Positions 1 to 35,502 of a stretch of DNA of 35,502 nt are shown piece by piece; positions within the stretch are counted from its first letter, which is position 1, and every line of letters begins with the position of its first letter. Under the pieces are notes generated by a model. The model was not told the DNA's origin. It saw only the letters and a program-made list of their open reading frames with translations, and did no database searches. Origin of the DNA: a virus. The DNA is taken from positions 1 through 35,502 of the IMG/VR virus record IMGVR_UViG_3300011878_000001. The stretch is one strand, 5' to 3'. Made by a program: the position numbers and the translations under genes.

Positions 1-77
1 TTTGTTGTGTGTTAGAAGGCGGTGTATCTTCCTGGAGCTGTGAACCAAAGTAGGCAGCCATCTTCAGCACCAGTGGA
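1..77. repeat. Terminal overlap, copy 1 (identical to 35426-35502)
   Basis: tttgttgtgtgttagaaggcggtgtatcttcctggagctgtgaaccaaagtaggcagccatcttcagcaccagtgga occurs at both window ends. It lies inside the scaffolding ORF and keeps its reading frame. Confidence 0.95.
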
Positions 78-559
78 TTGTTGCCAAAGCTTGGATCGTT
101 GACTTCTTCTGCGGTGAGTACGCCGTTTGCAATCAGGTTGCCTGCTGCACTATGTGCATATTTGAAGTTTTGATCTGCTTCACCGCCCCATGCTTCAGTC
201 ATCTTTTGCACAGCGGTTTCATTATCCAGCGCTGCATTGGCTTCCATTAGTGTTGGAATAAGCTCGTTATATTCGCCAAGCAGGAAGCCTAATTTCTCGT
301 TATCAAAACCTGCAGCACGTGCACGTTCCAAAAACTCCTGGTTCTCAGGAATAGCTTTGAATTCGTCAAAGTCAAATCCTTCAACATTCACTTCATAGCC
401 ATCAATAGATTCAGGGACGACTGGTGCAGCTGGTGGCTCAGTTGGTGGGTTTTGATCACCTGGATTTGAATCATCAGCTGGCGGCGTCATCGCGCTTGGT
501 GCTGGTGCTGGATTTGTTTCTACTGGTGGTACTTCTGGATTGTTTACTGGATCAGTCAT
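1..559 (-). CDS. Capsid scaffolding protein, 5' part (continues across the circular junction into 35307-35425; 225 aa in total)
   Basis: Missing from the ORF track because it runs off the window edge. ATG at 559-557, open to nt 1 (MTDPVNNPEVPPVETNPAPAPSAMTPPADD...NNPLVLKMAAYFGSQLQED). Frame arithmetic (559 + 119 nt = 226 codons) joins it to the 35307 ORF. Pro-rich N-terminus. It sits between the portal and capsid genes, like T7 gp9. Confidence 0.65.
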   Translation of the reverse strand, partial: MTDPVNNPEVPPVETNPAPAPSAMTPPADDSNPGDQNPPTEPPAAPVVPESIDGYEVNVEGFDFDEFKAIPENQEFLERARAAGFDNEKLGFLLGEYNELIPTLMEANAALDNETAVQKMTEAWGGEADQNFKYAHSAAGNLIANGVLTAEEVNDPSFGNNPLVLKMAAYFGSQLQEDTPPSNTQQ

Positions 560-995
560 TTACTTCTTCCTTATAGTCGGGATCGTTTGCACGGTTAATT
601 TGTTTGTAGATAAAGCCAATTACATCGGCCTGACCTGCACGAAAACAGGATTCACGCTCGGCATCATGGCCACCACGTACATAGCTGGATTTATTGGCAT
701 ATACAGACGTAAGGTGAGCAAGGATTCGCTGCCCATGGAAATCCAGGTCAAATACATTGCGGTACGTTTCTGGTGTGGCTGTGCGTGTGATTTGCACCTT
801 CACGAATGCGCCACGCTCTTGTTCTTCTTCCTGGACTGGTTCTGCTGTCTTCTGCGGATTTTCAGCATAGAACTGCATCCGAGCTTTGAAAATCGCTGCT
901 TCTTCTTGGGCGCGTTGCCAGCGATAATGGAATGTGACAGCTGCAACAGTCGCAATCAGAAGAAGGATTGCCAGTACTGCGATAACTAAAATCAT
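552..995 (-). CDS. Membrane-anchored protein of unknown function (147 aa) between portal and scaffold genes
   Basis: Strong N-terminal TM helix (MILVIAVLAILLLIATVAAVTF). ATGA overlap with the portal stop (992-995) and an 8-nt overlap with the scaffold start. The opposite-strand ORF 540-989 is Cys-rich and implausible. Confidence 0.6.
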   Translation of the reverse strand: MILVIAVLAILLLIATVAAVTFHYRWQRAQEEAAIFKARMQFYAENPQKTAEPVQEEEQERGAFVKVQITRTATPETYRNVFDLDFHGQRILAHLTSVYANKSSYVRGGHDAERESCFRAGQADVIGFIYKQINRANDPDYKEEVND

Positions 996-2623
996 TGCAT
1001 CACCTCAGTTCCAATTTGTTTTTCGATACCCTTAGCTACTGCACTGCCTGCCATCTGCATCATGGCTTGCTGCTGTTGTTGCTGGGCTTGTTCTTCCTGG
1101 GCTTTCTGACGCGCTTTGCGTAGTTCGGCTACTTCATCGCTGGTGCGCATAACGCTTTGCGGTACACCACGACCATTTCCAGTGATCGTTGCTACGGCGT
1201 CAAAATCAATGTTGTCCAGAATGGTTGGCTCTACAGCTGCTGCATTTCCCATGCTCATGATGTATTGCTCAGTGGCATAGACTTCTTCCATACGCTGAGA
1301 ACGTGCTAGTGGTGATACAAATTTGAATGAAAGGTTGCGGCCCCACAGCTCTTCTGGTGGTTGCCCTAAAACACCATCACGCAATGCCAGACCGAAGCAG
1401 CGATCAAGAATAGATTTGAGATATTCAGCCTGTAGACGTCCATACATCGGGCCGAGCAACTGACGGATCAGTTCGACACGTGTATTGATTTCCGTTGCTG
1501 TCATCTGCTGCGTGCCTACTGGTGGCAACTGGTCAGCCATTAACTTTCTGCGAATGCCGCCTTGTAGATTATTCATCAGGTATTCAGCAAGCTGGAATGT
1601 GGTGCCATCATCCAAGCGCTTCATTGAATCAACGCTATTGGCCACAATCACTTTACGTGGACCAATACGCACGGTATGAGGATTTAATACGCCGTCATCC
1701 TCAGCAATCCACATTCCACCTAACTGCATTTCGGTGGAACGAACAGTGTTCTTCATCATCTCGTTCACTGTCTTCGCATCAGGCAACGCCAAAGTCATCT
1801 GACCATTGCCATAAACAGAGTTTGGCAACTTGCGCAGACGTGGCACCGAACAAGGAAATTCGTGATAGCCGGATTCCTTCATCATATGATTGTTGGCAAT
1901 ATCGATGTGTTTTGATGCAAAAGGCATGGCTTTGTTGATCTGACCTGCACCAGCCTGCTTACGTGGTTCAATCACATGCAGTAATTTCAGCTTGGTATCT
2001 GGTGCATTCTTGGCTGTTTCGATCACTGTGTAGTGACAGTTCTTTTCACCATAGGTGTTGACCATTGTTGCCGCAGTCATTTCATGTTCACGGTAAATTG
2101 TGTCAATCAGACCGTCTGAACGTGTAGATCCGAGGAAGCAACTACCAATAGGCCATGATTCAAAGACGTAACCACCACCAGCTTCACGATCAATATCGAT
2201 GTACATCACACCCCAGCCAGCCGTTACAACGTCTGTGAGCGTGTCAAAGTTCTCAGAATCGAAGTTTGCACCATGGATATTGCGCCACATGAACTGACAC
2301 ACATCCTCAAGCCAGCGTTCACCTTCTGTGACTTCTGATAAATCATCGATACCATCCGGCTGTGCTTTAAACCAGATTGCATTTGCAGGCGTCACACCAT
2401 TCATGATCATTGAAACAAGGACCTGAATAGAGTCTGCTGCTGTTGAGTCATACAGATCAGCACGATCAGTTTCACGCTGATTCTTTACATCTGCACCCTG
2501 GAATGACTGCTGACGCTCAGGCGCACCAAAGCGATAGCATTCAGCCCAGTGCGACTCATACTGTGCACGCGCAGCCTTGAGCTGACTTAATCGGGTGCAG
2601 TACTGTCGAGCGTCATTGTTCAT
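992..2623 (-). CDS. Portal (head-tail connector) protein, T7 gp8-like
   Basis: 543 aa (from memory, T7 gp8 is 536 aa). Position upstream of scaffold and capsid. N-terminal pattern RLSQLKAARAQYESHWAECYRF is typical of podovirus connector proteins. Acidic, Q-rich C-terminus. Confidence 0.8.
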   Translation of the reverse strand: MNNDARQYCTRLSQLKAARAQYESHWAECYRFGAPERQQSFQGADVKNQRETDRADLYDSTAADSIQVLVSMIMNGVTPANAIWFKAQPDGIDDLSEVTEGERWLEDVCQFMWRNIHGANFDSENFDTLTDVVTAGWGVMYIDIDREAGGGYVFESWPIGSCFLGSTRSDGLIDTIYREHEMTAATMVNTYGEKNCHYTVIETAKNAPDTKLKLLHVIEPRKQAGAGQINKAMPFASKHIDIANNHMMKESGYHEFPCSVPRLRKLPNSVYGNGQMTLALPDAKTVNEMMKNTVRSTEMQLGGMWIAEDDGVLNPHTVRIGPRKVIVANSVDSMKRLDDGTTFQLAEYLMNNLQGGIRRKLMADQLPPVGTQQMTATEINTRVELIRQLLGPMYGRLQAEYLKSILDRCFGLALRDGVLGQPPEELWGRNLSFKFVSPLARSQRMEEVYATEQYIMSMGNAAAVEPTILDNIDFDAVATITGNGRGVPQSVMRTSDEVAELRKARQKAQEEQAQQQQQQAMMQMAGSAVAKGIEKQIGTEVMQ

Positions 2624-2808
2624 TATCCACCGCCTAATGTTGATTTATTTCCAGCATCGCCATTGCTGCCTAGGACACTTAACGATCCACTAGATCGACT
2701 GGTACGGCGCATAGCTTTCTTCATATTGGTTTCCGCCGTTGCCTTTTCTGCTGCACGACGCGCATCACCTTCTGGATCCTGCTTCACTACTTTTGGTTTA
2801 GATCCCAT
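2623..2808 (-). CDS. Small basic virion-associated protein, T7 gp6.7-like (tentative)
   Basis: 61 aa, MGSKPKVVK...NKSTLGGG. Start and end patterns and the position just upstream of the portal resemble gp6.7-type proteins of T7-like phages (from memory). Its stop codon shares one nucleotide (2623) with the portal start codon. Confidence 0.45.
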   Translation of the reverse strand: MGSKPKVVKQDPEGDARRAAEKATAETNMKKAMRRTSRSSGSLSVLGSNGDAGNKSTLGGG

Positions 2809-2810
2809 GG

Positions 2811-3158
2811 TTATCCCCCTGCTGAATCCCAGCCGCGTTCAGTCAATACGCCGTGAATGTGTTTAACTTCGGCAGGTTTGGATTCAAGTGCTTGTGGTGC
2901 TGCGGATTTGGTTGAAGCTTTAGATTTTGCTTCCAGCTCTTTGATTTTCGCTTCTGCTTCAGCGAGCTTTTGCGCTACGGCATCAAACTGCTCTACAGGC
3001 ACAAGAGCTACTTCTGGCGCATTTTCATTAGTAGAAGGGTCAGCACCAGTGATGCTTTCTAACGCTGCATCAGCCTGTTGAGCTGTAGTTGGTTGAGTGA
3101 CTTCTTTTTCTTCAGGTTTAGGTGTTGCACCTGGTGTATTTACTTTTCGAGCTGCCAT
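2811..3158 (-). CDS. Hypothetical protein, first gene of the late operon (115 aa, Ala/Glu-rich coiled-coil segment)
   Basis: ORF in operon orientation, 2 nt from the next gene. Its ATG directly follows the U-tract of the 3159-3188 terminator. Confidence 0.55.
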   Translation of the reverse strand: MAARKVNTPGATPKPEEKEVTQPTTAQQADAALESITGADPSTNENAPEVALVPVEQFDAVAQKLAEAEAKIKELEAKSKASTKSAAPQALESKPAEVKHIHGVLTERGWDSAGG

Positions 3159-3225
3159 AAAAAAACCCTATCGTTGGTTGATAGGGTTACTGTGGGGGTA
3201 TGGGTGTTTGGGTTTGTTGGGTGTT
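3159..3225 (-). terminator. Box-terminator module copy 1 (tR'-like, between late regulator and late operon)
   Basis: Minus-strand reading: AACACCCAACAAACC (3225-3211), a 22-nt spacer, stem AACCCTATC/GATAGGGTT (3188-3164) with a 7-nt loop, T7 (3165-3159), then ATG at 3158. Confidence 0.7.
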
Positions 3226-3305
3226 TAATTCACTCCGAATACTGAAAAAAGAATACAAGCCAATCCAAAACCAAATAACGCGCCAAGCGCAAATTCACTA
3301 TTCAA
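3225..3305 (-). CDS. Possible 26-codon hydrophobic mini-ORF (TTG start), very uncertain
   Basis: TTG at 3305 preceded by GGGAGATTGGAAG. Encodes LNSEFALGALFGFGLACILFSVFGVN. Its TAA (3227-3225) abuts the conserved box, as the stop codons of real genes do at the other copies. Too short to judge. Confidence 0.15.
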   Translation of the reverse strand: MNSEFALGALFGFGLACILFSVFGVN

Positions 3306-3754
3306 CTTCCAATCTCCCGATCCAACTCATCAATCACCTGATCACACAGGCCGCCGTCTTCAAATATGTCCAGCTGCCCGATCTTGTACTTGTATGTCAT
3401 CCATTCGCCTTCTAACGGATAACGTATAATTCCTGTCTCCATACGCCATAACTCGATAAATGCTGCGCCGTTGTCGTAGTTCGGGATTCCACCACGTGCC
3501 CATTCAGACACAGTGGAAGCACCAGACACAGGCAGAAGGAATGCAATCTTTTCATGCGTCCAACCTAAACGACTCAGATCCAGGATCATGCGATTGAAGT
3601 CTGGACGTTTGTAGTTGCGCATCTTTAACTTGAACTCTTTGACCTTTTTCTGGGTGTTGAGATTGATAAAACGCGCGCGCGCGCGAGGGTCGTTCGTATA
3701 AACCCCATTTACTCCACTTCCGCCGACCAGCTGCAGCTCACTTGAACTTCCCAT
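3302..3754 (-). CDS. Putative late-gene regulator (HTH protein at the lambda Q position)
   Basis: The track ORF starts at TTG 3760. ATG at 3754 has a better SD (GAAGGGG 6 nt upstream). HTH-like segment WTHEKIAFLLPVSGASTVSEWARGG. It is the last gene of the early-right operon, directly upstream of a terminator and the late genes. I recognised no similarity to lambda Q. Confidence 0.35.
   Translation of the reverse strand: MGSSSELQLVGGSGVNGVYTNDPRARARFINLNTQKKVKEFKLKMRNYKRPDFNRMILDLSRLGWTHEKIAFLLPVSGASTVSEWARGGIPNYDNGAAFIELWRMETGIIRYPLEGEWMTYKYKIGQLDIFEDGGLCDQVIDELDREIGS
3672..3685. repeat. (CG)7 dinucleotide tract inside the regulator gene
   Basis: acgcgcgcgcgcgcgagg encodes RARAR (codons 26-30). 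Confidence 0.95.
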
Positions 3755-3795
3755 TTGCAACCCCTTCTAATCCCAAACTACGGTTATTAATTTTT

Positions 3796-4308
3796 TTAAA
3801 GTTCCCAAACTTTTAAACTAATCATTCCACCTGGTACCACGGCGCCACGTTTCACAATTAATTCATCAAATTGCTCATCGTCTTCACAAAATCCACATTT
3901 CACCAAGGAATCGATTGTTGCTTTCAAGTGGTTATCGATGTCCCGTTTCTGGTGTGTAGGGAAATGAAAAATAACTTCCAGTTTTAATCGTGTTGTCAGC
4001 CGTAATGCCGGGATCAGGGCAATAACAACGGCATGAAAATCTCTCGCCTTGTCACTTAACCTCATGCCCTTACCGTAACGTTCCCAATAGTGATTGACAC
4101 TCGGTGGCGTTGTGGCAATTTCACATGACAAAACCAGTTCTTCTTCATAGTCCGTATTTCTCACTGATTTCGCGTCTACGGCGTTTTTCTTTGATTTCTG
4201 TACCTTTGCTTGGTTTTGTTGTTTAGTGCGCTCCTGAGAAGTTTTAGCCCTGCTACGGTGGATTTTTAAGTGTGTTTGTAAGTACTCTTCACTCCATCTC
4301 AATGTCAT
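3796..4308 (-). CDS. rusA: RusA-family Holliday junction resolvase with a basic N-terminal extension
   Basis: C-terminal ~110 aa carries RusA-like patterns (PPSVNHYW, RDIDNHLKATIDSL, DDEQ). The first ~60 aa are K/R/Q-rich. ATGA overlap with the upstream gene. Confidence 0.7.
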   Translation of the reverse strand: MTLRWSEEYLQTHLKIHRSRAKTSQERTKQQNQAKVQKSKKNAVDAKSVRNTDYEEELVLSCEIATTPPSVNHYWERYGKGMRLSDKARDFHAVVIALIPALRLTTRLKLEVIFHFPTHQKRDIDNHLKATIDSLVKCGFCEDDEQFDELIVKRGAVVPGGMISLKVWEL

Positions 4309-4772
4309 GCTGCCATTTCCTTTTGTTTGATCCTGACTGCATTCTGTTTTTCCAGTTCTTCAATCTGATCCATAACTGCAAGGATTCTCTGATACTCAAC
4401 TGTGGTCAGTGGGCATTTACGCTTAGGTGTCAGGCAGGCACGAATACGTGGCAGTGGTATTCCAGTGATTTCAGCAAGAAAAGTACGTCGCGGCTTCTTG
4501 GTTTGGCTCTTGTTGGCCCAACGTACCAAGGTCATCACCTGGTGATCAGTAGCAAGTCTTGGTCTCTTTGATTCAACCGTTGAGCGTTTAGGACGTGGCT
4601 TCACTGCACAGCCTGGTAACGGTTTGATCTTTCCACCACGTTTAAGAAACTTGATCAGTTCATCGTCCAGTTCTTCACGCAGTTTTTCTTTCTTCACATC
4701 CGGTGCAGTTGCTTTCATCGCTGCACGTTCTGCTGCTACATGATTTAAAAATTCTTCTCGTTCAACTCTCAT
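4305..4772 (-). CDS. Hypothetical basic protein (possible DNA-binding)
   Basis: The track ORF begins at GTG 4790. ATG 4772 (MRVEREEF...) is preferred because it sits in a TGAAATG junction with the proposed upstream small ORF. Lys/Arg-rich. Confidence 0.5.
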   Translation of the reverse strand: MRVEREEFLNHVAAERAAMKATAPDVKKEKLREELDDELIKFLKRGGKIKPLPGCAVKPRPKRSTVESKRPRLATDHQVMTLVRWANKSQTKKPRRTFLAEITGIPLPRIRACLTPKRKCPLTTVEYQRILAVMDQIEELEKQNAVRIKQKEMAA

Positions 4773-4773
4773 T

Positions 4774-4935
4774 TCACGCCCCGATTTCACGAAATTTATT
4801 TAGAAAGTTTTTATTCTTTAAGCCTACGTATTGGCACCAACCCCATATTTCCCGCCAGTAAAACCAGTCTCCGTTCAGGTTTCGCCAGTAGGTGCCGTCA
4901 GATTCGATATGTGTTGCACCTGGTGGTTTGTTCAC
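4774..4935 (-). CDS. Possible small Trp-rich protein (53 aa, GTG start)
   Basis: It fills an otherwise unexplained 140-nt gap. GTG at 4935 overlaps the upstream stop as GTGA, the same arrangement as the 87-aa gene at 5195. Sequence VNKPPGATHIESDGTYWRNLNGDWFYWREIWGWCQYVGLKNKNFLNKFREIGA. Below the ORF-track size cutoff. Confidence 0.3.
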   Translation of the reverse strand: MNKPPGATHIESDGTYWRNLNGDWFYWREIWGWCQYVGLKNKNFLNKFREIGA

Positions 4936-5195
4936 GCTACACCTGCCTGCATGGCCGTTTTAATTTCCTCTCTGAGGTCTTTGAGCCACACGTAATCGAA
5001 ATAAATCTTGTCCAAGTCCATGTAAGGCAAAAATTCATGTTTCTTTTCGTGGTACAGGTACACATGACCATCAAGTACCGCAAAGTATTTTTGCAGTTGA
5101 GGAAAATACCCATCAGGACATGGCGCATTTGTTAAAACCAAAGCAGCTATCATTTCAGCAGGACCTTGGCCACCACATAATTCAATTAAACTCAC
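4932..5195 (-). CDS. Hypothetical protein (87 aa)
   Basis: GTG start overlapping the stop of the P-like gene (GTGA). Operon orientation. Confidence 0.5.
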   Translation of the reverse strand: MSLIELCGGQGPAEMIAALVLTNAPCPDGYFPQLQKYFAVLDGHVYLYHEKKHEFLPYMDLDKIYFDYVWLKDLREEIKTAMQAGVA

Positions 5196-5794
5196 ACCCC
5201 ACCCCCTGCGCTTTTCCCTACACGTTTCACCATTGCAGCCAATTCAGGCGGACACGGCACACCAGATCTCGGTGCATAGTTATGGGCAAGCTGCTTGACC
5301 TGTGGTTTTACCCACATTTCCTGCACACGGCCTTTTTCCTTGGCTTTCTGTAGATAATCTTCGTAAATATCTTTGAACGCTCTGTGTGCTGCTTTCTGGC
5401 CTTCCACGTTGATGATGTGCTGTACTTCATCAAGTGCACGCTTAGCCAATGTCGTGATCTTATTGGTTGGATCTGCTTCAAAATTCAATGCTTTGGCCCA
5501 TGCTTGTTCAGCTGTCCACCAATCGCCGTCATGCACACACCAAGAACGAAACTCTGGAAGTGATGGGCACCATTTTTCAGAATTCATACGCTCTAAGCCA
5601 CGGCGTAATTCTGCAGGTTTCAAGCCATTCAAAACCGTACAGACAGTGAATTGCAGCTCCGCTGGAGTGATATTTCCGTATTTTTTATCGAACATTTCAC
5701 CGTACAGTGCCTGCATCCGGCCTAAGACCTGATCTGCAATCTCAGCTGGAAAATCAACAACGAATGCGTCCTGGAATAACTGGATATTGCTCAT
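5192..5794 (-). CDS. Replication protein, lambda P-like (helicase loader family)
   Basis: 200 aa immediately downstream of the O-like initiator (ATGA overlap). The pattern NGLKPAELRRGLERM...WCPSLPEFRSWC resembles the replication protein P family (from memory). Confidence 0.6.
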   Translation of the reverse strand: MSNIQLFQDAFVVDFPAEIADQVLGRMQALYGEMFDKKYGNITPAELQFTVCTVLNGLKPAELRRGLERMNSEKWCPSLPEFRSWCVHDGDWWTAEQAWAKALNFEADPTNKITTLAKRALDEVQHIINVEGQKAAHRAFKDIYEDYLQKAKEKGRVQEMWVKPQVKQLAHNYAPRSGVPCPPELAAMVKRVGKSAGGGV

Positions 5795-6687
5795 GATTCA
5801 CCTCGTGCAACTACGCCTTGGCCATAGCGATGGCGTTTTGGTTGTTCAGCCTTAGGTTGTTTTGGTTCTGCCTTCGGTTTTGGTGCCTGATAGTTCTTCA
5901 TCCACTTCAACCAGGTGGTCATCCACTTTTGAGAAGTGCGTTCAGGTTTACCCACTGACCACTCGCACAGTTCTTTCAGCTGAACCAATACGATTTCTTG
6001 AGACAGGTTTGGAAAGCTCACAGCTGCTTGAGCCATAAAATCCTGTTTGATTGGGTAAGTACCGGTTAAATCCTTCAGCGTGTACAGCTTTTGATCGTCA
6101 GAGTGGTAATCAATAAAATTCAAAGCACCGCGATTCTGAGCAACAAAATCGGACGGCGCTTTATTCTTATTATTTTCTAAAGGATCTATAGAAGTATCTA
6201 TTGTGTGTTCCCCTAGTGAACTAGTTACTGGTGTCGTAGGTGAACTAGTTTGGTTCACTGGTGGAACTGGTGTTGTAGGTGAACTAGTTCCCTTAGTGAA
6301 CTGATCTTTGATAGAAACCTCATTTAGACGGTAGGATTTCATGCCCTGTTTTCCACTAGCAATGACTGTAATAACGCCGTATTTAATAAGCTCCTTTAGG
6401 CCAGCAGACACAGTTTTACGACCAAGTTGTCTTGCACCTGGTAGATCACACCCTTGTAGCTGGGAGTAACTAACAAAATCTGACTCTTTGTTATGTCCGT
6501 TAATGCGGTTTTCCAGCTCCGCATATACATTGCGTGCCGCATCACTAAGAAACGGCCAGACTTCTTTTCGATACAAGCGACTAGACATAACATAGCCCTG
6601 ATCGAACTTATCGCTATACATGCTTTTCCCAGCCCCTTGTGCCGGTTGCGAAGGCTTCTTAAACGGAATTACTTGTGCAGTATTCAT
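5791..6687 (-). CDS. Replication initiator, lambda O-like (winged-helix N-terminus), with the origin iterons inside the gene
   Basis: Start at ATG 6687 (GGAGG 11 nt upstream) is preferred over the track start at 6741. wHTH-like region ARNVYAELENRING...LGRKTVSAGLKELIKYGVI. The central iterons encode TSSPTTPV repeats. Confidence 0.65.
   Translation of the reverse strand: MNTAQVIPFKKPSQPAQGAGKSMYSDKFDQGYVMSSRLYRKEVWPFLSDAARNVYAELENRINGHNKESDFVSYSQLQGCDLPGARQLGRKTVSAGLKELIKYGVITVIASGKQGMKSYRLNEVSIKDQFTKGTSSPTTPVPPVNQTSSPTTPVTSSLGEHTIDTSIDPLENNKNKAPSDFVAQNRGALNFIDYHSDDQKLYTLKDLTGTYPIKQDFMAQAAVSFPNLSQEIVLVQLKELCEWSVGKPERTSQKWMTTWLKWMKNYQAPKPKAEPKQPKAEQPKRHRYGQGVVARGES
6214..6305. repeat. Origin-type iterons TAG(G)TGAACTAGTT, 3 copies plus one degenerate copy
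   Basis: Copies at 6214-6226, 6237-6250 and 6276-6289, plus 6294-6305 (TAGTGAACTGAT). ACTGGTG spacers are also repeated. An AT-rich stretch at 6160-6203 is adjacent. Confidence 0.7.
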
Positions 6688-6737
6688 AGCTTCACAACCT
6701 CCCCGATACGTGTTAAATTCAACATTCGTTACATGCC

Positions 6738-7043
6738 TCATTTACTTTCTGAGTGAATGGCAAAGAAGCTCATCTGGTCGCACAGATGGGCTTTTTTTGT
6801 GCCTGTGATTTTTGGAAGTGGCTCTGGTGTGAGCTCAAAAGTCGTGTCTACGGTATCTGTGGTCAGACGCATGAGGGATGCGAGATTATTTAAACGTTCC
6901 CGAATTTCAGAGATATTTGCCATGCCTAAACCTCTTACATGCTCAGACAACGTCTTATTTTCAGATCGTGCAATTGCTTCTAAATCACGTTTTTCTTCAT
7001 ACGTGCATTTGAAAGTGATACTTTCAGTTAATTTTTCAGCCAT
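6738..7043 (-). CDS. Ribbon-helix-helix DNA-binding protein (cII-position regulator)
   Basis: Start at ATG 7043, 13 nt after the cro stop. ITFKCTYEEKRDLEAIARSENKTLSEHVRGL fits a strand-helix-helix pattern. The longer track ORF (to 7193) would overlap cro. Confidence 0.5.
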   Translation of the reverse strand: MAEKLTESITFKCTYEEKRDLEAIARSENKTLSEHVRGLGMANISEIRERLNNLASLMRLTTDTVDTTFELTPEPLPKITGTKKAHLCDQMSFFAIHSESK

Positions 7044-7056
7044 ATTCCCTGCCCCT

Positions 7057-7275
7057 TTAAGCGTTTTCACGCAGTTCAATCCAGATGTCCTTGTAGGTAT
7101 CAGGGAAAAGTTCTTTACGTGTACAAATGCCACGATCTTCGGCGATAACAGCCAGTCGAATTCTTCTGTCCGTAGGTATGCGCTTCCATCCACTAACTGA
7201 CGGAACTCGAATACCTAGAAGGCGCGCTACTGCCGCCGGGCCGCCCAAAGCTTCAATAAGCTGTGCATCGGTCAT
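7057..7275 (-). CDS. cro: Cro-like repressor (YdaS/Cro HTH family)
   Basis: ATG 7275 with AGGAG 6 nt upstream. MTDAQLIEALGGPAAVARLLGIRVPSVSGWKRIP matches the Cro/YdaS pattern. Divergent from cI across the operator cluster. The track start at 7329 would read through the operators. Confidence 0.75.
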   Translation of the reverse strand: MTDAQLIEALGGPAAVARLLGIRVPSVSGWKRIPTDRRIRLAVIAEDRGICTRKELFPDTYKDIWIELRENA

Positions 7276-7301
7276 GATTTTTCTCCTAATTAATAAACCA
7301 A

Positions 7302-7367
7302 TTATTAGGCATTCCTTATTTTTAATCAATAGGAATACCTAATTTATTTCATGTTAGGATTTCCTAA
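7302..7367. promoter_or_regulatory. OR-like operator cluster with a PR-like promoter
   Basis: Three 14-bp palindromes: TTAGGCATTCCTTA (7305-7318), ATAGGAATACCTAA (7329-7342), TTAGGATTTCCTAA (7354-7367), spaced 24 and 25 bp centre to centre. Minus-strand promoter: -35 TTGATT (7329-7324), 16-nt spacer, -10 TAATAA (7307-7302). Confidence 0.7.
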
Positions 7368-8047
7368 TGAAAACACTTGCTGAACGCTTAAAATATGCCA
7401 TGGAAGTTTTGCCACCTAAGAAAATTAAGGGGGTCGAACTTGCACGCGCCGTTGGGGTAAAGCCACCATCCGTTAGTGATTGGCTTTCTGGTAAATCGAA
7501 AAATATGGAAGGCCCGAACCTGATTCGTGCAGCCCAGTTTTTAAAGGTAAATTCAAAATGGTTAGCTACAGGTATCGGCAAACCTACTGATGAAGAAGCA
7601 AAAACTGAGTTTAGTAATGTAAGTTTTAATAATTTACCTTTTATAGAAATTCCAGTTTTAGACTATGTTCAGGCCGGTCTTTTTGGGACCGTTGAATATG
7701 ATGGGATTAACCCTAAAGGTCGAACCTATACAACTTATCAAACCACAAAGCCTTCCGAAGTCTTCAGCTTAATTGTTGAAGGAATGAGCATGGCACCTAA
7801 TTTTTTACCTGGTGACTCACTCGTGATTGACGCATCGATAGCTCCCCAACCTGGATCATTTGTAGTTGCTCAGAACGGGGCTTATGAAACCACTTTCAAA
7901 AAGTATCGCGTAATTGGATATGATGAATATGGACGTGAAGAATTTGAATTAGTTCCATTAAATCCAGATTATCCAACAATATCTTCAAGAGACCATAAAA
8001 TATCGATCATTGGGGTAATGGTTCGCCATGAGCGAAGCTATAAATAA
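7367..8047 (+). CDS. cI: CI-type repressor: XRE HTH plus S24 LexA-like autopeptidase
   Basis: N-terminal HTH VELARAVGVKPPSVSDWLSGKS. Putative Ala-Gly cleavage site in VQAGLF. Ser/Lys dyad context GMSMAP...FKKY. Divergent from cro. Confidence 0.85.
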   Translation: MKTLAERLKYAMEVLPPKKIKGVELARAVGVKPPSVSDWLSGKSKNMEGPNLIRAAQFLKVNSKWLATGIGKPTDEEAKTEFSNVSFNNLPFIEIPVLDYVQAGLFGTVEYDGINPKGRTYTTYQTTKPSEVFSLIVEGMSMAPNFLPGDSLVIDASIAPQPGSFVVAQNGAYETTFKKYRVIGYDEYGREEFELVPLNPDYPTISSRDHKISIIGVMVRHERSYK

Positions 8048-8059
8048 TAAGAGAGCAAG

Positions 8060-8716
8060 ATGAAAAAATTGTGGAGTTATGGAACTTCCACGCCAATTCA
8101 AAGGATTGGTGTAATTGTTCTAGGGGTGGGATTGTTGTCACTTTTCTCATGGATGATTAAAGAAGATCTGAGCTTTGAGGATCTATTCAATAGCTACTAC
8201 CTGCCAGGTAAAAGAGATTCCATGTTCTTTCATCTGTTCTTTTATTTTATTCCTCTAGGGCTCTTAATGTCCTGGGGGTATCAGGTTTTAGTAAAAACCC
8301 AAGAGTGGATCTTTGGAAAAACCAAAGAAAATAAAAAACCACTGAAAGATCAAAAGCTATATTTTAAAGATAATATGGCGGCCTATGATTTTGCTTCCAC
8401 TATTTACCCGGCTACACTTAACTTAAATACAAGCTACGTCGGATTGATTAAAGATGTGGTTTTGACAACTAACGAACGTTTTCAGTACACAATTGAGCTG
8501 GCAAACAGAGACACAACAATAAAAGTTTATGGATACAATGATGAGAACAGCCAATCTATACGGCTAGGTAACTTAGTTCTTTGGCGTTGTGAAAAGCCAG
8601 TTTCTAACAAAAACCATCTTAACATTGAAGCGCTAGGAACTATCATTGCTACCCTTCAGCCAGTATTCGACCCAAATCATGGCACTTGGTTGATTCAAAG
8701 TAATTTTGTCAGATAA
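8060..8716 (+). CDS. Two-TM membrane protein co-transcribed with cI (candidate superinfection-exclusion or abortive-infection protein)
   Basis: 12 nt after the cI stop, with no terminator in between. TM helices IGVIVLGVGLLSLFSWMI and FFHLFFYFIPLGLLMSWGYQVLV, then a ~135-aa soluble domain. AT-rich by eye. Followed by a strong terminator. Confidence 0.7.
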   Translation: MKKLWSYGTSTPIQRIGVIVLGVGLLSLFSWMIKEDLSFEDLFNSYYLPGKRDSMFFHLFFYFIPLGLLMSWGYQVLVKTQEWIFGKTKENKKPLKDQKLYFKDNMAAYDFASTIYPATLNLNTSYVGLIKDVVLTTNERFQYTIELANRDTTIKVYGYNDENSQSIRLGNLVLWRCEKPVSNKNHLNIEALGTIIATLQPVFDPNHGTWLIQSNFVR

Positions 8717-8718
8717 TT

Positions 8719-8756
8719 CACCCAATCAAATGACCGCCATCTAGGCGGTTTTTTTA
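8719..8756 (+). terminator. Box-terminator module copy 6 (end of the cI operon)
   Basis: CACCCAATCAAAT (8719-8731), stem ACCGCC/GGCGGT (8733-8738 and 8744-8749), loop ATCTA, T7 (8749-8755), then ATG at 8756 (5-codon mini-ORF). Confidence 0.8.
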
Positions 8757-8783
8757 TGTCAGTAAAAAAATAATGTGAAAAAA

Positions 8784-8825
8784 TTAGGAATACCTATTTA
8801 CTTATTTATTAGGATTGCCTAATAT
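8784..8825 (+). promoter_or_regulatory. OL-like operators with a PL-like promoter
   Basis: TTAGGAATACCTAT (8784-8797) and TTAGGATTGCCTAA (8809-8822), 25 bp apart, same family as the OR sites. -35 TTTACT (8797-8802), 17-nt spacer, -10 TAATAT (8820-8825). Confidence 0.6.
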
Positions 8826-8856
8826 TTGCCTTGTACCTAATAAACCGAGAACACCC

Positions 8857-8973
8857 ATGAATCAATTTAAAACCTTAGCAACTGGCACCAATCACACAAG
8901 TCTAATTGTGTGTGATGGCGAAATTAAGGTTGTTCATTGTGGCGAAGTTATTGCGGTTATCACCAACTGGTAA
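8857..8973 (+). CDS. Possible 38-aa ORF, first in the PL operon (uncertain)
   Basis: ATG 8857, MNQFKTLATGTNHTSLIVCDGEIKVVHCGEVIAVITNW. Weak SD. Below the ORF-track cutoff. Confidence 0.25.
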   Translation: MNQFKTLATGTNHTSLIVCDGEIKVVHCGEVIAVITNW

Positions 8974-8981
8974 AAACAAAA

Positions 8982-9013
8982 AAGCCCGCAGGGACTGGAA
9001 ATCTAGCGGGCTT
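8982..9013 (-). terminator. Hairpin that is a terminator only for leftward (antisense) transcription
   Basis: Stem AAGCCCGC/GCGGGCTT (8982-8989 and 9006-9013) with a 16-nt loop. On the minus strand it is followed by TTTTTTGTTTTT. On the plus strand no U-tract follows. Confidence 0.4.
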
Positions 9014-9032
9014 GCAAATATGCGAGATAAGT

Positions 9033-9275
9033 ATGAAACAAAATCCTATTCAAAGCAACCTGCCAGAGTTCGGCCAATCACGCCAAACGTCTGAGCGTTT
9101 GTACCAGCATCCAGAACCTAAATCTGTAGCGAAAGAAGTCGCTTCAAATGTCGCTGCATGGTCTTTGGTCCTTTCAATTCTTGTGGGCTTATCCGCAATG
9201 TTCATTCACCAGGCAGACAAAGAATCTGAGCGTCAGGTGGAAGCCATTAGCACGTCTGTTGGAGGTGCTAAATGA
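9033..9275 (+). CDS. Small single-TM protein (80 aa)
   Basis: The internal ATG 9033 is preferred over the track start 8937, which would run through the hairpin. TM segment AAWSLVLSILVGLSAMFI. ATGA overlap with the next gene. Confidence 0.45.
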   Translation: MKQNPIQSNLPEFGQSRQTSERLYQHPEPKSVAKEVASNVAAWSLVLSILVGLSAMFIHQADKESERQVEAISTSVGGAK

Positions 9276-9559
9276 TAGACCTACGAGATCAATTTGCAAT
9301 GGCTGCAATGCAAGGGATGAGTGCCAACCCAAACGGTGAAGATTGGACATTTAATCAAATCGCAGAGTGGGCATACAAACAGGCAGACGCAATGCTTGCT
9401 GAACGTGAAAGCGGCTCTGTAGACAGTGTGTATAGCACCAAGCAGGAACTCATCAAAGCTATTAAAGAACAGCATGGGCTTGATGTAAGTAATCTTCATT
9501 TTTTAACAACTGGTCATCTGATCTTTATTTTAAGAACTGGCCGGATTACTGCGGGGTAA
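9272..9559 (+). CDS. Hypothetical phage protein (95 aa)
   Basis: Operon orientation. The N-terminal pattern DLRDQFAMAAMQG is common in small prophage proteins (from memory). Confidence 0.5.
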   Translation: MIDLRDQFAMAAMQGMSANPNGEDWTFNQIAEWAYKQADAMLAERESGSVDSVYSTKQELIKAIKEQHGLDVSNLHFLTTGHLIFILRTGRITAG

Positions 9560-9563
9560 CTTC

Positions 9564-10382
9564 ATGAACGCTTATGTTAACCCTACCCGGATTATTCCAA
9601 TCCGCGCTTCATCGCTAGGCGATCTGTTCGATTGCCCTGCACGTTGGGAAGCCAAGAACCTTTTAAACAAACGCAATCCAGCTGGTGCACGCACTCGCTT
9701 GGGTACCGCAATTCATGAAGCTATAACCCAGTGGGACCATCTGAACCTGATCGGTGAGGAAGTTAGCCTGGAAGAATGCGAAGAAATTCTGCATCACCAG
9801 ATCTGGCAACCGAATGAAGAAGTGGATTGGTCTGATCTAAATCAGAACGATGCTGAGTCAATTGGTCAATCATTGATGCATAAGTACATCACTCACATTG
9901 CACCTACTCAAAAGTTTATCGGTGTAGAGGTACGTTGCGAATCATTAATCCTTGCAGATCTAGGCATTGAACTTACTGGCACCATCGACCGCATTTATGA
10001 AAACGATGAAGGTGAATTAGGCATTGGTGACATTAAAACCGGTAAGAACTCAGTAGGCAGTGACGGCGTTGTGAAGACCGTTGGCCATGCACCACAAATG
10101 GGGATTTATACCGTACTTGCTGCACATGCTCTACAGGAACCGGTAACAGCCCCTGCCCGTATTTATGGCCTGACTACTGCCAAAACAGATAAAGGTCAAC
10201 ACGTGGGTATTGGTGAAATTGAATCACCTGCAGAAGTACTGCTGGGTACTGAAGAAGATCCAGGACTACTGCACCATGCGGCCAAAATTATTAAACACGG
10301 TACGTTTTACGGCAACTCTAAATCAATGCTCTGCAATGAAAAGTTCTGCCCTGCGTACGCTACCTGCAAATTTCGTAAGTAA
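9564..10382 (+). CDS. PD-(D/E)XK exonuclease, Cas4/RecB-like, with a Cys cluster
   Basis: Motifs IDRIY...GIGDIKTGK (D...D-x-K) and QMGIYT. Cysteines: one N-terminal (DCPARW) plus C-x4-C-x5-C at the C-terminus, as in Fe-S Cas4/AddB-type nucleases. Adjacent to the annealase gene. Confidence 0.7.
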   Translation: MNAYVNPTRIIPIRASSLGDLFDCPARWEAKNLLNKRNPAGARTRLGTAIHEAITQWDHLNLIGEEVSLEECEEILHHQIWQPNEEVDWSDLNQNDAESIGQSLMHKYITHIAPTQKFIGVEVRCESLILADLGIELTGTIDRIYENDEGELGIGDIKTGKNSVGSDGVVKTVGHAPQMGIYTVLAAHALQEPVTAPARIYGLTTAKTDKGQHVGIGEIESPAEVLLGTEEDPGLLHHAAKIIKHGTFYGNSKSMLCNEKFCPAYATCKFRK

Positions 10383-10410
10383 TTAATTTTTAGAAATAAG
10401 GAATAACACA

Positions 10411-11856
10411 ATGACTTCTCAAGTAATGACAACTGAACAACTTCGCGCTCAACGTAAACCTGAAAATGTTGAAGCAAACTTTAATACTTATCGTGGCTTT
10501 CAGGCGATGCACCACATGGCTGAAAGTTTGGCCAATAGTACGATCATTCCTGAAGCTTTCCGCAATACCCTTATGGTTAAAGATCGCTATGATGCCCAGG
10601 CCAAAAAATGGATATATCGTCCTGAAGCAAATCCAAACGGCGTATCTAACTGCATTATTGCCTTGAATATGGCTCAGCGTTTAGGTGCAGATCCAATGAT
10701 GATCATGCAAAACCTTTACCTGGTAGACGGTCGTCCGAGTTGGTCAAGCCAATTCATTATTGCTGCAATCAATAGTAGTGGTCGTTATAGCCCTTTACGC
10801 TTTGATATTACTGGCGGTGATGAAGAAGTAGAAATTCCATATGCTGTGACTGAATGGGTTTATAACCAGGCTACTAAGAAAAAAGAACCAGTCGAATCAA
10901 ATCAAACTGCTCGCGTTAAGAATTACAAATGTGTGGCTTGGGTTGTAGAAAAAGCGACTGGTGAGCGTCTGGAATCGACTCCTATCACCATGGAAATGGC
11001 TGTAAAAGAAGGTTGGTATCAAAAGAACGGTAGTAAATGGCAATCAATGCCTGAACAGATGCTTCGCTATCGTGCTGCTTCATTCTTCGGTCGTATCTAT
11101 GCGCCAGATCTTCTAATGGGCTTACGCACTCAGGAAGAAGAAATGGAATCAATCATTGATATTACGCCTGAACCAGCACCACAAGAAGCACCGCAAACCT
11201 TGGACAGCATTAAACAGAATGTTGTGAAAGAAGTTGCTACCGATGCACCTGCAGAAGAAAAGCCAAAGCGCTCACGTCAAACTCAAACCAAAACTTTTAC
11301 ACAGGAAGTTGAAGCACCAGTAGAAGATATTCCGCCGGCTCAACAAGCTGAAAATGTCCAAAATCAAACATCAAATGATGTAGGAGATGGAGCGTTAAGC
11401 GTAGATGAATTGAAGCGCTTACAGCAAGAAGCTGAAGCACTGGTACAGCAAAAGAAACAACCTAGTTCTGCGGAAATGAAAAAGGAATATGCCAAAGCCT
11501 TAAATACGGCGAAATCACTGGCCGACATTCTGGACATCGAAGAACAGATCGAGAATGACAATGCTTTGACGCAAACAGACTTCCAGTACCTGCAGGCGAA
11601 CATTGAGCAAGTACGTGCCAAGTTTGAAACATCACAAGCGCCCGCTGTAGACCCGATCAAAAGTGGATCAGTTAAAAACGGTCTTACCCTCCTGATTTCT
11701 GATGCCAAGAACGGTGAAGACATTCGACAAGTTGCACAGCAAATGAATGCAGCTAAGCCAAATTTGACCAGTGAGCATCAACAGGAATTACTGCAAGCCT
11801 ACGCGCAGAAAAAGAAATTGATCGAAGATCAAATGGATATGTTCCCAGGCAACTAA
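10411..11856 (+). CDS. RecT/Red-beta superfamily single-strand annealing protein with a ~245-aa acidic, low-complexity C-terminal extension
   Basis: ALNMAQRLGADPMMIMQNLYLVDGRPSWSSQ and KWQSMPEQMLRYRAASFFGR resemble conserved RecT/Bet blocks (from memory). Good SD (AAGGAA). Residues ~235-481 are E/Q/A/K-rich. Confidence 0.65.
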   Translation: MTSQVMTTEQLRAQRKPENVEANFNTYRGFQAMHHMAESLANSTIIPEAFRNTLMVKDRYDAQAKKWIYRPEANPNGVSNCIIALNMAQRLGADPMMIMQNLYLVDGRPSWSSQFIIAAINSSGRYSPLRFDITGGDEEVEIPYAVTEWVYNQATKKKEPVESNQTARVKNYKCVAWVVEKATGERLESTPITMEMAVKEGWYQKNGSKWQSMPEQMLRYRAASFFGRIYAPDLLMGLRTQEEEMESIIDITPEPAPQEAPQTLDSIKQNVVKEVATDAPAEEKPKRSRQTQTKTFTQEVEAPVEDIPPAQQAENVQNQTSNDVGDGALSVDELKRLQQEAEALVQQKKQPSSAEMKKEYAKALNTAKSLADILDIEEQIENDNALTQTDFQYLQANIEQVRAKFETSQAPAVDPIKSGSVKNGLTLLISDAKNGEDIRQVAQQMNAAKPNLTSEHQQELLQAYAQKKKLIEDQMDMFPGN

Positions 11857-11866
11857 ACAGGATATG

Positions 11867-11886
11867 GCCACACCTTCGGGTGTGGC
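11867..11886 (+). other. GC-rich hairpin with a UUCG tetraloop and no U-tract
   Basis: GCCACACC-TTCG-GGTGTGGC, 10 nt after the annealase stop. It lies inside the long version of ORF 11864-12304, which argues for the later start of that gene. Confidence 0.6.
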
Positions 11887-11917
11887 GCTTAAAAGAATTT
11901 TTAGAGGAATTGGTGTG

Positions 11918-12304
11918 ATGGAAGATAACAAATTATGGTGCGTAGCGATTGCGCCCGAAGATGATACTGAGCTTGAACAGGCGCCGGCGGTATCAAAAGA
12001 AATCGCTGAGCGTGCAGTGGCCCGCTATAGAGCCATGCACACGGCCGAGGGGAATGAATTTATTATTGAATCATTCGATGAATTGATCCAGGTCCAGGAA
12101 TGGAAAGGTACACCAGAAGAGCATAAAAACGCCGAGTTTATCTATGACGAGGCCTGGTTTAGTCAGTCGATGTATCAGTGCAAAAACATGCAGCAAGCCG
12201 AACAAGTTTTTAAGTATGGTGAAATCGTGCACTGCTACAAAGATGATGCTGAGTTAATTACTTCTGATTTTGAAGAAGCCAAGCGCTTCTATGAGGTGGC
12301 GTGA
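11918..12304 (+). CDS. Hypothetical protein (128 aa)
   Basis: ATG 11918 preceded by GAGGAA. The earlier track start at 11864 overlaps the hairpin. Confidence 0.5.
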   Translation: MEDNKLWCVAIAPEDDTELEQAPAVSKEIAERAVARYRAMHTAEGNEFIIESFDELIQVQEWKGTPEEHKNAEFIYDEAWFSQSMYQCKNMQQAEQVFKYGEIVHCYKDDAELITSDFEEAKRFYEVA

Positions 12305-12741
12305 TGGATATTAAAGAAGAAATATTGGCTCAAATGGATAGTGCATTAAGACCAGAATTTGACAAAGCTATCGATAATACAATCGAAAGAGCATTTAAAG
12401 AAGATGTCAAAACACTTGGGTTTATAGTAGCTAATTCTATCAAATGCCAGTGGGAAGTAATGAAGCCTCACCTATTCTATTCCTACTGTTTAGGTGTAAA
12501 AGCTCAGGAAGCCAGGACTCAAGCGGTGCCGGAAGGGTTTGTTTTGGTTAAGAAAGAGTTGCCTGAGCAGATTGCGGAAAAAATGGCGATTGATCGCATC
12601 GATAAGCCAAGACACGAGAATGATCCGGTTTGGAGTGAAATTGCGGAGCAATCATATAAGGATCAGGTCAAATCTAAAAAGTGGGAATTTTGGCGTGATT
12701 ATAAAGCCATGATTGAAGCACAGGAGCCAGCCAATGATTAA
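12304..12741 (+). CDS. Hypothetical protein (145 aa)
   Basis: TGATG overlap with the upstream stop. SD GAGGTGG. Confidence 0.5.
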   Translation: MDIKEEILAQMDSALRPEFDKAIDNTIERAFKEDVKTLGFIVANSIKCQWEVMKPHLFYSYCLGVKAQEARTQAVPEGFVLVKKELPEQIAEKMAIDRIDKPRHENDPVWSEIAEQSYKDQVKSKKWEFWRDYKAMIEAQEPAND

Positions 12742-13009
12742 GCTCCAGGTGGCCAACTTCATTATTGGTGAACTACATAAAGAATTACCCTTTTACCTGG
12801 TATTAAACCAGGCAGAAACAGAAGTATTTTTGACATTTGTTGAAGGTTTTAAGGGAGATTTACGACTTCCGATGACCTGTAAGAATGAATCAACCATCAT
12901 TCAAATCAATAAAGAAAATGTAGATGCAATCTACCTCATGCTTTCAACCCATACCGAACAGCATGAATTGCCGGAAACTGTAGTACAGAGCTTAAAGGAG
13001 GTATCTTGA
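12734..13009 (+). CDS. Hypothetical protein (91 aa)
   Basis: ATG 12734 with AGGAG 7 nt upstream (MIKLQVANF...). The track start at 12713 is less likely. Confidence 0.45.
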   Translation: MIKLQVANFIIGELHKELPFYLVLNQAETEVFLTFVEGFKGDLRLPMTCKNESTIIQINKENVDAIYLMLSTHTEQHELPETVVQSLKEVS

Positions 13010-13230
13010 TGGTTTTATATATCTCAACGCCTGAGTTACTGAAGCGTTATGGGGTAACGAAAGGCACTTTGATCAACTGGCGCAATAAAAAGGATTTTCC
13101 TGAACCAGTGATCAAAGCACATGGGCGCTCAAGCAGCCGCTATGGTATTAAAGCCGTGGATGCCTGGGAAAGAGACAACGGATTGCTTGAATCACTTGAA
13201 ATACAGCCTTTGATATCAAAGCGCTCGTAA
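13009..13230 (+). CDS. xis: Excisionase / AlpA-type HTH protein
   Basis: ATG 13009 (TGATG overlap, AAGGAGG SD). LLKRYGVTKGTLINWRNKKDFPEPV matches the AlpA/Xis HTH pattern. Adjacent to int. Confidence 0.65.
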   Translation: MVLYISTPELLKRYGVTKGTLINWRNKKDFPEPVIKAHGRSSSRYGIKAVDAWERDNGLLESLEIQPLISKRS

Positions 13231-14441
13231 TTGTCCAATATGGCGCAGAGCTTGAAGAACCACTTTTCATAAGCCTGCGCCTGATCATCTAAATACTCGT
13301 GTAAATCATAAGTTCCCCACACTGCAGGTAAACCATGGCCAAGCATAATTTCACAGATATGCGGCGGTGCCAGTTCTGATATATGTGTTCTCATCGTTCT
13401 ACGTAAATCATGCATGGTCCAGTGCTGCATTTCCACACCAAAACGCTTGCGCACATTGTCATTCACAAACGGCGGTATGGTTGTCTGAAAGCTCTTTTCA
13501 AGTTTGGTATAAGCCTTGGCTTTCAAGTTCGGGAAAGCGTATTCACAGCTATCTGGTGATAGTGAAAATACATATTTAAGGAATGGCACAATCTGCGGAA
13601 TGACAGGCCGAATAATCGGCTTGTGCGTACGATCCCCCATCTTGTGATTCTCCGGTGGGATGTACCAGATCATTTCCTGAAAGTCGAAATCAGATTTCTT
13701 GGCCAGCCTTAATTCTGAAACACGGCAGCCGAAAAATAGTAGCATGATGATGATGGCTTTATTTTTCGCAGATATCGCATTGGATCTGAGTGCAGCATGC
13801 ACCACCCAGAATATTTCCTGTTCGGAAAGATAGCGTGACCGCTTCACCTTTTTCACGTTCAGATCAGCAGCTCTTAAGTGCTGAATAGGCTGATGCTGTA
13901 ATTTTCCGTGAATGCACCCCCAGCGCATAATCATTCTTAAATTGCCCAGCACTTTAACCGATACGGTTCTGGCATCTGCAGCAATATCAAAGAGCAATTG
14001 CGACCACTCTTGCAGGGATACGTCATCACAGATCCGTCTACCTATACGTGGGTAAACATGCAATTCAAAAGCTCGATAGTCGTCCTTATATGAGACTTTA
14101 TGAATGGCCACCGTATTAAACCAAAGATCGCAAATGTCTTTGACTGTGAGCTGCTTCAGATAGTCGCTTTCCCCTTTCAGTTTAAGCTGCATCGGATCCT
14201 TGCCCTGGTCGAGTTCAGTTTTATATTTATGCACCAGCAATCTGGCTTCTTTTAGCCCCATCATGGGATATGTGCCAATGTCCAGCCGTTTTGCCTTGCC
14301 GTTAAAACGATACCGGTATTGGAAAACGATCTTACCTTTAGGTGTAATTCGAACTGAAAGACCATCACGATCCGTCACCACTTCAACTTTTTCACGCGGT
14401 TTCCCATTGTTGGATTTGAGCCAACTATCACTTAAAGCCAT
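13140..14441 (-). CDS. int: Tyrosine integrase, P4-like, with an N-terminal arm-binding domain
   Basis: 433 aa. N-terminal pattern WLKSNNGKPREKVEVVTDRDGLSVRITPKGKIVFQYRYRFNGK. Catalytic-region patterns GCRVSEL, HDLRRT and GHGLPAVWGTYDLHEY. The last ~30 codons overlap xis convergently. Confidence 0.85.
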   Translation of the reverse strand: MALSDSWLKSNNGKPREKVEVVTDRDGLSVRITPKGKIVFQYRYRFNGKAKRLDIGTYPMMGLKEARLLVHKYKTELDQGKDPMQLKLKGESDYLKQLTVKDICDLWFNTVAIHKVSYKDDYRAFELHVYPRIGRRICDDVSLQEWSQLLFDIAADARTVSVKVLGNLRMIMRWGCIHGKLQHQPIQHLRAADLNVKKVKRSRYLSEQEIFWVVHAALRSNAISAKNKAIIIMLLFFGCRVSELRLAKKSDFDFQEMIWYIPPENHKMGDRTHKPIIRPVIPQIVPFLKYVFSLSPDSCEYAFPNLKAKAYTKLEKSFQTTIPPFVNDNVRKRFGVEMQHWTMHDLRRTMRTHISELAPPHICEIMLGHGLPAVWGTYDLHEYLDDQAQAYEKWFFKLCAILDNYERFDIKGCISSDSSNPLSLSQASTALIP

Positions 14442-14499
14442 TTAATTTTTTCCAGTCCAAATGCCTTATACTCTGTACATAATCAAACAGAGCAGAATT

Positions 14500-14520
14500 A
14501 TGTACACAGATGTGTACACA
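14500..14520 (+). repeat. Arm-type repeat pair (A/G)TGTACACA x2, int-proximal
   Basis: TGTACACA at 14501-14508 and 14513-14520 (12-bp period). A related TGTACAT lies at 14474-14480. Confidence 0.7.
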
Positions 14521-14762
14521 ATTTTTCTTGAAAGGTAAATGACTTTGTTGGACTTTAAAATTATTTGATAATCGTTAAAGAACGCGAAAGTTGAGTAATT
14601 CTATTGAATCTAAAGCTTTTCTATATGCTTTGTTGAACTTTGAAAAACTTTGGAGAATCTTGAATGCAAAAGCCGACTATAATTTTTGATATGGACGGCT
14701 AGTTTCATAAACCACTAATTTAAATAATATTTATTTTAAAAATTATTTAAATCATATTTTTA

Positions 14763-14785
14763 TGTACACATTCCTGTACACATTC
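14763..14785 (+). repeat. Arm-type repeat pair TGTACACATTC x2, int-distal
   Basis: TGTACACATTC at 14763-14773 and 14775-14785 (12-bp period), in the same orientation as the proximal pair. Confidence 0.7.
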
Positions 14786-14813
14786 AAATATATGCCTTAT
14801 TTCAGTATAAGCA

Positions 14814-14838
14814 AAAAGTCCTCACTAGGAGGACTTTT
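14814..14838 (-). terminator. Terminator ending the late/lysis operon
   Basis: Stem AAAAGTCCTC/GAGGACTTTT with loop ACTAG. It overlaps the last codons and stop of the o-spanin. T-runs on both sides, so it may act in both directions. No CACCCAA box. Confidence 0.7.
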
Positions 14839-15118
14839 CTATAATACTAATTACAGCTGCATGACGTTGACTACAATCTACATACTTTCGTCGATCATCA
14901 ATCATCACTTGGATAATTTCTTTTGCTTGGCCAGATTTAAGTTCCAGCAGATCAGGGCATTCAGTTTTCAGATTTTCCGGAATCACCAGCTTCGTTGATG
15001 AGACGCACCCCGTCATCATCGAAACAAGTATTGATATAAACAGGACGATCAATGACCGTTTGCACTTCACGTGTAATGGTTTCTGATTTGGATCGCTCAA
15101 CTTCTTTTTGTTGTTCAT
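14825..15118 (-). CDS. o-spanin (Rz1-like outer-membrane lipoprotein), partly overlapping the i-spanin gene
   Basis: Lipobox SMMTGC, with the Cys at codon 55 of the track ORF, after the hydrophobic LIVLFISILV. It lies in a different frame from the i-spanin gene, overlaps its 3' end and extends beyond it. The start is uncertain: ATG 15118, or GTG 15070 giving a 22-aa signal peptide. Confidence 0.65.
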   Translation of the reverse strand: MNNKKKLSDPNQKPLHVKCKRSLIVLFISILVSMMTGCVSSTKLVIPENLKTECPDLLELKSGQAKEIIQVMIDDRRKYVDCSQRHAAVISIIEKSS

Positions 15119-15347
15119 AATTCTTTGCTGCCTCGTTTGCATTTTTCTGCCCCTGTTTTTCAGCATCAAGGTATGGCTTCAGTTTTTTATCGGTCTTGTC
15201 CTGACAGATAATTTCTGCATTCAGTACCTTGTATTCTGCCTGGGTACGTTTGTACTTCTGCCAACCACCCCAAACGGCGATAGCAATCAGCAGCGCTAAA
15301 AGAAAATAAATAATTAGTTCATAAAACTTGGCGATAAAGGCTGACAT
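14961..15347 (-). CDS. i-spanin (Rz-like, N-terminal TM plus coiled coil)
   Basis: ATG 15347 in a TGATG overlap with the endolysin stop. TM segment IIYFLLALLIAIAVWGGW. Charged helical periplasmic region. Confidence 0.7.
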   Translation of the reverse strand: MSAFIAKFYELIIYFLLALLIAIAVWGGWQKYKRTQAEYKVLNAEIICQDKTDKKLKPYLDAEKQGQKNANEAAKNYEQQKEVERSKSETITREVQTVIDRPVYINTCFDDDGVRLINEAGDSGKSEN

Positions 15348-15889
15348 CAGTTCACCCCCATGCACTTGTTATAGCGCTCAACTTGTCTGGTCCACACGCC
15401 ATAGCAATTGTTAGAACGAATACTGCAGTCGCGCTTGGCCACATACTTCCATTTCAAAAGTGATTTACACGCCTGGATATATTCACGCGCTTTTAAATGA
15501 CGAAGCATGGAAGATCCAGACCACGCACTGGTGCCGTACTGATAGGTGAAATCCAGATAGAGATCATATTCAGGTTGTGAGATTGGAATATTTAGAACGG
15601 TTTTATTGAACCGTTGTGCGTCTTTATCCATGTGCAATTTGAGATACTCAAACGCCTGTTTGCGATCAATTGCTGGATCGTTCATTTTGACGCGCACGCC
15701 ATTCGGATAAACCGTGGTGCCATGGCCAATGGTTGGCACATCGCCTTTAACTGGAATCACCGGCTTAGGTGTAAACCCCTCTTTTACAGCCGTTGCCTGC
15801 ACCTGCTCATCACTCGGACCTGTAATCCACACTCCTGCAGCAAGTACCAGAGAAGAACCAATCACGTAATATTTAGTTTTATTAGACAT
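15347..15889 (-). CDS. Endolysin, GH24-type lysozyme with an N-terminal SAR or signal-anchor segment
   Basis: ATG 15889 (TAATG overlap with the holin stop, AGGAAG SD). Weakly hydrophobic Gly/Ala/Ser-rich segment YYVIGSSLVLAAGVWITG. TIGHGTT...DLYLDFTYQYG pattern of phage lysozymes. Confidence 0.75.
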   Translation of the reverse strand: MSNKTKYYVIGSSLVLAAGVWITGPSDEQVQATAVKEGFTPKPVIPVKGDVPTIGHGTTVYPNGVRVKMNDPAIDRKQAFEYLKLHMDKDAQRFNKTVLNIPISQPEYDLYLDFTYQYGTSAWSGSSMLRHLKAREYIQACKSLLKWKYVAKRDCSIRSNNCYGVWTRQVERYNKCMGVN

Positions 15890-16137
15890 TAGACTTCCTC
15901 TCTCCATTGCTTGATCCGGAGCTGGTGAATCTCATTAGCACGTTTATTCTCAAGTCGCTTGTAGTACCAATTCACAGCAAAGCCACCCAATGCAATAGCG
16001 ATACCCAACCAAGCCAGGACGTCGATTGATGCAAGGTATGCCACGAAACCAGAAGCAGCCCCTGCATATGTTGTTTTTGAAGCAGCGGAGGAAACGGTTG
16101 CTGCCATTTCCATTACTGCTGATTTCTGATCGGACAT
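15889..16137 (-). CDS. Holin (82 aa, two TM segments, alternative starts M1/M9/M11)
   Basis: TM segments GFVAYLASIDVLAWLGIAIALGGFAV, a charged C-terminus, and a position immediately upstream of the endolysin. Confidence 0.7.
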   Translation of the reverse strand: MSDQKSAVMEMAATVSSAASKTTYAGAASGFVAYLASIDVLAWLGIAIALGGFAVNWYYKRLENKRANEIHQLRIKQWREEV

Positions 16138-16160
16138 GCCGCCACCATTATTTTTGACAT

Positions 16161-16214
16161 TAAAAAACCCTGATCTAATTAAAGGTCAGGGTTGAAGGTG
16201 GTTTGTTGGGTGTT
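16161..16214 (-). terminator. Box-terminator module copy 2 (between acyltransferase and holin)
   Basis: Minus-strand reading: TAA, CACCCAACAAACC (box 16214-16200), stem AACCCTGA/TCAGGGTT (16193-16166), T6, then ATG 16160 of a 15-codon mini-ORF. Confidence 0.75.
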
Positions 16215-17295
16215 ATTTATTAGATATTCTTTTGCCTATTTGTATAAATCGATCTTCAATGTGTTTTCTGGTAAACATCGATATAAAGATCACTACCCCC
16301 AATATTAAAAATGGTAAAATATTATTCAATAAAAGATTATTTAAATCCATCATCCATATGCCATTAACTTTGGAAGCAAAATTAAAACCAAGTTTTGAAA
16401 GCAATACAAAAACTGAAAGCAATACAGTGATAATAAAATAATGCACTATATAAATAGAAAATGAGAGTTCTCCCATTTTTTTAAAGAACTTAATCTTTAA
16501 TGCTTTTGATATCACACCATTCTCATGAGCAAATGCATACACTACAAAAGAAAATAAGAACGGTGCTATAGCAGATCCATAAGGAATTTCTTTAAACTGC
16601 GTAACAAACCACACTACAATAAAGACTAAAATAATCTCAAGAAACTTACTGCTAATCTTTACTTTCTGGTAGATCATACAGGAAATCACTCCAGCAAAAA
16701 AGCAGCTCAAGCCACGATAAGCCCAATGTGTTGTGAGCTCATAATTAAATATCAAGCCCAACACACCAAATATCATTAAGATAAAACTAAAGATAAAAAT
16801 ATTTTTTCTAAATACTAATAATCCCACAAGAAATATCATGTATAGGTAAAATTCCACACTAATTGACCAGGCAGGACCATTAAATGACAGAGCATCAAAA
16901 GATGGAAGCCAAGCTTGTATAAGTATTAAATTGGGAATAATTTCAGAGTATGCGTTCTTTCCAGTAAATGGCTCTATCGGAAAATTTAAATGAAATATCT
17001 TGCTTAACACTAATAACGTTAAGTGCATTAAAATAAATACTGATAGCATAAACCAATGCATAGGAACTATTCTAAAAAACCTACTAACCAAATATTTTTT
17101 TGTATCAATTTTAGATTTATTTAGATAAGAGTGGGCTAAAACAAAACCGCTTAATACGAAGAAAAATTCAACAAAAATGCTGCTATTTCTAAAAAAATTA
17201 AGATCAGTAAATGCACCTAATATATTCAAATGAAAAAAAACTACGAGGATTGCACACACGCCTCTTAATGAATCTAGAGCTTCAAACCTTCCCAT
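16213..17295 (-). CDS. Acyltransferase-3 family integral membrane protein (O-antigen/capsule O-acetylase-like), a lysogenic-conversion candidate
   Basis: 360 aa with about 10 hydrophobic segments. N-terminal LDSLRGVCAILVVFFH and later FFVLSGF motifs typical of acyltransferase_3 (Oac-like) proteins. GC about 22-30% on sampled lines, versus roughly 45% or more in neighbouring genes (counted by eye). Confidence 0.8.
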   Translation of the reverse strand: MGRFEALDSLRGVCAILVVFFHLNILGAFTDLNFFRNSSIFVEFFFVLSGFVLAHSYLNKSKIDTKKYLVSRFFRIVPMHWFMLSVFILMHLTLLVLSKIFHLNFPIEPFTGKNAYSEIIPNLILIQAWLPSFDALSFNGPAWSISVEFYLYMIFLVGLLVFRKNIFIFSFILMIFGVLGLIFNYELTTHWAYRGLSCFFAGVISCMIYQKVKISSKFLEIILVFIVVWFVTQFKEIPYGSAIAPFLFSFVVYAFAHENGVISKALKIKFFKKMGELSFSIYIVHYFIITVLLSVFVLLSKLGFNFASKVNGIWMMDLNNLLLNNILPFLILGVVIFISMFTRKHIEDRFIQIGKRISNK

Positions 17296-17362
17296 CTTAT
17301 GATTACTTTATTAGAAAAATTATTGAATTATATCTTAATTAATATTGATACTGTTAGATGTA

Positions 17363-17380
17363 AGAGCCCCGAAGGGCTTT
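17363..17380 (-). other. Hairpin with a UUCG tetraloop after the tailspike stop, no U-tract
   Basis: Minus-strand AAAGCCC-TTCG-GGGCTCTT. It is followed by the AT-rich leader of the acyltransferase gene, which contains a perfect TATAAT (17332-17327). Confidence 0.55.
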
Positions 17381-17383
17381 AAG

Positions 17384-19990
17384 TTACAGAAGTTTTACTG
17401 TTAGTGTTCCGCTTGCTAGATCAACTGCACCAAGACCTGTGTTTCGGAACTTCACCGTAACTGTATTTGCAGCACTAACAACAGCGGTAATCTCAATATC
17501 TGCGTTATACACACTAAAAGTAGCTAAAACACCATCCCCCAGAGCAGCATTGGGCACTGTAACATCGCGCGTTACTGCTGAATTAGCAGGGATGCTTGGG
17601 GGGTCGTAGGTAAGTGAAACTGCGCGAGAATCATTCCCAGAGTAGCGAAGGGAGCCGCCTGTACCAACCGTAATTAAAGGCTTACCTAGAAATGTATTTC
17701 TTGTGACAGTTGCTTGAATATACTTGTTACCCAGCGCAGAGATGAGCTTCTCCCCTGTATAAAAACCTGACAATAATGTTACACCACTTATTGTCACTGG
17801 AACGATGGTAGTCACGCCATCATCTTTAATAGTGATAAAATTGGATAGAGTCCCAAGAACATTACCACCCAGTACAGTTAAGCTTGTAGCGTAACCCTCA
17901 AAAAACCAGCCCTTAGTTACTTTTGGGTATTCTATAAGAATGTCTCCGTATTTAACATTACTATTCCTTAGAAAGCCGTTGACGCTTGAGAACGTACAGT
18001 TAATACCATGAAACTTGTTTACAATAGCACCCCCCACGAAAGGACACGCATAGGGCATCGCAACATTATCAAAAAAGACATCGTTGTACGTGAAATTGTA
18101 AGAGTTAATATAGTCTTGCAGCTCTGAATTATAAATCTTAAGCTTATCAACGCCACACCAAAATATTGTTTTCCCGATGCGATGGTTCCTGATAATCAAA
18201 TTATTAATATGTACATCACTCGATAATTCAGTTGGGGGAGCCACATACCAACGAACCTCTCCACGTACATCATCAAGAATAAGTGTATCAAGTGTAGGTT
18301 TACCCATGTTTTGCCGAACAACAGCAGCATACGGTGTTCCATCTGTGTATTTTACAGAGGAGATATTCTTAAACTCTTGCCGACTTTGCTTGTAAACAAA
18401 TCCACCAGTGCCGACTTCTTGTTCCTCTTGGAATAAATTTGTAACCAATAGCCTGCCCGATCCTGTATGCAGGTCATTACGAAAAACACCATGCACATTC
18501 TCAGCATACAGATCATCGCACCAGTGCCAGAGATAAAGACCCCAGTATTCACCTTTCGAATTGGTTATACGCTGACGCTCACACCAAAAATTTGTTGCCA
18601 AGTTGTAGGAGATGGCAGGAGAAATAAAGTTTACATTATTGTACTCGATAGAGTACCCAGTCATAAACCGTTGATTATCAGGCCAAGCAACCGGAAATTC
18701 ACCGTGCCATGCCGCAACAAACCCGTGCATACTTCCATCGCCATCACCGCTTGTTGGATGCAACAAGAAATCACTAACGTAAGGGTCGAAAGTTACATTA
18801 TCCAGCTTAAATACGCCACGCCCGTCAGTTTTAGGCAAAAACCCAATACAGATTGTGTTATAGCGCAACTGCTTTGTTTTATCGTGCGTAATATGGAGGT
18901 TCTTAATGATGTGTGGCTTATTAAAAATCATACCCTTTAAGAATCTATAAACACCAGTCTTAATAGCCTGTTCAAGATTCGGTGTCATGATCTTAAAGTT
19001 CAGGAAGTCGATTTCATAAACACGACTATCAGCATAGGCGATCATTCGGCGCAGTTCTTCAGTCTGATCTAGCGTTGCATTATCTAAAATCCCGAACTTT
19101 CGGATGTCAAAAGAATCACGAAAAACCGCATGTAGACCATTCGCAAGAGGGATTGAATAATCAGTGCTTGTTGCTGAGATAAGATAGACAGCCCCACCAT
19201 CATCAAATATATTGTGATAGCCTTTGGTGCCAACAATCACCCCGTCTGTGAGCTTTATATCGGCGATCATTTGTGCCACCGTCGTATAGAAATAAGCAGT
19301 GTTGTTGTTGATCTCCTGCTGATTTTTTCCATTCGCATCCACTACTAAACTAGCTAACCACCCCTTTTCAGCAGCAATGTTCGCAATACCTTGCAGTAGA
19401 TGTTTGTAGTAACTGTCAAGCTGCTGAAGCGACACACCCTGTTGATTGATAAGATTTTCAAAATAAGAATTTTGGTTATTATTCTGCCGATCAACGTGAG
19501 TGCGAAGATTATCAATATCTGAAGATAGTAAGCCATCCTGCTGATTCACATAATTGCGCAAATCGGAAATGATATTGCGGACAAGCTGATCCTTATTATC
19601 GATATAGTCTTTCTGCTCGCCATGCAGCCGATCCACATAGATCCGCAGAAGCATGTCTGCTACACCAAGCTCCTGTAGTTTCAACCAGACGCGATCGATA
19701 TCACCATTCAGCACCTTAGGTGTCATTGAATTATTGGTTGATTGGTAGTTTGTGGTGCGAGACATAGGCGTATTGCGCTGCAATACAATTTTTGAACCAG
19801 CAGCTGGCGCTACACTAAACGTCACACTATTGGTATTTGCATTAAAAGACCATGCTGATAATTCAGGAACTATGCCATCAATAGTGACCTTTAGATGATC
19901 TTTAGATTCACAGATAAATTCCAACGTAAATGTCTTGGTTACACCATTCCCATCATATTCTTTATACGGTGTCTGTTCTGGTACAGCCAT
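17384..19990 (-). CDS. Tailspike/tail fibre: T7 gp17-type N-terminal adaptor domain plus a probable polysaccharide depolymerase body
   Basis: The first ~115 aa (YKEYDGNGVTKTFTLEF...VLQRNTP...LNGDIDRVWLKLQELG) match the T7 tail-fibre N-terminal pattern (from memory). Coiled-coil neck. The long beta-rich central region is typical of capsule or O-antigen depolymerase tailspikes. Confidence 0.8.
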   Translation of the reverse strand: MAVPEQTPYKEYDGNGVTKTFTLEFICESKDHLKVTIDGIVPELSAWSFNANTNSVTFSVAPAAGSKIVLQRNTPMSRTTNYQSTNNSMTPKVLNGDIDRVWLKLQELGVADMLLRIYVDRLHGEQKDYIDNKDQLVRNIISDLRNYVNQQDGLLSSDIDNLRTHVDRQNNNQNSYFENLINQQGVSLQQLDSYYKHLLQGIANIAAEKGWLASLVVDANGKNQQEINNNTAYFYTTVAQMIADIKLTDGVIVGTKGYHNIFDDGGAVYLISATSTDYSIPLANGLHAVFRDSFDIRKFGILDNATLDQTEELRRMIAYADSRVYEIDFLNFKIMTPNLEQAIKTGVYRFLKGMIFNKPHIIKNLHITHDKTKQLRYNTICIGFLPKTDGRGVFKLDNVTFDPYVSDFLLHPTSGDGDGSMHGFVAAWHGEFPVAWPDNQRFMTGYSIEYNNVNFISPAISYNLATNFWCERQRITNSKGEYWGLYLWHWCDDLYAENVHGVFRNDLHTGSGRLLVTNLFQEEQEVGTGGFVYKQSRQEFKNISSVKYTDGTPYAAVVRQNMGKPTLDTLILDDVRGEVRWYVAPPTELSSDVHINNLIIRNHRIGKTIFWCGVDKLKIYNSELQDYINSYNFTYNDVFFDNVAMPYACPFVGGAIVNKFHGINCTFSSVNGFLRNSNVKYGDILIEYPKVTKGWFFEGYATSLTVLGGNVLGTLSNFITIKDDGVTTIVPVTISGVTLLSGFYTGEKLISALGNKYIQATVTRNTFLGKPLITVGTGGSLRYSGNDSRAVSLTYDPPSIPANSAVTRDVTVPNAALGDGVLATFSVYNADIEITAVVSAANTVTVKFRNTGLGAVDLASGTLTVKLL

Positions 19991-20000
19991 GAGAAGCCCC

Positions 20001-21647
20001 TCAATTAAAGTCTAATGGGGCCTCAATCGAGCCTCCATCTTTTCTCCAATTAACGCCTTCACGAACTTCGTTTTGTCTGTGTATTTTGCCAATACGTTCT
20101 GGTGAATCTGTTACAGCGCCAGCCAATGAGTCCAGATCGTCATCTGGCTGCTCAGTGATTGCAGGGTTAAACATGCGCATATTTTTATATTGTCTTGAGC
20201 TATTCTCGCCTTCTTCTGGTGTATCAATCACTGAGGTATGCACCCATAACAGGCCAGACATTAAAGGTCCTTCCAGTGCCTCAAGAATGCGTCTATTTTT
20301 ATTGCCAACGCTGTGTTCTTCTTTTACACCGCAACGGATACGGCGTGCTTTTAACGCGCCTTTTAGGGCTGCCGGGGCAAAGTTACCAATGCCATTAGTC
20401 TCAATCGTTACGCTTGGCACGTTGAATTGCTCAATCAGATCGCAAAGCTGCCAGACCTGACCACCAACGATATTTCCTTGTGCATCATGGGTAACGACTT
20501 CACCTGTCAGTGCAACAGATCTATGCCAGTACTTCACACCAAAATCATCATGAAGTACTAATGCAGTTGAGGAAATATCAGATTTCAGCTTTCCAGATGA
20601 TGGATCCCATCGCATGGTGATGCCGACAATTTGACGATCACCCAGCATCATGATGTACTGACCGTTGGCGCGTCGAAGTACTGGCTCGCAGTTATAAACT
20701 TCCATCTTGTCCGGATCAAGTCGAACTTCGCCCACCGGCTTGGCATGCATCTGGTACTGTGAATCCCATTCGTTTAATGTCCGGCATTCTCTACGGCGCT
20801 CTTCCATAATTTGTGGTGTAAATCTTTCTGGCCATAGAGCTTCGCCATAAAGGTCAATCAGATAATGTTTTTCTTTAAATACTATTTTGAATGTATTACC
20901 TATTTTAAAAACCGCATAATCTTCATCACGTTTTAATAGTTTGGCTGAATGACTGATGCCACTAAAAATATAAACAGGGTCAAAATCACTGAGGCAATCA
21001 CTTACATTTTCAAAGCGTTTTTCTAATTCAAACATTTTAAGAATCATGCATTTCGCCCCTTTCTTTTTAACTTCTGTGTAAAGTGAATCGTGCGTATGTG
21101 GTGTGCCCACAAATAGTTTTTGTCCACCTGGTATAAGAATGTGGGTCTGCTCTGAAATTCGATAGCGTAGTTTTTCACGCGCTTCAGGTGTACCGATATT
21201 GGCTGGCATTTCGATATCATCATTTTGGATTTCATGAGCACGTGCACCAGTTACGTTGGATAGAATCCCACGCGCATGCAATGAGCCATGACGGACATCA
21301 TCCGACCCATTGACCCACCATTTTTGAAGTTCACCACGTGCCTTGTATACACCTATAATCTGGCAAAGTGGATGCTTTTCGATAACTTGCTGAGTACCAC
21401 GGCTACACTTTGCAGCATCCCCATCGGTTGCGCCCTGGTGCAAGATCATGTGCTGGCAGTCGCAAAACAGTTTCCAGGCATTGTAAATATCAAGCATGGT
21501 TGATTTGCCGTGACCACGCGGCATCATAAGCAGTCCTAAACTGCCGTAATCCTCCAGGAAGTCGCAAACATCCAGGTGAAAATCTGGTACCTCCCAATTC
21601 ATGGCCTGCGCATAAATCAGGAAGAAAACAGCAAAGCTAACCTTCAT
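20001..21647 (-). CDS. terL: Terminase large subunit, T7 gp19-like
   Basis: Walker A-like PRGHGKST. The N-terminus FAVFFLIYAQAMNWEVPDFHLDVCDFL aligns by eye with T7 gp19 [28 protein letters not shown]...FRGIGKS (from memory). 548 aa. Confidence 0.85.
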   Translation of the reverse strand: MKVSFAVFFLIYAQAMNWEVPDFHLDVCDFLEDYGSLGLLMMPRGHGKSTMLDIYNAWKLFCDCQHMILHQGATDGDAAKCSRGTQQVIEKHPLCQIIGVYKARGELQKWWVNGSDDVRHGSLHARGILSNVTGARAHEIQNDDIEMPANIGTPEAREKLRYRISEQTHILIPGGQKLFVGTPHTHDSLYTEVKKKGAKCMILKMFELEKRFENVSDCLSDFDPVYIFSGISHSAKLLKRDEDYAVFKIGNTFKIVFKEKHYLIDLYGEALWPERFTPQIMEERRRECRTLNEWDSQYQMHAKPVGEVRLDPDKMEVYNCEPVLRRANGQYIMMLGDRQIVGITMRWDPSSGKLKSDISSTALVLHDDFGVKYWHRSVALTGEVVTHDAQGNIVGGQVWQLCDLIEQFNVPSVTIETNGIGNFAPAALKGALKARRIRCGVKEEHSVGNKNRRILEALEGPLMSGLLWVHTSVIDTPEEGENSSRQYKNMRMFNPAITEQPDDDLDSLAGAVTDSPERIGKIHRQNEVREGVNWRKDGGSIEAPLDFN

Positions 21648-21650
21648 AAC

Positions 21651-21989
21651 TTAACTCGGACGCTGTTTTTTACGTTCGTTAAGTGCAGCCGTCACATCGG
21701 CCACTAATTTAGCCGCTTGTGCTTCTGGTGATACCTTCCGACCAGTCCCATCACCCGCTGTCTGCTCATCATCAAGCAATACGCGGTTTAATTTCTCCAT
21801 ACAGGTCAGGGCTTCTTTCGCACCTTTGTATAACCAGACCTTATCTCCACGGCCTTTCTTGTCGAAAACATCCTGACCATAAGCTTCGGTCATCAGATCC
21901 ACGGCATCCGATCCAGCCATTTCCATACAGAGTTTTAATTTCTCTATTGTTTCAGGTTTTAAAAAACGTAACTTCTTTTCATCTGACAT
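21651..21989 (-). CDS. terS: Terminase small subunit (by position, T7 gp18 equivalent)
   Basis: 112 aa, 3 nt upstream of terL. No motif recognised. Confidence 0.45.
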   Translation of the reverse strand: MSDEKKLRFLKPETIEKLKLCMEMAGSDAVDLMTEAYGQDVFDKKGRGDKVWLYKGAKEALTCMEKLNRVLLDDEQTAGDGTGRKVSPEAQAAKLVADVTAALNERKKQRPS

Positions 21990-22049
21990 AAAAAATCCCC
22001 CGTATATAAGCCATATATACAGGGGGTTCGGTTGGGCTTAATTGGGTGT
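21990..22049 (-). terminator. Box-terminator module copy 5 (degenerate box) before terS
   Basis: Minus-strand reading: ACACCCAATTAAGCCCAACC (22049-22030), stem CCCCCTGTATATA/TATATACGGGGG with a 1-nt bulge (22026-21997), A, T6, then ATG 21989. Confidence 0.7.
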
Positions 22050-22054
22050 CCTAC

Positions 22055-24580
22055 TTACTCCACGATACGATCAAAATCAGGCATCTGAATATCACCGACA
22101 TCATCACCCCAGAAGCGCGTCCGGTCGTGCTGACGTTCGGCCTTACGCAATAATTTTTCACGGTATCCAGGTGCAATCATGTCCTGCATTTCATCAAATA
22201 CCATTCGATTAGTCGCGGCTTTGGTGTACCACAAGTTTTGCGCAGGGATCTTGTTCTTGAGTAAGCGGAATGCTTCATTAGATGCGTTGGTGTCCTTGTC
22301 ATCGTAGTACTGCGTCAAGTTCCCCACAGTCAAACCAAGCACAGCTTTAACATCTGAACCCAATGGACCAACCATAAAGTCCGAAGCACTACGTCCTGAA
22401 GTATCTGTACCCGCAACCAGAATGTCACCAAGAATGGATAGACCACCACCCTGAACAGCTGAACGTGTCCAGAAATTCATAGCCTTTTGCGGATCATCAC
22501 TATCCCACATGGTTGAAGGATCGTTACCATTGGCCAGCTCTTTCAACTGTACAGCTAATGCGCCAAGTACTGTGGTCATGGCAAATAATGAAACGCCATA
22601 AGCTGCTTTGCCTTTCACACCATCCTGTGCCATTGCACGTGAACCGTGGCGCATCAAGAATGCCGCGGGGAATGACTTAAACTGAAGCATAGATTTGATT
22701 ATTTCACCCATACCTGTGCCTTTCCGTTGCCCTGCACTCATCCATGTACGTTCGCGCAATCCAGCTTCAACCACAGCCATTCCCTGTTCATCCAGCAAGT
22801 GTGCCTGAAATTGTGTGGCCACTTCATCACGCACCTTTTGTGGGTCGCCAAACCTAGTTAAATCACTATCTGGAATTTCATAGATTGAACGTGCTGACAT
22901 TAGCTGGTTGCCTTTACGATCCACCACCGGATCAGCCAGACGCATGACTTCCCATGCTCGTTCGTTTAGTCCGGTTTTTTCCATTAGCTCGCGGTCTAAC
23001 GCGTCTAAATCATCCCAGCTTTTAGACCGACTTAGACGACCATACTTCTCCATAAGCATCTTGGTAAAGCCGACTTTTGAAGCTGCTGTGAGTGCATTTA
23101 GGCCAGATATACGCATAACCTGTGAAGCAATACCACTGGATACCCGAGCCAGTTTCTGTGATTTGCCATGCACTGAGGTCAATCCATCATCTGACCAACG
23201 AGCAATAGAGCCGAGCATTTCCTCTGTGGCCAGACCTAAGCTGTGCGCCAGCTGCCGATCTTCTTTATTTTTCGGATTGAGTTGTGAAATCAGCTCACCA
23301 AAAGTTTTACGGTAGGCAATACCATGGATCGATGCTGTCTTTGCAATCATGGCTTGATCGGTGACGGATGAAATTGTGGTGCCGCCCAGCATGGATGCTA
23401 CGTTCATTGATCGGTATGCTAAACCCAAATTGGCAAGCACTTCGGATTGCGGTGTGTTCTGTCCGGAGAATTCATCAAACATCGTTTGTGCACGTTTACG
23501 GCTCTTGCCTGTCGTGTTCTGATCCAGACCTTTTAGCCAGTCTTTTTGCTCGGCTGCATCCATCAGAATGCGCATGGCATTACGCGGATTACTTCCCAAA
23601 TTTTCTACCATAGCAATATCTTTAGATAATCCATTTACGTGCGCCTCGATCAGATCCACAAACGGCATACCACCGAACTCAGCCTGATATTCCATCCATG
23701 ACTCAGCATCTTTAAAATGTAGTACCCGGCTTTCAGAGTGACGACTGGTGACTTTTGAATTACCACCAAAGGACTGCCGGCCAATCTCTGTTTTATTGGC
23801 CCCGTTGCTGCTGAGCGTGTCAAACGAGTGCTCAAGCAGGTCGCGGATCTCCTGCTGTGAATAATACGTGCCATCCTCATGCACATATTTGGAAGTGTTG
23901 ATCAGGCTTTCCGCTTTCTGCACCCATGCCTGTTTCCCGGCCTTAACGATCTTTTCCAGGCTATGCGTCTGCGGTAAACCCCAATCATCCAGCTTGCCAA
24001 TATCACCACCGGCACGGTTAAAGCGTTCACGCATACCCTCAAAGACTTCACCCATTTTGTCGCTGATCTTCTTGGCCAGCGGATCGCCGGTACTGTCATT
24101 GAAGCGTTCACGGACAATTTTTTGCACCAGTTCTGCATCAGTAAATACACCTAAACTGCCTTTGATATTTGTGTAGAAGTCCACCAGCTCACCACGGTAA
24201 ACGGAGGCAATCGCACGTGCTTTGGAGTCTAGAGATTGAATGCCAGACATATCACCATGTGGGGCAACCATGCGGTCCACGACTTCGGATGCAGATAAGG
24301 TCGGATGATCAAGCTGTGCAAGGTTTTTGTTCTGAGTGAGAATGTCACGTGCGGCAATGGCATGCTTTCGTTTTAATTGCGCCTGAATATCCTGTGCCAC
24401 AAACTCACCGGCTTTCACCAGTTTTTCAGCATCGGATAAATTGCGCCAGTTCTGAATATCCTGTTTGGCCAAAGACTTCATTGCATCCTTGATCCGGTTT
24501 TCAATGTCGGTGGCTTCTTGCTGGTTTAAAGTTGCCTTGCCGAGTGCCTTTGCTACGGCGGCCTTACATTGGTCTTTCAT
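22055..24580 (-). CDS. Large alpha-helical virion/ejection protein (841 aa) with C-terminal hydrophobic segments
   Basis: It lies within the internal-virion-protein block. Hydrophobic stretches AAYGVSLFAMTTVLGALAV and GGGLSILGDILVAG near the C-terminus. No enzymatic motif recognised. Confidence 0.45.
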   Translation of the reverse strand: MKDQCKAAVAKALGKATLNQQEATDIENRIKDAMKSLAKQDIQNWRNLSDAEKLVKAGEFVAQDIQAQLKRKHAIAARDILTQNKNLAQLDHPTLSASEVVDRMVAPHGDMSGIQSLDSKARAIASVYRGELVDFYTNIKGSLGVFTDAELVQKIVRERFNDSTGDPLAKKISDKMGEVFEGMRERFNRAGGDIGKLDDWGLPQTHSLEKIVKAGKQAWVQKAESLINTSKYVHEDGTYYSQQEIRDLLEHSFDTLSSNGANKTEIGRQSFGGNSKVTSRHSESRVLHFKDAESWMEYQAEFGGMPFVDLIEAHVNGLSKDIAMVENLGSNPRNAMRILMDAAEQKDWLKGLDQNTTGKSRKRAQTMFDEFSGQNTPQSEVLANLGLAYRSMNVASMLGGTTISSVTDQAMIAKTASIHGIAYRKTFGELISQLNPKNKEDRQLAHSLGLATEEMLGSIARWSDDGLTSVHGKSQKLARVSSGIASQVMRISGLNALTAASKVGFTKMLMEKYGRLSRSKSWDDLDALDRELMEKTGLNERAWEVMRLADPVVDRKGNQLMSARSIYEIPDSDLTRFGDPQKVRDEVATQFQAHLLDEQGMAVVEAGLRERTWMSAGQRKGTGMGEIIKSMLQFKSFPAAFLMRHGSRAMAQDGVKGKAAYGVSLFAMTTVLGALAVQLKELANGNDPSTMWDSDDPQKAMNFWTRSAVQGGGLSILGDILVAGTDTSGRSASDFMVGPLGSDVKAVLGLTVGNLTQYYDDKDTNASNEAFRLLKNKIPAQNLWYTKAATNRMVFDEMQDMIAPGYREKLLRKAERQHDRTRFWGDDVGDIQMPDFDRIVE

Positions 24581-24642
24581 AATAAAAATGCCCAGATAAT
24601 TTTCATCATCTGAGCATCTTTTAAAATTGGGTTTGTTGAGTG
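24581..24642 (-). terminator. Box-terminator module copy 4 (after the acidic 89-aa ORF)
   Basis: Minus-strand reading: CACTCAACAAACC (24642-24630), stem ATGCTCAGAT/ATCTGGGCAT (24617-24588, one G.U pair), TTTTATT, then ATG 24580. Confidence 0.7.
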
Positions 24643-24650
24643 ATGAGTTA

Positions 24651-24920
24651 TCAATCTGACTCTATAGGTCTACTTGAAACTGATGTTTCATACTCTACCA
24701 GGTACTGTTGGCCAGTATCATAAAGCTTGGCAACATCTAATAAAAAATCATCAAGAGGTGAAACAAATTCCTCTATTTCCCCAAAGTCTTTAAATCTTTT
24801 AGCATTGTCAGGACGGGAATCATAAAGTGTTGTAATCATTGCATCACTATTATTTATACCAATCACAAAATCTTCTTTTTCAGGGTGAATTAAAACAAAC
24901 CCCAATAGTTTTTTAGCCAT
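24651..24920 (-). CDS. Small acidic protein (89 aa), an AT-rich moron inside the ejection-protein cluster
   Basis: 18 Asp/Glu versus 9 Lys/Arg by count. Own SD (AAGGA 7 nt upstream). 57-nt AT-rich upstream gap. Own terminator downstream. Confidence 0.6.
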   Translation of the reverse strand: MAKKLLGFVLIHPEKEDFVIGINNSDAMITTLYDSRPDNAKRFKDFGEIEEFVSPLDDFLLDVAKLYDTGQQYLVEYETSVSSRPIESD

Positions 24921-24977
24921 CTATAAATCCTTACTTTTCAATATTTATAATTTGCATAAGCAAACCAATTAAACGAT

Positions 24978-27812
24978 TTATTCCCCAAACTGTAAAGCAC
25001 AACTGATCGCTGTTTCAGTAGCGAAAATATCCTGCTGTGTCTGACGTGCTTCGGCTTCTAGTTCATCCAGTCGTTCACGTAAAGACATGGTGATTTCTTC
25101 CATTTCCCCATCTGGACGCATGCGACTGACTGAAATTTGCTGATCTGGATTCTGCATAATGATGTCTAAAGCGGCTGATTCTTCTGGTCCATCACCAAAT
25201 AATGAACCTTGTCGCGGATCGCCCATGGCCTCAATTTCATCAATCCTGGATTGAATATTCTCACCAATAGCTTTTGTACTACGCTTGTTTTGATCAAAGA
25301 CATTCAGGAAGTCACGTGCACCAGGTGAAAGTCCATCATCGATGAGCTGACCTTGATTTAGATAATCCGGTACGGTCTGGCCGTTGGCTTTTAGATCACT
25401 GAGCTTTTGCGCTGCTTGTGCCAAGTCTTTGGCCAAAGTATTTTTATGACGACCACCCTGTTTCACCAGACTGTCCAGTTGTGCCAGTTGCGGTGCAGCA
25501 CGGAGCAAGGCAGACAATACGGTTTTGCTGTCATCGTCCAGATTCTCAGCCATACGGCCAATCAGTGACGAATCATCATAGGCACGTTGCATGATCGCAG
25601 ATTCAATACGGCGTTTTCCTTCCTGGCTTAATCGTCCGTCACCGGTAATCACTGTGCCCTGTTCTGACTTTGGCAATGACCCTACAAAACCGCGTACAAA
25701 GTCCATAGAGCCATCAAGGTTGATCGTACCGTCATTATTGATCTTTAGAAGTGACGCATCCGGCAAACGATCCGAATCACTCACAGCGCGTTCAGTTGCG
25801 GAGTACTGCGCCACATCGGATTCATTGGCCAGCTTTGCAAACTGCGTACGGTCCGTATCGGTTAAACGTGTCCGGACTAAAACAGGATTATTAATGCCGG
25901 CAATATCGATGCCACGTTCAGCCGCGTACTGTTCCAGGAATGCCCGATATTCTTCAGCACGGCCCGACTCATAAGCCTTTGCAATGGCAAGTGTACGTCC
26001 GTTGCCTGATTCCACCACATTATCCATACCGATAATTGGTGCACCATCAGACAGCTTTGGAGATTCGCCAAGCAACTCAGGTCGCAAATCCTCAGCCATA
26101 CGCTCAATCTGTTGACGTGATGCCTCCCGGGTACGATCACGTGGTTGCAGTTCTGATGGGTAAAGTGGATTTACACCATAAGCCAGATCATTCGATGCAA
26201 TCAGTTCGTCCAGGCTCTTTACTTCATAGGCGAAATCATAGCTAGACCCATCCATGCCATAGGCAGTGCTGGTACCATTTTCACCATAACGTGCGCTAAG
26301 ACCGTTCCACTTGTTGCGCCATTTATCGACAGCTTGCCCAACGGTTAATCCAGACATGCCGTTATTGTTCACAATGGCATCGGCATTCTTGGAATCGTAC
26401 TTACGCACCACATCAATTAGCTTGGCATTCGGATCTGCTCTCAAGACTGCAGCTGCCCCACCTGGTCCAAGCAAGTGACCTAGATACTGCTCATGTGCCA
26501 CCGGCTCACGGCCAAGACTTTTACGCATAGAAGCATTGGCATTCTTGATGTGCTTCAAGCCCTGGCGAATCTGTTCATCAATATTGGTACGGTCACCACC
26601 GCCCTGACCCTTCCATGTCTTGTCGAGAATCTGGAACAGACCATGTGCAGATGAGGTCGGATTCTTCGCTGTGTGGTCGAATTTACCGCCTGTTTCAATG
26701 TGAGCAATAGTAAGTGCCACCGAAGGATTCACACCCTCCATCTGCGCTTTACGTGCGATAGATTTGGCATTGGTAGGCAAAGCCATCGTATCGTAATTAA
26801 CTGGCTTCTGCTTTTCCTCACCCTTAACCGGATGCACTACATTGACAGGTCGGCCCATGCGGATTGCTTCTACTGAAGCATCTAGGTTTTTATAATGATT
26901 ATTTTGCTGAACTGGATCGGCTGCTTTGACTGGTGCTAGTGTTTCTTCAAATTCCAATTCATTCAAAACCAGTGCTGCACGTTCCCGGTCAATTTCAATT
27001 TCCAGCTGCTCGGGTGATTTGTTCAGATAACGACTGGCCCCACGTGCTGCACCAAAAAACAGGGTATTCAGTAGCAGATCTGTGCCGATGGTTTCAGCAT
27101 TGACTTCGTATTTCTTCGCCTGTTTTTCGTAACCTTCTGACTCAAGTATCTCACCAGATACAGCTTGGCCACCCTGGGATAATGCAGTTGCCCCACCGAC
27201 AGACAATATGCCGTCTTTAATTACACCGCCTGTGCCTTTAAAACCATAGGACATAGGCAAAGCAGTAGCAGCTGCCGCCACTACACCATCCGTTAAAGCG
27301 ACTTTGGCCGCTGTTTCGCTATCCACACCATCGCGTGTCAGATCACCATAGACATAATGGGTTTCGGATGCACCGGTGACAGCTGCTGCACCGGCCACGC
27401 CACCAACGGCGCTACCAGTTACAGCACGTGTAGCATAGTCGCCCAGACTGAATGCAATATTGCCGATGGTACCGGTGTTTTCTTCATCCTTCAGATAGTC
27501 GATAGACTCATACACCAGATCATCACGCGCCTTTTGTTTCTGTTCCTTGTAGACAGAATATGGCTCGATAAATTCTTCTGTGCCTACGTCCTTAAATGAA
27601 TAGCCAACACGATCCACCACGGCGTCAATAGGTGCGGTAATCGTATCTGCCACTTTAGCAAAGCCCGCACCCATACCTCGCACCGGTGCAGCCAACTGGA
27701 ACAGCCCACTGGATTCTTCTTTGATCTGGGATTTATGCGCAATACCTTTAGCATTGACTGCATCGACCTGCTTCTGTTCTTCGTCTGTATATTCAGATAA
27801 CCAGTTACTCAT
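24978..27812 (-). CDS. Internal virion/ejection protein with SLT lytic transglycosylase and ParB/Srx-like domains (polyvalent protein, gp16 analogue)
   Basis: Residues ~120-260 form a Gly/Ala-rich hydrophobic region. SLT motifs IAHIETGG and GLFQI (residues ~345-470, nt 26403-26780). ParB-like motifs ELQPRDR (554-560) and GNGRTLA (603-609, GxxRxxA; nt 25986-26153). Helical C-terminus. Confidence 0.75.
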   Translation of the reverse strand: MSNWLSEYTDEEQKQVDAVNAKGIAHKSQIKEESSGLFQLAAPVRGMGAGFAKVADTITAPIDAVVDRVGYSFKDVGTEEFIEPYSVYKEQKQKARDDLVYESIDYLKDEENTGTIGNIAFSLGDYATRAVTGSAVGGVAGAAAVTGASETHYVYGDLTRDGVDSETAAKVALTDGVVAAAATALPMSYGFKGTGGVIKDGILSVGGATALSQGGQAVSGEILESEGYEKQAKKYEVNAETIGTDLLLNTLFFGAARGASRYLNKSPEQLEIEIDRERAALVLNELEFEETLAPVKAADPVQQNNHYKNLDASVEAIRMGRPVNVVHPVKGEEKQKPVNYDTMALPTNAKSIARKAQMEGVNPSVALTIAHIETGGKFDHTAKNPTSSAHGLFQILDKTWKGQGGGDRTNIDEQIRQGLKHIKNANASMRKSLGREPVAHEQYLGHLLGPGGAAAVLRADPNAKLIDVVRKYDSKNADAIVNNNGMSGLTVGQAVDKWRNKWNGLSARYGENGTSTAYGMDGSSYDFAYEVKSLDELIASNDLAYGVNPLYPSELQPRDRTREASRQQIERMAEDLRPELLGESPKLSDGAPIIGMDNVVESGNGRTLAIAKAYESGRAEEYRAFLEQYAAERGIDIAGINNPVLVRTRLTDTDRTQFAKLANESDVAQYSATERAVSDSDRLPDASLLKINNDGTINLDGSMDFVRGFVGSLPKSEQGTVITGDGRLSQEGKRRIESAIMQRAYDDSSLIGRMAENLDDDSKTVLSALLRAAPQLAQLDSLVKQGGRHKNTLAKDLAQAAQKLSDLKANGQTVPDYLNQGQLIDDGLSPGARDFLNVFDQNKRSTKAIGENIQSRIDEIEAMGDPRQGSLFGDGPEESAALDIIMQNPDQQISVSRMRPDGEMEEITMSLRERLDELEAEARQTQQDIFATETAISCALQFGE

Positions 27813-29848
27813 TACTTGGTCACTCCATCAGGCATGTTGAGATAGAACAGCGGTGTGCCACGTTCATTGATCAAGGCATAACGGATTACGCCATTTGGCC
27901 CTCTTGCAGCTTCACGGCGTAAGCGCAGATCGCGCACTTCGCTTTCCGACATCTTGTACTTTTGAGCAATCGCAGCAAAGCGTGTATCCAGAATGGCTTC
28001 AAAGCGTTCATCTTTCATGCCGTATGGTTTAGATACTTTCCATGTTTTCTGATTGCCGAACTTCACGCCCTGCTCATAAACACCACCAGTGGCCATGCTT
28101 AGGGCTGCACTGGTGATCTCTTTACTAATGTCGTCCTTATCCTTGTGCTGATAACCATCACGTTCGGTTAGGTGTGCATAAATTGACTTGAATGCAGCGT
28201 AGGTCATATTGGCTGTGCCACCTGTAACGGTATTGCCTACATACTTATTAAACTCGGCTTTAAGCAACTCATCCTTAGGCATCATCATCTGTTTGTTTTT
28301 CAATGCCTGATTACCGGAAATGATCGCCGTTGCGACATCCTCACCCTTTTCAGAACGGTAATTATTAGCACGTGCCACACCTGCCATCAGGTATGAATTA
28401 TCACCACCACCCAATTGTTTAATTGCAGCTGCCCAGATCCGGCTGCCATTCGGCACGCCTTTTGATTTAGTAATGAAAGTGCTAATGGTGTTTAATTTTT
28501 CATTCACACTTGAATTTTCAAAAGCCTGTTTAACCTCTGTTAGATCTTCAGATGCAATCGGCTTAATAGCTAAATTAGGATCTTTCAAGGCAAACTGACT
28601 GACGGCGTTTTCAATCGCTTTATCAGCAAATGAGCCTGGATCTGTTTTTAATTCCATGCCTGTGAGCTGGTGTGTCTGCAATCCTGCTTCACGCACAGCC
28701 TGATTCGGGTTTTCTTTCAATGTCTGCTTTTTCTCATTGAAGATAGATTCATACACACCTAAGATCTTTTCTTCATTCACAGCATCAGTGGTAGTGCTGT
28801 TCTTAGCACGCGCCTTCTGCTCATTAATTCGCTTTTCCTGTTCTGCAGTAGATAATCGGCTGAACATCTGAAAGTTGTTAGACTGTGATTTATAGAAATT
28901 ATATTCAGCTTCGTGCTCAGTACCCTGTACTGCAGATCCCATCGTTTGAATGTAATCATCATCTAAAGCACGGCCTGTCAGCACCTGAGATTTAAACTCG
29001 TTCAGGGCTTTACCCGCCAGCTGCACACGCTTATTTTCTTCGACCTCAACCTGTTTATTGATTGCATCGATCCGGCTCAGTGCCTGCGCTTTTTTCTGCT
29101 GCAGTGTTGGACCATCGGTATAACCAAAACCGCCGTTATCCATTTCAGTGACTAGCTGCTGCAGGCTAGCTGTATCCTTGTTTTCGATTGCTGCAGTAAT
29201 ACGGCCATCAATATCTTGCAAATCTCGGGAACTTTCGTATTTGTTTAGCATTTCCTGTTTTTGTGCTTCAGGAAGATTCAGGCTTTGAATATTTGATTCG
29301 ATATATTCACGACCTGCCTTACGATCCATACGTGTACCAATATCCATATAACGTTCAGCAAGTACTTCGCCTTTGCGGTTATCAGCACTTAACTGTAACG
29401 GCAGAAATGAAGTGGAGTTCTTGGCCACATGATGCGACCAGTAGTTTTCCATCTCATGACGTGCATGCATCGGCATGTCATTTTCAAGTTCTTTATAGCG
29501 CTGCTGCGACCAGGTGCTTAAAGTCTTGTTTGCATCCTCAGCCTTCATTGCGCCGTTGGCCACATCGTTTTTAAGCAATGTAACCTGTTCAGACAACTCA
29601 GAAGTCAACACGTCATCCAGCTTAACTTTTGCTTCTTTCTCAGCCATCTGATTGCTGTACAGCTCGGCATTCTTGGCCGAGATTTCAGCCTGTTCCTGCT
29701 CTTTGTTTTTTTGCTGAGCCATACCAGCAAAAGTCTGACCTAAATTGCCCACCGCCTGCGCCAATTGACCTGTATTGCGCTGTGGCATCTGGATACGTTC
29801 AACCTGTGGCATTGCATTACCAAAGTTGCCCATCGGGATTCTAGCCAT
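27812..29848 (-). CDS. Internal virion protein (gp15-position, about 678 aa)
   Basis: ATG 29848 in a TAATG overlap with the upstream stop (the track starts at GTG 29857). Helical, Q/E/K-rich. Call is positional only. Confidence 0.5.
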   Translation of the reverse strand: MARIPMGNFGNAMPQVERIQMPQRNTGQLAQAVGNLGQTFAGMAQQKNKEQEQAEISAKNAELYSNQMAEKEAKVKLDDVLTSELSEQVTLLKNDVANGAMKAEDANKTLSTWSQQRYKELENDMPMHARHEMENYWSHHVAKNSTSFLPLQLSADNRKGEVLAERYMDIGTRMDRKAGREYIESNIQSLNLPEAQKQEMLNKYESSRDLQDIDGRITAAIENKDTASLQQLVTEMDNGGFGYTDGPTLQQKKAQALSRIDAINKQVEVEENKRVQLAGKALNEFKSQVLTGRALDDDYIQTMGSAVQGTEHEAEYNFYKSQSNNFQMFSRLSTAEQEKRINEQKARAKNSTTTDAVNEEKILGVYESIFNEKKQTLKENPNQAVREAGLQTHQLTGMELKTDPGSFADKAIENAVSQFALKDPNLAIKPIASEDLTEVKQAFENSSVNEKLNTISTFITKSKGVPNGSRIWAAAIKQLGGGDNSYLMAGVARANNYRSEKGEDVATAIISGNQALKNKQMMMPKDELLKAEFNKYVGNTVTGGTANMTYAAFKSIYAHLTERDGYQHKDKDDISKEITSAALSMATGGVYEQGVKFGNQKTWKVSKPYGMKDERFEAILDTRFAAIAQKYKMSESEVRDLRLRREAARGPNGVIRYALINERGTPLFYLNMPDGVTK

Positions 29849-30273
29849 TATTTCCACCCCTTCGCAGTATTCAAACCTCCGCTGACCGCATTTAAGCCAC
29901 CAGCAACAAGCGCCGTATTGGCATTTTTACCATATACGCTGGCTTCACCCTTTAAGCGCTGTGAACTGTTATAACCAGTAATCGATGCCATATTCGCGTC
30001 ATAGTTAGCATCCAGTTCAATCTGATCATTGATTACAACGGCGGTACCCTCATGCACATCCAGGCCATTTTCTGCAGCTGCTGCACGTGCACGGCTCTGT
30101 GCCTTATCCTTTTCCTTGCGGATGCGCTCGGCTTCTAAACGACCACGTGCCAACTCTGCTTCCGCATCAGCATTCGCCTGCTTCTGCATATACTTGTTAT
30201 TTTGATGATCTGTATAACCTGCATATAGGGTTGATCCTACTGTAGCGACAACGGCTACTGCTGCCCAAGACAT
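29848..30273 (-). CDS. Small internal virion protein (gp14-position, 141 aa, N-terminal hydrophobic helix)
   Basis: MSWAAVAVVATVGSTLYAGY, then a coiled coil. Translationally coupled on both sides. Confidence 0.45.
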   Translation of the reverse strand: MSWAAVAVVATVGSTLYAGYTDHQNNKYMQKQANADAEAELARGRLEAERIRKEKDKAQSRARAAAAENGLDVHEGTAVVINDQIELDANYDANMASITGYNSSQRLKGEASVYGKNANTALVAGGLNAVSGGLNTAKGWK

Positions 30274-30758
30274 TATTCAATCTCCTTTACTTTGCCCGGT
30301 AGGGATGCAAGGAATTGATCTATTTCCTCATCAGGCACAATCACCTGCTGTTCGATCTTTTCCAGGTCGGTTTCTTCTGTGGGGTGTACGGTGATCCATG
30401 AACTGTCCTCATGAAAATAACCAATGCGTTTGGTACCTGGCATGGATTTCAGTACACATGGTGCAGTCATCAATTGAATGCCGTCCTCTGTGGCCACAGT
30501 TAGCGAACCTTTGAGCAGAATATTCATATGCTCGGTACGATGCATCTTGCTCACGACCAGTGTTCCAGCTGCTGCATCCATCTGACGCATATATACACCT
30601 GGTGCAAAGTGATGCTGCACTGGCACATCGATCAAATCCGGACTTTGTGAAAGCTGATCTTGTACACCACGGACTACATCGATATATGTCCGGCTCTGTA
30701 CATCCCCGAGGATTCGCGCCAGTAGTTCGGTATTGTCTGCAGGAATAACTTCATTCAT
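30273..30758 (-). CDS. Cupin-like (double-stranded beta-helix) protein, tentative
   Basis: 161 aa. His-rich beta pattern VQHHFAPGVYMRQM...SKMHRTEHMNILLKGSLTV...PGTKRIGYFHEDSSWITVH. Coupled to its neighbours (2-nt gap upstream, and its stop shares 1 nt with the next start). Confidence 0.35.
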   Translation of the reverse strand: MNEVIPADNTELLARILGDVQSRTYIDVVRGVQDQLSQSPDLIDVPVQHHFAPGVYMRQMDAAAGTLVVSKMHRTEHMNILLKGSLTVATEDGIQLMTAPCVLKSMPGTKRIGYFHEDSSWITVHPTEETDLEKIEQQVIVPDEEIDQFLASLPGKVKEIE

Positions 30759-30760
30759 GT

Positions 30761-31210
30761 TTAAAGCTCCATGTCCAGTAAGGTGCCATGCTCTTTAAAT
30801 CCAAAATGGTTATAGAGTCGGATGCATCCCTGAGTATTAATTCCAGTGGTGGTACCACACTGAACGCGACCTGCATTCATGTGTTTGGCCCATGTAATAA
30901 ACGTGTCAATCAGGTACAAGGCAGCACGTGTAGACCGATATTCGGGCTTGACGTAGAACACTTGTTCAAAGGCAATGACCTGATTGTTGAACCAGTCTTT
31001 AGTAGTCAGGCAAACGATACCGCCTGCAATTTCATGATCCTGAACAGCCACAAATACCGTACCTGCACCCTGAATCACTTGGGACAGGTTTTCAGTCAGT
31101 GCCTGTTCATCCAGTTCACGGTTGGCATAGTTCGGTGCTTCCTGGATAAATTGCCGGGCTATCTCCAACAAATCCGGCAGATCATCTAGTGTGGCTGGGC
31201 GCACAATCAT
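30761..31210 (-). CDS. GNAT-family N-acetyltransferase
   Basis: ATG 31210 (MIVRPATLDDLPDLLEI...), 1 nt after the tail tubular B stop. Acetyl-CoA motif-A-like YVKPEYRSTRAALYLID. C-terminal YNHFGFKE. The track start at 31222 is the alternative. Confidence 0.65.
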   Translation of the reverse strand: MIVRPATLDDLPDLLEIARQFIQEAPNYANRELDEQALTENLSQVIQGAGTVFVAVQDHEIAGGIVCLTTKDWFNNQVIAFEQVFYVKPEYRSTRAALYLIDTFITWAKHMNAGRVQCGTTTGINTQGCIRLYNHFGFKEHGTLLDMEL

Positions 31211-31211
31211 G

Positions 31212-33323
31212 TTATTTCTCATTAATTGACAACTGCATGGTGATAGCTTGCAGGTGAAATGGCAGAGGTTTGTTGTGTGTAATAATTAAAGGCACTTTGT
31301 GCAGGTCTTCCCAATGCCCGCCTTCAATCAGGTGATAGCCGGTGTATGGTTTTTTGTAGTCCAGTGGATTGTCATCAAAAGAGAGTGTTTCAATCAGCTC
31401 GCCGTTAATTGACGCCCCTAGCGTTTTATTAAAAAAGAATGCTGTCCGGTCTACCTTTGCTTTATGCAGCATGCTCGACAATGGCGCTTGATTCAGTTCC
31501 GGCGGGAACAGTTCAGCCACACATTCAAAGGTCTGGCCAAAAGAAAGTGTTTTGCCCACCAGATCTGCATCAACCTGCAGGTTACTTCCTGCATCTTCAC
31601 AAGCAATCTCGGTCACGGTGTCATTTTCAGCGTAATAGCATGCAATGTTATTTAAATGATTGAACTGTGCTTTATTCACTGTGTTTGCAGTCAGATTGAT
31701 ATTTAGCTGGGCATCGGTGTAAGCATTGAAAGAAAGTTCTTCCAGATAGGTACTGCCCTTACGTTCAACCAACATGAATGCCTGATCAGATCCTAGCGCT
31801 GTTGGTAATGAACAGATACTTTTGACTGATCCACCAAAGTCATGCTGTGCCCATGCAAGCACTTCCTGATCACGGTTAAAGGTGATTGACGCCACCTTGC
31901 CATCACCCAGCACACACCACACGATTGATTCAGGCTCTTGCTGATAGGTAATTTCATTAATACCTTGATGCTCTTCACCAATATGAGAAGCCAGTGAGCT
32001 AATCTCTGGTGATACCAGACCATCCACTTCATAACGATACGTTAAAGCACGCATACGCTCACCACCACGTTGTACAAATAGCAGCTCATTCCCCACACGC
32101 TCTGGACGTGTTACCGCATAGGCCCCATATGCTGAATGTTCAATAATATTTACAGTGGTTGGTGTCAGGCCGCCATCTGAATCGACCATGAATTCACCGC
32201 CTGAAGTTAGACACACTACGCCACGCTGTGCTTCAAGAAATAAAATTGAATTGGATAAACCTGATGCCGAAACGATACTGAATGCATCACTATCTTCTGT
32301 GGTTTCAAGAAAATTACCGTTTGCTCCAACGGCACTAAACCAGATTTTGTTAGGTGCTTTTTTCGTGTTGGCCAGAACTAAACGCTGTTTAAAATAGGTG
32401 CAGCAACGTGGATAACCATCTATAGCATTGAATGCCGGTGGCAATATCCCCCATGAGCGTTCAATCGCCTTGATATCTGCATCCAGTTTCTTAACTACCT
32501 CTCCCTCTACGCTATTTTCGTTGATAAACCGGGTAATTCTGATAAGCCCGCCATTTACCTCGATATAACTACCGACATCATCTGCAGAAAAAACATCGCT
32601 ACCAGAGGACGCCAATAGATGCCAGTAGGTAGGCTCTGTTCTTGGATTCTTGCCTGTACCAGCCAAAATAGCCTTGTAGTATTCAGTGACGGTTTTTTGC
32701 CCCCAGCCATTCGGAACAGTGTAGGTAACCCTGACTTCATCATCCACAGCATATGACGCCACATTACTCCATGGAGAAGTAGCGTCGACATTGAACGTTA
32801 CCCGCACACCGAGTTCTTTTGAGCTTGGCTTGCCCTTGCGGAATGGGTATCTGGCATTCTCAGAGTTAACAGGTTGATGATCAAAATTAAAAACTGAAAA
32901 TAACCAGTTCGCAAATTCTTCATCAGAACGTAAGCGCTGCACTGGATGAGCACTATGCGTAATGAACATTTCAAAACGGTACTGTACATACTGAATATCT
33001 GGTAGCTGTGAGTCGGCATAAGGTGTATCAAGCGTTGCTACAACTTCCCGGGTACGTGGGCAGTAAACCATTACGCTGAGATGCTTGAAGATCAGCATGA
33101 ATACGCTACTGGAATTCACAATGAAGGGAATTAGCCGGATAGCACCCGCCATCAAACCACGGTTAAACGTACCAGGACGTTTACGCACCCCACCTTCAAC
33201 CAGCGGAAAAACATTCTGCAATCGTTTTGCGCCGTTGGAGTACTGCTGAATATCAGTCCGGGTATACAGTGCAGTTGATAATTCACCTGCACTGAAATTG
33301 TTTTTCATCACAACAGTTTTCAT
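31212..33323 (-). CDS. Tail tubular protein B (nozzle), T7 gp12-like
   Basis: 703 aa. The N-terminus NNFSAGELSTALYTRTDIQQYSNGAKRLQNVFPLVEGGVRKRPG parallels T7 gp12 KNLKGGISQQPDILRYPDQG...GLQKRPP (from memory). ATGA overlap with the tubular A gene. Confidence 0.7.
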   Translation of the reverse strand: MKTVVMKNNFSAGELSTALYTRTDIQQYSNGAKRLQNVFPLVEGGVRKRPGTFNRGLMAGAIRLIPFIVNSSSVFMLIFKHLSVMVYCPRTREVVATLDTPYADSQLPDIQYVQYRFEMFITHSAHPVQRLRSDEEFANWLFSVFNFDHQPVNSENARYPFRKGKPSSKELGVRVTFNVDATSPWSNVASYAVDDEVRVTYTVPNGWGQKTVTEYYKAILAGTGKNPRTEPTYWHLLASSGSDVFSADDVGSYIEVNGGLIRITRFINENSVEGEVVKKLDADIKAIERSWGILPPAFNAIDGYPRCCTYFKQRLVLANTKKAPNKIWFSAVGANGNFLETTEDSDAFSIVSASGLSNSILFLEAQRGVVCLTSGGEFMVDSDGGLTPTTVNIIEHSAYGAYAVTRPERVGNELLFVQRGGERMRALTYRYEVDGLVSPEISSLASHIGEEHQGINEITYQQEPESIVWCVLGDGKVASITFNRDQEVLAWAQHDFGGSVKSICSLPTALGSDQAFMLVERKGSTYLEELSFNAYTDAQLNINLTANTVNKAQFNHLNNIACYYAENDTVTEIACEDAGSNLQVDADLVGKTLSFGQTFECVAELFPPELNQAPLSSMLHKAKVDRTAFFFNKTLGASINGELIETLSFDDNPLDYKKPYTGYHLIEGGHWEDLHKVPLIITHNKPLPFHLQAITMQLSINEK

Positions 33324-33886
33324 TGATAGCGCACTCCCATCAGATTCGATTGAAAGTCAGCTGCAAAGTCTTGTGCTGGACGTTCCTGACCATTGATGGC
33401 ACGTGCCTGCTTGAGCATATTGTTTAGTTTTTGCCATGCACTGTCTGATTCAGCCTGGCTGCCTGTGATCGGCTTGGCTAACTTGTGCACCAAGTACAGC
33501 ACCATGCATTCAGCAAACAATGAATCCCACAAATCCTCATTATCTTCATCAGCCACATACTGCAGGTTGATCAGATTGGTATTAGCCAGGATATGGCGAC
33601 CTTCAATTTCATAATTCTCAACACCAGCACTGATGACGCGCACAAAGTCGTGTGGCAGTGGAAAGGAATTGTGATAGCCAAAGGTGGGATGTGTGCTCAC
33701 TGGTGCCAGTTGCGTACGTTTCTTGGCGAATGACCAAGGATGCATCCGCAATAAAGCCTTGCGTGTAGTGTCGTAGATCGATGCACAACGGCGTGCATTT
33801 TCGTTATTGTCGTCAAAAGACAGGATTGACTTAGCCCCGATCAGGCTTAGCGCTTCATTGCAGATGGATACGTTTGTAGAAGTCAT
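33320..33886 (-). CDS. Tail tubular protein A (adaptor), T7 gp11-like
   Basis: 188 aa. ICNEALSLIGAKSILSFDD...RMHPWSFA parallels T7 gp11 VNDILASIGEPPVSTLEGD...RGWTFN (from memory). Confidence 0.65.
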   Translation of the reverse strand: MTSTNVSICNEALSLIGAKSILSFDDNNENARRCASIYDTTRKALLRMHPWSFAKKRTQLAPVSTHPTFGYHNSFPLPHDFVRVISAGVENYEIEGRHILANTNLINLQYVADEDNEDLWDSLFAECMVLYLVHKLAKPITGSQAESDSAWQKLNNMLKQARAINGQERPAQDFAADFQSNLMGVRYQ

Positions 33887-33946
33887 AAAAAAGCCCTCAA
33901 GTTTTAATGATCTTGAAGGCTCTCTTGGTTCGGTTTGTTGGGTGTT
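33887..33946 (-). terminator. Box-terminator module copy 3 (before tail tubular A)
   Basis: Minus-strand reading: TAA, CACCCAACAAACC (box 33946-33932), stem AGCCTTCAAG/CTTGAGGGCT (33921-33892, one G.U pair), T5, then ATG 33886. Confidence 0.75.
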
Positions 33947-34313
33947 AGAATTGGTTGTCTAGCTGGGCTTGATGTAGCTTTTCTTTCAACAGATAACCTT
34001 CGAGCATCCAGATCTTATCACGGGCATTTTCATACGCAATTTTCTGACCGATCAACTTGTCAAAGTTTTCAGGGCTTGCACATGCAGACTCGCCAGTAAC
34101 TGTGAATCCATTTTCAAGTGACAAAATGCAGATTGTTAATTGTGGCGATCCACAAGTTTTGTAATCATCTGCACAGTAAGCAAGGTCAAATTTATCACCC
34201 GTAATGTAGCGAATGGCTTTGATTTTTGAATCAATATGATCAGGCGTTAAGCGTGGAGCATTAAGGCCTTTGTCTTGAATTTCTTTTTCGATTTGCTGTT
34301 CTGAATTGCTCAT
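33945..34313 (-). CDS. Gp49-like protein (N4 gp49 / Sf6 gp66 family), function unknown
   Basis: 122 aa. LTICILSLENGFTVTGESACASPENFDKLIGQKIAYENARDKIWMLEGYLL matches my memory of that family's conserved core. Confidence 0.55.
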   Translation of the reverse strand: MSNSEQQIEKEIQDKGLNAPRLTPDHIDSKIKAIRYITGDKFDLAYCADDYKTCGSPQLTICILSLENGFTVTGESACASPENFDKLIGQKIAYENARDKIWMLEGYLLKEKLHQAQLDNQF

Positions 34314-34336
34314 GATTTTATTCCGATTTAATTATT

Positions 34337-34372
34337 AAAAAAGACCCGGTATCCCATGCCCAAGATACCGAG
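34337..34372 (-). terminator. Terminator after the major capsid gene (T-phi-like position), no box
   Basis: Minus-strand stem CTCGGTATC/GATACCGGG (one G.U pair) with a 10-nt loop, followed by TCTTTTTT. Confidence 0.7.
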
Positions 34373-34387
34373 CCAAGACCCTACCAG

Positions 34388-35296
34388 TTAGACAACGAAG
34401 TCAATCGCAACGACTTTCTTCTCGTTTGCACGACCAGCTGCAAGAGAATGCACACCACCAACCTGTTTGATGTTTTTCTTGTCCGCACGTGTCGTGATAT
34501 CGAAGCCAGTGATATCCGCTTCACCGAAATGGATTGCAGATCCACAGTAAGCAACGGTACGAAGTTCACCCACCGCAGCACCTTGACTTAATTTTTCGTA
34601 TGGAATCCAGTTGAAGCCCATCCATTTGCCACCAACACCACCTTCCTGAATCATCTTGCCGGCCATGAAGTCAGCAGATGTCAGTGTGGTATCACCTAAG
34701 ATTTTCTCCATCATTGCAGACGTATACAGGATGTATAACTGTTCGCCGTTGTGCTCATCACACTCGTTGGCACGGAAGATGGATTTTGCTTTGATGATCT
34801 TGCTTTTCAGGCTGCCACTGCCAAAACCTGAAAGGATCAACTGACCCGCTGGTAATGCGGTTGGTGTGGTGGTTGCTGTGCCGTTATCCGCAACGCTTTT
34901 ACGGCTGATAGTACCGATTGCCGCCTGATAAATGATGTCATCGATTTTGCGGTTTTTCGCGTTATACAGCAGCTTGATATATTTATCGTTTGGATGCGCT
35001 TTCAGCTTTGGAATATCGCGTGATTCGATTGGAATGAACAGGTCAAAGTCATTCATCAAGACGCTACGTGTGCCAGCATCAGGAATCGTCCAGGTAGTAT
35101 CACCGAAACGCGCACCAGAAGCCGCCATTTCAACCTGACCCATATCGTTAATGGTGAATGATTCACCTACGATTTTCCCGCGATTCACTACGGTTTTTAA
35201 TAGACGGCTTTCGTTTTGCTGTGATGCCAACTCATAGTTGTCATGGAACTGCTGAACAAATGCCGCCGTGATTTTGTTTTCATTGACGATAGGCAT
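34388..35296 (-). CDS. Major capsid protein, T7 gp10-like HK97 fold
   Basis: 302 aa, downstream of the scaffold gene. Several blocks parallel T7 gp10 from memory (FVQQFHDNYELA vs LFLKVFGGEVLTA; KWMGFNWIPYEKL vs NVMGFEVVEVPHL). Strong SD (AAGGGG). Confidence 0.8.
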   Translation of the reverse strand: MPIVNENKITAAFVQQFHDNYELASQQNESRLLKTVVNRGKIVGESFTINDMGQVEMAASGARFGDTTWTIPDAGTRSVLMNDFDLFIPIESRDIPKLKAHPNDKYIKLLYNAKNRKIDDIIYQAAIGTISRKSVADNGTATTTPTALPAGQLILSGFGSGSLKSKIIKAKSIFRANECDEHNGEQLYILYTSAMMEKILGDTTLTSADFMAGKMIQEGGVGGKWMGFNWIPYEKLSQGAAVGELRTVAYCGSAIHFGEADITGFDITTRADKKNIKQVGGVHSLAAGRANEKKVVAIDFVV

Positions 35297-35306
35297 ACAT
35301 TACCCC

Positions 35307-35502
35307 TTATTTGTATTGCTTCTGATAGAAGTTCTGGACTTGAGCAAAGACACGCTTATGATCAGGGTGGCTTTCGTTCAAATACGCTTCCGACTTCATT
35401 AATGATTCAACATCTACGCCCCCAGTTTGTTGTGTGTTAGAAGGCGGTGTATCTTCCTGGAGCTGTGAACCAAAGTAGGCAGCCATCTTCAGCACCAGTG
35501 GA
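35307..35502 (-). CDS. Capsid scaffolding protein, 3' part (continuation of 1-559 across the circular junction)
   Basis: Same frame as the 1-559 ORF through the 77-bp overlap. Ends ...HPDHKRVFAQVQNFYQKQYK, with the stop at 35307-35309. Confidence 0.65.
   Translation of the reverse strand, partial: PLVLKMAAYFGSQLQEDTPPSNTQQTGGVDVESLMKSEAYLNESHPDHKRVFAQVQNFYQKQYK
35426..35502. repeat. Terminal overlap, copy 2 (identical to 1-77)
   Basis: Exact 77/77 match to the window start, checked base by base. Confidence 0.95.

Follow-up and report, generated by a model that had tools for sequence, protein, structure and literature searches.

The late region of this phage is punctuated by a repeated cassette, a short C/A-rich box joined to an intrinsic terminator, which is most likely a combined stop-and-restart signal placed before each late module and read by the phage's late regulator. 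The DNA analysed (the window, 35,502 nt) represents the whole genome, circular and 35.4 kb long, of a temperate Acinetobacter podophage with lambdoid regulation and T7/epsilon15-like virion genes. Within it, the box, 13-16 bases long with the consensus (T)AA-YAC(C/A)CAACAAACC, has five intergenic copies, each on the sense strand and leading into a stable hairpin with a T5-7 tract behind it. A sixth copy is part of the closing codons of the tail-tube B reading frame, whose synonymous sites do not vary there. The features are as follows (dG in kcal/mol).

3211-3225, minus strand: J1 box, AACACCCAACAAACC, exact 15-mer; first conserved element upstream of the first late gene
About 3193-3207, minus strand: J1 half-repeat AACACCCATACCCCC, after the J1 box
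3159-3188, minus strand: J1 hairpin (3164-3188) and T-tract (3159-3163), dG -12.1
33932-33946, minus strand: J2 box, exact 15-mer, preceding the tail tubular protein A gene
33887-33926, minus strand: J2 hairpin (core 33892-33921) and T-tract, dG -18.6; tail tubular protein A ATG at 33886
31267-31279, minus strand: J3 box, CACACAACAAACC, within the 3'-terminal codons (T-H-N-K-P) for tail tubular protein B
24630-24642, minus strand: J4 box, CACTCAACAAACC, one mismatch, preceding the 841-aa virion protein gene
24583-24621, minus strand: J4 hairpin (core 24588-24617) and T-tract, dG -21.4; ATG at 24580
22030-22048, minus strand: J5 box variant, CACCCAATTAAGCCCAACC, preceding the 112-aa TerS-like gene
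21990-22025, minus strand: J5 hairpin (21997-22025) and T-tract, dG -18.7; ATG at 21989
16200-16214, minus strand: J6 box, exact 15-mer, preceding the lysis genes and overlapped by the acyltransferase TAA
16160-16193, minus strand: J6 hairpin (16166-16193) and T-tract, dG -12.8
3302-3760, minus strand: candidate trans-factor gene, after RusA and before the late genes
8719-8749, plus strand: doubtful cI-operon copy, an ordinary cI-operon terminator behind CACCCAATCAAAT

An earlier note on this DNA had described six copies of the box, and five of these, all intergenic, stand. The identical 15-mers at 3211-3225, 16200-16214 and 33932-33946 and the one-mismatch copy at 24630-24642 were recovered; at up to two mismatches the window holds six matches against a shuffle mean of 1.1, and none of 100 shuffles reached six. 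The insertion copy at 22030-22049 is likewise present as claimed, with most relatives carrying the canonical box at this junction and a subclade carrying CACCCAATTAA(G/C)C. At every copy a stop codon lies 0-7 nt upstream, its TAA often overlapping the start of the box, and the five hairpins fold at the expected coordinates, with dG of -12 to -21 kcal/mol, and end at the T5-7 tract, leaving the box unpaired in the minimum-energy fold of all five folded cassettes. The box is indeed missing from the terminators that follow the capsid gene (34343-34374) and the spanins (14814-14838).

The sixth copy of the earlier note, in the cI operon (8719-8731), is doubtful as a box, being four positions off the consensus and not conserved as a box in relatives; those with the same 218-aa gene have CACCTAATGAAAT there, and the similarity that had been reported after its U-tract is not conserved in them either. 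The J3 copy, CACACAACAAACC, had been missed. CACCCAA occurs seven times in the genome, five times intergenically and on the sense strand; the J3 copy lies inside an ORF. A look-alike in the scaffold gene (35424-35436) was rejected as a box, since it reflects a protein motif only and its synonymous sites vary freely.

Relatives were gathered as protein-anchored sets. Across 198 such loci (3.1 Mb), exact box contexts numbered 67 unique on the late strand and none on the other; allowing one mismatch, the counts were 131 and 2. Cassettes occupy the same junctions in these relatives, including phages Piluca and TPWB-05, and at every junction type the box is where homology starts, the genes upstream being unrelated. 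The 13-nt box is nearly constant across genomes whose proteins share only 55-75% identity, while the adjoining, equally A/C-rich spacer drifts freely. Hairpins in the relatives have a mean dG of -12 to -17, where shuffled sequences give about -3; over 90% finish exactly at the T5-7 tract, and pairing is kept in 15-32 different stems at each junction. By these sequence measures the hairpin and U-tract are shown to form a canonical intrinsic terminator, and the proposal that a conserved box with a covarying stem marks a functional signal holds up, in that the box behaves as an orientation-dependent signal coupled to covarying terminator hairpins. A genome scan for the box followed by a T6 run within 14-44 nt gave, in Acinetobacter, hits only to prophages of this phage family.

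The individual junctions follow this pattern with local differences. At J1, homology begins at the box in 47 unique relatives, with unrelated sequence upstream; the box-hairpin spacer is 23-24 nt, and the hairpin has nine pairs, with 99% of cells paired and two pairs showing double-sided changes. The J2 box, overlapped by the TAA of the gp49-like gene, was found in 41/41 close relatives (protein search) behind several unrelated genes or directly behind the capsid terminator, and at least seven different stem sequences stay paired there, for example GCCCTCAAG/CTTGAGGGC, CCCGCTCAA/TTGAGCGGG and CCCATTCAC/GTGAGTGGG. Relatives have TACCCAACAAACC or close variants at J4, with 23 distinct stem-loop sequences and a 13-nt spacer in 34/36; J5 has 32 distinct stem-loops of 11-13 pairs. 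At J6 the box is conserved before different holins and behind different upstream genes, with a spacer of 7-8 nt and a T6 tract in 35/38. Since box variants at different junctions do not co-vary within a genome, no fine-scale co-evolution of box and regulator is visible.

J3 differs in that its box, 56 nt upstream of the next gene, sits within a translated ORF and has no terminator after it, and here the constraint acts at the nucleotide level. Among 71 unique relatives, the codons ACA (51/51), CAC (63/63), AAC (57/57) and AAA (71/71) show zero synonymous variants, whereas the same amino acids vary elsewhere in the tail-tube B alignment (His, CAC 19 and CAT 40; Asn, AAC 17 and AAT 54). In vB_EcoM_APEC, which has no regulator, box or cassettes, the protein motif PLPFHLQA is kept at J3, and the codons at the box position (GAA CAT GAC AGA CCA) do not match the box.

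The prime candidate for the partner of the box, on present sequence comparisons, is the roughly 150-aa protein encoded at 3302-3760. This family-specific protein (about 141-152 aa) matches phrog_17493, had no hit in a Pfam search (neither a Q family nor a known activator family) and is encoded in all box-carrying relatives, including Piluca and TPWB-05. In its AlphaFold model (pLDDT 77.5), a core of about 55 residues resembles a DNA-binding XRE/Cro-C1-like HTH; these matches are weak (E 0.3-1, target TM-score 0.6-0.7, rmsd about 2 Å), and Q proteins are absent from the best 50 of 210 PDB fold matches. The Yersinia phage YeP4 encodes a diverged homologue (32% identity) ahead of its late genes and carries a motif different from the box, CGGGAAACCGA, in four exact copies plus one, all sense and 36-78 nt before late gene starts. 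One YeP4 copy follows a terminator and another precedes a hairpin without a U-tract; the J1 and J5 analogues have the order motif, spacer, SD-containing hairpin, ATG.

We therefore considered how a site for such a protein might work together with a terminator. The reading that we favour, tentatively and as somewhat short of an even bet, is by analogy with the PeSL (promoter-early stem-loop) cassettes of T4-type phages: a composite of late promoter or activator site and insulating terminator. The terminator half would shield each late module from upstream transcription, including that of accessory genes expressed in the prophage, while the box half would be the DNA site at which the late regulator, through its XRE-like core, switches on transcription of the module downstream. 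The late region would then be a chain of self-contained units, comprising head genes (J1), tail tube (J2), internal proteins (J3), the 841-aa protein (J4), terminase and fibre (J5) and lysis (J6).

Several observations point this way. The box goes with late genes rather than with terminators: those after the capsid gene and at the end of the lysis genes have none, and J3 has a box with no terminator. In one relative (L302) the regulator gene is separated from J1 by a 391-aa gene in convergent orientation and by a bidirectional terminator, so that the late genes there need a start of their own. In four of the five intergenic cassettes (J1, J2, J4 and J5) the ATG of the next gene directly follows the hairpin and T-tract, with its SD in the hairpin 3' arm (at J1, an SD-like AGGG before the 115-aa first late gene, ATG at 3158), implying that read-through RNA would be poorly translatable. 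The box may stand in for a -35 element, occupying about -41 to -29, with a poor -10-like hexamer 16 nt downstream. Transcription would start perhaps 29 nt past the box, within the hairpin, so that late transcripts would be missing the 5' arm, would not be terminated and would carry the SD of the 3' arm in free form. Consistent with fixed spacing, T at +22 is 100% conserved within five of six junction types, A is in the majority at +18 in four of six (100% within J1-J3, 93% within J5) and at +29 in five of six, and at J3 the codons covering +17 to +22 (CAA, GCT/AGT) are nearly free of synonymous variants; as a set these regularities are not significant (four agreeing columns versus 1.9 expected, P=0.13). 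Against a promoter, the -10-like hexamer lacks its key A at J4 and J6 and its key T at J5, the sigma-70 -35/-10 consensus is absent from the cassettes, and a promoter scan flagged none of them. XRE-type HTH proteins usually bind palindromic sites, whereas the box is asymmetric.

Sites that replace a -35 element are familiar from lambda cII (PRE/PI/PaQ), T4 MotA middle, Mu Mor/C and P2 Ogr late promoters. As proposed here, a small DNA-binding protein of the phage, produced towards the end of the early programme, turns on several dispersed promoters through one non-sigma-70 box, and the cII and MotA sites resemble the box position suggested above. Unlike in these systems, the box shows no clear direct repeat or dyad and every site is fused to a terminator; we found no sequence or Pfam relationship of the candidate regulator to these activators. 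In PeSLs, a stop codon, -35, stem-loop, SD and ATG follow in order, with the stem-loop often between or overlapping the promoter boxes; the stem-loop terminates and the promoter fires (Arbiol et al. 2010, PMC2839356; Comeau et al. 2014, PMC4122927). The present cassettes share this repeated intergenic arrangement and element order, and also flank variable genes as linkers for modular shuffling. They differ in that PeSLs carry sigma-70 consensus early promoters, whereas here a C/A-rich box without a -35/-10 consensus is tied to a candidate late regulator, promoter activity is predicted, and the cassettes break up the late genes for structure and lysis in a temperate podophage.

A terminator downstream of the box is also how an antitermination signal would be expected to look. 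A recognition element for an antiterminator, as the earlier note had suggested, is a live rival, ranked below the composite promoter and in our judgement unlikely: polymerase arriving from upstream would meet the box as nascent RNA or non-template DNA and acquire or renew there a phage factor suppressing hairpin-dependent termination, following the logic of nut, ops or Q-binding elements but repeated at every internal terminator. The sense-strand box lies 7-24 nt upstream of the terminator at the five intergenic junctions, the end-of-lysis terminator, which needs no read-through, is boxless, and a late region of 29 kb that holds five strong terminators must rely on either read-through or re-initiation. 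The gene order, RusA, regulator, terminator, first late gene, is that of lambda Q/PR'-tR', with the candidate factor at the Q position and the terminator immediately before the late genes. However, the candidate is not of the Q family by Pfam or by its best fold matches, lambda has one site against five to six here, and the conserved promoter that a Q-type module would need upstream of the J1 terminator is missing. Within the late region, the strong terminator after the capsid gene is boxless, so local antitermination fails, and processive antitermination would make the later boxes redundant. Further points against this rival are the terminator-free J3 box, the two exceptional YeP4 copies, the L302 arrangement, the lack of a boxA or ops consensus, and an SD that would stay sequestered in read-through RNA.

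The unpaired box, the SD-like G-run in the 3' arm with the ATG abutting the U-tract at J1, J2, J4 and J5, and the YeP4 order could alternatively point to a role in translation, as a ribosome standby site, a translation enhancer or the target of a Com-like translational activator, where a single-stranded G-free stretch holds the 30S subunit or an RNA-binding protein until the hairpin breathes. We consider this improbable. Composition alone does not explain a fixed box beside a drifting A/C-rich spacer, J3 is translated, the J6 holin gene (start 16137) is served by an SD of its own beyond the cassette, and the candidate partner has a predicted DNA-binding fold. A complementarity of 8 nt between box and 16S rRNA is lost in natural box variants, counting further against it.

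It is very improbable that the box is a linker with no regulatory role, spread by recombination between cassettes. Variable genes do adjoin it at J1, J2 and J6, an extra gene lies between two tandem cassettes in L200 and L201, the phage encodes RecT and an exonuclease, and PeSLs recombine likewise (PMC2839356); the idea of exchange at module boundaries is borne out insofar as the box marks boundaries with swapped accessory genes. Purifying selection is nevertheless needed to keep the box near-constant beside a drifting spacer, and the frozen J3 sites, strictly sense orientation and absence of the box where the regulator is absent (vB_EcoM_APEC) all speak against a passive linker. Exchange is probably a consequence of the cassettes, which would provide conserved linkers as a by-product, rather than their function.

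We give equally little credence to a rut-like Rho-entry or Hfq ARN site, backing up the terminator or stabilizing 3'-UTR RNAs: a G-free C/A-rich box directly after stop codons, then a hairpin and U-tail, is the usual Hfq module, but the untranslated C-rich stretch spans only 20-45 nt with the next ORF right behind the terminator, the box holds only two ARN triplets, its J3 copy is translated and terminator-free, it goes with the following late gene rather than with the upstream 3' end or the presence of a terminator, it co-varies across phage groups with a protein of predicted DNA-binding fold, box-T6 matches in Acinetobacter are confined to this prophage family, and in L302 the early operon is parted from the first cassette.

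The late layout also recalls the T7 class III region, with a homologous virion gene order and a short conserved sense-strand motif before gene blocks. The box is unrelated to T7-type promoters, and a phage RNA polymerase gene was not found in this phage; J3 nonetheless lies at the place of T7 promoter phi13, after gene 12, and the terminator after the capsid gene is placed like T-phi.

The first 77 bp of the window (1-77) are identical to its last 77 bp (35426-35502), and it is therefore a circularly closed genome of 35,425 bp. Two genes serve as landmarks:

559 through the window ends to 35307, minus strand: scaffold-like ORF of 225 aa, spanning the circle junction
7367-8047, plus strand: cI, a lambdoid regulation gene

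The genes are those of a temperate phage whose regulation is lambdoid, and also include Cro-like, O-like and P-like replication, RusA, exonuclease, RecT and integrase genes. The virion module is T7/epsilon15-like and is ordered portal, scaffold, capsid, tail tubular proteins A and B, internal proteins, an 841-aa virion protein, TerS-like, TerL and tail fibre, with the lysis genes last. A near-identity search of deposited phages returned no near relative at the DNA level; at the protein level the kin are Acinetobacter phage TPWB-05, Alcaligenes phage Piluca, Yersinia phage YeP4 and Escherichia phage vB_EcoM_APEC. The whole Piluca record has a G+C content of 40.9% and carries the same boxes as Acinetobacter prophages; we take this G+C to be more Acinetobacter-like than expected for Alcaligenes faecalis. 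In addition, a 161-aa early ORF (4305-4790, minus strand) matches the SutA RNA-polymerase-binding domain only below the Pfam cut-off (E 7e-5) and is without a homologue in Piluca or TPWB-05.

An earlier note had described a C/A-rich box placed after stop codons in this genome. Its three identical 15-mers, a copy with one mismatch and a copy with an insertion were all located where the note had placed them, and the box occurs above chance, with 6 matches at up to two mismatches against a shuffle mean of 1.1. The core CACCCAA occurs seven times in the window, five times in an intergenic position in sense orientation. As had been claimed, a stable hairpin ending at a T5-7 tract comes after the box at all five intergenic copies; folding left the box itself unpaired in each. 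The box is also, as argued, not a by-product of terminators, since it is missing from two of them, those following the capsid gene and the spanins. The copy assigned to the cI operon was rejected, as it is not conserved: the same position reads CACCTAATGAAAT in relatives with the same upstream gene. A resemblance that the note had seen between the sequences after the U-tract at 8750-8775 and 16138-16160 likewise disappears in relatives; tiny ORFs (MSVKK* and a 15-codon ORF) start there at the ATG after the T-tract. A look-alike in the scaffold gene (35424-35436) was discarded as a protein motif only, at which synonymous sites vary freely.

About 40 relatives were obtained by scanning viral contigs for the 15-mer. 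To avoid circularity, relatives were re-collected by protein, using tail tubular protein A (44 loci), TerL (80) and a family-specific protein of about 150 aa encoded at 3302-3760 on the minus strand (80), hereafter the regulator. Within this protein-anchored set of 3.1 Mb, unique contexts of the box on the late strand and on the other strand numbered 67 versus 0 at zero mismatches and 131 versus 2 at one mismatch. The consensus in relatives is [CT]AC[CAT]CA[ACG][CT]AAA[CATG]C, and the box recurs at five junction types.

Junction types in relatives, with the spacer from box end to stem
J1: before the first late gene; 23-24 nt
J2: before tail tubular protein A; 9-11 nt
J4: before the 841-aa protein; 13 nt
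J5: before TerS; 8-10 nt
J6: before the holin; 7-8 nt

Spacer length is near-constant within each type, and stem sequences differ with pairing kept. In every case homology among the relatives starts at the box; the genes upstream are unrelated, and their stop codons adjoin or overlap it. Two relatives (L171 and L182) have no accessory gene, and here the box directly follows the capsid terminator. More remote relatives (tail tubular protein A identity 32-36%) carry an ordinary SD and lack the box. A genome scan for the box followed within 14-44 nt by a T6 run gave 53 matches, 11 of them in Acinetobacter genomes and all 11 in prophages of the window's phage family. A host-wide motif was rejected. 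Seven non-Acinetobacter matches that were inspected lacked cassette context, and the remainder were treated as chance. Concerted evolution of box variants was also dismissed, the junctions of one genome showing no coordinated variants, and a chi-like hotspot is unlikely, given that copies occur only between genes and that 13-15 nt are conserved. A full-text literature search gave no match to the box sequence.

Sequence and predicted folding give good support to the cassette hairpins being intrinsic terminators. The five window hairpins fold with dG -12 to -21; among relatives, over 90% of stems lie 0 nt from the T5-7 tract, with mean dG of -12 to -17 versus -3 for shuffles, so that the hairpin sits directly at a U run, as in Rho-independent terminators. 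Pairing also survives sequence change. The J1 stem in relatives has 99% of cells paired, with double-sided changes at 2 pairs, and each junction type comprises 15-32 distinct stem-loops in which pairing is retained. RNAalifold on a MAFFT alignment of J2 returned no consensus structure, which we attribute to misalignment of the arms; per-sequence folding was used in its place. At J2, at least 7 stem variants pair. Rfam covariance models at gathering score gave 0 matches in the window. At J1, J2, J4 and J5 the T-tract leads directly into the next gene's ATG, and the 3' arm contains an SD-like G-run. Between the regulator stop codon and the J1 box (3226-3301, minus strand) are found a hydrophobic 22-codon mini-ORF (VNLRLARYLVLDWLVFFFQYSE) and, at 3279-3291, a weak terminator-like hairpin, in a stretch that is not conserved in relatives.

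One further copy, J3, lies within a gene:

31267-31279: J3 box CACACAACAAACC, whose codons spell T-H-N-K-P close to the C-terminus of tail tubular protein B

Four codons at J3 are without synonymous change in 71 unique sequences that were gathered by protein homology, and for the same amino acids elsewhere in the tail tubular protein B alignment both codons are in free use. From +11 to +22 after the box, the codons CAC NTG CAA GCT/AGT are also near-frozen. In vB_EcoM_APEC, which is without the system, the protein motif PLPFHLQA is kept, with different codons at the box position (GAA CAT GAC AGA CCA) and with CAT and GCA where relatives have CAC and GCT.

The regulator (141-152 aa, its gene following RusA) is found in every relative at 55-99% identity, and its homologues in deposited records are all annotated 'hypothetical'. 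It matched no Pfam family at E<=0.01, and a sequence profile found no PDB entry. An AlphaFold model built from a deeper alignment reached pLDDT 77.5 (a first model, at pLDDT 52, was set aside), and its core of ~55 residues resembles XRE/Cro-C1 HTH domains such as those of the P22 c2 repressor, C.Kpn2I and HipB, with weak but consistent scores. The best 50 of 210 PDB fold matches were XRE HTH proteins, and none was a Q-type antiterminator. A terminator scan flagged a (CG)7 run within the regulator gene (3672-3685), which encodes an invariant PRARARF motif.

Distribution of regulator and box
Acinetobacter family, Piluca and TPWB-05: regulator present; box at the same junctions
YeP4: 32%-identical regulator homologue just upstream of the late genes; motif CGGGAAACCGA
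vB_EcoM_APEC: no regulator; no box, and tight junctions without cassettes

The YeP4 motif CGGGAAACCGA occurs as four exact copies and one near copy, all sense and 36-78 nt upstream of late gene starts; one copy follows a terminator, and after another come a hairpin, a T-rich run and an ATG. The diverged regulator homologue of YeP4 lies at 17464-17685, and the YeP4 motif, in the form TAGTCGGGAAACCGAACGC, is found on the late strand only, upstream of late genes at 17958, 21352, 21464, 33001 and 34942. As for activator-dependent (class II-like) phage late promoters, the site is thus co-distributed with what may be a cognate phage DNA-binding activator, its predicted fold giving weak matches.

The late region of 29 kb holds five strong terminators, and late expression therefore needs either read-through or re-initiation. 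Apart from the terminators, the box alone is conserved at the late junctions, and would be the candidate for such a role. The family-wide regulatory cassette is genuine, and the role of the box within it is one that we infer. We prefer to see the box as a 'start' signal in the DNA for the module downstream, rather than as an accessory that assists the terminator at the RNA level, because it tracks late genes and not terminators, because the conserved element also sits inside a translated ORF (J3), and because it co-varies with a protein whose core is predicted to adopt a DNA-binding fold. Furthermore, nothing is conserved upstream of J1, where a search for a shared promoter found none and the sequence is unrelated among 47 relatives. 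In the relative L302, J1 is cut off from early transcription by a convergent 391-aa gene on the opposite strand and a bidirectional terminator (8559-9829), which separate the regulator gene from the first late cassette. Finally, the SD would stay locked in the hairpin of a read-through RNA.

In a tentative geometry, the box would lie at about -41 to -29, with a weak -10-like hexamer 16 nt downstream of it and transcription starting about 29 nt after it, inside the hairpin. Five of six junction types have T as the majority base at +22, and within those five it is invariant; A is the majority base at +18 in four of six and at +29 in five of six. The number of agreeing columns after the box is not significant (permutation test, P=0.13), and synonymous sites are constrained at the fixed-distance positions in J3. 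The hexamer matches TATAAT at only 2-5 of 6 positions; a promoter scan for sigma-70 consensus -35 and -10 elements flagged no cassette, and the box is unlike TTGACA. Large A/T-rich loops were discounted as -10 evidence, a 10-nt loop occurring only at J2 and the others having 4-7 nt. A phage RNA polymerase promoter was rejected, the annotated window proteins including no polymerase.

With at most moderate confidence, we regard the cassettes as a variant of a composite promoter-terminator. In the promoter-early stem-loop (PeSL) cassettes of T4-type phages, the upstream stop codon is followed by a terminating stem-loop, which is placed between the -35 and -10 or overlaps them, and then by SD and ATG (PMC2839356, PMC4122927). 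The same layout of stop codon, box, stem-loop, SD and start codon is seen at J1, J2, J4 and J5, and J6 differs by 25 additional nt ahead of its own SD. Variable genes adjoin the boxes. Unlike PeSLs, the window cassettes lack sigma-70 consensus -35 and -10 elements. A hitherto undescribed late-control logic is put forward tentatively, as something we think rather unlikely: a phage protein with an XRE-like HTH core would make host polymerase start inside the terminator hairpin of a ~60-bp element that signals 'stop' to upstream RNA and 'go' to late RNA, or, in a more exotic form, the same protein would act as a non-Q antiterminator or Com-like translational activator re-engaged at the C/A box before every internal terminator.

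A site at which an antiterminator is reloaded would fit the order of box then terminator, but this reading is weakened by the capsid terminator, which has no box, by J3, by the YeP4 arrangements, by L302, and by the lack of Q, nut or ops features. Lambda-type Q modules have a Q-family protein, to which the regulator shows no relation in Pfam or among the best 50 fold matches, and a single promoter-proximal terminator with a conserved promoter and binding element upstream, whereas this family has five to six sites per genome. N/nut (boxA-boxB) sites are promoter-proximal in early operons and have a conserved boxB loop, whereas the copies are all confined to the late region and their hairpins are variable and followed by a U-tract; nor does the box resemble the boxA consensus CGCTCTT(T)A. 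An unpaired box beside a hairpin whose 3' arm contains the SD could instead be a ribosome standby or Com-like site; this does not explain all of the data, leaving the sequence-specific conservation, the coding copy and J6 unaccounted for. Pairing of the box with 16S rRNA, for which we presume a partial 8-nt complementarity, was rejected, as this is lost in natural box variants. Least supported are a rut or Hfq reading and a linker that serves recombination alone. A rut site is about 60-80 nt of C-rich, G-poor, unstructured, untranslated RNA, whereas the cassettes have just 20-45 nt from stop codon to hairpin, J3 is translated and the next ORF begins directly after the terminator. Exchange of modules at the cassettes is likely real, as a by-product.

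If the box is a DNA-level start signal, all late modules would be under one small regulator and a 13-nt box, giving the control logic of a widespread, unstudied group of temperate Acinetobacter (and Alcaligenes) podophages and explaining how accessory genes are swapped without disturbing late expression. The composite promoter-terminator idea would then reach from T4-type early genes to temperate-phage late genes, and the box could serve as an annotation marker of late-module boundaries. The cassettes are also compact candidate parts for insulated, inducible expression in Acinetobacter.

In two relatives (L200, about 8363; L201, about 4742), an additional gene (MPTTKV...) lies between those for the capsid and tail tubular protein A, with two tandem box-hairpin cassettes on either side of it, one on each, which looks like a cassette-bounded insertion. 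The exact 15-mer also occurs in a viral contig without protein similarity to the window (L095, 9700-9800), where it overlaps a short hairpin (CCACC/GGTGG) that precedes T7 and an ATG. An 825-aa tail-fibre-like ORF, called from 9717, has this cassette in its predicted 5' end, and the ATG after the T7 run (MLKGK...) is likely an alternative start of that ORF.

What the first reader, a model, noticed from the sequence alone, without database searches (positions are those of the whole stretch)
24978..27812. Ejection protein combining a membrane-active region, an SLT lytic transglycosylase and a ParB/Srx-like domain (polyvalent-protein architecture)
The 944-aa ORF occupies the T7 gp16 position. It carries a clear SLT signature: catalytic Glu context IAHIETGG plus GLFQI, residues ~345-470.

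About 80 residues further on it carries what looks like a ParB/sulfiredoxin-fold N-terminal domain. ELQPRDR (554-560, nt 26133-26153) resembles the QPR-type box of DdrB-type ParB domains. ESGNGRTLAIAKAY (601-614) contains the GxxRxxA arginine box of ParB-family NTP-binding or nuclease domains. A further ~300-aa helical region follows.

T7-type gp16 proteins are ejected into the host ahead of the DNA. A ParB-like module here would therefore be delivered into the cell at the moment of DNA entry. Fusions of ParB domains with SLT and other effector domains are a hallmark of the polyvalent proteins described for phages and conjugative elements (Iyer et al. 2017, J Bacteriol). Those are proposed to counter host defence or to protect and organise incoming DNA. 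The role of the ParB module in a podovirus ejectosome is, to my knowledge, untested.
Basis: partly seen in the sequence, partly recalled or inferred. Interest (0 to 1): 0.7.

Follow-up and report, generated by a model that had tools for sequence, protein, structure and literature searches.

The report
Phage ejection protein carrying DdrB-ParB cargo
This gene of a temperate Acinetobacter phage encodes an internal virion protein that carries a cell-wall-cutting enzyme and a DdrB-type ParB-like module; this fusion was already described in Acinetobacter prophages in 2017, and what the ParB-like module does is still untested.

Summary
It contains an SLT-type lytic transglycosylase and a DdrB-like ParB domain (Pfam PF18763, E=1.4e-42), and every quoted motif sits at the quoted residue.

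The interpretation as a phage-type polyvalent protein is supported, but it is not new. Iyer et al. 2017 explicitly describe Acinetobacter prophage proteins that fuse a DdrB-like ParB domain to a lysozyme in late-gene context. They infer that the protein is injected. More than 120 database clusters, 81-98% identical where compared over the full length, already exist. Those that carry an organism name are from Acinetobacter.

Refinements from this work:
- The scaffold is an epsilon15 gp16 homologue, not a T7 gp16 homologue.
- SLT and the DdrB module are nested between a conserved N-module and a conserved roughly 65-aa C-terminal element of that scaffold.
- The conserved DdrB unit is about 360 aa. 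It matches P1 DdrB residues 37-424 at 36% identity and occurs in about 5,500 protein clusters.
- The phage has no other Dar component, so the module must act without DarB.
- The ParB domain is the most conserved segment of the protein.
- ParB/Srx fold membership is consistent with my tests but not statistically proven by them.

The biochemical function remains unknown. Interest is low to moderate.

The parts
24978..27812 (-). The whole ORF: 944 aa plus stop codon. It is an epsilon15-gp16-type internal virion (ejection) protein with nested cargo domains.
   Evidence: ORF listing and translation. Full-length match to PHROG 11561. More than 120 clusters, 81-98% identical where compared over the full length; named sources are Acinetobacter.
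26823..27749 (-). N-terminal scaffold module, residues about 22-330, shared with epsilon15 gp16 and gp16-position proteins of Uetakevirus phages.
   Evidence: BLASTP to epsilon15 gp16: residues 22-267, 28% identity, E=9e-13; also residues 279-325, E=0.005. tblastn hits to Uetakevirus coliphages over residues 35-330. phrog_1145 and phrog_14422.
27240..27434 (-). Gly/Ala-rich, moderately hydrophobic segments (residues 127-149 and 167-191).
   Evidence: Kyte-Doolittle 19-residue window maxima of about 1.3. 54% of residues 100-265 are G/A/S/T/V. Membrane activity is inferred only.
26367..26807 (-). Lytic transglycosylase (SLT/GH23-like) domain, residues 336-482. The putative catalytic Glu373 is at nt 26694-26696.
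   Evidence: Pfam SLT 21.7 bits against a cut-off of 21.3. PDB phiKZ gp144 (3bkh/9xps) E=4e-7, with E373 aligned to gp144 E115. phrog_4067 transglycosylase, E=1.4e-23.
25866..26252 (-). DdrB-like ParB domain, residues 521-649. It contains box I E554-x-QPR-x-R-x-R562, G590-A-P592, D597, box II V600-ESGN-x-R606, Y614 and Y622.
   Evidence: Pfam PF18763, E=1.4e-42. These residues are 86-100% conserved in 145 representatives that are at most 50% identical to one another. AlphaFold2 pLDDT 91.6. The top PDB fold hits are ParB N-domains, but E is at best 0.086.
25173..25865 (-). Helical extension of the DdrB module, residues 650-880. Together with the ParB domain it forms the conserved unit of about 360 aa, which is homologous to P1 DdrB residues 37-424.
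   Evidence: BLASTP to P1 DdrB, 36% identity, E=1e-57. The module ends at query position about 360-367 in 104 of 150 representatives. Conserved at 95% or more: R655, N663, S671, E674, D679, G726, R735, Y745, E756, D759, G864-x-P-x-Q868. The helices are modelled with high confidence.
24984..25172 (-). C-terminal scaffold element, residues 881-943: a beta-hairpin plus a long helix, motif NPDxxIxVxR..DG..EEITM...LDE...SCALQFG. It is conserved in gp16-position proteins that lack the DdrB module.
   Evidence: Local alignment against a shuffle null: Acinetobacter phage 4316 z=17.8, Uetakevirus PAS61 z=7.1. For epsilon15 gp16 the similarity is visible by eye but z is only 1.5. Relatives with extra cargo, P0130 and P0132, keep the element.
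27812..29857 (-). Upstream neighbour, an epsilon15 gp15-like internal virion protein of 681 aa. Its stop codon overlaps the ATG of the ORF.
   Evidence: phrog_992. Piluca annotation as epsilon15 gp15-like. TAATG overlap. Syntenic in the 14 related Acinetobacter genome loci, in Piluca and in vB_EcoM_APEC.
22055..24580 (-). Downstream neighbour, an epsilon15 gp17-like 'pilot'/virion structural protein of 841 aa. It is the last gene of the ejection cassette.
   Evidence: phrog_684, E=5e-287. Piluca annotation. 25% identity to epsilon15 gp17 and syntenic in all related loci.
29848..30273 (-). gp14-like small internal virion protein of 141 aa. It is the first gene of the ejection cassette.
   Evidence: phrog_418 'internal virion protein', E=2e-26. 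Same position as epsilon15 gp14.

Best explanation
The ORF encodes an internal virion (ejection) protein of a temperate, epsilon15-like podovirus of Acinetobacter. The window appears to be the complete phage genome, circularly permuted.

The scaffold is the epsilon15 gp16 family. It consists of an N-terminal module (residues about 22-330, with Gly/Ala-rich semi-hydrophobic segments) and a C-terminal element of about 65 aa. Two cargo modules are nested between these two ends. The first is a phiKZ-gp144-like lytic transglycosylase. The second is a DdrB module of about 360 aa: a ParB/Srx-like domain plus a helical domain, homologous to the N-terminal part of P1 DdrB. This makes the protein a phage-type polyvalent protein in the sense of Iyer et al. 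2017.

Inferred mechanism:
1. The protein is packaged in the capsid core with the gp14-, gp15- and gp17-like proteins, and is translationally coupled to the gp15-like gene.
2. On infection it is ejected through the tail.
3. The SLT domain cuts peptidoglycan locally while the trans-envelope conduit forms.
4. The DdrB module enters the cell with, or just ahead of, the DNA. There its conserved ParB-like pocket (QPR, GNxR, AN...TExA..D) binds or hydrolyses a nucleotide, or acts on nucleic acid, and helps the incoming genome survive early host defence. This follows the precedent of P1 DdrB, a component of the Dar anti-restriction system.

Shown here: domain identities, homologies, conservation, synteny, and the absence of the other Dar proteins. 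Inferred: packaging, ejection, the compartment reached, ligand and target.
For: Identity and architecture:
- Pfam ddrB-ParB E=1.4e-42 and SLT.
- phiKZ gp144 match with the catalytic Glu aligned.
- P1 DdrB residues 37-424, 36% identity, E=1e-57.
- N-module homologous to epsilon15 gp16, E=9e-13.
- The C-terminal element is conserved in gp16-position proteins that lack the DdrB module.
- The cargo at this position is graded: none in epsilon15 and PAS61, lysozyme only in Acinetobacter phage 4316, and SLT plus DdrB in the window, Piluca and vB_EcoM_APEC. Other relatives add GNAT, or LPD37 plus ART.
- The gene order matches epsilon15 gp11-gp17.

The DdrB module is functional rather than decaying:
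- All family-invariant polar residues are retained.
- The ParB domain is the most conserved segment among 117 Acinetobacter homologues, at 97.6% mean identity against 77-84% for the N-module and SLT.
- The module occurs in about 5,500 clusters at 50% identity, inside proteins of up to 5,217 aa.

Virion delivery by precedent:
- P1 DdrB is a head protein by mass spectrometry (PMC9024508).
- Iyer et al. infer injection for the Acinetobacter lysozyme-DdrB fusions.

ParB relationship:
- Six of the nine PDB fold hits are ParB-family N-domains, and the top four are all ParB.
- The best hhalign local alignments pair QPR with QPR, GNxR with GERR, and PVLVR..AN..TExA with PAIVR..ENxQRE..ExA.
Against: - There is no direct evidence that this protein is in virions or is ejected. 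No proteomics was found in the papers on the two published cultured relatives, Piluca and vB_EcoM_APEC; no paper was found for TPWB-05.
- ParB/Srx superfamily membership is not statistically supported by my own tests. Foldseek gives E of 0.086 or worse and TM 0.35-0.45. hhalign probability is below 1%. The profile finds no PDB sequence.
- The DdrB module is acidic (net charge -19 over residues 515-885, pI 4.6) and is acidic in 98% of representatives. This is atypical for a non-specific DNA binder.
- In P1 the only role tabulated for DdrB is 'aids DarB addition to capsid', and ddrB is non-essential. This phage has no DarB, DarA, Hdf, DdrA or Ulx, so the P1 genetics cannot simply be transferred.
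- The N-terminal hydrophobic segments are too weak to call transmembrane.
Confidence: 0.6

Rival explanations
1. The DdrB module is a structural or assembly element, for example a core-stack spacer or a packaging adaptor. It has no catalytic or anti-defence role after ejection.
For: The role tabulated for P1 DdrB is 'aids DarB addition to capsid' (PMC9024508). The module is largely helical. It has no significant enzyme match in the PDB. It is acidic, like many internal capsid proteins.
Against: gp16-position proteins in epsilon15, PAS61 and Acinetobacter phage 4316 lack the module but keep both scaffold ends. The core can therefore be built without it. There is no DarB to load. About 40 residues, mostly polar or glycine, are conserved at 95% or more across 145 representatives. 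This includes the ParB-type QPR and GNxR boxes and looks like an active or ligand site. The same module is found in thousands of unrelated polyvalent proteins with enzymatic partners.
Confidence: 0.15
2. The DdrB module is an ejected, NTP-regulated DNase or nickase. It attacks host or competing DNA, or nicks phage DNA to prime replication or integration. It is not an anti-restriction factor.
For: Iyer et al. list these options, citing ParB-like nucleases such as Osa, GmrS and Bce_0392. The conserved acidic residues D597, E674, D679, E756 and D759 could bind metal.
Against: [quoted passage not shown] A non-specific DNase packed next to the phage genome would be hazardous. The module's strong net negative charge argues against non-specific DNA binding.
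Confidence: 0.15
3. The protein is a tail-associated or periplasm-acting wall hydrolase only. The DdrB module never reaches the cytoplasm; it stays in the periplasm or in the particle.
For: Database annotations call the relatives 'tail protein' or 'lytic transglycosylase'. SLT acts in the periplasm. There is no evidence about compartment.
Against: [quoted passage not shown] NTP ligands for a ParB-like pocket are cytoplasmic. The gene sits in the gp14-gp17 internal-protein cassette, not among the tail tube or fibre genes.
Confidence: 0.1

Closest known systems
Acinetobacter prophage lysozyme + DdrB-like ParB polyvalent proteins (Iyer, Burroughs, Anand, de Souza, Aravind 2017, J Bacteriol; example WP_005204948)
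   Same: Same host genus, same domain pair (peptidoglycan hydrolase plus DdrB-like ParB) and same late-gene/virion context. The paper draws the same inference of injection with the DNA. The window protein's nearest relatives whose source names an organism are Acinetobacter prophage proteins.
   Different: I could not retrieve WP_005204948 to confirm that it is the same orthologous family; the nearest accession I saw is WP_005251567, 82% identical. The section of the paper read here does not mention the epsilon15-gp16 scaffold, the nesting between conserved N- and C-terminal elements, or the module extent of about 360 aa.
Phage P1 DdrB (Dar anti-restriction system)
   Same: Residues 522-894 align with DdrB residues 37-424 at 36% identity, E=1e-57. 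Both carry Pfam PF18763. DdrB is an internal head protein.
   Different: P1 DdrB is a stand-alone 995-aa protein of a myovirus. Its C-terminal ~570 aa are absent here; Iyer et al. place a zincin-like metallopeptidase (MPTase) there. P1 DdrB works alongside Hdf, DarA, DdrA, Ulx and DarB, none of which is encoded in the window.
Epsilon15 gp16 and the gp16-position proteins of Uetakevirus and related temperate podoviruses
   Same: Homologous N-terminal module (E=9e-13) and C-terminal element. Same place in the gp13(GNAT)-gp14-gp15-gp16-gp17 cassette.
   Different: Epsilon15 gp16 (634 aa) and the PAS61 protein (600 aa) have no Pfam domain at all. In epsilon15 the SLT-like region is annotated in gp15 rather than gp16.
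T7 gp16 (ejectosome inner-membrane/cytoplasmic component with an N-terminal lytic transglycosylase)
   Same: A large internal virion protein of a podovirus that carries an SLT-type domain and is encoded in the ejection-protein cassette. The presumed function in wall breaching is analogous.
   Different: I found no sequence relationship: none of the 13 PHROG families matched is annotated as a T7-type internal virion protein. T7 gp16 was not compared directly. Here SLT is internal rather than N-terminal, and the gene is third of four rather than last. T7 gp16 has no DdrB/ParB-like module (own knowledge).
Canonical ParB/Noc/PadC CTP-binding N-domains (ParB/Srx superfamily)
   Same: Same order of motifs (QPR box, GxxR box, beta-strand, then acidic box). 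ParB N-domains are the top PDB fold hits.
   Different: The similarity is not statistically significant in my tests. The domain has a single Arg in 'GNGR' instead of 'GERR', an extra helix bearing the invariant Y622, no HTH/centromere-binding domain that I could identify, no ParA partner, and an acidic overall charge.

Membership tests
DdrB-like ParB domain family (Pfam PF18763; Iyer et al. 2017) | Matches the family HMM above the curated threshold | tested here: met
   145.1 bits against a cut-off of 27.6, E=1.4e-42, covering profile positions 2-120 of 121.
DdrB-like ParB domain family (Pfam PF18763; Iyer et al. 2017) | Highly conserved active-site Arg, Asp/Asn near the end of strand 2, and an extra helix bearing a conserved Tyr | tested here: met
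   R606 is 100% conserved, D597 98%, N604 99% and Y622 100% in 145 representatives, and all are present in the window protein. Y622 lies in the AlphaFold2 helix 620-633, between the box II helix and the PVLVR strand. The assignment of D597/N604 to 'strand 2' is approximate.
DdrB-like ParB domain family (Pfam PF18763; Iyer et al. 2017) | Phage or prophage late-gene context next to virion structural genes | tested here: met
   Flanked by gp15-like and gp17-like internal virion genes, in a module that runs capsid, nozzle, ejection cassette, terminase. Synteny is kept in 14 Acinetobacter loci.
ParB/sulfiredoxin (ParB/Srx) fold superfamily | Structural similarity to solved ParB/Srx N-domains | tested here: inconclusive
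   Domain model pLDDT 91.6. Six of nine Foldseek PDB hits are ParB family (5k5d, 6sdk, 6ryk), but E=0.086-4.2, probability at most 0.87 and TM 0.35-0.45. For the whole module, Noc is the top hit at E=0.1.
ParB/sulfiredoxin (ParB/Srx) fold superfamily | Detectable sequence-profile relationship to canonical ParB N-domains | tested here: inconclusive
   hhalign against a profile of 9 phage ParB N-domains gives probability 0.1-0.2%, E=0.36-0.52. The local alignments nevertheless pair box I, box II and box III in the expected register. Pfam ParBc is not hit at E of 1 or below. The alignments are shallow (Neff about 3.3).
ParB/sulfiredoxin (ParB/Srx) fold superfamily | NTP (CTP/ATP) binding or hydrolysis, or nuclease activity | not testable with these tools
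   This needs a purified domain. No biochemical report on this domain turned up: only four papers use any DdrB-ParB term.
Phage-type polyvalent proteins (Iyer et al. 2017) | Two or more distinct effector-type domains in one polypeptide of a phage or conjugative element, drawn from the shared polyvalent domain pool | tested here: met
   SLT plus DdrB-ParB. Both are listed as phage-type polyvalent domains. Close relatives add GNAT, LPD37, ART-PolyVal, Zeta toxin, LPD1 or LPD5.
Phage-type polyvalent proteins (Iyer et al. 2017) | Delivered into the recipient cell together with the DNA | not testable with these tools
   Inferred from gene context and from P1 DdrB being a head protein.
P1 Dar anti-restriction system | Presence of the partner proteins Hdf, DarA, DdrA, Ulx and DarB | tested here: not met
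   tblastn of all five against the window (only the C-terminal 1,844 aa of DarB were available) gave nothing better than E=0.25.
P1 Dar anti-restriction system | Full-length DdrB with the C-terminal metallopeptidase region | tested here: not met
   Only DdrB residues 37-424 are matched, and the window protein ends about 50 residues after the match.
Epsilon15 gp16 family of internal virion proteins | Homologous N-terminal module and the same position in the gp13-gp17 cassette | tested here: met
   E=9e-13 over residues 22-267. The gene order is parallel. The Piluca orthologue is annotated as epsilon15 gp16-like.
Epsilon15 gp16 family of internal virion proteins | Conserved C-terminal element | tested here: met
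   z=17.8 (phage 4316) and z=7.1 (PAS61) against a shuffle null. For epsilon15 itself z is only 1.5, although the motif is visible by eye.
T7 gp16-type ejection protein | Sequence homology to T7 gp16, with N-terminal SLT and last position in the gp14-15-16 cassette | tested here: not met
   None of the 13 PHROG families matched is annotated as a T7-type internal virion protein; T7 gp16 was not compared directly. SLT is internal (residues 336-482). A further large gene (22055-24580) closes the cassette.
SLT / GH23 lytic transglycosylase | Family HMM match with the catalytic Glu in the E-S/T motif, followed by a GLxQ motif | tested here: met
   Pfam 21.7 against 21.3 bits, which is marginal. phiKZ gp144 E=4e-7, with E373 aligned to E115. 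GLFQI at residues 391-395.

The most novel reading that the evidence does not exclude
The DdrB module of about 360 aa is an autonomous, virion-delivered enzyme. Its ParB-like pocket binds or destroys a nucleotide or nucleotide-derived signal, or clamps the entering DNA end in an NTP-dependent way, to defeat host immunity at the moment of DNA entry. It needs no DarB or DarA.

Epsilon15-type gp16 proteins would then be general 'cargo carriers', into which effectors are nested between two scaffold ends that are needed for packaging and ejection. This 35-kb phage and its cultured relatives Piluca and TPWB-05 would be the minimal genetic system in which to assign a function to a domain family found in about 5,500 protein clusters.
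Probability: 0.3. Interest if true: 0.55.

Novelty: already known. Interest (0 to 1): 0.3.

Why it matters
The DdrB-like ParB module is one of the hub domains of phage polyvalent proteins. In this survey it occurs in about 5,500 clusters at 50% identity, yet no biochemical activity has been reported for it, and P1 genetics links it only to a helper role for DarB.

A small temperate podovirus carries the module on an ejection protein, without any other Dar component. Natural relatives differ only in having or lacking the module. This offers a clean test bed for asking what the domain does when it enters the cell with the DNA.

That value is experimental convenience rather than discovery. [quoted passage not shown] The protein family is abundant, and one database entry is already named as a ddrB-like ParB protein.

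Tried and rejected
- Megablast of the gene against 50,697 phage records found no nucleotide-level relative. Protein-level search was needed.
- T7-like identity was rejected. The apparent 'T7-sized' coliphage hits are Uetakevirus (epsilon15-like) phages.
- Single-sequence and profile searches of PDB sequences found nothing for the DdrB module; only design proteins appeared, at E above 0.1.
- Foldseek of the whole 430-residue model against the PDB gave no hit at E of 0.001 or below. I therefore spent the second structure job on the ParB domain alone. That sharpened the list to ParB family members but still without significance.
- hhalign against a ParB N-domain profile that I built from 9 phage records was not significant.
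- I looked for Hdf, DarA, DdrA, Ulx and DarB in the window to see whether this is a Dar system. They are absent.
- I considered whether the 89-aa ORF downstream could be DdrA-like. It shows no similarity and has no family hits.
- I tried to read Piya et al. 2017 (PMC6011833) and Guichard et al. 2013 (PMID 24286036) for DdrB phenotypes and epsilon15 gp16 virion data. Neither is held, so those points rest on secondary citations and on the Piluca annotation note.
- The epsilon15 assignments in the ejection-protein review (gp11/gp12/gp13 of 229/499/708 aa) do not fit the NC_004775 annotation and were not used.
- I could not verify that WP_005204948 belongs to this exact family, because there is no look-up by accession.

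Full report
**Observation.** The window holds a 944-codon ORF at 24978..27812. Its ATG overlaps the stop codon of the upstream gene (TAATG). All four quoted motifs sit exactly where stated:
- IAHIETGG at residues 369-376
- GLFQI at residues 391-395
- ELQPRDR at residues 554-560 (nt 26133-26153)
- ESGNGRTLAIAKAY at residues 601-614

**Domain calls.** Pfam gives ddrB-ParB (PF18763) at E=1.4e-42, 145 bits against a cut-off of 27.6, over residues 521-649. It gives SLT (PF01464) just above threshold, 21.7 against 21.3 bits, over residues 352-427. The SLT call is reinforced by a match of residues 336-482 to the phiKZ gp144 lytic transglycosylase (PDB 3bkh/9xps, E=4e-7). In that alignment E373 pairs with gp144 E115, which I know as the catalytic residue (own knowledge). 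The 'membrane-active' label rests only on two Gly/Ala-rich segments of moderate hydrophobicity, with a Kyte-Doolittle mean of about 1.3.

**What the element is.** The window looks like a complete, circularly permuted phage genome of about 35.5 kb. The portal gene (992-2623) continues the structural module that starts with the capsid gene at the other end of the window (34388-35296). The window also encodes a CI-like repressor, an integrase, a RecT/exonuclease pair and an endolysin.

The structural genes run on the minus strand in this order:
- capsid
- N4-gp49-like protein
- tail protein (phrog_394)
- nozzle
- GNAT
- a 161-aa ORF
- gp14-like
- gp15-like
- this ORF
- an 89-aa ORF
- gp17-like 'pilot'
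- terminase
- tail fibre

This parallels epsilon15 gp11-gp17 and the annotation of Alcaligenes phage Piluca, whose orthologue is labelled 'epsilon15 gp16-like'. Full-length relatives (55-65% identity by tblastn) occur in Acinetobacter phage TPWB-05, Piluca, Acinetobacter phage MD-2021a and E. coli phage vB_EcoM_APEC.

In the large protein collection, the 120 best clusters are 81-98% identical where compared over the full length. Many come from Acinetobacter lwoffii-group genomes and are named 'lytic transglycosylase domain-containing protein'. One is named 'ParB ddrB-like ParB superfamily domain'. A scan of one genome per species returned 14 loci, all in Acinetobacter. All keep the gp15-like / this gene / gp17-like synteny. 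The host is therefore Acinetobacter, and the phage is epsilon15-like rather than T7-like.

**Anatomy of the protein.**
1. Residues about 22-330 are homologous to the N-terminus of epsilon15 gp16 (28% identity, E=9e-13; a second block at residues 279-325, E=0.005). They are also homologous to the gp16-position proteins of Uetakevirus coliphages.
2. Residues 336-482 are the transglycosylase.
3. Residues 522-894 align with P1 DdrB residues 37-424 (36% identity, E=1e-57). The homology therefore extends about 250 residues beyond the 120-aa Pfam domain.
4. An exhaustive search of 1.84 billion cluster representatives with residues 515-944 found 5,506 clusters at E of 0.001 or below, and 2,600 at E of 1e-30 or below. 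The matching proteins are 191-5,217 aa long. In most of them the match ends at query position about 360-367. The evolutionary unit is therefore a module of about 360 aa, spanning residues about 522-880.
5. Across 145 representatives that are mutually 50% identical or less, about 40 positions are conserved at 95% or more, and all are present here. They include Q556-P-R558, R560, R562, G590-A-P592, D597, V600-E-S-G-N604, R606, Y614, Y622, P643-x-L-V-R647, R655, N663, S671, E674, D679, G726, R735, Y745, E756, D759 and G864-x-P-x-Q868.
6. Residues 881-943 are not part of the DdrB module. They form a C-terminal element that is also present in gp16-position proteins without any DdrB module: Acinetobacter phage 4316 (z=17.8), Uetakevirus PAS61 (z=7.1) and, visibly but weakly, epsilon15 gp16. 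AlphaFold2 models the element as a beta-hairpin plus a long helix.

The SLT and DdrB modules are therefore nested inside an epsilon15-gp16 scaffold, and both ends of that scaffold are kept. Pfam scans of positional homologues give a graded series:
- no domain in epsilon15 gp16 and PAS61
- lysozyme only in phage 4316
- SLT plus DdrB in the window, Piluca and vB_EcoM_APEC

Metagenomic relatives add a GNAT, or LPD37 plus ART-PolyVal, while retaining both scaffold ends.

**Is it ParB/Srx?** Membership of the DdrB-like ParB family is beyond doubt. Membership of the wider ParB/Srx fold was tested three ways.
- A profile of the module finds no PDB sequence.
- AlphaFold2 models are confident: residues 515-944 have pLDDT 89.7 and residues 515-668 have pLDDT 91.6. 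Foldseek of the isolated domain returns only nine PDB hits. Six are ParB-family N-domains (pNOB8 ParB-N, B. subtilis ParB-CDP, PadC) and the top four are all ParB. However, E is 0.086-4.2 and TM is 0.35-0.45. For the whole module the two best hits are Noc, also not significant. Against predicted viral structures the significant hits are all DdrB-like or polyvalent proteins, followed by weak 'ParB protein' hits.
- hhalign against a profile of nine genuine phage ParB N-domains is not significant (probability below 1%). Its best local alignments nevertheless pair QPR with QPR, GNxR with GERR, and PVLVR..AN..TExA with PAIVR..ENxQRE..ExA.

The superfamily assignment made by Iyer et al. and reflected in the Pfam family name is thus consistent with my data but not independently proven by them.

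**Functional constraints.**
- Among 117 full-length Acinetobacter homologues the ParB domain is the most conserved segment. Its mean identity is 97.6% and that of the helical extension is 94.6%, against 77-84% for the N-module and SLT.
- The module is acidic in the window protein (net charge -19 over residues 515-885, pI 4.6) and acidic in 98% of representatives. That does not favour a non-specific DNA-binding role.
- None of the other P1 Dar proteins (Hdf, DarA, DdrA, Ulx, DarB) has a detectable homologue in the window. The metallopeptidase-bearing C-terminal half of P1 DdrB is also missing.
- Whatever the module does here, it does without DarB. The role tabulated for DdrB in P1, 'aids DarB addition to capsid', cannot be its function in this phage.

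**Most likely mechanism (inferred).** The protein is packaged with the gp14-, gp15- and gp17-like proteins and ejected at infection. The SLT opens the peptidoglycan. The DdrB module is delivered with the DNA and uses its conserved ParB-like pocket on a nucleotide or nucleic-acid substrate, to the benefit of the incoming genome.

The precedents are these. P1 DdrB is a head protein by mass spectrometry. [quoted passage not shown] Iyer et al. argue that NTP sensing or degradation is the likeliest activity of these domains.

The rivals are a purely structural or adaptor role, an ejected DNase, or a protein that never reaches the cytoplasm. They are less well supported, for the reasons given under each rival.

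[quoted passage not shown] The architecture, the host genus and the inference are therefore all published.

What I add is modest:
- the identity of the scaffold (epsilon15 gp16)
- the nested arrangement between two conserved ends
- the true extent and abundance of the DdrB module
- its acidity
- its independence from the rest of the Dar system
- its strong conservation relative to the rest of the protein

The literature search found only four papers that use any DdrB-ParB term, and no experimental work on the domain turned up.

**Verdict.** The finding is already known as a kind, and the protein is an ordinary member of an abundant family. Its value is as a convenient experimental handle on an uncharacterised but very widespread domain. 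Interest 0.3.

Noticed in passing
window 24651-24920 (- strand): An 89-aa ORF sits between the polyvalent gene and the gp17-like pilot gene. Its GC content is 34%, against about 48% for its neighbours. It has no Pfam or PHROG hit and no homologue in Piluca, vB_EcoM_APEC or any of the 14 related Acinetobacter loci. In those relatives the same intergenic slot varies from about 4 nt to about 1 kb. This looks like a moron insertion hot-spot inside the ejection cassette.
   Followed up: partly
window 30761-31222 (- strand): A GNAT acetyltransferase is encoded inside the virion structural cassette, directly after the nozzle gene. It corresponds to epsilon15 gp13, which is annotated 'internal virion protein, GNAT'. 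It may be a second enzyme delivered with the DNA. A close relative of the polyvalent protein (P0130) carries a GNAT fused in cis.
   Followed up: partly
window 30273-30758 (- strand): A 161-aa ORF matches phrog_24280 'tail fiber adhesin' / phrog_12032 'short tail fiber'. It lies between the GNAT and the gp14-like gene. It is present in only 5 of the 14 Acinetobacter loci and has no tblastn match in the Piluca or epsilon15 regions compared.
   Followed up: partly
window 16213-17295 (- strand): A 360-aa O-acetyltransferase (phrog_3333) lies between the tail-fibre gene and the endolysin gene. It is a candidate lysogenic-conversion (surface polysaccharide acetylation) moron.
   Followed up: no
window 1-35502 (ends): The window appears to be a complete, circularly permuted phage genome. 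The portal gene (992-2623) continues the structural operon that begins with the capsid gene at 34388-35296. The size matches Piluca (35,451 bp) and vB_EcoM_APEC (35,832 bp). The terminase genes (20001-21989) lie between the pilot gene and the tail fibre, far from the portal gene.
   Followed up: partly
P0116, P0009 and P0120 (proteins of 1057-1063 aa; Acinetobacter sp. USHLN143, and A. lwoffii in the same cluster): Variants of the same protein carry an extra segment of about 100 aa with no Pfam match between the N-module and the SLT domain. In P0116, the one compared, the DdrB module is about 99% identical to the window's while the N-module is only 72% identical. This is mosaic exchange at the module boundaries.
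   Followed up: partly
L004 (epsilon15) 12141-14669 compared with window 27812-29857: In epsilon15 the SLT-like region is annotated in gp15 (HHpred note), whereas in this phage it is in the gp16 homologue. The wall-hydrolase domain appears to have moved between neighbouring ejection proteins. Pfam did not detect SLT in epsilon15 gp15 at E of 0.01 or below.
   Followed up: no
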